IMG/VR virus record: IMGVR_UViG_3300031134_000466 | From: a virus | Lineage: Duplodnaviria; Heunggongvirae; Uroviricota; Caudoviricetes | Direction: 5' to 3' (one strand) | Length of the DNA: 30,889 nt | Shown: one piece after another, positions 1-30,889 of the stretch | How positions within the stretch are numbered: position 1 is the first letter of the stretch | Layout of the letters: each line of letters starts with the position of its first letter | The notes under the pieces: model-generated | Database searches by the model: none | What the model saw: the letters and a program-made list of their open reading frames with translations, nothing else | Told to the model about the DNA's origin: nothing | Translations under genes and position numbers: made by a program

Positions 1-1
1 T

Positions 2-775
2 CGTAAGACACTTCTGACTTTAGCTATTGCAGTAGGAGCTCTCTATCTTTTGAACGCTGCTGTAATCTTCTTCTCCAAGCCTGTTTCTGTCCAGTTTGAT
101 AGTTCCGCTTCTCGATCTTTCAAAGATTTTGGTTCAGTGTCAATTCGCTTGGTCGAAGACTTACACTCTGGAGGAGTAGGTCCTTGGTCAGCTTCTGTGA
201 TGGGATATGTGAACGTTATGGATGACTCTCAGATCATCTATGTCAAAAAGGAGAACGTGAACAGCGACTTCTCTCAAGCCAGCTTGTTGTACAAACACGA
301 ATTTGCTCATGTGCTGCAAAAAGAGATGGTTGCAGAGAAAGCTGGCGGCTATCCAACCTATGTGAATCCTCTGCAGTCAGCTGTTTACTACTATCATCTG
401 TTACAGCTGAATCATGATTTCGAAATGTTGATGCCAGACGTCAACAAAACAACCCGACCATTCTTACCTTCCGCTGGGTTAGAAGCCGCAGCCGAATGTT
501 ATGCTCAGCCACGTTCAGGACCTGAAGAAGTCGTTTACTACAAAGCCCATTACCTGTACCCTGAATACTGCACTGCGGAACAAAGGATGATTGCCATCAA
601 AATGATTTCTGGGACCTGGCCAGCACCTTTGTCGCCGGAAGAGAAAGCTAAGCTTCAAAAAGAGAACATTATTACTGAGAAGCCTTCAGTAAACTTACAA
701 GAAAGTATCGATAAGATTCTCGATATTTCTTTGCAATTGGTCAAAGAAACGCAAAATCAGCAGGATAATCAGTAA
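2..775 (+). CDS. Membrane-anchored HExxH zinc metallopeptidase-like protein, 5' truncated at window edge
   Basis: The frame is open from position 2 (RKTLLTLAIAVGALYLLNAAVIFF, a hydrophobic anchor), upstream of the track start at 50. It contains YKHEFAHVLQ (HExxH) and a downstream EAAAECY (possible third Zn ligand). Confidence 0.6.
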   Translation, partial: RKTLLTLAIAVGALYLLNAAVIFFSKPVSVQFDSSASRSFKDFGSVSIRLVEDLHSGGVGPWSASVMGYVNVMDDSQIIYVKKENVNSDFSQASLLYKHEFAHVLQKEMVAEKAGGYPTYVNPLQSAVYYYHLLQLNHDFEMLMPDVNKTTRPFLPSAGLEAAAECYAQPRSGPEEVVYYKAHYLYPEYCTAEQRMIAIKMISGTWPAPLSPEEKAKLQKENIITEKPSVNLQESIDKILDISLQLVKETQNQQDNQ

Positions 776-1071
776 TCTCTTTGCTGTGCAAGTTTACGTC
801 CCTCTTGACGACGTTCTTTCTTTTTACTCTCTTTGCCCCACTGGTCAGTACACATAGGGCAACCACAGATATTATGGCCAGAATATCCCCAATCGTAACG
901 ACAGTTCAAAGCACGCCATTGCTCATGTGTGAGTTTCAACTGTTCGACAGGAGAAGCGGGAAGGGAACATTCAAATTCTGAATGGTCGTGATTTTCAACA
1001 GCATCAACAGCTTTGTCTTCTTTATCGCTGATTCGTACCATCAAAGGGCGAGTTTTCCATGTTTTACTCAT
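769..1071 (-). CDS. Hypothetical Cys/His-rich small protein
   Basis: 100-aa ORF with HDH..C and C..CGCPMC motifs. CCGATA lies 10 nt upstream of the ATG. It is convergent with and slightly overlaps the upstream gene. Confidence 0.7.
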   Translation of the reverse strand: MSKTWKTRPLMVRISDKEDKAVDAVENHDHSEFECSLPASPVEQLKLTHEQWRALNCRYDWGYSGHNICGCPMCTDQWGKESKKKERRQEGRKLAQQRDY

Positions 1072-1081
1072 GATGTTAGTT

Positions 1082-1087
1082 TATCGG
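1082..1087 (-). promoter_or_regulatory. CCGATA promoter motif (leaderless spacing)
   Basis: TATCGG on + strand; on - strand CCGATA-N10-ATG(1071). Confidence 0.55.
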
Positions 1088-1164
1088 ATAAAATAGGTGA
1101 AGCCCGGAAACAAAACAACACCAATAAACGTTAACAAGAACGACACATGAAAAAGGCTCTCAGT

Positions 1165-1194
1165 TTTACTTTACCTGGGTGTATGTGTTATGAT
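1165..1194 (+). promoter_or_regulatory. sigmaA-type promoter for clpC operon
   Basis: TTTACT-N18-TATGAT with TG extended -10; SD-like AAGGAAG at 1211-1217. Confidence 0.55.
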
Positions 1195-1226
1195 TACGTG
1201 AACCACATAGAAGGAAGTATGGTTTT

Positions 1227-3722
1227 ATGAACGACCGTTTTACGGACACCACAAGTCAGATTATCCGCCGAGCCATCGCCCTTGCTACTGAAGCTGGAGC
1301 TGGTCAGACTGGAAGTGAATACATTCTTCTTGCTCTTACCGAACACTCCAGCACTAAAGCAAAGTTTGACTCCGTTGGTGTTACCACTGAGACATTAGCT
1401 CAGGTTATCGCCACCGCCTATGCTCCAACTGGGAACAGTAACACTGCTCCTGGTTTCGATCAGGACACTAAGAACATCATTGAGAAGTCCTTCTTCTTCG
1501 CTCTCAACATCGGAGGTAAGAAGAAAGTAACAACCGACTTCCTCATTCTGTCTGTACTTCGAAACACTGAATCACACGCTTACCGTTGCCTGACAATGCT
1601 TGCAGTGGACATTGCTCAGCTTGAGACTGTTGTGCTGGCAAGCATCAAAGCCAACGATGGTGAAGAGCGCTCTCCTGAAGATACTCCTACATTCGCGGGT
1701 ACCGCTACACCAGGCTCTCCAGTAAGTCTGGCTGGTTCGAACAAGAAGACTGCTACCCTGGAACAGTTCGCTACAAACCTTTCACAGCTTGCCCGTGAAG
1801 GAAAGCTTGACCCTGTTGTGGGCCGAAGCAAAGAAATTGAGCGCACCCTTCAGGTTCTTTCCCGTCGAACCAAGAACAACCCTATTCTCGTTGGTGAGCC
1901 TGGTGTCGGTAAAACAGCTATCGTTGAAGGCTTAGCTCAGGCTTTGCTGAACTCTGACAGTCTTCCCGACTCGGTGAAAGAGCGTGATGTGTGGTCGCTC
2001 GACTTAGCTGGTATCCTTGCTGGAACAAAATATCGTGGTGATTTTGAGCAGCGTCTGAAGAAACTTGTTCAGGAAATTCAGGATTCGAACGTCATTGTGT
2101 TCATTGACGAAATCCATTCTCTCATCACTGCTGGTGGTGGAGAAGGTTCACTGAACGCTGCTAACATCCTGAAGCCTGTATTGGCTCGTGGCGAAATGCA
2201 GACAATCGGTGCAACAACGTATGATGAGTACCGTAAGCACTTCGAGAAAGATGCAGCTATGGCTCGTCGTTTCCAGCAGGTCGATGTTGTTGAGCCTACT
2301 ATTCTTGAAGCTGTTCAGATTCTGAAAGGTCTGCGTAGCGAATACGAGAAGCACCACAACATCACTTTGACTGACAAAGCAATCGAAGCGTCTGTGACTC
2401 TTTCTTCCCGATACGTTCCTGACCGCTTCCTTCCTGACAAGGCAATTGACTTGATGGACGAAGCTGGTGCCCGTGCCAAAATCAATCGCCTTAGCACTCC
2501 TCCTGAGGTGAAAGAGCTTGAGCTGGAACTTGTTGGTCTAATTACAAAGAAAGAAGCAGCTATCACAGCTGAAGACTTCCTTCTTGCAGCTGACTTGAGG
2601 GCTCAGGAGAGCAAGCTGAAAGAAGCTATCTCTGCTGAAGTGCAGAAAAACACTACATCAGATGAGCCTACCCTTGTCACTGATGTTGAGATTGCTGCCG
2701 TTCTGACTGCTGCTACAGGTATCCCTGTTACCTTGCTGACTGATGACAGCAAGCGTCTCATGAGCATGGAAACTGAGCTTGCTGCCCGAGTAATTGGTCA
2801 GAAAGCTGCTATCCAGGCTATCTCTAAGACTGTTCGCCGTCAGCGTGCAGGGCTGAAAGACCCTAACCGTCCTGCTGGTTCGTTCATTTTCGCTGGACCG
2901 ACAGGAGTGGGTAAGACTGAGCTTGCAAAAGCTCTTGCTGAGTTCTTGTTCCATGAAGACTCTGCACTCATTTCATTGGACATGTCTGAGTATGGTGAGA
3001 AGCACACTGTTTCTCGTCTGTTCGGAGCCCCTCCCGGTTATGTTGGACACGAAGAAGGTGGTCAGCTGACTGAACGTGTTCGTCGTAAGCCTTACAGCGT
3101 GATTCTGTTTGACGAGATTGAAAAAGCTCATCCTGACATCTTTAACCCGCTTCTGCAGGTCCTTGAGGAAGGTCGTCTCACTGACGGTCAGGGTCGAGTG
3201 ATTGATTTCAAGAACACCATCATCATCATGACAACCAACCTTGGTGCACGTCAGATTGCTTCAGGTTCTGTCGGATTCCAGGTTCTGGGTGACACAGGTG
3301 CAACATACAACACAATGAAGAACAAAGTTCTGACAGAGCTGAAGCAGGAATTCAAACCTGAGTTCCTGAACCGTCTTGACGACATTGTTGTATTCCCTCA
3401 CCTGAACACCGAAGAGCTTGTCGAAATCATCGATGTGTTCATTGCTCGTTTGAATGTGCGTCTTTCCACTGCTGGTGTAACAGTTGATTTGACTGCTGCT
3501 GCCAAAAAGCATGTTGTGACTGTTGGCTATGACCAGTCGTTGGGTGCTCGCCCCTTGCGTCGTGCTATGCAGCAGCTTGTAGAAGATGGTATTAGTGAGA
3601 TGTTGCTGTTCGATATGTTCACCGAGAACAAAGCAGTCGTGGTCGATTTTGTCGACGGAGCTTTGACCTTCAACGGTGTTACCCGTGAGCAGATTGGCTC
3701 CACGGAGGCTTTGGAAGCATGA
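1227..3722 (+). CDS. clpC: ATP-dependent Clp protease ATP-binding subunit, ClpC-type
   Basis: Two AAA+ modules ([25 protein letters not shown]; [17 protein letters not shown]), a UVR-like coiled coil ([16 protein letters not shown]), a VGF ClpP-docking loop and a divergent Clp-N domain. Confidence 0.95.
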
Positions 3723-4297
3723 GCCGCTTAGAAGCCGCAGTGTGTTCCCGTTTGCAGGAAGCAGGCTTACCTACCGCAGGTATCCTGAAGCTTGCATCCA
3801 GGAACCCTGCGGCTTCTTTGCCGTACCATAACAATGAACATAACTATGTGTTTGCAGTAAATGCTTACGACATCGGTGTCCAACTTGGATACAACTCTTA
3901 TGATTTGCGACATCTTCTGGTTGCTGGAATATTTCATGACTATGGCCACACTGGCACAGCTGGTCCTGACTCTGATAATATTCGTAAAGCTTTGAAGTTC
4001 ATTGATTTCTATGAAGTGTTCTTTTCTGTTGAATGCAGGTTGACACCCGCCTATTTGAAGCAACTTATTCAGGCAACAGAAAATCCTGGTAGGCAAATGT
4101 ACCGACCTGTTGAGCAAATCATGAGAGACGCTGACATGATGGGTTGGTGTGAGTCAGATACGTCGTCTATGATGTCAGGACTCTCAAAAGAGCTGGGGAT
4201 ACCAGTTACTGCTCACAGTACAAAACAATTTCTTAGTAACCTGCGAATCTACACTTCACCAGCGAAGAAGAAACTTATTGTTGCAGGATGGCTGTAA
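3719..4297 (+). CDS. HD-domain phosphohydrolase with class I phosphodiesterase-like motifs
   Basis: PYHNNEH, AGIFHDYGHTG, IMRDADM; ATGA overlap with the clpC stop (translational coupling). Confidence 0.8.
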   Translation: MSRLEAAVCSRLQEAGLPTAGILKLASRNPAASLPYHNNEHNYVFAVNAYDIGVQLGYNSYDLRHLLVAGIFHDYGHTGTAGPDSDNIRKALKFIDFYEVFFSVECRLTPAYLKQLIQATENPGRQMYRPVEQIMRDADMMGWCESDTSSMMSGLSKELGIPVTAHSTKQFLSNLRIYTSPAKKKLIVAGWL

Positions 4298-4317
4298 TAG
4301 TGTTATCCTGAGATAAT

Positions 4318-4962
4318 ATGATTAAAGAAATTTACATCTCAGTAGACATTGAAGCAGACGGTCCAATCCCAGGACCTTACTCCATGACAGCTCTGGGAGC
4401 TGTTGTAGCGGGCTATCAGACCCAGGATGGGCAGGTTGTCAAGTTTGACGTGACAGCCCCTGAGAATCGATTCTACGCCGAATTGAAGCCTATTTCTGAC
4501 GAATGGCAGCGTGACGCCATGAAAGTTGGAGTGTTTGAGAACTTTGGCGTAGAAGCATCAGCGAAGGACACAACAGGTGAGCTTCGAAGAGCTTACATTA
4601 TCGAACACGGCGAAGACCCAGTTGATGCTATGACGCGTTTCTCGGAATGGGTTGAAGCTAAAAAAGTAGAGCATGACACCACTAACGCAATTTTTGCGGC
4701 TTACCCTTTGGGCTTTGACTTCATGTTCACCTACTGGTATGCCGTGAGGTTCTCAAAGAACGGTTCGCCATTTGGCTTCTCTCGCCATCTGGACATCAAA
4801 ACCGAGTTCAAAACACGAGCAAACACTCTCATCTCGCGTTCCACTAAAAGGTTTATGCCTAAGAAGCTGAAATCTACTCTGCCTCACACTCATCTTGCTG
4901 TTCAGGATGCAGCCGAGCAGGGTGAACTTCTCATGAACATTCTCACCTGGGACGGCAAGTAG
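4318..4962 (+). CDS. DEDD-family 3'-5' exonuclease
   Basis: ExoI SVDIEADG, ExoII GFDFMF, ExoIII HLAVQDA. Confidence 0.85.
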   Translation: MIKEIYISVDIEADGPIPGPYSMTALGAVVAGYQTQDGQVVKFDVTAPENRFYAELKPISDEWQRDAMKVGVFENFGVEASAKDTTGELRRAYIIEHGEDPVDAMTRFSEWVEAKKVEHDTTNAIFAAYPLGFDFMFTYWYAVRFSKNGSPFGFSRHLDIKTEFKTRANTLISRSTKRFMPKKLKSTLPHTHLAVQDAAEQGELLMNILTWDGK

Positions 4963-4968
4963 AATCCT

Positions 4969-5021
4969 AAGAATGGGGAGTGAATACATGGATTGCATAA
5001 CTGTATTCACTCCCCATTCTT
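4969..5021. repeat. 20-bp perfect inverted repeat (terminator or operator)
   Basis: AAGAATGGGGAGTGAATACA (4969-4988), 13-nt spacer, TGTATTCACTCCCCATTCTT (5002-5021), directly after the exonuclease stop. Confidence 0.8.
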
Positions 5022-5031
5022 CTATAAAAGA

Positions 5032-5037
5032 CCGATA
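5032..5037 (+). promoter_or_regulatory. CCGATA promoter motif (leaderless spacing)
   Basis: CCGATA-N8-ATG(5046); no SD upstream. Confidence 0.55.
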
Positions 5038-5045
5038 CACTCATT

Positions 5046-5561
5046 ATGACAGATTACAATTTCAACCCAGTCACACCAGAACCCCATGGTCAGCCAAATC
5101 TGAAAAAATCTGACCCAGAGCAGCCAAATTATTACAGCTCTCCTCAGCCACAAGCTTCTGCCCCACAAGCTCCTGTTAATCAGGGTCCTTACCCTCAAGG
5201 GCCGTATCCTCAGAACCCTTACCAGCCGCAGCAAAATCAGTATGGATACTCACAGAATCCTTACATGGCACAAAACCAGCAAGCATATAATCAGCCTGTG
5301 TATCAGCAGGGTTCGACTAACGTTTTAGCTGTTATTGCTTTAGTTGCAGGAATTGCTCAAGTCATACTTTCTTTCATCGGTGCCATTGCAGCTGTTGTCT
5401 TAGGTCACATTGCTTTAGCTCAGATTAAAAAGACTGGAGATAACGGTTACGGATTAGCGCTTACCGGTCTTATCTTAGGCTACCTTGGTATTGTTCTTAG
5501 CGTGTTGTTCATTGGATACTTAGTAGTAGTAAGTGCTGCTGGGTACTCATCTGGATACTAA
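5046..5561 (+). CDS. DUF4190-family membrane protein with Pro/Gln/Tyr-rich N-terminus
   Basis: [12 protein letters not shown]...[28 protein letters not shown] is the typical actinobacterial DUF4190 pattern; [14 protein letters not shown] repeats. Confidence 0.85.
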
Positions 5562-5568
5562 AAGCACA

Positions 5569-5608
5569 ATAAGGAAAGCCCCTCAGATATCTGAGGGGCT
5601 TTCCTTAT
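5569..5608. terminator. Bidirectional intrinsic terminator (40-bp perfect palindrome)
   Basis: ATAAGGAAAGCCCCTCAGAT|ATCTGAGGGGCTTTCCTTAT between convergent genes. Confidence 0.85.
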
Positions 5609-5613
5609 ACTAT

Positions 5614-6408
5614 TTAGCAGTCACCATAAAGATACTGAGGAGCTCCAATGGATTTCACAACACCATTTTCTCCACTATAAATACTTCCAGCAGCGTTCAT
5701 GTCGTTACCTTCAGGCAAAGGTTTTACTGTTGGTTCAGCCATGGCTTTTGCCCATTCTTGAATCTTACCGCTACCATAAGGGTATTCAGCTTTACTCTCT
5801 TCATGAAGAAGGTTAGGGTTCTTGTTTACATAGTCCCAGTATGAGAATCCAACCTGCACGCCATTAGGAGCTTGAATGACTCGCTCATAGTTTTGGTTTG
5901 GTTCACTGGTGCCGGCGAAGAAAGATTCAGTCTGGTTAGGGTCTTGAGTTGATGTATAAAAAGAGATACGCATGTTATCCCATTTGTAGATGTTCAACTC
6001 TCCATAGCAAACTTGGTTGCCTGTATATTCTGTTTCGGGTTCAAAACCGTATAAGTCTGTCAGGGCAGCAATTGCTTTGACAGGAGTGTCTTCGTAGTTG
6101 AAGCTTTGTAGAGTCTTACCTCCCAGATTTTCAAAACGCAGTTCATCTGCACCAATCTCAACTACTGTTGTTTTAATTGGTGCAGGCTCTGGAGCAGGAG
6201 CTGGAGCTGGTTGCTGAGTTGGAGGAACTGAGGGTGAAGGAGTAGAAGTTTGGGTAGGTGCTGGTGTGGGTGTAGCCGTTTTTGTTGGTGCAGGTTTACT
6301 GCTTGAAGTTTTTGTAGGTGTTGGTTCGGGAGCATTGGCAGTACATCCAGTGAGCATAGCTACACTGAGTGTCAATACGATTGTGCTGAAAACGGCTTTA
6401 CGGTTCAT
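5614..6408 (-). CDS. Lipoprotein with Pro/Thr-rich linker
   Basis: Signal peptide II MNRK...AMLTGC (lipobox LTGC) followed by a PTPT/PAP-rich linker; SD AGAAAGAG. Confidence 0.85.
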   Translation of the reverse strand: MNRKAVFSTIVLTLSVAMLTGCTANAPEPTPTKTSSSKPAPTKTATPTPAPTQTSTPSPSVPPTQQPAPAPAPEPAPIKTTVVEIGADELRFENLGGKTLQSFNYEDTPVKAIAALTDLYGFEPETEYTGNQVCYGELNIYKWDNMRISFYTSTQDPNQTESFFAGTSEPNQNYERVIQAPNGVQVGFSYWDYVNKNPNLLHEESKAEYPYGSGKIQEWAKAMAEPTVKPLPEGNDMNAAGSIYSGENGVVKSIGAPQYLYGDC

Positions 6409-6432
6409 TTTTCTCTTTCTGTTTAACCGTGT

Positions 6433-6438
6433 TATCGG
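6433..6438 (-). promoter_or_regulatory. CCGATA promoter motif
   Basis: CCGATAA on - strand, 24 nt upstream of the lipoprotein ATG. Confidence 0.5.
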
Positions 6439-6677
6439 TGGATAGAAAGAACTTTTATATCGTCGTTATATCATCTTTATATTAGATACATCTGCAGGAT
6501 TACCCCAGGTCATCCTGCAGATTCGATTTGAACTGAGGTATTCCTAAAAGCGTTGCTATTATACACTTGTTGTATTTCTTTTGGGGTTCAGATGCTAATG
6601 TTCAATCCTGCATCTTGTCGGCATTCTATCTGCTTTGCTTGCTAATAGTTTTCTGTTCATTTAGCCAAGCTTGCAAC

Positions 6678-6685
6678 GTTAGAGA
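6678..6685 (+). promoter_or_regulatory. GTTAGRNA-N6-ATG leaderless motif
   Basis: GTTAGAGA-tagcgt-ATG(6692); 12-bp CGTTAGAGATAG identical to 11191-11202. Confidence 0.55.
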
Positions 6686-6691
6686 TAGCGT

Positions 6692-7711
6692 ATGTCCACA
6701 TTAACAATCCTTAGAGGAATTCCTGCTTCAGGTAAATCAACATACGCTCAGCAATGGGTTATGGAAGACCCTGATAACCGTGTCCGCATCAACCGTGATG
6801 ATATCCGTGAAGCTTTGACTGGATCAGCATCTAATCACAGTAGAGAAAAAGATGTCAGCCAGATGGAATTTGATCTTACCCAAAGAGCTCTCCGTGCAGG
6901 TAAAGATGTCATGTCTGACAACACCAACCTTTCTACTAAGTTCTTACCTAAAACAATCAAAGCAGCACAGCGTTTAGGTGCAACTGTAGAACACAAAGAC
7001 TTTCCAATTCCTTTGAAAGAAGCTCTACGTCGTAACGCCAACCGTGACCGTAAAGTTCCAGAAGATGTCATGAAACGCATGTACAGTAGATTAGGACCCA
7101 ACGGAGAGTTCCCTGTATTCCCTGGTTCATATCCAGTGAAGCCTTTCGTGAAACCTTCATCTAAAAAGCCTGCTGTATGCTTCGACATGGACGGTACCTT
7201 GAATGATGTTCGCGGAGTTCGACACTTCCTGCAAGGTCGTCAGCGTGACTTTGACTCATTCCACCGCATGAGCGAATTCGAACCAGCCAATGATGAAGTA
7301 TTGCAGATGGCCAAAGATGCCCATGAAGCTGGTTTTGCAGTTCTCATTACTACCGCTCGTAGCGAACCTTACCGTGAAACTACCCAAAAGTGGTTGGATG
7401 AACACAATGTTCCTTACGAGAACATTTATATGCGTCCAGAGTCTGACTTCCGTCCAGACTACGAAGTAAAGAAAGACATGTACAAAAACATCATCCGTCA
7501 CTATGATGTTGTGCGTTGCGTGGATGACAACCCACAAGCAATTCAGGCTTGGCGTGACTATGATGTTGCTGTAACTGTTGTTCCTTTCGTCAATGAAGCG
7601 ACAGGTCCAATCAGCATCAACAACGTCTTCCAAACTGGCAACTGTGTCCGCTGTGGTAAACCGTTCAAAGGTGAAGGCAGCTTAGGTCCAACTTGCAGAA
7701 CTAAAGCCTGA
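6692..7711 (+). CDS. T4 PseT-like polynucleotide 5'-kinase/3'-phosphatase with C-terminal Zn-finger
   Basis: P-loop GIPASGKST and RINRDDIR (AAA_33-type kinase); HAD motif FDMDGTL, TAR, DD; C-terminal CVRCGKPF...SLGPTC. Confidence 0.9.
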   Translation: MSTLTILRGIPASGKSTYAQQWVMEDPDNRVRINRDDIREALTGSASNHSREKDVSQMEFDLTQRALRAGKDVMSDNTNLSTKFLPKTIKAAQRLGATVEHKDFPIPLKEALRRNANRDRKVPEDVMKRMYSRLGPNGEFPVFPGSYPVKPFVKPSSKKPAVCFDMDGTLNDVRGVRHFLQGRQRDFDSFHRMSEFEPANDEVLQMAKDAHEAGFAVLITTARSEPYRETTQKWLDEHNVPYENIYMRPESDFRPDYEVKKDMYKNIIRHYDVVRCVDDNPQAIQAWRDYDVAVTVVPFVNEATGPISINNVFQTGNCVRCGKPFKGEGSLGPTCRTKA

Positions 7712-7718
7712 CTCTAAT

Positions 7719-7758
7719 AATAAAGAAAGCCCCTCATAATCGAGGGGCTTTCTTTATT
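7719..7758. terminator. Bidirectional intrinsic terminator
   Basis: AATAAAGAAAGCCCCTC-ataatc-GAGGGGCTTTCTTTATT between convergent genes. Confidence 0.85.
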
Positions 7759-8071
7759 TGGTCAGCTCATCAAGCTTTACCCATTCTTTAGGTAGAACAA
7801 TCTTAGGAGATGTTTTCATCTTTTCTTCAACTGCAGCTTTACCTACAAGGACACGATTCTTGCTTTTTGCAGTGAGATTAGTTTTTTCCAAAGCTTCGAT
7901 GGACACACGAATAAAGCTGGGTGAAACACTCTTCACTGCAGCACACATGTTCTCAAAGTTATGAACAGCACGCTCTTCAATCATCTTTTCCGCTTTAGTG
8001 ACTCTCGGAGGTTTGGGTGCTTTCTCTTTTGTTGCTTTTACGGCTTTAGTAGTTTTTGCTGTATCACTCAT
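7754..8071 (-). CDS. Hypothetical basic protein
   Basis: 105-aa Lys-rich ORF with SD-like AGAAAGAAG; downstream of 8096..8530 on the same strand. Confidence 0.7.
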   Translation of the reverse strand: MSDTAKTTKAVKATKEKAPKPPRVTKAEKMIEERAVHNFENMCAAVKSVSPSFIRVSIEALEKTNLTAKSKNRVLVGKAAVEEKMKTSPKIVLPKEWVKLDELTK

Positions 8072-8095
8072 ATTCTACTTCTTTCTAAAGGTAAG

Positions 8096-8530
8096 TTAGA
8101 GCTGCACGTATACACTGTGCTGGACAAGGTTTTCATCATAGTAGTAAACAGTGTACGACTTATACCTGTTGTGTTCGTAAGAGTACGCGTCTGTCACCCA
8201 GTAGAATGACCATTTAGGGTTTACATTCTTCCAAGGCTTCAGAGGCACTTCATCTTCATTTGCATATTCGTTAGAGTTTTTGAACCAGGCTCTGAACTCT
8301 GGAAGTTCATCGTAGTGCTCTCCGTCAGCCATGCCGTTAGGTTCGATTGCTGTCATTGCAGTCAGAGTCTCAATCAGGTTCTGCAAAGCGTACTCATCTT
8401 GGTCTTTGATGAAAGGACCAACGACGAAAGATTGGTAGCCTTCGTCATCTCCGATGATGGTTGTGATGTCTACTTCGAATGAGTTTCGGGTCTGCGGTTT
8501 AGGGGTGGCGTCTTTGATGACAAATTCCAT
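8096..8530 (-). CDS. Hypothetical acidic protein
   Basis: ORF track gives 8096..8545; ATG at 8530 preferred (GGAGAG SD). A sigmaA-like TTTGAA-N17-TAAACT lies upstream on the - strand (about 8562-8590). Confidence 0.7.
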   Translation of the reverse strand: MEFVIKDATPKPQTRNSFEVDITTIIGDDEGYQSFVVGPFIKDQDEYALQNLIETLTAMTAIEPNGMADGEHYDELPEFRAWFKNSNEYANEDEVPLKPWKNVNPKWSFYWVTDAYSYEHNRYKSYTVYYYDENLVQHSVYVQL

Positions 8531-8616
8531 GATGGTTCTCTCCAAGCCTTTTAGTTACCTTAGTTTACCACAATCTGACCCCTTTTCAAAGTCTTTCGAC
8601 CAGATGCGGTTCATGA

Positions 8617-8622
8617 CCGATA
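8617..8622 (+). promoter_or_regulatory. CCGATA promoter motif (leaderless spacing)
   Basis: CCGATA-N9-ATG(8632). Confidence 0.5.
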
Positions 8623-8631
8623 TCTCTATTC

Positions 8632-8814
8632 ATGGGAAATAAAACTGCCGATGAATCCTCTTATTTTGAACATGACAAGACTGTCTCTCTTGACGAGTTA
8701 GGTCCACCCAAACCGTACCTGGCCAGAGGTGTTGTCATTGCTCCATTAGTGGCTTTAGTGATTCTTGTTGTAGCTTCTATTGTCATCATGAAAATTCTTT
8801 CATCAGCAGTTTGA
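8632..8814 (+). CDS. Small single-pass membrane protein
   Basis: 60 aa with one C-terminal hydrophobic helix (GVVIAPLVALVILVVASIVIM). Confidence 0.65.
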   Translation: MGNKTADESSYFEHDKTVSLDELGPPKPYLARGVVIAPLVALVILVVASIVIMKILSSAV

Positions 8815-8823
8815 AAAAAGGAT

Positions 8824-8852
8824 TTGCATTCTGATTTAGAATGTGTTACAGT
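8824..8852 (+). promoter_or_regulatory. sigmaA-type promoter for the tRNA-like gene
   Basis: TTGCAT-N17-TACAGT with TG extension; palindrome CATTCT-N5-AGAATG (8827-8843) overlaps the -35 and spacer. Confidence 0.7.
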
Positions 8853-8871
8853 AGAGATAACAACAAAACAT

Positions 8872-9000
8872 GCCGCTGTAGTATTAGTTCGGTAGAACAT
8901 CTAATTGATTTGAGTAGGGTTGCAAACCTACATGAGTCATTCGTGGGAAAGCGCGCCAGCGAAAAAATAGAAGACACGGGTTCAAATCCCGTCAGCGGAA
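8872..9000 (+). tRNA. tRNA-like gene, probably tRNA-Ile(GAU) interrupted by a ~55-nt anticodon-loop insertion; no encoded CCA
   Basis: Acceptor (G)CCGCTG/CAGCGG(A); D arm GTATTAGTTCGGTAGAAC; anticodon stem TCTA/TAGA; T arm ACGGG-TTCAAAT-CCCGT; discriminator A then TCA. Removing 8910-8964 gives loop TT-GAT-AA. Confidence 0.7.
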
Positions 9001-9008
9001 TCAAAATA

Positions 9009-9054
9009 AATAAGCCCCAAAAACCTTATAAAATCAAGGTTTTTGGGGCTTATT
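9009..9054 (+). terminator. Intrinsic terminator after the tRNA-like gene
   Basis: 19-bp arms AATAAGCCCCAAAAACCTT / AAGGTTTTTGGGGCTTATT, 8-nt loop. Confidence 0.8.
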
Positions 9055-9057
9055 CTC

Positions 9058-9086
9058 TTGTCTGACCAGCACTTTAATGATAGAAT
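9058..9086 (+). promoter_or_regulatory. sigmaA-type promoter with no downstream ORF
   Basis: TTGTCT-N17-TAGAAT with TG extended -10. Confidence 0.6.
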
Positions 9087-9110
9087 AGTAACAACACAAC
9101 ACACATAGCG

Positions 9111-9149
9111 AAGAAGGGGAACCTGCGAAAGGTTCCCCTTCTTTTTATT
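9111..9149. terminator. Intrinsic terminator (bidirectional)
   Basis: AAGAAGGGGAACCT-gcgaa-AGGTTCCCCTTCTT followed by a T-tract; also lies at the 3' end of the convergent YgjV-like gene. Confidence 0.8.
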
Positions 9150-9819
9150 TCTCGTTCTTGTAAACAGGGATTGATGCTGTTGCAACTGTCATCACTGGAA
9201 TTGTCGCAGTGCGAACTTTTTCAGTAATGACAGGAATGCTGCTGGTAATCACTTCAATAATTTGAGTGTCCACATTGTCAACATCCTGCTCAGCAACACC
9301 GCGACGAGATGCAGACATCAGAGTGGCAAGAGCGACAACGTTAGCTACCAGAGTAAATGTCTCACCAACCATCTGACCATAGATTCCAGCGTGATACTCA
9401 TAAAACAACCAGGTAGCTCCACAGGCAATCATGAAGCTTTTTGTGATTGTCATTTTGCTGAAGAAAATAGCGACTGTTCCCAGGTATGAACCAACCAATG
9501 GAAGAGTGTCAATAGCATTGAATGCATCCCATTTAGCAGTCACAAGAAACGCTCCAGTGTTCATCAGAAGGAAGAACACCAAGAACATCCAGCTATGAAA
9601 GATAGGCCATTTGATTGCAGCTAAGGCCGTCAAGTTTCGAAATATCCCGATGAAGCAAATGATAAGAGCCAGAATTGATCCGGTAAGGCTGTACTGCACA
9701 ACACACAATGCGCTGGTTGCAACAGCGAAGAGGAGCATACGCTTTCTCTGGGTGGACAGTCCAGACATGACTAAGCAGATGGATGAGAGTATCCCGATGA
9801 TAATGACAAGAGAGTTCAT
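9145..9819 (-). CDS. YgjV-family inner-membrane protein with repetitive C-terminal tail
   Basis: Multiple TM helices with YgjV-like pattern (QRKRML...QYSLTG...RNL; W..YEYHAGIYG...GE); tail has three T-x-[ST]-IPV repeats. Confidence 0.7.
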   Translation of the reverse strand: MNSLVIIIGILSSICLVMSGLSTQRKRMLLFAVATSALCVVQYSLTGSILALIICFIGIFRNLTALAAIKWPIFHSWMFLVFFLLMNTGAFLVTAKWDAFNAIDTLPLVGSYLGTVAIFFSKMTITKSFMIACGATWLFYEYHAGIYGQMVGETFTLVANVVALATLMSASRRGVAEQDVDNVDTQIIEVITSSIPVITEKVRTATIPVMTVATASIPVYKNEK

Positions 9820-9873
9820 TGGTTGAGGTGTTTCACTTTGGTTGAGGGCGTGGATCGAATATGTGGTTAAACT

Positions 9874-9895
9874 AAAAAAGCCGCCCGTAGGCGGC
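9874..9895 (-). terminator. Intrinsic terminator upstream of the YgjV-like gene (possible attenuator)
   Basis: On - strand GCCGCC-TACG-GGCGGC-TTTTTT, ending about 55 nt before the ATG at 9819. Confidence 0.7.
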
Positions 9896-9936
9896 CATGC
9901 TTTCTTAACAGTATTACATATCGGTCCTTAATTCTC

Positions 9937-9979
9937 TTCTGACGAAGAAAAAGGCTACAGAGTCTTTTCTTCGTCAGAA
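9937..9979. repeat. 15-bp perfect inverted repeat
   Basis: TTCTGACGAAGAAAA-N13-TTTTCTTCGTCAGAA, covering the -35 region of the leaderless promoter at 9980-9988. Confidence 0.75.
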
Positions 9980-9994
9980 TGGTACAATAAGAGC

Positions 9995-10198
9995 ATGAAG
10001 TATTTAGGGAAAACCAACGAGCTCCTCATCGATCTTGACGAAGCGAAGTATTTAGCTAAGCAATCGGAAGGCTGGGATGATAGTTTTGAGAATCAGAAAA
10101 TTCGTTTAGCTAAAGCTGTTCTTGCTTTCCACTCAGCTGCATTGAAAAGTTCACCCCATGGAAGACGAATGGCTTACGGAGAAAGTACTACTTTCTAA
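9995..10198 (+). CDS. Hypothetical small protein (leaderless)
   Basis: TGG-TACAAT-N6-ATG extended -10 leaderless signature; 67 aa. Confidence 0.65.
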   Translation: MKYLGKTNELLIDLDEAKYLAKQSEGWDDSFENQKIRLAKAVLAFHSAALKSSPHGRRMAYGESTTF

Positions 10199-10495
10199 GC
10201 CAGAAATCATTACTGATTGAGTGAACAGGCTTAGAGAATACTGTGAGAGATGCAAGGGTTGCAGCTGCTCATTTTTAGTGTGATAAGCTTGTCGCATTCG
10301 TCTAAATTGATTTGACGAATTGATCGTTGATAGCGACTAAACTCTGGGCCCAAAGCCTCCAATCGGCGTGGTCTGTCCCTAAAGTGACATTAAAAATGTC
10401 AAACATGCACTATTTCGTATTTGGAGACGATAGAGTATAAGGTCGTTATCTTTCCGTTACATTATTTTGTGTTTACTCAAGGACCTTTTTCTTTC

Positions 10496-11173
10496 ATGAG
10501 CGTTACCGTTTTATCCCCTCTTATTGCCATTTCTACAATCATCACAACAGCCACAACCCCTATCTCTGTACTTCCAGAACCAGAATCAACTACCCAAGCG
10601 TTAGACCTTTCAAGCATCTACGCAACAGATTCTGAAAACACACAAACTTTCACTGCATCATCAGATTCAGTAGCTACAGATATCTCCCGAGACAGTTACA
10701 CCGTAACTGACCCACCTGCTCCAGAGCCAGCTCCCTTCACCTCAGCAACAGCGATTACAACCACAACACCAACAACATCAATCCCAGTTGTTCCTACTGC
10801 TCTTAACGGTAGCACCAAAGAGCAGATTGTTCAGCTTGCCTTACAGTACGAAGGCGTGCCGTACGTGTTCGGTGGAGCTACTCCTTCAGGTTGGGACTGC
10901 TCTGGATATGTGAAATGGGTTACAAACCAAGTAACTGGAATCGATTTTCCTCATGGTGTAAGCAGTGAAGCCCACTCTGCCTACACTCACCCTGTATCAC
11001 GAGCTGAAGCACAGCCAGGAGACTTCGTAGTGTTCTACAGTGGAGCTTCTGAATACCACATCGGAATTTATTTAGGCAACAATAAACTCATTCATGCTTC
11101 AAAACCTGGCGATGTCACAAAGATTTCACCAATTTGGACTGACTCAGTTGCTTTTTATTCATTAAACGGCTAA
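10496..11173 (+). CDS. Secreted NlpC/P60 (C40) cell-wall peptidase
   Basis: GVPYVFGGATPSGWDCSG (catalytic Cys), HIGIYLG...LIHAS; Thr/Pro linker. Start at 10496 preferred (AAGGA SD) over the track start 10421. Confidence 0.9.
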   Translation: MSVTVLSPLIAISTIITTATTPISVLPEPESTTQALDLSSIYATDSENTQTFTASSDSVATDISRDSYTVTDPPAPEPAPFTSATAITTTTPTTSIPVVPTALNGSTKEQIVQLALQYEGVPYVFGGATPSGWDCSGYVKWVTNQVTGIDFPHGVSSEAHSAYTHPVSRAEAQPGDFVVFYSGASEYHIGIYLGNNKLIHASKPGDVTKISPIWTDSVAFYSLNG

Positions 11174-11191
11174 GAAACATGTCATGCTATC

Positions 11192-11199
11192 GTTAGAGA
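11192..11199 (+). promoter_or_regulatory. GTTAGRNA-N6-ATG leaderless motif
   Basis: GTTAGAGA-tagatt-ATG(11206). Confidence 0.55.
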
Positions 11200-11205
11200 T
11201 AGATT

Positions 11206-12111
11206 ATGACTACTACAACAAACAGATGCCGAGCTAAGAACCCTGAAACTTGCTGGAAACATGGTACAGGTTTAGGTTTTGATGCTCACCGTGAAATTCG
11301 TGAGTACGTGAAGTACCCTCTCCAGCATTCAAATAAAGCGATTTTCACCACAGCTTTGAAAACTTATGACAGCACTCAGATCGCTTCAGTTGTCATGGCT
11401 TACGCAAATAAAACTCCCAGCATCAACGCAGCCAGGGTAAAGAAAGCTTTACTTCTTGCAGCTGATCTACACAAAACAGACACAAGAGCTAACCGTGCCT
11501 ACCATGAGCGCACTCCTTACATCGAACACCCTCTTCGTAACACGCTAAGAATCATTCGATACGGATGCAATGATGAAGCAACTTTGATTGGTTCATTACT
11601 CCACGACACAGTGGAAGACCATCCTTTCGAGATTGCCCGTGAATACGCTAAAGAAGAACCACGTGATGAAGCTCATGCTCGTGAGATTTCTTACCGTTAC
11701 ATCGAAAAGAACTTCGGTAAAAATACAGCTCAAATGGTTGAAGGTATGTCAAACCCTATCAGCGAAGACCGTTACATGCCGGCAGCACAGAAAAATGCAG
11801 TGTATCGTGACCATGTAATCAAAGCTATCAAAAACCCTCGTGTAGCTATTGGTAAAATCAGCGACTTCACCGACAATGCTTTGTCTCTTCACCACACTGA
11901 AGCAGGGATGTCAGCAGTGTCATTGTACAAAAAATCAACCAAATATCTTGGAGTGATTGACGAACTTACTCATAGAGTAAAACAAGGTTACGTCAACAAC
12001 GACCTACCAATTTCTGAAATTGGCTACAAGAATATTCTGAACCAGTTGACTGAAGGTAAAACAAAACTTCTGGATATCCAACGCCGTTACGCTCCTGAGA
12101 AAGCAGCTTGA
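11206..12111 (+). CDS. RelA/SpoT-type HD hydrolase (small alarmone hydrolase-like) with N-terminal Cys/His tag
   Basis: R....TPYIEHP, LLHDTVED, KISDFTDN motifs; N-terminus CRAKNPETCWKHG. Confidence 0.8.
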   Translation: MTTTTNRCRAKNPETCWKHGTGLGFDAHREIREYVKYPLQHSNKAIFTTALKTYDSTQIASVVMAYANKTPSINAARVKKALLLAADLHKTDTRANRAYHERTPYIEHPLRNTLRIIRYGCNDEATLIGSLLHDTVEDHPFEIAREYAKEEPRDEAHAREISYRYIEKNFGKNTAQMVEGMSNPISEDRYMPAAQKNAVYRDHVIKAIKNPRVAIGKISDFTDNALSLHHTEAGMSAVSLYKKSTKYLGVIDELTHRVKQGYVNNDLPISEIGYKNILNQLTEGKTKLLDIQRRYAPEKAA

Positions 12112-12335
12112 TGTTTCTCCTTCATTCAGCAGGAGGCAGCGTTCTTGAAGAGTTCATAGAAATAGCAACAGACCCAGCTCATCTTCTATTCGAACTCGCA
12201 TTCTCAGTTGTTTTTGATATTTTGATTGTTTCAGTCATATGGGGTTTCATTATCAAGAAGATAATCATCCCTCGTGTCAAACGAGATGTGCATCGTGAAA
12301 TTGATGAAGAACACGGCATAGCTGAACACGATTAG
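12108..12335 (+). CDS. Small membrane protein
   Basis: Overlaps the HD gene stop; DPAH motif, one or two TM helices, His-rich tail. Confidence 0.6.
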   Translation: MMFLLHSAGGSVLEEFIEIATDPAHLLFELAFSVVFDILIVSVIWGFIIKKIIIPRVKRDVHREIDEEHGIAEHD

Positions 12336-12360
12336 AAACGATTTCATTTTCTGATAATGC

Positions 12361-12366
12361 CCGATA
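12361..12366 (+). promoter_or_regulatory. CCGATA promoter motif
   Basis: CCGATAatATATAAG, 35 nt upstream of the pilin-like ATG. Confidence 0.5.
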
Positions 12367-12401
12367 ATATATAAGACACATAACCTTTTATCAGAAACTA
12401 T

Positions 12402-12803
12402 ATGATGAATCTTTTCAAATCTTCAAAAGGTGCAGTTGACCTTCCTTCTATTATTGTGGGAATCATCGTAGTGGGTGTCCTTGCTGGAATCACTTCTGTA
12501 ACAGTGTTAGGTATTATTCCTTGGGCTCAAGATAATTCAGCAAAGCAGGCTTTGACTTCTTTATCCACTGCTCAAAATTCATATAAGCAGGTGTATGACA
12601 TTTACGGTACTCAAGCACAGCTTGTTGAAAAGAAGTTGTTAGCAGCAAACGACAAAACCTGCAGTATAGTTGCGACTAACGGACTTACCTACTCTTCAGC
12701 ATCTAAATCCACCACAGGTAAAATGTTTGCCAGTGACTCCGCTACTCTAAAACCGCGTCAAGTAGCGGTTGGAGAAACAACCTGCTTCGGTGTTTTCAAA
12801 TAA
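12402..12803 (+). CDS. Type IV pilin-like protein
   Basis: Basic leader ending in KG followed by a long hydrophobic helix (AVDLPSIIVGIIVVGVLAGI...IPWAQD) and two Cys in the head domain; lacks the canonical Glu+5. Confidence 0.6.
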   Translation: MMNLFKSSKGAVDLPSIIVGIIVVGVLAGITSVTVLGIIPWAQDNSAKQALTSLSTAQNSYKQVYDIYGTQAQLVEKKLLAANDKTCSIVATNGLTYSSASKSTTGKMFASDSATLKPRQVAVGETTCFGVFK

Positions 12804-12805
12804 AG

Positions 12806-12835
12806 TTGACATCCATCGGTAAAGCATGGTACGAT
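12806..12835 (+). promoter_or_regulatory. sigmaA-type promoter upstream of the RNA ligase
   Basis: TTGACA-N18-TACGAT with TG extension. Confidence 0.75.
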
Positions 12836-12947
12836 AAGACCATGCTGAACTACTAATCTTACTTCTAATGACATAAACCTCATCAGGTGTCGAGTTAACT
12901 CCACCTGAGTGCAGGTAACCATTCTATTTAAGAAAGTAAGTACCCTG

Positions 12948-13556
12948 GTGGAACAATACCCATCTATTGATAAGATTATTCGCAATACCCACATTTACGC
13001 ATATGACAAGTTAGATGGTTCTAACATCCGTGCTGAATGGAATCGCAAGACAGGCTTCTCAAAGTTTGGTTCGCGTCGTCAACTAATCGACACATCCAAC
13101 CCGTTACTGGGAGAAGCTATTCCTTTGATTCAGAAAAAATACACTGAAGTTCTGGATGAAATCTTCCGTAAACAGAAGTATCAGAAAGCAACAGCTTTCT
13201 TTGAATTCTATGGAGAACACAGCTTTGCTGGATATCATGAAGATGAGCCTCACGATGTAACCCTTTTTGATGTTCATGTGTATAAGCAAGGCATGCTTCC
13301 TCCGAAAGATTTCAACAAAATCTTCAAGTATGTAGATACTCCTGAACTGTTGTTTGAAGGTAAGCCTTCCCAGGAGTTCATCTCCGCTGTGAAAACAGGT
13401 TCGCTGGAAGGTATGACTTTCGAAGGAGTAGTTTGCAAAGGTGGTTACGATAACCGTAACCGTCTTGCTTCTTTCAAAGTCAAAAACCTGGCATGGTTAG
13501 ATAAGCTGAAGAACAGGTTCATTGATGATGAACAAATGTTTAACAAATTAGCTTGA
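12948..13556 (+). CDS. RNA ligase, Rnl2-like nucleotidyltransferase domain
   Basis: Motif I KLDGSN, III FEFYG, IIIa LFDV, IV EGVV, V KVK. Start GTG 12948 (MEQYPSI) preferred over the track start 12909. Confidence 0.8.
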   Translation: MEQYPSIDKIIRNTHIYAYDKLDGSNIRAEWNRKTGFSKFGSRRQLIDTSNPLLGEAIPLIQKKYTEVLDEIFRKQKYQKATAFFEFYGEHSFAGYHEDEPHDVTLFDVHVYKQGMLPPKDFNKIFKYVDTPELLFEGKPSQEFISAVKTGSLEGMTFEGVVCKGGYDNRNRLASFKVKNLAWLDKLKNRFIDDEQMFNKLA

Positions 13557-13582
13557 CATCAATATTGATACAAGAGTATAGT
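13553..13582 (+). promoter_or_regulatory. sigmaA-type promoter with palindromic spacer
   Basis: TTGACA-N18-TATAGT; 12-bp palindrome ATCAATATTGAT at 13558-13569. Confidence 0.75.
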
Positions 13583-13634
13583 GTGAACTGTATTCAAGAT
13601 TTGGTTTCTATCCATTTGACGAAAGAAAAACATT

Positions 13635-13976
13635 ATGCCTAAGTTCCAGTTCCGCCCAGTGCTTCCTGTCATCACGGTTAGCACTGTAAAGCAGGATGAC
13701 CTGAAGGAAATTGCTAGCAACCTTCACACCTTCGCAGGGGTGAATCCTCAGGATGTGACTAAGGGCAAGCTGAAGAAGCAAGGGTTTGTTGTTGTTGATG
13801 GTGACCAGCGTGATGGTTACGAAACACGAGTTATTGTTGAAGTAGGTGACTTCCTGGTTGTTTCCAATAACGGAGTTCAGGCTATTGCTAAGGACGCCCG
13901 CATCCTTGATGGTGACTTCACAGGTCTCCCTGCTGAACTGTTTACTCCAATTACAGGAACTGCTCTAAACGAGTAA
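13635..13976 (+). CDS. Hypothetical protein
   Basis: 113-aa ORF with SD-like GAAAGAA, its own promoter and terminator. Confidence 0.75.
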   Translation: MPKFQFRPVLPVITVSTVKQDDLKEIASNLHTFAGVNPQDVTKGKLKKQGFVVVDGDQRDGYETRVIVEVGDFLVVSNNGVQAIAKDARILDGDFTGLPAELFTPITGTALNE

Positions 13977-13986
13977 AAAGTACCAG

Positions 13987-14022
13987 AGTGTGGCCACCTG
14001 ACATGTTCCAGGTGGCCACACT
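13987..14022 (+). terminator. Intrinsic terminator
   Basis: AGTGTGGCCACCTG-N8-CAGGTGGCCACACT followed by TATTT. Confidence 0.75.
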
Positions 14023-14029
14023 TATTTAA

Positions 14030-14042
14030 CCGATAGATATAA
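14030..14042 (+). promoter_or_regulatory. CCGATA-N2-TATAA promoter motif
   Basis: CCGATAgaTATAA starting 37 nt before ATG 14067; same spacing as at 22223. Confidence 0.6.
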
Positions 14043-14066
14043 GGGACATAGAGTGAGGATAATTAG

Positions 14067-15506
14067 ATGTGTAGAAAATTAGAAGACGGTGGACGCCGTT
14101 GCAACTCAGACAATGCTTTCGGTATTCACGTGAGAAATCTGCAAGCCCAGAAGCAGTACCATGCCAAGCAAGGTAACACTGATCGTGTTGCCATCATTAC
14201 TGATGAGATGGAGAAACTTCGAGAGAAGAAAGCTCATTTGACTGCTGATGGTGGTAAAATCCGTGCCTATTCCATGGAGCTCACAGAGAACGCTCAACGT
14301 GTCTTGAATCAGTTGCGTGAAGATGGATATGAACCGTACGTTGTAGGTGGAAGTGTTCGTGATGCATTGCTGGGTCTTGACTCCAAAGACGTTGACATCG
14401 AAGTGTACAAAGCCACACCTGAGGAAGTTGTTGCTTCTTTGAGTAAAATTGGTCAAGTTGACGAAGTAGGTAAATCTTTTGGTGTGTTGAAAATTCAAAT
14501 CGGAGGAGAAGACTTTGATGTCTCTCTTCCTCGTAAAGATTCCAAAGTTGGTGATGGGCATAGAGGCTTCACCACTGAACTGCTTCCAGAACTTTCAATG
14601 TATGAAGCAACAGCACGTCGTGATTTCACCATCAATGCTTTGATGTATGACAACCAGCTTGGATACATTATCGATAAGCATGAAGGTCTTGAAGACTTAG
14701 ACAAAAAGCAACTTCGTCACATCTCTGATGCGTTTGATGAAGACCCTTTGCGTGTTCTTCGTGGAGTTCAGATGGCTTCTCGTTTCGACATGGAATTGCA
14801 TCCTGACACTGTTGTAAAAGCTCAGACCTTACAGCCACAGTTCCAGGCATTAGCTAAAGAGCGTGTTCAAACTGAGTTTGAGAAACTTTACTCGAAAGGT
14901 AAAGCCCCTCACAAAGCTTTCCAGCTGTTGAAGTCTACTGGCTGGGACACCAACTTTAGTGGATTAGCCGACGCTAATGACGAAAAACTGGGTCAGAATC
15001 TACAAAGAACTCAATCGTTAGCAGATGATGGCACAATTCCTAAGAGCAAATATGCTTACGTCTTGTCAGCAAACATTGCTTCACACTTGAATGACAATGA
15101 TGCTAAGAGTTTTCTAAGCTACACAACAATCGGGGATGATGCTAAGAACGGCTCGTACAATCTTTCTCGTTTGCAGCTTCCTGAGAATGAAGACAAAGCA
15201 ACTATGAGACATTGGGCTAAGTCTTTGACTCGCCATAACACCGTTCAGGATTGGGTATACCTTGCTAAATCTCGTGGTGAGACTGAGAAAGCTGAACGTA
15301 TTCAAAACACTGCTCAGGCTTTAGGTCTTCTTGACGGACCTGAACCTGATTTAGTGAAAGGTGAAGACTTGATGGCGTTATTCCCTGGCCGTCGTCCAGG
15401 TCCTTGGATGAGAATTGCTTTGGATGAATCCCGAGCTGCTCAATATGCGGATGGTTTCCGTACCCGTGAATCAGGTTTGGCTTGGATTAAGAAAAACTTG
15501 GTGTAA
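14067..15506 (+). CDS. cca: Class II tRNA nucleotidyltransferase (CCA-adding enzyme family) with N-terminal Cys tag
   Basis: VGGSVRDALLG..SKDVDIEV, RRDFTINAL, DPLRVLR, ERVQTEFEK; extra N-terminal ~70 aa beginning MCRKLEDGGRRC. Confidence 0.85.
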   Translation: MCRKLEDGGRRCNSDNAFGIHVRNLQAQKQYHAKQGNTDRVAIITDEMEKLREKKAHLTADGGKIRAYSMELTENAQRVLNQLREDGYEPYVVGGSVRDALLGLDSKDVDIEVYKATPEEVVASLSKIGQVDEVGKSFGVLKIQIGGEDFDVSLPRKDSKVGDGHRGFTTELLPELSMYEATARRDFTINALMYDNQLGYIIDKHEGLEDLDKKQLRHISDAFDEDPLRVLRGVQMASRFDMELHPDTVVKAQTLQPQFQALAKERVQTEFEKLYSKGKAPHKAFQLLKSTGWDTNFSGLADANDEKLGQNLQRTQSLADDGTIPKSKYAYVLSANIASHLNDNDAKSFLSYTTIGDDAKNGSYNLSRLQLPENEDKATMRHWAKSLTRHNTVQDWVYLAKSRGETEKAERIQNTAQALGLLDGPEPDLVKGEDLMALFPGRRPGPWMRIALDESRAAQYADGFRTRESGLAWIKKNLV

Positions 15507-15510
15507 CAAC

Positions 15511-15557
15511 AAACGAAGAAGGTCACCTCTTGTTGATGGAGGTGACCTTCTTCGTTT
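15511..15557 (+). terminator. Intrinsic terminator
   Basis: 19-bp arms AAACGAAGAAGGTCACCTC / GAGGTGACCTTCTTCGTTT. Confidence 0.8.
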
Positions 15558-15610
15558 CATCTGTGACGAACAAACAGGTGTTTCTCAGGAAGAAATGGTA
15601 GAGTGGGTTC

Positions 15611-15886
15611 ATGAATACCTCAAAAGACAAGCTCAACACCATGATGGAAGATGCTCTCCTGCTTCTGACCTTCTATGACAAAACAGATGACAGTCCTTTG
15701 GATGATGAAACTCGCTCTTTGATGGCTCCTTTGTTTACAATGCAGACTGCCGGCGGTGGAGGACTCGTTCTGACCTTCCTTCTCATGCAGGAATATGCGG
15801 CAGCAGCAGATATGACGACAGAGGAAGTTGTTGAAGTCCTTCGAGGCCGTCTGTTTGGGTTGCTGGAGAACCTTTCCAAGGACTAA
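15611..15886 (+). CDS. Hypothetical acidic helical protein (leaderless)
   Basis: TGG-TAGAGT-N6-ATG signature; 91 aa. Confidence 0.65.
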   Translation: MNTSKDKLNTMMEDALLLLTFYDKTDDSPLDDETRSLMAPLFTMQTAGGGGLVLTFLLMQEYAAAADMTTEEVVEVLRGRLFGLLENLSKD

Positions 15887-15931
15887 CCCTTGCATGTGTC
15901 CGATAGCTTCTCACAAGCAAAAAGGACACCA

Positions 15932-16573
15932 ATGTTAGACGACAGGCTAAAACTGTACACCCCTAAAGAAGTCAGAGAAATGCTGGCTTCTGATCGTAGA
16001 CTGTATGGAACTCCATACCCATTTCCTCATCCCCGAGCAAAAATCACTGCTGATGACGACGGGAAGATGAAAGGACTAATAACAGAGCATGCTGTTGCCA
16101 ATTTGCTCAACCTGTTGATCTTTGACTATAAAGACTTATATGTTTTTCATTCAATCGGAAACTACGGGGATGAAGATGGAGAAACAGACAACATTTTGAT
16201 CTACCAGAACACGCTTATCATCATTGAAGCCAAATCTTTATCCAATTTTGATTCAGTATCAATTGATACTGATGGGAAAATGTATGGCCGCAGGGGTAAG
16301 AAGAAAATAGCTTTAGGTGGTCACAACAATCTCGTCAAGAAAGTATCCGCATTTCGTGAAAGATACCCTTTCATGAAAGTTTATGGTTTCTATGTAGTAC
16401 GTCAAGCTCAAAAGACAGGTAGCTCTTATTCAGGTTTGTATGTGTCTACGTTAGAAAAGATACTCAACGAAACAAGTCTTGTCTTGGATAACGCAAAGAC
16501 ACCAACAAGCTCTACGGCTGTCTTGCTAAAAGAAACGATGGATCACTGTATCCGACATGAAGTAGTTAACTGA
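15932..16573 (+). CDS. NERD-like PD-(D/E)XK nuclease domain protein
   Basis: TEHAVANLL...YVFHSI...ETDNILIYQNTLIIIEAKS; ATG 15932 with AAGGA SD preferred over track start 15890; CCGATA at 15900-15905. Confidence 0.7.
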   Translation: MLDDRLKLYTPKEVREMLASDRRLYGTPYPFPHPRAKITADDDGKMKGLITEHAVANLLNLLIFDYKDLYVFHSIGNYGDEDGETDNILIYQNTLIIIEAKSLSNFDSVSIDTDGKMYGRRGKKKIALGGHNNLVKKVSAFRERYPFMKVYGFYVVRQAQKTGSSYSGLYVSTLEKILNETSLVLDNAKTPTSSTAVLLKETMDHCIRHEVVN

Positions 16574-16635
16574 AACAAATCACAAAATGCTGTTACAGTA
16601 CACAGTTGTAACGGTAAAAGAAAAAGGAAACGAAT

Positions 16636-17121
16636 ATGCTGGTAGATGCTCTCTTAGGCAAGGACAATGAAGCAGGTCTTGCTGGGGTTTCTTTTATGAA
16701 AGCCTACTGCGATCCGAACAAAAAACTTGAACGAATGGTTGATGTTCTGGGTGTCATGTCTGTTGAAGAACTAATCAAAGGTCTGGTGTTTGTTTCAGGC
16801 GTGCTGTCCACCCTGATTACAGGTGATAGCAACGCGAAGAGAATGTATGGTGTACTTCGAGCTAACCTTGTATCACCTGAAGGTAACCTTTCAGGAACAG
16901 AGACTGAACTCATGAACCTTCTTGACGCTTCTGAAGACAGCACTCCAGGGAAGCTTTTCCTGAAGTTGTACAGTCTAACTGAGCCAGTTGAAATGCTGGG
17001 GATGTTAGCTGCTCTGAACTTTACTCTGATGAAAAACCCTGTTTTTGAGTCGACTCCCATGGAGACATTAGAATCTCTTCGTAACAGCCTACTTGATGAC
17101 TACATCAACAAAAAACAGTGA
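16636..17121 (+). CDS. Hypothetical protein
   Basis: 161-aa ORF with AAAGGA SD and TGT-TACAGT extended -10 upstream. Confidence 0.7.
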   Translation: MLVDALLGKDNEAGLAGVSFMKAYCDPNKKLERMVDVLGVMSVEELIKGLVFVSGVLSTLITGDSNAKRMYGVLRANLVSPEGNLSGTETELMNLLDASEDSTPGKLFLKLYSLTEPVEMLGMLAALNFTLMKNPVFESTPMETLESLRNSLLDDYINKKQ

Positions 17122-17130
17122 CGTTTTTCA

Positions 17131-17138
17131 GTTAGGAA
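17131..17138 (+). promoter_or_regulatory. GTTAGRNA-N6-ATG leaderless motif
   Basis: GTTAGGAA-cactcc-ATG(17145). Confidence 0.45.
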
Positions 17139-17144
17139 CACTCC

Positions 17145-17945
17145 ATGAAGAATGTCCGCTGTCAAGCCCGCACTCCAGGGCACTGCCGCGACCCACGTTG
17201 TCCTGAGAAAAATCATCTAAAAGAAATCTTCGACAAGGCTTTGTTGGATGAAGACTATCAGACAATGTTTGCGGTGAAAGAGGAGATGGATCGTTTCAAG
17301 CCAATCGGGGTTTACCCTGCTTCCAACGCAGAAGAATGGGACCAGTTAGTCCTGTCAGACGACACTACAAATGAACAAATAACTGTAGGAATTACTCCTG
17401 AGAAAACATCTCATCAGTACGACCTGAAAACAGTTCCATCTTTCTCATCCTACTCAGATATCCAGAAGTTTTTTACACAAGACCCTAATGTTGTTCTACT
17501 TCTGGGCGCGACTCTATATAATAGCCCTGTTGCTGGCCATACAGTAAAAGAGTTTTATGTCTCACCTGGCTTGAGAGGTCAAGGTGTGGGTGGATGGATT
17601 ATGGGCATCCTAACAAAGCATGCAGATGATAATAACAGCATGCTTTTTCTCACTCCAACTTCGGCTGGAGATAAGAAGATAGACACTCGACATCCGCAGT
17701 ATGAAACTAAAGCTTTAGCTCATAGAGAGCGACTTACGCGTTTCTACCAAAAGAACGGTTTCCAGCAAAATCCATTCTGGATTCCAATTGGATGGAAGGA
17801 TGAGTTGACCCAAAAACCTTGGCAGTTGGATGAGCAAGAGATGAGCAAATTTACTAGCCAAGGCAAAACTTATTTAGGTTCACCTCAGACGCCTCAGCTG
17901 GTTAGACTTCCTCACGGTAAGTGGCCTGAAAGCTTCCAAAAGTAG
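17145..17945 (+). CDS. GNAT-family acetyltransferase with N-terminal Cys tag (paralog of 27941..28780)
   Basis: Acetyl-CoA motif VSPGLRGQGVG, RLTRFYQKNGF; N-terminus CQARTPGHCRDPRCPE. Confidence 0.8.
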   Translation: MKNVRCQARTPGHCRDPRCPEKNHLKEIFDKALLDEDYQTMFAVKEEMDRFKPIGVYPASNAEEWDQLVLSDDTTNEQITVGITPEKTSHQYDLKTVPSFSSYSDIQKFFTQDPNVVLLLGATLYNSPVAGHTVKEFYVSPGLRGQGVGGWIMGILTKHADDNNSMLFLTPTSAGDKKIDTRHPQYETKALAHRERLTRFYQKNGFQQNPFWIPIGWKDELTQKPWQLDEQEMSKFTSQGKTYLGSPQTPQLVRLPHGKWPESFQK

Positions 17946-18091
17946 CCAGAGAGGCTCTTAGCGGCCATCTGAGGAGGTTTTACTGCTTCTGCTTCCACCG
18001 AGCCATTCCTACTGCTTGAAGCGATTACAAGGCGTTCTACAGAGGTAGGAATAAAATGAGTTAGGATGAGATGTCTTGATATAATAAGGGT

Positions 18092-19099
18092 ATGGAAAAA
18101 GTTGCTGATGTTCACAGAGATGCTGTCTTAGCATCTTTGCCTGAAATGGCAGTTCTTCCAGAAGACCTTCAAACTGAGATTACTCAAATCTTAGCATCTT
18201 ACGATAGTTTTTACTCTTCTGTAATCGCAAAACTGTCAGACTTGACAAAGAAGAATTGGACTGCCACTCGTTATTCGAGCAGTCATGGCATATCTGCTGC
18301 AGCTGTTGGAATCAATCACGAAATCAACGAACTGCGAGCTCACGCAGCCACAACTAAGATTTTCCCCACAGACATTCTCACTGTAGAACACTATGGAGGA
18401 GCTAACTCCCAGAAGAATGACCTTGAAGTTTTCGTCAAAGGCGAAACAGAGCCTTTCTTTGCTGTTGAAGTAAAGTCATACCAGGCTCAGTTGGGTCAAA
18501 TCATTCTAACTACAGAGGGCAAGCCTCGAACAGATAGCTTACTGGAAAACTATATCAGTCAAATTTCTCAGTCTCGTTTAGTGGTCACTCCTGAAGTAGA
18601 AAATTTTGTAACCAGAGCTTGGCTGGCTAAGAAATTTGTCAACCAGAAAATTGCCTTTGTTGCTGTACCCTACAGAGAAAAAGTGACATTGTTCAGCCTT
18701 TTTGACTTACATTTCCTCAGAGATGTTTCTTTGACTATTCAAAAAGTGAGGCTGAAAAAGTCAGGTTCCAGCAATGTTCCATTGAGAGACAAAGTAGAGG
18801 TGTCTCAAATTTTGGCAGCTTCTATTCCTTCTTTAGTCGGAGTTGTTGATTATGACTTGGATAAGCTCACAGTAACACTGACTCGGACACAGTATGACAA
18901 GATGGCATTGTCAGAAAAATATCTTTCTGACACATGGTTTTTAGGTCGTAAAAGTAGCAACACTGCAGACAATCCTGAACACATCATGCTAACAGTCAAA
19001 AAGCTATCATCCGCTGATTTGCCTAACGCTCATACCCAGCATGTGATGATGTCTTTGAGATACAAACCAACTCCAATTAAACCGATAGCTAACCCATGA
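18092..19099 (+). CDS. Putative type II restriction endonuclease (PD-(D/E)XK)
   Basis: KNDLEV...AVEVKSY catalytic-like motif; ATGA-coupled to a C5-MTase; leaderless TGA-TATAAT-N6-ATG. Confidence 0.55.
   Translation: MEKVADVHRDAVLASLPEMAVLPEDLQTEITQILASYDSFYSSVIAKLSDLTKKNWTATRYSSSHGISAAAVGINHEINELRAHAATTKIFPTDILTVEHYGGANSQKNDLEVFVKGETEPFFAVEVKSYQAQLGQIILTTEGKPRTDSLLENYISQISQSRLVVTPEVENFVTRAWLAKKFVNQKIAFVAVPYREKVTLFSLFDLHFLRDVSLTIQKVRLKKSGSSNVPLRDKVEVSQILAASIPSLVGVVDYDLDKLTVTLTRTQYDKMALSEKYLSDTWFLGRKSSNTADNPEHIMLTVKKLSSADLPNAHTQHVMMSLRYKPTPIKPIANP
19082..19087 (+). promoter_or_regulatory. CCGATA motif inside the endonuclease 3' end, leaderless spacing to the MTase
   Basis: CCGATA-N8-ATG(19096). 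Confidence 0.5.
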
Positions 19100-20067
19100 C
19101 TGACCTTACCTTTATAGACCTTTTTGCCGGCATTGGCGGTAACCATATTGCGTTGGAACGCAATGGATTTGAGTCTGTGTACACTTCAGAATGGGACAAA
19201 AACTGTTCTGTTGTTCTTTTCAATAACTATGGTGTTGAAGTGAACGGAGACATCACTAAGATCGATGAAACAAGCGTTCCTGACCACACGCTACTCTCCG
19301 CTGGCTTTCCATGCCAGGCTTTTAGTATCTCAGGTAAGCGTTTGGGATTTGAAGATACTCGTGGAACACTCTTCTTTGATGTAGCTCGCATCATCAAAGA
19401 AAAGCGACCTCCCTTGGTTCTGCTGGAAAATGTCCGTAATTTTGCTTCACATGATGGAGGAAGAACTTTAGAGGTTGTCCGTACTACAATGGAACAACTG
19501 GGATACACTTTCACTCATCAGCTGTACAATGCTTCTGACTTTGGAGTACCTCAAAACAGGCAGAGAGTGTTTATGGCTGCTATTCGAGAAGACATAAAAG
19601 ACACTCCATTTGTATTCCCCGAACCTCCTCACACTGCTGTCTCTTTGAGAGATGTACTATTACCACCAGAAGAAGTCGAAGATTTAGTCATCACTCATCG
19701 CAATGACATTGTTCTAAATCAGGCGGCCATTGACAAAGCCGTAGCTGTAAACAAACCAATCCGAGTGGGACATCTGGGTAAAGGTGGTCAAGGTGAAAGA
19801 ATTTACTCAGATTTAGGTCATGCTATTACTCTTTCAGCTTACGGTGGAGGCGTTGGGGCGAAAACAGGTTTGTACTACACAGCAGGCGTGAACGGTGACA
19901 TGATTGTTCGTAAACTTCACCCTCGTGAATGTGCTAGACTTCAAGGATTCCCTGAGACTTTCCAGCTCCCAAATTCCAGAACCCAAGCATGGCAGCAGTT
20001 TGGTAACAGCGTTCCTGTCCCTATTGTGGAGTCAGTGACTAAAGCTATGCTGCGTCATATCAGCTGA
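19096..20067 (+). CDS. DNA (cytosine-5) methyltransferase, M.HhaI-like (predicted GCGC)
   Basis: FAGIGG, GFPCQAFS, ENV, QNRQRVF, GNS motifs; target-recognition region GKGGQGERIY...AITLSAYGGG..AKTG closely matches M.HhaI. Confidence 0.92.
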   Translation: MTDLTFIDLFAGIGGNHIALERNGFESVYTSEWDKNCSVVLFNNYGVEVNGDITKIDETSVPDHTLLSAGFPCQAFSISGKRLGFEDTRGTLFFDVARIIKEKRPPLVLLENVRNFASHDGGRTLEVVRTTMEQLGYTFTHQLYNASDFGVPQNRQRVFMAAIREDIKDTPFVFPEPPHTAVSLRDVLLPPEEVEDLVITHRNDIVLNQAAIDKAVAVNKPIRVGHLGKGGQGERIYSDLGHAITLSAYGGGVGAKTGLYYTAGVNGDMIVRKLHPRECARLQGFPETFQLPNSRTQAWQQFGNSVPVPIVESVTKAMLRHIS

Positions 20068-21506
20068 TGAAAAGCAAACTACAGAAATTTCTGACCTTAG
20101 CATTCAACGGCACACCTTTCATAGCGTTAGTGCTGATTTTTATCACAGGAGTCAGCCTTTTCAGGGCATCGTTTTTGCCTGAAGTTGACATTCTCTGGGG
20201 AGCTCGCAATGGAGGAGACCTGCTCCGTAACGGAGTAACTCTATTCACCCCCGACACTTGGAACGCCATTACATTAGGTGAGGAATGGGCGCCGAATTCA
20301 TGGTTATGGAATGTTGTTCTGTACGCCAGTTTTACAGCATTTGGAACAGCTGGCTTCTTCATCCTCACAGCTGTAACTAACTTCCTGACATACCTATGTT
20401 TTTGGTTGACACTAAAAGCATCACGCTTGACTCCAACATGGCAATTCATAGGCTTGTTTCTAATCTGGGCTGTTACCGTCCAATTTTTGAACGGTCGTTC
20501 TAATACTGTCGATTTCCTCATCCTTGGAGTGTTTTTATTAGGGGTAGGAAAGCTACGGACTGTAACAAAGTTGCCTCTCAAAGTAGGCTTGTACTCTCTG
20601 CTTTCATTCGTGATAACCGCACTATGGATGAATCTTCACCTGACTGCATTAGCAGCCATCGCCGTGTTCCCAGCTGTTGTCTACATTCATCATTACAATT
20701 ACGTTTTCAAAAAGAAGGTTCTTTTCGCTGCTGCTGCTTTCGTAGGAGTGCTTTTAGCTATCCCTCTGACTCCCTTCGGCATAAAAGGTCTGGTGAAGGT
20801 TTCACAAGTAACCAACGAATCGAAAGACTTTTTCATCGAATGGTCTAACGTTTTCGCTACAGGAACACCCAACTGGGCTGTCATTGCGGTAGTTGTTTTC
20901 GGAGCTATTATGGCGTTAGTTGCTCTGCAGCATAAACAGTGGATTATTGCTGCCATGCTCGTAGTGTTATGCTACTTCGCTTTCGACATAATAAGATTCA
21001 CTCCTTTCCTGCTTATCTTCATTCTTGCTTCTTTACGCATGGTAAACAGATGGAAATTACCATATCGAAGATATGTTCAGACGGTAACAATTTTGGTTAC
21101 TGTCGCAATGTTAGGGGTGGGAATTTACTCTACAGTCAAAGCTACAACAGACTGGAACAGTATTCTTCCTGTTGACCCTGCCAGCTTCTCCGACATCCCT
21201 CCAAACGCGGTAGTAGCAACAGACCAAGATAGCGGAGGAACTCTACTTCTTTACCGTCCAGATGTGCACGTAACGTTGGATGGAAGGAACGATTTGATGG
21301 GTAAAGAACGATTCATTGAATCTTCCAACATCTTATTCTCTGATGATTTGAATAACATCGAAGACTGGCTCCAAGAATATGATGTGGATACTGTGTTTGT
21401 TGAAGACCCAGAATCTTACAACTCTATTGTAGAGAATATGGATGAATTAGGTTGGCAAAAATTTGAAGGAAAACATTCTCTTACTTTCCTTCAACCCAAA
21501 AAGTAA
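20067..21506 (+). CDS. Polytopic membrane protein, GT-C glycosyltransferase-like
   Basis: About 10-12 TM helices, first loop D..W...G...D.W....G..W...WL, C-terminal soluble GG.L....V.LDGR.D; start overlaps the MTase stop. Confidence 0.55.
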   Translation: MKSKLQKFLTLAFNGTPFIALVLIFITGVSLFRASFLPEVDILWGARNGGDLLRNGVTLFTPDTWNAITLGEEWAPNSWLWNVVLYASFTAFGTAGFFILTAVTNFLTYLCFWLTLKASRLTPTWQFIGLFLIWAVTVQFLNGRSNTVDFLILGVFLLGVGKLRTVTKLPLKVGLYSLLSFVITALWMNLHLTALAAIAVFPAVVYIHHYNYVFKKKVLFAAAAFVGVLLAIPLTPFGIKGLVKVSQVTNESKDFFIEWSNVFATGTPNWAVIAVVVFGAIMALVALQHKQWIIAAMLVVLCYFAFDIIRFTPFLLIFILASLRMVNRWKLPYRRYVQTVTILVTVAMLGVGIYSTVKATTDWNSILPVDPASFSDIPPNAVVATDQDSGGTLLLYRPDVHVTLDGRNDLMGKERFIESSNILFSDDLNNIEDWLQEYDVDTVFVEDPESYNSIVENMDELGWQKFEGKHSLTFLQPKK

Positions 21507-21589
21507 GAACACTGTATTCATTTAGTTGTCCTGGTTGGTTTTGGTAGTAGTAAACCGATTTCTATGAGGTATACCGAAAAAGGATTGAC

Positions 21590-22189
21590 ATGACTGTTGT
21601 AATTACACCAAACCAATTAGCTGCCAGAGACAATAGAGCTCCCTCGCCTGCTGTAAAAATGGACGGGTCCCAATTTGAGTGGCGTATGTTCTATGATTCA
21701 AACCGTTTAGTTGCTGACTGCGAAACAACAGAAGATGCTTTGGGAGTCCTCATCACTGGATACGCTGCTCTATCTGCTGAGGACAAACTACAAGCTCGAA
21801 TCAATTTAGCTCAGACAGTGCAGCTCAAAGCACGCACCATGATTGCATCTCGCATTACTCCAGAAACAGCAGAGAAGCTGAAAGACTGGGAATGGGAAGT
21901 TCTTACAAGTGCTGGAGATACTTATGGCTGGGGTTTGGGAGAAGGAACATTAGGAACAATCAAGAATGATGAAGTTATTGATTTCTGGTTCTCTGACCTT
22001 CCTCTTGTACTTGTAACCACATCATATGCACCGCATACTGAAATTCCTCGACCAATCTCCAAAGAAGGAGATTATGAAGAGGTCAAGAACCTGATTTGGC
22101 TACGCCCTGAGTACGAGCTTGATTTTCTCCGTTCATTATCTCGTATTGGTTACATTGCTTTCGGAACTGCTCAGAATGTAGTTAACTGA
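21590..22189 (+). CDS. Hypothetical protein
   Basis: 199-aa ORF with AAAGGA SD; near-motif CCGATT at 21555. Confidence 0.75.
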   Translation: MTVVITPNQLAARDNRAPSPAVKMDGSQFEWRMFYDSNRLVADCETTEDALGVLITGYAALSAEDKLQARINLAQTVQLKARTMIASRITPETAEKLKDWEWEVLTSAGDTYGWGLGEGTLGTIKNDEVIDFWFSDLPLVLVTTSYAPHTEIPRPISKEGDYEEVKNLIWLRPEYELDFLRSLSRIGYIAFGTAQNVVN

Positions 22190-22222
22190 ACCATCTGGCA
22201 AAGGACAAAGTAGGGTTTGTCC

Positions 22223-22235
22223 CCGATAGCTATAA
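22223..22235 (+). promoter_or_regulatory. CCGATA-N2-TATAA promoter motif
   Basis: CCGATAgcTATAA starting 37 nt before ATG 22260. Confidence 0.6.
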
Positions 22236-22259
22236 AGAAGAAAATGAGCAAGGGAAAAT

Positions 22260-25200
22260 ATGTGTAATGCAGTTCGTGACGGTGGACGCCGTTGCCCAAT
22301 CCATCAGCACACCAGTATCGCTGGTATTCGTGCAGTCGTAGCCGCCACTGGTCTGCAGCGTCGTCAGGTAGAGAATACCTTCCGCGAACTTCGCAGAGAA
22401 GGAGCGGATATTACAGAAATCTCTCCAGAAGCCCGCCAGCAAGCAATTGACAGCCTCCGGGTTGTTGCTGAAGAAGCTAATGATCTGACCGCGTATGAAC
22501 GTCAGATGAGAATTGCTGACCGTTGGAACGAAGAACCTGACCAGGCTACATCCTATGCTCTAACGCATTTGGTTGAGATTTCCAAAAGAAAAGCCGAAGC
22601 TCTCAAAGCTGAACTACAATCTGTTGCTGACCGCACAGGTTACACTCTTGAAGAAGTTCAAGCTAAGTACTATGAAGAGTATGATGCTGTCCCTACCGGT
22701 AACAACGTAGAAATGCCGGCAGAACACACTGCTGCAGCAACTCAGCGTCAAAGAAGAGCAGGTCTTCCTTATGACCGTTCCTCTGTTGTTGCGTTAGAGC
22801 GTGTACGTACTCTTGTTTCTCCTGATAACCGTCAGGCTCGCATTGAGAACCACGAACCAATCAACAGTACTAACTTAGCTTTTGTCGGTTACCATGAAGG
22901 CCGTTTGGAAGTCTCTTTCCAGCATGAACCAGAAACCTTCTATGCTTACCAGAACGTACCTGAAGCGTTGTATGAACGATTGCGTTCAGCACAGCGTCCA
23001 GGTTCTGTGTACAGCAGAAGCATCAGAGGAAACTCTGAATATACCTATGACAGTCCTGAAGCAGCTGAAGCAGACGGATATGTGTTACGTTGTGCTTCTT
23101 GTGGACAATTCCGAGCTCAGCGACACAACTGCCCAGAAAGAGCAGCTCGAAACAACTTAGCTGCTTTCGGAACTCCTGCAGAGAACATTCAAGAAGCCCT
23201 GGATGCTGGAGTGTCTCCTGAGGTTCCTGAAGCTGCTTTCGTAGTAGAAGACTTAACACGTGTTGATTATGCTCCGTCTGCTTCAGAACAAGAAGTTGCT
23301 GAGTATGTGGCCAGTGCAGACTTCCAGGAGAGACTGCCATTTGGTACAGCATCAACTTCTCAGGCTCCAGACGGAACTATCCGCCATGTCGTGAACTTAG
23401 GTGAAGAATTTACTGAGCGTGAGACATTCAGAGCTCACACTGGCAGTATGCAGAACCGTAGACCTTCTACATTCACCCGCACTTTCTTCGATAGAGAAAA
23501 TCCTACTGCTGAAGAACTTGAGGTAATGATTGAAACTCGTGATGCGTTCAATGCTTTGTCAACTGTGACAACTTTGCATTACATCAACGTAGTCCGAGAC
23601 AATTTGCACCGCGCTGACTTCTCAATGCCTGTTTCTGCAGAATTCAACCGAATTACTTCACCTGATACTGCTAACAGAATGTTGCCATCAAGCACTGTCT
23701 CTGGAACCATCCAGATTGGCCGTTTAGCTGAAGGCGAAACTCTTGAAGACGCTATTATTCGTGAACGCCACCTGAAATGTACTTGTGCTGATTATCAGGA
23801 AAACTACGACTGTGTTCATGTGCGTGCAACTGCCCGTAACCCTTATGTGTTCTTGACCAACCGTAGCCGTCGTTTTGTTGAAGGGGAGCATTACACTTCT
23901 TACATCAACCGTCATTCTGTTGCTGTTCAGGACGAAGAACGTATTCGTAACCGTATGCGTACCGCTGGTGTTGACCGTGCAAGAGCTATCGAGTTAGCTG
24001 AAGAAGAGCGTGCTGAGCAGCAGAGACAACGTGAAGAGCAGGAACGTTACTACCGTGCTTCTCAGGCTGAACGTGAACGAATCAACATGGAACGTGGTTT
24101 GCGTGAAGCTGAAACTTTGCGTACACGAAATGCTACTGTCGTAGCTGCCAGCGATGAGTACCGTACTCGTATGATGGCTCGTTGGGAAGAAGAAGAGCCT
24201 GGTTACACTGGGAACGTCGACGCTTTGTACGAAGACTACCGTGAAACTCTACGTCGCAAGCGTGCTGGTGAAGAGTACATGGATTTCCGTACAGAAAACG
24301 TCACTGATGGTATTTGTGCTGATGAGCCTGGTGCTCGTGCGTTTGGTATCGAACTTGAGTTCGACATTGGAAGTGGTCATAACCGTTCTACATCATTACG
24401 CAAAATTGCTGAAGAACTCTACGAAGCTGGTTTAACTGAAGAGAACTACCAGCAGGAGTACCACTCTGCTCGTGCAAGCGGCTGGGGTGCTTGGTCCTTC
24501 GAAGAAGATTGTACTGTTCATGGTGAGTTGGTTTCACCGATTATGAAGGACACTCCTGAACATTGGAATCAGTTGAAGACAGCTTTGGAGATTATTACTC
24601 GTAACGGTGGGGTTGCTACTACTCGTACTGGTTCTCACGTTCATATTTCTACTGCATCTTACGAGTCTTCTCCTGCGAAGCATCTTGAGCTGTTACGTCA
24701 GGTGAACCAGAATGATGAAATGATGTACCGTTTGGCAACCGACCCTGCACGTGGTAGCCACCGTGGTATGCGTTGGTGTGCACCTAACGTAAACGATACA
24801 AGTGAAACTGTTTCTGCTGATGTGTCAAGTAGTCATAACGTTTTGGGTAGCCATATGTCTCACAGCTATGCTATGAACTTCGAAGGCACCTACTCATCTG
24901 ACTACAGCCGTTCCAACATTGAATTCCGTATGTGGGATGCTACTCTGGATGCTGCCGTGATTCAGCGACAGATTATGGTTTCAGCAGCAATGACTGACCA
25001 GGCTGAACGTAACGTAATCAACAACGGTGAATCAGCTCGTCCGACAGCTTCTCGTTCGCGTATTGGTGCAGCTCGTACAGCTGAGCGTACTTTGTTAGGT
25101 ACAAGTCGTACTCATACACGCGAAACTTTCGAGCAGTCAATGGGTTCAGCTCCTCAGTTCTTTGATGGATTGTTCCGTCGACAGGAAGACCGCCAGAGAG

Positions 25201-25283
25201 TTGCTTCATTGTTTGCTGTTACCAACTGGCAAAACTACAATGACAGTTACGATGATGATGACGATGATGACGGTTACTACTGA
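22260..25283 (+). CDS. Multidomain protein: Cys tag - KTSC - Zn ribbon - SWIM - coiled coil - amidoligase (COOH-NH2 ligase type 2)
   Basis: MCNAVRDGGRRC; KTSC (STNLAFVGY...LEVSF...YAYQNVPEALYERL...PGSVY); CASCGQF...HNCP; SWIM CTC...CVHV; amidoligase RAFGIELEF, GELVSP, GSHVHIS, EFRMWDATL; poly-Asp tail. Confidence 0.8.
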   Translation: MCNAVRDGGRRCPIHQHTSIAGIRAVVAATGLQRRQVENTFRELRREGADITEISPEARQQAIDSLRVVAEEANDLTAYERQMRIADRWNEEPDQATSYALTHLVEISKRKAEALKAELQSVADRTGYTLEEVQAKYYEEYDAVPTGNNVEMPAEHTAAATQRQRRAGLPYDRSSVVALERVRTLVSPDNRQARIENHEPINSTNLAFVGYHEGRLEVSFQHEPETFYAYQNVPEALYERLRSAQRPGSVYSRSIRGNSEYTYDSPEAAEADGYVLRCASCGQFRAQRHNCPERAARNNLAAFGTPAENIQEALDAGVSPEVPEAAFVVEDLTRVDYAPSASEQEVAEYVASADFQERLPFGTASTSQAPDGTIRHVVNLGEEFTERETFRAHTGSMQNRRPSTFTRTFFDRENPTAEELEVMIETRDAFNALSTVTTLHYINVVRDNLHRADFSMPVSAEFNRITSPDTANRMLPSSTVSGTIQIGRLAEGETLEDAIIRERHLKCTCADYQENYDCVHVRATARNPYVFLTNRSRRFVEGEHYTSYINRHSVAVQDEERIRNRMRTAGVDRARAIELAEEERAEQQRQREEQERYYRASQAERERINMERGLREAETLRTRNATVVAASDEYRTRMMARWEEEEPGYTGNVDALYEDYRETLRRKRAGEEYMDFRTENVTDGICADEPGARAFGIELEFDIGSGHNRSTSLRKIAEELYEAGLTEENYQQEYHSARASGWGAWSFEEDCTVHGELVSPIMKDTPEHWNQLKTALEIITRNGGVATTRTGSHVHISTASYESSPAKHLELLRQVNQNDEMMYRLATDPARGSHRGMRWCAPNVNDTSETVSADVSSSHNVLGSHMSHSYAMNFEGTYSSDYSRSNIEFRMWDATLDAAVIQRQIMVSAAMTDQAERNVINNGESARPTASRSRIGAARTAERTLLGTSRTHTRETFEQSMGSAPQFFDGLFRRQEDRQRVASLFAVTNWQNYNDSYDDDDDDDGYY

Positions 25284-25297
25284 GTCTCATAGTTAGT

Positions 25298-25331
25298 AAA
25301 AAGGCCCTGACAAATATGTCAGGGCCTTTTT
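25298..25331. terminator. Bidirectional intrinsic terminator
   Basis: AAAAAGGCCCTGACA-aata-TGTCAGGGCCTTTTT between convergent genes. Confidence 0.85.
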
Positions 25332-25342
25332 GTTTCACTTAT

Positions 25343-25975
25343 TCAACTAAGTAGAGACGTTTCTAAAGCATCTACTGCTTTGTCGTATTCCTCTACATTG
25401 TCATAGTGGTCGTCAGTAATTTGACTTGAAATGAGAAGAGCTTGGAGTCTGTAGCCAACCAAGTCACCAGCTCGCCGGCTGGCAAGACCTGTCAACGCAT
25501 AGTCTTCCTTGGTTGGCTCTCCTGAAGTGCCAATAACAGTGATAGCAGAGTCTACAAGCTCCACTGAAGGCTTTTCTTCTGCTTTTAGGTAAGCTGTGAG
25601 CCATTCGACTGCTCGGCTCTTAAACGCAGCCTGGTGGCTTTTGTACTCTTCACGAGTTGAAAGTTTCCAGAAGAAAACGTCTTCTTTTTCCCAGGTTGTG
25701 ATGTCATTTGCAATGGAAAGTGCGTCGAGGTCGCTAAGGAAGTCTTCCCCTGTAATGATGACGATTTGGTCCAGAGTGCCTTGCACTTCTGCTTTGACTG
25801 GCCAGATGTATTTCATCTCAGTTGGCTCTACTCGGGTTACCTCTTCTTCTTGCTTTTGTCGGTAGAACACTCCTTCATTATCTTTGTAGAAGGGAAGTGT
25901 TTCCGTGTAGAACCCCTGGTTCCCATACTGGTCGCCAAGGAAGCCATAAAGTGTGTATAAAGTTGCGTCAGTCAT
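25343..25975 (-). CDS. Hypothetical protein (leaderless)
   Basis: TGC-TAAACT-N6-ATG on - strand; 210 aa, acidic. Confidence 0.75.
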   Translation of the reverse strand: MTDATLYTLYGFLGDQYGNQGFYTETLPFYKDNEGVFYRQKQEEEVTRVEPTEMKYIWPVKAEVQGTLDQIVIITGEDFLSDLDALSIANDITTWEKEDVFFWKLSTREEYKSHQAAFKSRAVEWLTAYLKAEEKPSVELVDSAITVIGTSGEPTKEDYALTGLASRRAGDLVGYRLQALLISSQITDDHYDNVEEYDKAVDALETSLLS

Positions 25976-26155
25976 GGAAGAAGTTTAGCATGAACATCAA
26001 ATGGTAAGTATTTTGGGAAGGATCAAACTATTTGTACCATTTCAACATTTTTTCGTCAATTTGACTAAAAAGTTGCCGATACTGTTTAATAGTGGTAAGA
26101 TAAAAACATAACGGGGTTACTTGAACGCCCGCTCTAAAACAACAAGGAGAATATC

Positions 26156-26782
26156 ATGCTGTATCTCACAGCTACCAATTCCGACCAGTGCGAAGGTCGA
26201 GGATGGCAAGTCCCGACGCTCATCACGCGAGAACGCAACGTAGCACTCTGGTTTGCATACACCACAAAGCCTTTCTACGACCGTGTACAGGAGGCTTACC
26301 AGCTGAACTTCGGTGACCTGTACCGAACGAAGACAGATTTCATCAAAACCTACCCAAAAACTCAAGTTGCAGATGAAACTCTCAATGCAGCATGGGAAGA
26401 TTACATGACTGTTGCTCTTCAGGATAATGAAACTCTTCCTGCTCCGACGCTCAATGTTGAAACTGTTTACCTTGTAGGTCATACGATGGACGCCAGCATT
26501 GGTGGAACTGTCTACCATAACAAATTCTTTCCCACCATGATTGTTGAGACCTATGCTCAGGCAAAAACAGCTGCACTTCAGCTTGCCACTGACGGTCAGG
26601 ACTACCATGTTATTGCCGTCGATACAGACACGAACTACGGCACAGGAATGTACGACAGAGAACGTATCTTCAGCACAACAAAACCCGAGTTAACGACTAT
26701 AGCAGTCGAAGCTTTCAACACAAACATCTTGGACAAAGCAGCTTTGGTTGCAGAGTTCACAACAACAGGAGCAAACCGATGA
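26156..26782 (+). CDS. Hypothetical protein
   Basis: 208 aa, AAGGAGA SD; GCCGATAC at 26075-26082 upstream; first gene of a three-gene run. Confidence 0.75.
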   Translation: MLYLTATNSDQCEGRGWQVPTLITRERNVALWFAYTTKPFYDRVQEAYQLNFGDLYRTKTDFIKTYPKTQVADETLNAAWEDYMTVALQDNETLPAPTLNVETVYLVGHTMDASIGGTVYHNKFFPTMIVETYAQAKTAALQLATDGQDYHVIAVDTDTNYGTGMYDRERIFSTTKPELTTIAVEAFNTNILDKAALVAEFTTTGANR

Positions 26783-26991
26783 CGAACACACCCCGTAACG
26801 AGTTCACCCGCGACAATCTGGCAACAATTCTGGAGCTGATGGATAAAGCCAAAACAGGACTGCCAGGAGTAACTTCACTCAAAGTCGAATTTTCGCCTAC
26901 TGTTTCAGGTCGTGTCGAAGTCAAAGGCGACCACTGCATTTTCATCCCAACTCATCATGAACCTGTAGACCCAATGGGCTACGGACGATAA
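26779..26991 (+). CDS. Hypothetical small protein
   Basis: ATGA overlap with the previous gene, AGGAG SD; 70 aa. Confidence 0.7.
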   Translation: MTNTPRNEFTRDNLATILELMDKAKTGLPGVTSLKVEFSPTVSGRVEVKGDHCIFIPTHHEPVDPMGYGR

Positions 26992-27000
26992 GGAATAATC

Positions 27001-27588
27001 ATGACTAAAGCATTACTGATTGTAGATGTCCAGAACGACTTCATCGAAGGTGGAAGCCTTGGAGTAACAGGTGGTGAAAGTGTTGCACTGAACACAGCTG
27101 AGTTGCTTATCAATACCCACTATGATGCAGTAATCACTACACAGGACTGGCACATCGAGCCAGGTAACCACTGGGCAGAAACACCTGATTATGTAGACAC
27201 CTGGCCTGTCCACTGTGCAGCTAACACCAATGGTTCTGCTGTTCGAGCTGAGCTGGCAGCAGCTGTTCTTGCTAAAGTACAGGAGCAGTCTGACCTACGA
27301 TACCTTCGTATTGTCAAGGGTGAGTATGAAGCTGCTTATTCAGGGTTCGAAGGGCGAGACTTCATGGGTGGCACTAAGAAAGTCGAAGAGCTTATTCGAG
27401 ATTTGGATGTCACTGAGATTGATGTCGTAGGTCTTGCCACTGACCACTGCGTTCGAGCTACAGTCCTGGATGCTTTGACAGCAGGGTTCGCTGTGAACGT
27501 GTTGACTGACTACGTTGCTGGTGTTGACCCTGAACGTAGTGCGGCTGCTCTGGTCGAAATGGAAAAAGCCGGCGCCACACTCATCTAA
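27001..27588 (+). CDS. pncA: Nicotinamidase/pyrazinamidase
   Basis: IVDVQNDF, TQDWH, WPVHC, KG...AYSGF, GLATDHCV (catalytic Asp-Lys-Cys triad and metal His residues). Confidence 0.92.
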   Translation: MTKALLIVDVQNDFIEGGSLGVTGGESVALNTAELLINTHYDAVITTQDWHIEPGNHWAETPDYVDTWPVHCAANTNGSAVRAELAAAVLAKVQEQSDLRYLRIVKGEYEAAYSGFEGRDFMGGTKKVEELIRDLDVTEIDVVGLATDHCVRATVLDALTAGFAVNVLTDYVAGVDPERSAAALVEMEKAGATLI

Positions 27589-27635
27589 AAATAGTAATGG
27601 CACCCTCTATAACCAGGAGGGTGCCATTACTATTT
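27589..27635. terminator. Bidirectional intrinsic terminator
   Basis: 19-bp arms AAATAGTAATGGCACCCTC / GAGGGTGCCATTACTATTT. Confidence 0.85.
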
Positions 27636-27643
27636 AGTGCTTA

Positions 27644-27871
27644 TCAAGCCCAAGGAACACGGTTGGTCGAGCGAATAGCGAAAGAACCGGCAGCAATAAT
27701 TCCGGAGCAAAGAGCAGCTCCACCAAGGGCAAGATGTAACCCGTAGTCACCGCGTGCGTCATAAGCCATAATTGCCGCAAAAGTAGTGATGGCTGCAAAG
27801 ACGATCACTGGAGTAGCGAAAAGTGCAACCTTGAAGAAAATGGGCCAGAATTTTGATTTTGATTTGCTCAT
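27644..27871 (-). CDS. Small two-TM membrane protein (leaderless)
   Basis: TGT-TAGACT-N6-ATG on - strand; two hydrophobic helices. Confidence 0.7.
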   Translation of the reverse strand: MSKSKSKFWPIFFKVALFATPVIVFAAITTFAAIMAYDARGDYGLHLALGGAALCSGIIAAGSFAIRSTNRVPWA

Positions 27872-27926
27872 ACGTGAAGTCTAACAACTTTTAGGGAAAG
27901 TCCATATAAATGAAGTTTTCCGAGTT

Positions 27927-27934
27927 GTTAGATA
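27927..27934 (+). promoter_or_regulatory. GTTAGRNA-N6-ATG leaderless motif
   Basis: GTTAGATA-ttgagc-ATG(27941). Confidence 0.5.
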
Positions 27935-27940
27935 TTGAGC

Positions 27941-28780
27941 ATGGTTACGATCAAAAAATGTCAATCTAAAAAGCATTCCTTCGGAGGTTGCGGTGATCCT
28001 CGCTGTCCTGAAGGTTTGTCTATTCAAAATGCAATGGAGCATGCGTTAAAAGATCAAGATGTAATGGCATATATAGAAGCTCGTCAGCTCAAAGACTTGA
28101 AACCGAACATGCTTTTCATCGATAACGGTATGGCTGCTTTATTTGTGAACCATAGTGGCGAAGAACAAACAGATACTCTCAGGTTCAAAGCGAATCGTCC
28201 AGAAGTGGTTGAATATATCAACTCTATAGACCGTACAACTGTTCCTTCGTTTAAAACTTTGCAAGACCTGGAGAAACACGTCAGCGATACTTACAGACCG
28301 TATGCTTCTTTTAGCCTTCGTCAATATGAAGGGTATGGCCCTAATAAGGATATCACCCGAGTAAGTGTTGCAGACATGAGAGTTGATGCTGACCTACGTG
28401 GAGCAGGATTAGGCTCATATTTCCGTAAGATGCTGCTGAAACATGCTGATGAGAAAGGCTATGTCGTATCAGGCACTCCTACCAACAGCGGTGATGGTAC
28501 GTTGGAGCATACAGATGAAAATCATGAAGAGTACGTTCAACATGCAATTAGCCACAGAGCTCGATTAGAGCATTTCTATTTACGTAATGGATATGAGAAA
28601 AATTACGGAACACTTCCAGTGGTGCATGGTCAAGAAGATTATCTGACTAAGAAGAAACTGGAAACTAATCAGCCATGGCTTGACCGGTTCAACCATTACG
28701 GACATGAACTTCTCTTTGATGCTGGCTCATTCATTCGTTGGCCGAAGAATCAAATACCAGCATCACTACTGGCTAAATAA
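27941..28780 (+). CDS. GNAT-family acetyltransferase with N-terminal Cys tag (paralog of 17145..17945)
   Basis: VDADLRGAGLG, RLEHFYLRNGY; N-terminus CQSKKHSFGGCGDPRCPE. ATG 27941 preferred over track TTG 27935. Confidence 0.8.
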   Translation: MVTIKKCQSKKHSFGGCGDPRCPEGLSIQNAMEHALKDQDVMAYIEARQLKDLKPNMLFIDNGMAALFVNHSGEEQTDTLRFKANRPEVVEYINSIDRTTVPSFKTLQDLEKHVSDTYRPYASFSLRQYEGYGPNKDITRVSVADMRVDADLRGAGLGSYFRKMLLKHADEKGYVVSGTPTNSGDGTLEHTDENHEEYVQHAISHRARLEHFYLRNGYEKNYGTLPVVHGQEDYLTKKKLETNQPWLDRFNHYGHELLFDAGSFIRWPKNQIPASLLAK

Positions 28781-28928
28781 TACCATCAAGAATAGTAAAA
28801 TACCTGGTCAGGAGTGCTATTCTGATAGTGTTTTACTCAGCCGATATCTGATTTGCTGCTATAATTTTATAACAAAAGCTTTTCAACAAGTACTATACAT
28901 AACTAATTTGACACGAAACTAACTACTA

Positions 28929-29093
28929 ATGACTGAGACTAAAATGACTGACCTTGCTCGACCGCGAAAACTTGACAAAAATCGTAGTAACTCATTTTCT
29001 ATGAGACTATTTTCCCTGTACGACAGGAAGAAGGCAAAGGATGCTAACCATCTAATTCAAGCCTTGAGCAAAACATTTTCCCGAAGTTTTTAA
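28929..29093 (+). CDS. Possible 54-aa basic micro-protein
   Basis: ATG...TAA ORF MTETKMTDLARPRKLDKNR...FSRSF below the track cut-off; no clear SD; TGC-TATAAT at 28857-28865 and CCGATA at 28841 upstream. Confidence 0.3.
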   Translation: MTETKMTDLARPRKLDKNRSNSFSMRLFSLYDRKKAKDANHLIQALSKTFSRSF

Positions 29094-29182
29094 ACTTCCT
29101 CTTTCCCTGCATTCATCAGGATATAAAGCAGGTTGGACGGCTTTACAAGCTTGACAGGTAGGAACAGAATGTCAAATGTACA

Positions 29183-29190
29183 GCCGATAA
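29183..29190 (+). promoter_or_regulatory. GCCGATAA motif upstream of the topoisomerase gene
   Basis: Exact match to the FliA/SigD/WhiG -10 consensus; no TAAA -35 seen. Confidence 0.45.
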
Positions 29191-29301
29191 CACAAACTTG
29201 TCAGGATGGACGACAGTTAGAATGAATAAAACTGACTGCAAATTCTGACAGAATATACACTAAGAACCACCACCACTAATAGGACGACAAAGATAAAACC
29301 T

Positions 29302-30889
29302 ATGGCTACAAAGAAGACAACCCCAGCAGGGCCAGCGGATTACAACGCAGACTCAATGATTTCCATGTCTCCCATCGATCACATTCGTAAGAGACCTTCA
29401 CTAACGCTTGGTCCTTACGACCATATGCAGTTAGTTGCTTTGAGAGAACCCATTGACAACTCTATTGACGAGTTCAAAGCAGGACACGGTAAAACCATCA
29501 AGATTACCTTGTACGCAGATGGTGCTGCCTCAGTCGAAGACACCGGTCGTGGTGTTCCAACTGGTATGAACAAAACCACTGGTGAGAACGGTATCTTCAT
29601 GGCGTTCGGAAAAGTTGGTTCCGGTGGTAAATTCGGTGCTGCTGGTAGTGGTTATGCAGCAACAGCTTCTCTTGGTCTGAACGGTGTTGGAACAACTGCA
29701 ACTAACGCAACATCCAAGCGTTTTGACACCATTGTGTACAAAAACGATGGAACCATCCACCGCTTGTCCTTCAAGCAAGGACTTCCTGGACATTTCGCAG
29801 ATGATAGCGGTCCTGATGCTGCTTTCACCCCATCCATGGACGTGAAAGTATCCAAAGACACTCGCACAGCTAAAGAGAAAAAAGAACGCCCAACTGGAAC
29901 CACAATCAAGTTCTGGCCAGACGCTGCAATCTTCGGTAAAGAGTCATCCTTCCGCGTCGATGAGCTGCGAGAAACATTACGTTCAACAGCCTTCCTCGTG
30001 CCAGGTATCCGAATCATCATCGATAGCAAGCTTCCCGGTGAAGAACAGTTCGATGACTACGAATTCGATGGTGGTTTACTTGAAATGGTGGAGACTTTCG
30101 CTACTGACAAGCCCATCACAAAGCCTGTTCACCTTACAACTTCAGGTGGATTCAAGGAAGAAGTCCCTGTTCCTCAAGCAGACGGGTCGATGAAGAACGA
30201 AATTGTAGACCGTACTGTAGAAATCGAAGTAGCTTTCCGCTGGGGAGACAGCTACGACGTATCCAACATTCGTTCCTACGCTAACACTCTGTACACACCA
30301 CTCGGCGGAACCCATGTTCAAGGATTCCAAAGAGCCATGTCCAAAGTGTTCCTTGACGCTATCAAGAACACTCGCGGGTTACTCAAAGCAAGAGACGAAG
30401 TACCTACTCTGGAAGACATCCAGGAAAGTCTTACTGCTATCATCAGTATCTCACAGAGTGAACTTTCTTTCGTAGGTCAAGACAAACAGCGTCTTGGTGG
30501 TACCGAAACAGGTAAAGTTGTTTCAGCAGCTTTGACTAAAGAGTTAGCTGATTGGGCTGCAGATAAGAAAAACGCTACTAACCTGAAGACAATTGCTAAC
30601 AAAATTGTCGAATCGTCTCGTAACCGAGTTTCTGCTCGTTTGGCTAAAGAAACCAACCGTAAAAAGTCTAAACTCGAATCTTCAACCAGCCTGCCTAACA
30701 AATTAGTCGAATGCAAAAACCCTGGCTCAGAACACTCTGAACTTCTTATCGTGGAAGGTGATTCTGCTCTGGGTACTATGCGTGCTGCTCGTGACGCTCG
30801 CTTCCAGGCGTTACTCCCCATTCGAGGTAAGATTCTGAATGTTCAAAAAGCTACCCCAGCTCAGATGCTGGGAAATGAAGAATGTGCAG
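29302..30889 (+). CDS. Type IIA DNA topoisomerase subunit B (GyrB/ParE family), 3' truncated at window edge
   Basis: Read manually, as it is absent from the track because it runs off the edge: MATKK...RKRPS, REPIDNSIDE, EDTGRGVP, SGGKF, GLNGVG, GGTHVQGF, TOPRIM IVEGDSALG, PIRGKILNV. Confidence 0.93.
   Translation, partial: MATKKTTPAGPADYNADSMISMSPIDHIRKRPSLTLGPYDHMQLVALREPIDNSIDEFKAGHGKTIKITLYADGAASVEDTGRGVPTGMNKTTGENGIFMAFGKVGSGGKFGAAGSGYAATASLGLNGVGTTATNATSKRFDTIVYKNDGTIHRLSFKQGLPGHFADDSGPDAAFTPSMDVKVSKDTRTAKEKKERPTGTTIKFWPDAAIFGKESSFRVDELRETLRSTAFLVPGIRIIIDSKLPGEEQFDDYEFDGGLLEMVETFATDKPITKPVHLTTSGGFKEEVPVPQADGSMKNEIVDRTVEIEVAFRWGDSYDVSNIRSYANTLYTPLGGTHVQGFQRAMSKVFLDAIKNTRGLLKARDEVPTLEDIQESLTAIISISQSELSFVGQDKQRLGGTETGKVVSAALTKELADWAADKKNATNLKTIANKIVESSRNRVSARLAKETNRKKSKLESSTSLPNKLVECKNPGSEHSELLIVEGDSALGTMRAARDARFQALLPIRGKILNVQKATPAQMLGNEECA

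Follow-up and report, generated by a model that had tools for sequence, protein, structure and literature searches.

Short N-terminal cysteine hooks on unrelated enzymes of large phage-like elements of Actinobacteria: a possible shared docking handle

The DNA stretch analysed in this study (30,889 nt; hereafter the window) belongs to the 0.6-1.0 Mb phage-like elements of Actinobacteria, the phage nature of which is putative, and it raises the question of why several unrelated enzymes should begin with the same kind of short cysteine-bearing peptide, here termed the hook. The initial annotation had reported five such peptides in four unrelated enzyme families, and all five were found at the starts given there (11206, 14067, 17145, 22260 and 27941). 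The tagged proteins, and the two hook regions delimited by conservation, are as follows:

11206..12111, plus strand: SAH-type HD hydrolase (SAH, small alarmone hydrolase), 301 aa, with an N-terminal hook module (AF2 pLDDT 93.9; Foldseek)
11227..11265, plus strand: class-1 hook of SAH, C8-x7-C16-x2-H19-G20 (CRAKNPETCWKHG), from conservation in the alignment
14067..15506, plus strand: class II CCA-adding-type nucleotidyltransferase, 479 aa (Pfam PolyA_pol E = 3.6e-22; AF2 pLDDT 91.8; Foldseek 6qxn, TMt 0.82)
14067..14264, plus strand: added N-terminal module of the CCA enzyme, residues 1-66, from conservation, AF2 and the starts of homologues
17145..17945, plus strand: GNAT-like protein 1 (GNAT1), 266 aa (Acetyltransf_7 25.9 bits, just below the cut-off of 27)
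22260..25283, plus strand: KTSC / SWIM-like / Amidoligase_2 protein, 1007 aa, from domain matches
27941..28780, plus strand: GNAT-like protein 2 (GNAT2), a GNAT1 paralogue by comparison with GNAT1, with no match to a GNAT profile

The hooks are not a chance feature, since C-x7-9-C occurred within the first 25 residues of the products of 5 of the 33 window genes, where 0.055 were expected, and none of 3000 shuffles yielded five such starts. Cysteine is scarce in the window proteins (58 of 8771 residues, 0.66%), and in three of the five tagged proteins (the CCA enzyme, GNAT1 and GNAT2) the tag cysteines are the only ones. The hook of GNAT1 (C6-x7-C14-x4-C19, or C-x7-C-x-DPRCPE; residues 6-21, nt 17160-17207) and that of GNAT2 (C7-x9-C17-x4-C22; residues 7-24, nt 27959-28012) belong to proteins that are paralogous over their full length, tag included (27% identity, E = 4e-29); the two thus count as one fusion, and the fusions number four rather than five, in agreement with the four families first proposed. 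A homologue search with GNAT1 found just two relatives, so that the GNAT tag was traced no further than close relatives; in the L002 orthologue of GNAT1 the hook is retained, as is the GTTAG motif described below. The 1007-aa giant carries a hook that directly follows the initiator methionine (MC hook; M-C2-x4-DGGRRC12-x2-H15, residues 2-15, nt 22263-22304), which is preserved in its L002 and L005 orthologues.

The view that the tags are additions to their catalytic families was borne out by comparison of the CCA enzyme and SAH with cellular homologues. The 14067 gene body is predicted to be a class II CCA-adding enzyme by its PolyA_pol head domain and its fold (Foldseek matches 6qxn and 1miv, TMt 0.75-0.82), with a putative specificity for CCA rather than A addition. 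Its N-terminal module consists of an MC hook (M-C2-x4-DGGRRC12, nt 14070-14102) and a helical hairpin (residues 17-62); the AF2 model was of low confidence in the hook (pLDDT 49-68) and above 90 in the hairpin. M1, C2 and C12 were invariant in 95 relatives of the enzyme, cellular homologues start near residue 65-70 of the window protein, and the MC tag was absent from cellular CCA homologues in GTDB genomes.

The 11206 gene body is likewise predicted to be a small alarmone hydrolase, with a putative substrate, by its HD motif (H133 and D134, invariant among relatives) and its RelA/SpoT-type HD hydrolase fold; the best Foldseek match of the AF2 model was the small alarmone hydrolase RelH (7qoc, TMt 0.73), RelH and Mesh1 together scored 0.73-0.75, and HD_4 and TIGR00691 matched in part. 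In hook-bearing relatives C8 and C16 were invariant, and A10, H19 and G20 were at least 90% conserved (alignment A2). Across 10 genes with the class-1 hook, the Cys, Ala, Pro, His and Gly codons varied synonymously with the amino acids fixed. The hook was modelled better than that of the CCA enzyme (pLDDT 82 for residues 11-20), and the class-1 hook was absent from the cellular SAH homologues of the Microbacteriaceae Glaciihabitans, Rathayibacter and Frondihabitans. Conservation of this kind indicates that all five peptides are translated and that selection acts on these N-terminal modules as protein. A 330-aa HD protein with an MC hook in L098 was considered as an SAH orthologue and rejected, having no significant similarity to P0001.

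Two tag types, A on the CCA enzyme and the giant and B on SAH and the GNATs, had been distinguished in the initial annotation; they are not two separate systems. Both fit C-x7-9-C-x2-H, and the SAH family alone bears at least three hook classes, namely class 1, MCYALPGPRCSSHA (P0220, 41% body identity) and YHxNxxTG...CxAxxxxCPxxHG. Because hook classes swap on the same enzyme family, types A and B look like sequence classes of one C...C-x2-H module family; the link consists of the shared pattern and this swapping, since the class-1 profile gave only 0-23 bits on the other classes, too little for homology to be proved by profile search.

The portability claimed for the tag extends far beyond the window. 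An 18-column profile of the SAH hook, searched against 1.84 billion protein clusters (E <= 1e-3), matched 32 cluster representatives, nearly all within the first 25 residues and more narrowly at residues 3-24, and these fell into about 22 unrelated families once the hook was removed. The fused domains were ArdC-N with MPTase-PolyVal, Zeta_toxin (zeta/AAA_33 kinase), ADPrib_exo_Tox, a weak GNAT and DUF3263, and many further hook proteins belonged to no known family. The spacing between Met and the first Cys ranged from 2 to about 24 residues, and one hook was internal (P0271, residues 144-158). No Pfam (E <= 10), NCBIfam or PHROGs model matched the tag regions, a feature search of the ESM Atlas returned no usable match, and a full-text search of the literature with the motif strings turned up no relevant paper and none that describes the hook, which is thus undescribed in these three collections and in the literature so searched. 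Megablast of window positions 11000-29000 against phages gave no match, and tblastn of 45-50-aa hook peptides against phages gave no match or E >= 1, a search that was uninformative.

The initial annotation had also pointed to DNA signals ahead of the start codons. The following were located by motif search:

11192..11205, plus strand: promoter-like, start-proximal GTTAG-N9 motif GTTAGAGATAGATT, directly before the SAH ATG
17131..17144, plus strand: GTTAG-N9 motif GTTAGGAACACTCC before GNAT1
27927..27940, plus strand: GTTAG-N9 motif GTTAGATATTGAGC before GNAT2
6678..6691, plus strand: GTTAG-N9 motif preceding the Pnkp gene (6692-7711), which is untagged and represents the promoter class without a hook
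27872..27885, minus strand: GTTAG-N9 motif before the gene of an untagged 75-aa membrane protein (27644-27871, minus)
14030..14042, plus strand: CCGATAG-N-TATAA CCGATAGATATAA, beginning 37 nt before the CCA ATG
22223..22235, plus strand: CCGATAG-N-TATAA CCGATAGCTATAA, with its first base 37 nt ahead of the giant's ATG

Both motifs were present as claimed, CCGATAG-N-TATAA exactly 37 nt ahead of the two type A ATGs and GTTAG-N9-ATG at all three type B genes; the latter fixes the start of GNAT2 at ATG 27941 and not at TTG 27935. The further claim that tag type tracks promoter type failed, because MC-type hooks in L100 lie behind GTTAG-N9-ATG and CCGATA fronts many untagged genes (14 copies, 5 expected); CCGATA is a general promoter element and is not specific to type A. 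GTTAG-N9-ATG matched five times in the window (0.88 expected), twice before untagged genes, and the untagged Pnkp shows that this gene set and the tag do not coincide exactly. A start-proximal signal is shared by hook genes of distant genomes: across contigs of 31-48% GC, 13 of the 17 GTTAG-N9-ATG starts were hook genes and 2 more were hook-like, against 8 of 124 other starts (Fisher p = 5e-10). The GTTAG-N9-ATG genes have no Shine-Dalgarno sequence, and with a start 9 nt after GTTAG most hook genes are probably leaderless; leaders of the type A genes are of the usual kind and contain SD-like sequences (GAGGA in the CCA gene). As a separate observation, contigs from phyllosphere metatranscriptomes (RNA libraries) cover short internal pieces only, uninformative as to the 5' end, with possible DNA carry-over.

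Outside the phage-like elements, the MC-hook module matched 20 Rhodococcus or Kineococcus plasmids from residue 1; on pRHL3 a gene with an FtsK/SpoIIIE domain is located some 7 kb away from it. The 50,697 records of isolated phages gave no match. The type A profile gave two weak matches in 401 Actinomycetes genomes, of which one is convincing, an MC...GGRRC start on a protein of 268 aa that belongs to no family; by this search the hook appears rare, absence not being implied, in the chromosomes covered.

Taken together, these data are best accommodated, with a probability of roughly 0.4, by the reading that the hook is a selected, co-regulated N-terminal module of actinobacterial mobile genomes that serves as a shared docking or recruitment handle. 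Each hook is a short basic Cys-x7-9-Cys-(x2-His or x4-Cys) peptide that probably forms a small knuckle around a metal and in most cases has at least one helix behind it. The 0.6-1.0 Mb elements and the Rhodococcus and Kineococcus megaplasmids place this module before many unrelated accessory enzymes, and promoter and hook may together make up a 5' cassette by which a set of co-regulated genes is defined. The hook, presumably non-catalytic, would draw counter-defence and host-modifying enzymes (tRNA repair, alarmone hydrolase, acetyltransferases, ADP-ribosyltransferases, ArdC and zeta kinase) to a single common partner or site. The tagged enzymes could then represent a non-covalent counterpart of polyvalent proteins and possibly serve delivery with incoming DNA. 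Against this reading, the two (CCA family) or three (SAH family) conserved ligands are too few for a self-contained zinc site, the CCA hook was modelled with low confidence, and the untagged Pnkp gene has the same promoter motif. Very short Cys/His motifs fold only around metal, and a second chain can complete an incomplete ligand set of the Rad50 type.

Given that many tagged enzymes act on RNA or nucleotides and that the hooks are basic, direct binding of nucleic acid would suit the data almost equally; it is possible, though less probable. The basic Cys2-His hook, with or without zinc, would bind tRNA, RNA or DNA and concentrate the enzyme on its substrate. In the five window proteins the net charge of the hooks is about +2 to +3; the CCA enzyme, SAH, ArdC-N and the zeta/AAA_33 kinase act on nucleic acids or nucleotides; and SAH relatives counteract pyrophosphorylation of the tRNA CCA end (bioRxiv 10.1101/2021.04.30.441581). 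However, the hooks resemble no nucleic-acid-binding zinc finger model in Pfam, their conserved ligands are too few, they also occur on ADP-ribosyltransferases, an amidoligase and many proteins of no known family, and a binding domain would not need a strict N-terminal position.

Of the docking reading there is a bolder version, which we regard as doubtful. The hook would be the address label of an undescribed recruitment route common to the giant (0.6-1 Mb) phage-like elements and to megaplasmids of Actinobacteria, in which leaderless cassettes, with a metal site completed by a partner on one hub, would allow joint deployment or transfer with invading DNA, as a modular, non-covalent polyvalent protein. 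No core or hub protein with the same module was found in the loci examined.

A virion-packaging signal, which had been suggested as one function of the tag, is unlikely. In T4, diverse anti-defence internal proteins share only a conserved N-terminal capsid targeting sequence (CTS; PMC3012670) that sends them into the capsid for ejection with the DNA, and the hook is also N-terminal and sits on the same kinds of enzyme, such as ADP-ribosyltransferases. But the related MC-hook module is found on capsid-less Rhodococcus and Kineococcus plasmids, so that capsid targeting cannot be its only role or its general function; the isolated-phage records gave no MC-hook match, by-eye inspection revealed no conserved cleavage-like motif after the hooks, the hookless Pnkp has the same promoter, and the loci examined contained no recognised virion gene.

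Slightly less credible still is a regulatory or turnover tag, in which the Cys pair would be a redox or metal switch or an N-terminal degron limiting when potentially toxic enzymes act. The N-terminal motif, the near lack of other cysteines in the tagged proteins and the toxin-like nature of many fused domains agree with it, and a degron could serve the element's own ClpB/ClpC-type ATPase, a ClpC-like unfoldase encoded at 1227-3722. This is purely circumstantial, nothing in the data tying the hook to Clp, and repair enzymes such as the CCA enzyme would not obviously need timed removal. Finally, nucleotide-level conservation (a 5' mRNA element for leaderless translation with the peptide as by-product, or a true start downstream) is very improbable, for although the GTTAG-N9-ATG genes lack a Shine-Dalgarno sequence and the two type A tags of the window have an identical 18-nt stretch in common, synonymous sites of the class-1 hook vary freely, the Met-to-Cys spacing is variable, one hook is internal and the leaders of the type A genes are of the usual kind.

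Should the hook prove to be a label for recruitment or delivery, then together with GTTAG-N9-ATG it would serve to list the accessory "weapon" enzymes of little-known, very large mobile genomes, including many without a recognisable family, and would point to a common partner. It would also be a second, sequence-unrelated example of the T4 principle of one short N-terminal tag for many anti-defence proteins, extended to plasmids. Even as a nucleic-acid clamp or a regulatory switch, the hook would be a widespread and so far undescribed mini-domain to which a promoter signal is tightly linked, and the two together could help to predict which genes of metagenomic contigs are co-regulated.

With respect to known systems, the CCHC zinc knuckle (C-x2-C-x4-H-x4-C) and the Rad50 zinc hook (CxxC shared between two chains) are, like the hook, very short Cys/His motifs, the metal site of the hook being putative. 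The hook differs from the PF00098-type knuckle in its C-x7-9-C-x2-H pattern and its 2-3 conserved ligands. Effector-associated domains (EADs) of bacterial conflict systems (Pfam EAD families) are small and largely helical adaptors carried terminally by many unrelated effectors, for which recruitment to a common core has been proposed. They resemble the hook as small terminal modules on many unrelated effectors and differ in having no cysteine knuckle; the only EAD match was a sub-threshold one to EAD9 directly behind the hook of a 493-aa L002 protein (16.2 bits, cut-off 25).

In phages and conjugative elements, polyvalent proteins and MuF-linked effectors, for which a role soon after DNA entry has been proposed, carry similar domains (ArdC-N, zincin MPTase and ADP-ribosyltransferase; PMC5512222), and ArdC is transmitted together with invading DNA (bioRxiv 10.1101/361121). 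Polyvalent proteins fuse two to fifteen effector domains in one giant polypeptide, whereas the hook enzymes are separate, each with the same small hook; four of the five tagged window proteins have a single catalytic domain, the 1007-aa KTSC/SWIM/amidoligase protein being the only multidomain one, and the word "cysteine" is absent from the polyvalent-protein paper (PMC5512222). A further parallel is the T4 CTS of the internal proteins and Alt (PMC3012670), where, as with the hook, a short N-terminal peptide is the sole feature common to diverse, otherwise unrelated anti-defence and host-modifying proteins of one mobile genome. The two are unlike in sequence; the CTS lacks a cysteine pair and is cut off by the prohead protease, and the hook is found on plasmids as well.

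In the window, five predicted proteins open with a short two-cysteine peptide (hereafter the hook), and all five peptides were found at the starts named in the initial annotation: those of the SAH-type hydrolase (small alarmone hydrolase, 11206), the CCA-adding-type enzyme (14067), two GNAT-like proteins (GNAT1, 17145; GNAT2, 27941) and a KTSC/amidoligase protein (22260). Cysteine makes up 0.66% of the residues in the 33 predicted window proteins. The spacing C-x7-9-C occurred within the first 25 residues of 5 proteins against 0.055 expected (0 of 3000 shuffles reached five), and internally just 2 times in 7583 positions. Moreover, the CCA enzyme, GNAT1 and GNAT2 have no cysteines outside the tag. 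GNAT1 and GNAT2 are paralogous over their full length, tag included, and the window therefore holds four independent hook fusions.

The window has a GC content of 44%, with genes mainly on the plus strand, and encodes the following proteins:
1227-3722, the element's own ClpB/ClpC-type double-AAA+ unfoldase, full-length and including a Clp_N domain
6692-7711, Pnkp (kinase and HAD phosphatase)
11206-12111, SAH-type hydrolase, with hook
12909-13556, RNA ligase
14067-15506, CCA-adding-type enzyme, with hook
19096-20067, C5 cytosine methylase
22260-25283, KTSC/amidoligase protein of 1007 aa, hook at its start
An NlpC/P60 peptidase is also encoded, and an open-ended ORF of 529 aa at the 3' end has a start that is GyrB-like by eye. 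The 1007-aa protein comprises KTSC and Amidoligase_2 domains and a poly-Asp tail with a GYY end, and has further motifs at residues 278-291 (C-x2-C-x9-C) and 507-520 (SWIM-like C-x-C-x8-C-x-H). The unfoldase may be a partner for N-terminal tags; nothing connects the two. For a type IV pilin-like gene with a hydrophobic N-terminal helix (12402-12803), three phyllosphere RNA libraries contain contigs of at least 99% identity, and two larger paralogues occupy its locus in L002, an 880-kb relative contig. In 18092-21506, a 335-aa gene of no known kind overlaps the start of the C5 methylase, which abuts a 479-aa membrane-like gene, also of no known kind; the methylase is swapped for an N6/N4 methylase in L002, so that this region looks like a variable modification slot. 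A small ORF amid minus-strand genes (8841-9065, start MCYSRDNNKTCRC, MC-x8-C) is probably spurious, since a GTTAG motif is lacking and no L002 orthologue was seen.

The tags had been proposed to lie outside the catalytic families, and this was borne out by the cellular CCA and SAH homologues, which begin downstream of the hook. CCA-type homologues in GTDB (Aeromicrobium, Leifsonia, Actinotalea and others) aligned from residue 65-70 on and had no MC start, and the SAH homologues of Glaciihabitans, Rathayibacter and Frondihabitans (about 250 aa) have their start opposite residue 45-50 of the window protein. AF2 modelled the addition on the CCA enzyme as the hook (pLDDT 49-68) and a confident helical hairpin (residues 17-62), and structure comparison matched the body to class II CCA-adding enzymes. 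In the SAH model, hook residues 11-20 reached pLDDT 82, and the body matched the small alarmone hydrolases RelH and Mesh1.

An 18-column profile of the SAH hook (class 1; alignment A2) was scored on 1.84 billion representative proteins, yielding 32 at E <= 1e-3. The match lay inside residues 3-24 in almost all of them, and this N-terminal position argues against random hits; one match began at residue 18 and one was internal (P0271, residues 144-158). With the hook removed, the 32 proteins fell into about 22 unrelated groups. Most have no recognised family; the Pfam domains fused to the hook were ArdC-N with a polyvalent-type metallopeptidase, Zeta_toxin/AAA_33, ADPrib_exo_Tox, a weak GNAT and DUF3263. 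The SAH family itself occurs in four states: with the class-1 hook; with MC...PGPRCSSHA (P0220, catalytic body 41% identical); with YHxNxxTG...CxAxxxxCPxxHG (P0218, P0219 and others); and, in cellular genomes, with none. Hooks of the MC type were further found on an HD-domain protein in L098 (812-kb contig, 63% GC), on two proteins of the contig L100 and, in a search of 401 Actinomycetes genomes, on one protein of 268 aa. Of the division into type A (C-x4-DGGRRC) and type B (C-x7/9-C) made in the initial annotation, the two-cysteine pattern stood, both forms being present, but the separateness did not: all versions have C-x7-9-C and then x2-His, replaced in the GNATs by x4-Cys, and classes are swapped on SAH. 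From this common pattern and swapping we infer that types A and B are probably homologous, forming one family with several classes; profiles give no statistical link between the classes because the motifs are too short.

The window has 5 copies of the start-proximal motif GTTAG-N9-ATG, where 0.88 would be expected, every copy at a gene start. When five further contigs (31-48% GC, a marine TARA scaffold among them) were counted together with the window, 13 of 17 starts with this motif belonged to hook genes and two more to hook-like genes, against 8 of 124 other starts (Fisher p = 5e-10), a count in which the window/L002 orthologue pairs are not independent and L099 to L102 are. Thus, the hook is linked to an upstream motif across genomes. 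The claim of the initial annotation that tag type tracks promoter type held for the motifs in the window, where CCGATAG-N-TATAA lies exactly 37 nt upstream of both type A genes, whose leaders are SD-like, but not as an exclusive rule: GTTAG also precedes the MC-type hooks of L100 and is therefore not specific to type B, and CCGATA, over-represented in the window (14 vs 5), stands before many untagged genes. The fixed spacing and lack of a Shine-Dalgarno sequence suggest that the GTTAG-N9-ATG genes may be transcribed as leaderless mRNAs. In both type A tags, DGGRRC is encoded by an identical 18 nt (14085-14102 and 22278-22295), and the L002 pair has its own common set of synonymous choices, differing from the window pair's; this common coding hints at possible exchange of a 5' cassette (promoter and tag) or gene conversion.

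The most economical reading is that the hook is a non-catalytic handle common to a co-regulated enzyme set. With virion packaging counted separately, we tentatively give docking or recruitment as its role a probability of about 0.4. It is possible, if rather unlikely, that the hook binds nucleic acid directly. Pnkp, the SAH-type hydrolase, the RNA ligase and the CCA-type enzyme together suggest a dispersed tRNA/RNA repair kit for defence against host tRNA-damaging systems, and hooks are present on 2 of these 4 members.

That the hook is specifically a virion packaging signal is improbable. The MC-hook-plus-helices module (P0220 residues 1-125), which is related to the hook, matched 20 Rhodococcus/Kineococcus plasmids from the first residue and had no match in phage records, so that an exclusively capsid-related role is unlikely. 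In pRHL3 of R. jostii RHA1, the module opens an unannotated frame (start MCKPKPGPRC); an FtsK/SpoIIIE-domain gene lies about 7 kb away. This frame (NC_008271.1, about 298,397-299,536, about 380 aa) shares 8 nt with the end of an N-formylglutamate amidohydrolase gene, and the plasmid's gene table, which is incomplete, does not list it as a single gene. Hook-bearing CCA and SAH genes also recur on contigs of 0.6-1.0 Mb, which lack close relatives in GTDB genomes, IMG/VR contigs or isolated phages; no virion genes were seen in the stretches of hook elements examined. Several studies of phyllosphere and plants yielded metagenomes in which the window stretch was present.

A regulatory or turnover tag is a quite improbable alternative, and a nucleotide-level artefact can hardly account for the conservation, because in ten class-1 genes from six contigs the synonymous sites of the Cys, Ala, Pro, His and Gly codons vary and the residues are fixed, indicating that selection acts on the peptide. 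A Met-Cys start was found in 106 of 120 retrieved CCA enzyme relatives; M1, C2 and C12 were invariant, and R11 almost so, in an alignment of 95 sequences (identity down to 36%). All close relatives of the HD hydrolase had C-[RQ]-A-K-[ND]-P-x-x-C-[W]-[KR]-H-G. The L002 orthologues kept all tags (its CCA enzyme is 72% identical to that of the window), including that of a GNAT with a start overlooked in gene calling. L002 carries an extra hook gene of 493 aa (1324-2805, minus strand; start MTTTRECRAINKAACRYHG, with GTTAGAAATAGAAC upstream), missing at the matching window position, with a sub-threshold EAD9 match right behind the hook.

No model in Pfam, NCBIfam or PHROGs covers the hook, the survey of polyvalent proteins (PMC5512222) does not mention it, and its motif strings returned no relevant context in the full-text literature searched. 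The domains fused to the hook belong to kinds deployed early by mobile elements against the host. The list for polyvalent proteins includes ART and zincin metallopeptidase domains (PMC5512222), ArdC is transmitted together with invading DNA (bioRxiv 10.1101/361121), and SAH relatives undo the toxSAS pyrophosphorylation of the tRNA CCA end (bioRxiv 10.1101/2021.04.30.441581). In T4, the capsid targeting sequence is the sole conserved feature of diverse anti-defence internal proteins (PMC3012670). Although the hook has no sequence likeness to it and probably does not belong with it, the T4 sequence is the closest known principle, being likewise one conserved N-terminal feature carried by many proteins.

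Follow-up and report, generated by a model that had tools for sequence, protein, structure and literature searches.

An ancient cysteine-headed N-terminal peptide and a putative promoter box coincide at two unrelated genes of a giant, phage-like genome

Two unrelated genes of a giant, phage-like genome open with the same short elements, which an earlier note on this DNA took for a ~70-nt promoter-plus-tag unit that had been shuffled or gene-converted onto new cargo. Our analysis of the window, the whole stretch of 30,889 nucleotides, upholds part of this proposal, namely an N-terminal peptide found on unrelated cargo and a promoter-like box in front of it; the single mobile unit is not supported. 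We favor, at a probability of roughly 60%, two separate signals that coincide at these genes: a putative promoter, and a head peptide that may bind metal and serve as a handle for delivery or docking.

Two genes with the same opening

The layout described earlier is exact. Boxes of the form CCGATAG[A/C]TATAA lie on the + strand at 14030–14042 (CCGATAGATATAA) and 22223–22235 (CCGATAGCTATAA) and are identical at 12 of 13 positions. The ATGs at 14067 and 22260 stand 37 nt past the box starts, with 24 nt from TATAA to ATG in each case, both genes begin with ATGTGT, and an identical 18-mer, GACGGTGGACGCCGTTGC, occupies 14085–14102 and 22278–22295. It belongs to the head-coding parts of the two genes, MCRKLEDGGRRC (14067–14102, + strand) and MCNAVRDGGRRCPIHQH (22260–22310, + strand), the latter including C2, C12, H15 and H17.

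That the downstream genes are unrelated is borne out by their domain matches. The first (14067–15506, + strand, 479 aa) encodes a CCA-type tRNA nucleotidyltransferase of the PolyA_pol/CCA type (PF01743, PF12627) with an N-terminal add-on of ~65 aa, in which alignment and model place the Cys head and then a helical hairpin. The second (22260–25283, + strand, 1007 aa) encodes the Cys head, a helical region, KTSC, a SWIM-like CxC..CxH motif and Amidoligase_2; here, among the matches listed, 22260–22310 is the sole part matched at 80% or more by the contig of a long-form family member.

A hairpin had been reported before each box, and the first is well founded. It has a 15-bp stem (13986–14023, + strand), ends the upstream gene 13635–13976 and has a folding energy of −30.3 kcal/mol (z −7.3), which none of 200 shuffles reached. 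Because this strong fold is followed by TTATTT (UUAUUU as RNA), we consider it terminator-like. The second, a weak 7-bp stem after gene 21590–22189 (22203–22222, + strand), is at chance level (z −0.54).

Box and head are separable signals

Are these elements the remains of one duplicated cassette? Identity between the loci is restricted to three blocks: the box, ATGTGT and the 18-mer. The sequence between and around them is at the background of 0.25, with 8/24 identical positions in the spacer from box to ATG, 3/12 in codons 3–6, 8/40 in the 40 nt upstream and 12/60 in the 60 nt after the 18-mer, and there is thus no contiguous duplicated cassette. Further copies, which a shuffled module would lead one to expect, did not appear either: the 18-mer occurs just twice in the window, with no third copy at up to three mismatches (0.01 expected), and two matches in IMG/VR lie in another reading frame. 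Among the matches listed between sequencing-run contigs and the window, no variants fall inside the two cassettes.

Box and tag can be separated because two of four boxes in the window precede untagged genes, the window has three further genes with a Cys head but no box, and the upstream sequences of tagged genes in other phages differ from those found here. Judged by these comparisons, box and tag are two independent conserved signals and not a recently copied 70-nt cassette.

An ancient head peptide

The head reads M-C-[RQN]-x4-G-G-R-R-C, a Cys-x9-Cys loop that is usually followed by a third Cys or His at +2/+3 and then by helices. It is present in 111 of 120 clusters of the CCA family and in all 29 clusters of the amidoligase family, with M1, C2, G8, G9, R11 and C12 invariant or nearly so. 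When the heads of the two families are compared by hhalign, columns 1–27 align with 95.9% probability (E 5e-9). In ordinary phage CCA enzymes, the alignment starts at residue ~65 and the ~65 residues before it are missing; the head of actinobacterial amidoligase relatives is degenerate and without the second Cys.

Both families have the tag as an ancestral trait, down to 36–37% identity, which is at odds with a recently acquired cassette. Orthologues of the two genes occur together on giant contigs of 0.6–1 Mb (P0002 with P0123 and P0137, P0028 with P0125, P0041 with P0135). The earlier note had named a lack of further copies together with ancestry of the segment in one family as what would refute its proposal; the outcome comes close to this, with the tag ancestral in both families. 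From these alignments we conclude that the head is ancient and is inherited vertically within each enzyme family.

Searches for tagged relatives found none in GenBank phages or PLSDB. A metagenome scan with generic CCA core motifs returned untagged distant relatives only, and a scan of genome contigs gave only actinobacterial amidoligase-domain relatives and no true tags.

Several known N-terminal signals were considered and set aside. A lipoprotein signal does not fit a head without signal peptide or lipobox, fold and length are unsuitable for the N-terminal Cys of an Ntn-amidotransferase, no conserved leader precedes GG as in a double-glycine leader, and the head has a single Cx9C in place of the twin Cx9C of the CHCH fold.

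A candidate metal-binding handle on phage cargo

Predicted models show a loop bridged between residues 2 and 10, of moderate confidence (pLDDT 64–75), followed by a confident helical hairpin. Foldseek found no PDB analogue for either N-terminal model, the ESM Atlas gave no usable match, and Pfam had no match to the heads even at E≤10. The spacing between the two cysteines is 9 in nearly all heads. A third Cys or His at +2/+3 occurs in 100% of the amidoligase family, 88% of other heads and 59% of the CCA family, where 41% of heads have no nearby third ligand; a fourth is clear in the amidoligase family only (H17). As to function, we infer that the head most likely works as a docking or delivery tag that binds metal.

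A search of 1.84 billion proteins with the tag profile recovered 82 cluster representatives at E≤0.001, 78 of which match from residue 1. After removal of the head, the cargo falls into 25 groups, the CCA and amidoligase families of the window counted in. A census of 75 representatives gave 32 with the PHROG label 'minor head protein', a label without confirmation by Pfam or NCBIfam, together with ADP-ribosyltransferases (ART/Alt-like), ArdC-N, ParB-C, anti-restriction and amidoligase proteins. HExxH occurs in 39 of 42 members of the largest cargo group. ArdC-N sits as cargo and not as head on one tagged protein. In two complete jumbo phages, the genes next to the tagged ones do not belong to the head genes, a point against a delivery role. 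For P0153, no relative with a solved structure was found, and matches to minor capsid genes of Lactococcus phages were no more than faint. The smallest phages with the head have about 40 kb, and the range extends to giant elements.

The set of HExxH 'minor head proteins', Alt-like ADP-ribosyltransferases, ArdC-N, ParB-C and anti-restriction proteins, and the Pol-beta-type CCA enzyme, corresponds to the repertoire that is delivered together with incoming DNA, and a role as docking handle is therefore most likely. Along the same lines, the head most likely marks many phage proteins of this kind. As a metal-stabilized handle, it could dock its cargo on one shared partner, be it capsid, portal or DNA, and the tRNA-repair CCA enzyme and the amidoligase would thereby be on hand as infection starts.

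A putative class promoter

When the box is relaxed to CGATA-N1-3-TATAA[AG], the window contains four copies against 0.56 expected, all four on the + strand and upstream of genes, with TATAA-to-ATG distances of 24–56 nt. TATAA[AG] overall is depleted (24 observed, 53 expected). The third copy (CGATAGAGTATAA, 10428–10440, + strand) lies upstream of an untagged NlpC/P60 gene with its ATG at 10497. The fourth (CGATAATATATAA, 12362–12374, + strand) precedes the untagged gene 12402–12803, with 27 nt from TATAA to ATG. A scan for the sigma-70 consensus (−35/−10, spacing of 16–18 nt) found no more than a 9/12 match at 14034 and had no match at 22223. Upstream of the ATG of the long-form amidoligase family member, ATATAAG stands at a distance of 28 nt in runs X7 and X10. 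The sequencing runs compared are of plant and phyllosphere origin, which we note as a lead only.

Position and recurrence at four sites make it probable that the box acts as a class promoter lacking a −35 element. T4 late promoters, TATAAATA, are phage promoters that are independent of −35, and the likeness lies in a TATAA-centered −10-type box without −35; the placement of the boxes after terminators and shortly before genes can be counted as a further likeness to phage promoters of this sort. The difference is that the upstream half of the putative consensus here, CGATA-N1-3-TATAA[AG], is distinct. As a −10-type element, it would mark transcription units of a single temporal class and serve genes with and without the tag. 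Transcription might restart past the terminator, about 6–8 nt after TATAA, and the resulting leader would be roughly 17 nt long with a Shine-Dalgarno sequence.

Coincidence, exchange or function of the 18-mer

Can an ancient peptide and a general box account for everything that the two genes have in common? The most serious contender to the favored reading is, at somewhat less than even odds, that nothing but coincidence is at work: the two genes have a promoter type in common, their codons converged by chance on a constrained peptide, and no other biology is shared. The age of the tag and the generality of the box fit well with this, and apparent significance is inflated when a large scan picks out striking cases. 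Against it stand the spacing of 37 nt from box start to ATG at both genes and the codons themselves. All six codons of DGGRRC are identical where 3.6 of 6 would be expected to differ, and the common codons include the minor GGA and CGC. Given the residues and the codon usage of the window, this has P = 0.0035, or 6.5e-4 when the non-modal string is counted.

The same codon identity speaks for a recent exchange, in which gene conversion or shuffling would have copied the 18 nt, or else the 5' module as a whole, between the genes. Residue 7 also points this way, as it is Asp in the CCA head of the window and in the amidoligase head but Glu in the closest diverged relatives of the CCA enzyme (64–72% identical); Asp7 is, however, common elsewhere in the CCA family. 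We regard an exchange as rather doubtful. With both flanks at background identity, conversion would have had no homology to guide it, and the tag pre-exists in both families. Two tagged genes of one other genome (G003) show synonymous differences at 5 of the 12 tag codons, which means that concerted evolution is not general, and a coincidence of 0.3% is expected now and then in a large scan.

A third possibility concerns the peptide itself, which might act in the infected cell as a zinc knuckle, binding tRNA, RNA or DNA through its basic GGRRC loop or sensing redox state or metal, with no part in delivery. The invariant basic residues beside the Cys pair and the nucleic-acid-acting cargo (CCA enzyme, KTSC, ParB-C, ArdC-N) would suit such a role. 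Substrate binding has no need of a position at residues 1–2, yet nearly all representatives begin there, and peptidase-like and ADP-ribosyltransferase cargo is tagged as well, which makes this reading unlikely. We find it equally unlikely that phages of all sizes, 40-kb high-GC phages as well as giant elements of ~1 Mb, use the MC-x9-C head as a general signal to load arbitrary enzymes, a CCA-adding tRNA-repair enzyme and an amidoligase among them, into the particle or onto incoming DNA, with the 18-mer of the window in addition homogenized or co-regulated at the nucleotide level.

Least probable by some distance is a function at the nucleotide level, with the 18-mer as an RNA hairpin or DNA operator at +18 that co-regulates translation or stability: it does fold as a 6-bp hairpin (−6.6 kcal/mol) in both mRNA contexts, with four of the six synonymous positions in the stem, but an equally good fold is reached by 13 of 200 shuffles, and the tags of seven other phage genes have entirely different codons and no common hairpin. 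Two other genes have another in-register 5' element in common, CGTTAGAGATAG at −15, a point in favor of such a function. The favored reading of two separate signals does not by itself account for the 18-nt identity (P ~0.0035), which may be due to chance, micro-conversion or an RNA hairpin.

Relation to known systems and implications

The capsid-targeting sequence (CTS) of phage T4 is found on the internal proteins IPI–III and on Alt. It has no Cys pair, is cut by the prohead protease at Leu/Ile-x-Glu and is restricted to its lineage. The head resembles it in that unrelated proteins, an Alt-like ADP-ribosyltransferase among them, bear a short peptide at their very N-terminal end. In contrast to the CTS, it has a Cys pair and spans 40-kb phages to giant elements, and no conserved Leu/Ile-x-Glu site for a prohead protease follows the head in any tagged family. 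Alt of T4 is packaged and injected (PMC5512222).

According to Iyer et al. 2017 (PMC5512222), zincin-like peptidase (MPTase), ART, ParB and ArdC act as hub domains in polyvalent proteins that are delivered. The headers of these proteins, ArdC-N and MuF, share with our head the N-terminal preference and the same partners, that is, zincin-like peptidase, ART, ParB, ArdC and Pol-beta nucleotidyltransferase. They have no sequence relation to the head, which comprises merely ~12–30 residues, and polyvalent proteins contain 2–15 domains whereas most tagged proteins have one cargo domain. N-terminal trafficking domains are also known from polymorphic toxin systems (PMC3482391). There, too, the N-terminal module is constant and the C-terminal payloads vary, but those domains are secretion-system-specific and belong to cellular toxins. 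Unlike those, the payloads here are mostly phage repair and counter-defense enzymes, and the head contains no recognizable secretion signal.

For annotation, the head accounts for the unaligned ~65 N-terminal residues in a large clade of CCA enzymes, and the case cautions against taking short identical 5' stretches for recent mobile cassettes. With its 12–30 residues, the head offers a handle for experimental tests of cargo loading. If it is a delivery or docking signal, a simple rule (MC start, Cys-x9-Cys, GGRRC) would predict the earliest-acting proteins of uncultured giant phages, and tRNA-repair enzymes could be pre-loaded against anticodon-nuclease defenses.

Shared signals at two gene starts

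The window encodes a PolyA_pol/CCA-type nucleotidyltransferase (14067-15506) and a protein with KTSC, a SWIM-like CxC..CxH motif and Amidoligase_2 (22260-25283). An earlier note proposed that a promoter-plus-tag module of about 70 nt had been shuffled or gene-converted onto these two genes, and inspection of both loci recovered every feature it described. The ATG lies 37 nt past the start of the box CCGATAG[A/C]TATAA, ATGTGT opens both genes, and an identical 18-mer encoding DGGRRC follows (14085-14102 and 22278-22295). Box and 18-mer each occur exactly twice in the window, with 0.01 copies of the latter expected by chance. The genes behind them are indeed unrelated, BLASTP finding only the first 12 residues common to both proteins. 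The hairpin said to precede each box holds on the CCA side as a strong stem resembling a terminator (-30.3 kcal/mol, z -7.3), but on the amidoligase side it is not above chance (z -0.5).

Compared base by base, the loci are identical in three blocks only. Against a background of 0.25, matches number 8/24 in the box-to-ATG spacer, 3/12 in codons 3-6, 12/60 in the 60 nt 3' of the 18-mer and 8/40 in the 40 nt 5' of the box. With spacers and flanks near background, and an N-terminal Cys head that is old in both families, these sequences argue for two independent conserved signals, box and head, in place of a single cassette.

Among the other window products are a ClpB-like ATPase, Pnkp, an RNA ligase, an NlpC/P60 protein, an HD hydrolase, GNATs and a topoisomerase II large subunit, a gene content that fits a giant phage-like element. 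No close relative was found in GenBank phages, IMG/VR or PLSDB. The metagenome runs that contain the stretch or its close relatives are mainly of plant and phyllosphere origin and belong to several studies; relatives at about 1-14% nucleotide divergence occur.

The upstream box

The relaxed box CGATA-N1-3-TATAA[AG] occurs four times in the window (0.56 expected), always on the + strand and shortly 5' of a gene start: at 10428 before the NlpC/P60 gene (ATG 10497), at 12362 before gene 12402, at 14031 before the CCA gene and at 22224 before the amidoligase gene. Two of these four genes lack the Cys head. Over both strands of the whole window TATAA[AG] is under-represented, with 24 sites vs 53 in shuffles, as expected if a functional signal is avoided elsewhere. 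A sigma-70 scan gave no convincing -35/-10 pair at the box of the CCA or the amidoligase gene; in a long-form amidoligase family member, on a contig from two metagenome runs, ATATAAG stands 28 nt 5' of the ATG. From position and recurrence we infer that the box serves one class of genes as a -10-type promoter.

Among 30 gene starts, just one in-register 5' element besides the 18-mer is clearly non-random: CGTTAGAGATAG (6677-6688 and 11191-11202), placed exactly at -15 relative to the ATGs of both Pnkp (6692) and the HD hydrolase (11206). It may serve the two genes in translation initiation or as an operator. The methyltransferase gene 19096 (19094-19104) and the minus-strand gene 25975 (25967-25977) both have CCATGACTGAC in register, comprising the start codon and Thr-Asp, probably by chance. 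Different Cys-rich heads open three more genes: MTTTTNRCRAKNPETCWKHG in the HD hydrolase (11206), and the matching MKNVRCQARTPGHCRDPRCPEKNH and MVTIKKCQSKKHSFGGCGDPRCPEG at 17145 and 27941. The GNAT match of 17145 is weak (E 1.3e-5, below Pfam's cut-off), and 27941 has none. All three have C-[RQ]-[AS]-x5-7-C in common with the MC head, and the CGATA..TATAA box is absent from all three.

An old head in both families

Was the tag recently grafted, as the cassette would imply? Orthologue comparison speaks largely against it. Homologues of the CCA enzyme number in the thousands, and 111 of the 120 best family clusters, down to 36% identity, start with MC[RQ]-x4-8-GG[RK]RC; in the rare amidoligase family MC-x4-DGGRRCP[IV]H-x-H opens 29/29 clusters. 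In both, M1, C2, G8, G9, R11 and C12 vary little or not at all, and profile-profile comparison matches the two sets of N-termini over columns 1-27 (95.9% probability, E 5e-9). Since the head is conserved across both families and alignment to ordinary phage CCA enzymes begins only at about residue 65, head and following helical hairpin are an old add-on of both clades and no recent graft, which is largely the outcome that the earlier note itself named as refuting its cassette.

Actinobacterial relatives of the amidoligase protein begin MVCRERPGG...LSHQLRHEG, a degenerate head whose second Cys is absent. Large amidoligase-domain relatives occur on actinobacterial plasmids and chromosomes (37-40% identity over residues ~640-990), with loci L093-L110 being Streptomyces, Kutzneria and Embleya plasmids and contigs; some MAG versions (L117, L125, L143) keep a degenerate N-terminus, MVCRxxPGG...HQLRHEG. 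In part of the tagged CCA enzymes the head domain has a ~65-residue insertion; others end in an AAA_33/Zeta-toxin-like kinase domain at the C-terminus, possibly as CCA-Pnkp fusions (variants P0008, P0010 and P0019, 547-549 aa; P0095 and P0102, 640-646 aa).

The head on other cargo

Back-translated head patterns scanned against IMG/VR retrieved genuine ORFs that carry the tag and are preceded by proper ribosome-binding sites. They lie on four high-GC contigs (43-69 kb), in the complete 322-kb phage G003 (two genes, 754 and 693 aa, 2.7 kb apart) and in the complete 420-kb phage G004 (one gene, 552 aa). The neighbouring G003 genes (L177:4923-9712) share an identical 25-residue head, MCRKLSLGGRRCPCSRGERRRAYQR, and have diverged downstream of it and at synonymous sites.

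Among 1.84 billion cluster representatives, a profile built from nine independent heads picked out 82 proteins of 55-1365 aa at E<=0.001, the match beginning at residue 1 in 78. With heads cut off, and both window proteins and two CCA-family representatives included, the cargo forms 25 groups, the largest (n=42) having HExxH in 39 members. A domain census of 75 tagged representatives assigned 32 to the PHROG 'minor head protein', 5-6 to KTSC/amidoligase, two each to Alt-like ADP-ribosyltransferase and 'head maturation protease', and one each to ArdC-N, a ParB C-terminal domain and an anti-restriction protein. The 'minor head' label has no confirmation from Pfam or NCBIfam; in the two complete jumbo phages, G003 and G004, no head genes lie next to tagged genes. 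Tagged cargo domains match hub domains of delivered 'polyvalent' effectors (Iyer et al. 2017, PMC5512222). The Cys head itself is described neither there nor in a jumbo-phage review (PMC7824862), and Pfam has no model for it. The tag is thus a widespread and unnamed Cys head that stands strictly at the N-terminus of effector-type phage proteins.

Codon identity of the 18-mer

That identity extends to synonymous positions was borne out: all DGGRRC codons agree, with P 0.0035 given the residues, or 6.5e-4 when the shared minor codons GGA and CGC are counted too. Elsewhere the tag is written in unrelated codons, and the G003 pair differs synonymously in 5/12 tag codons, so neither nucleotide-level selection nor concerted evolution is general. 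A chance codon match may explain the 18 nt, as may a micro-conversion of this length between the two genes. A local RNA or DNA function may also be considered, the 18-mer being able to fold into a 6-bp RNA hairpin with four of six synonymous positions in the stem, but 13/200 shuffles fold equally well.

Structure and possible role

In AlphaFold models of the two N-termini, residues 1-16 form a loop that is bridged between residues 2 and 10 (pLDDT 64-75), and a confident helical hairpin comes next; the PDB yielded no analogue. Nearly all heads have a Cys-Cys spacing of 9. Among representatives, a third Cys/His at +2/+3 is present in 100% of the amidoligase heads, 59% of the CCA heads and 88% of the others. 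Metal binding by the head is plausible. Taken together, its confinement to residues 1-12, the variety of its cargo and the effector-type repertoire suggest that the head would act as a docking or delivery handle for its cargo.
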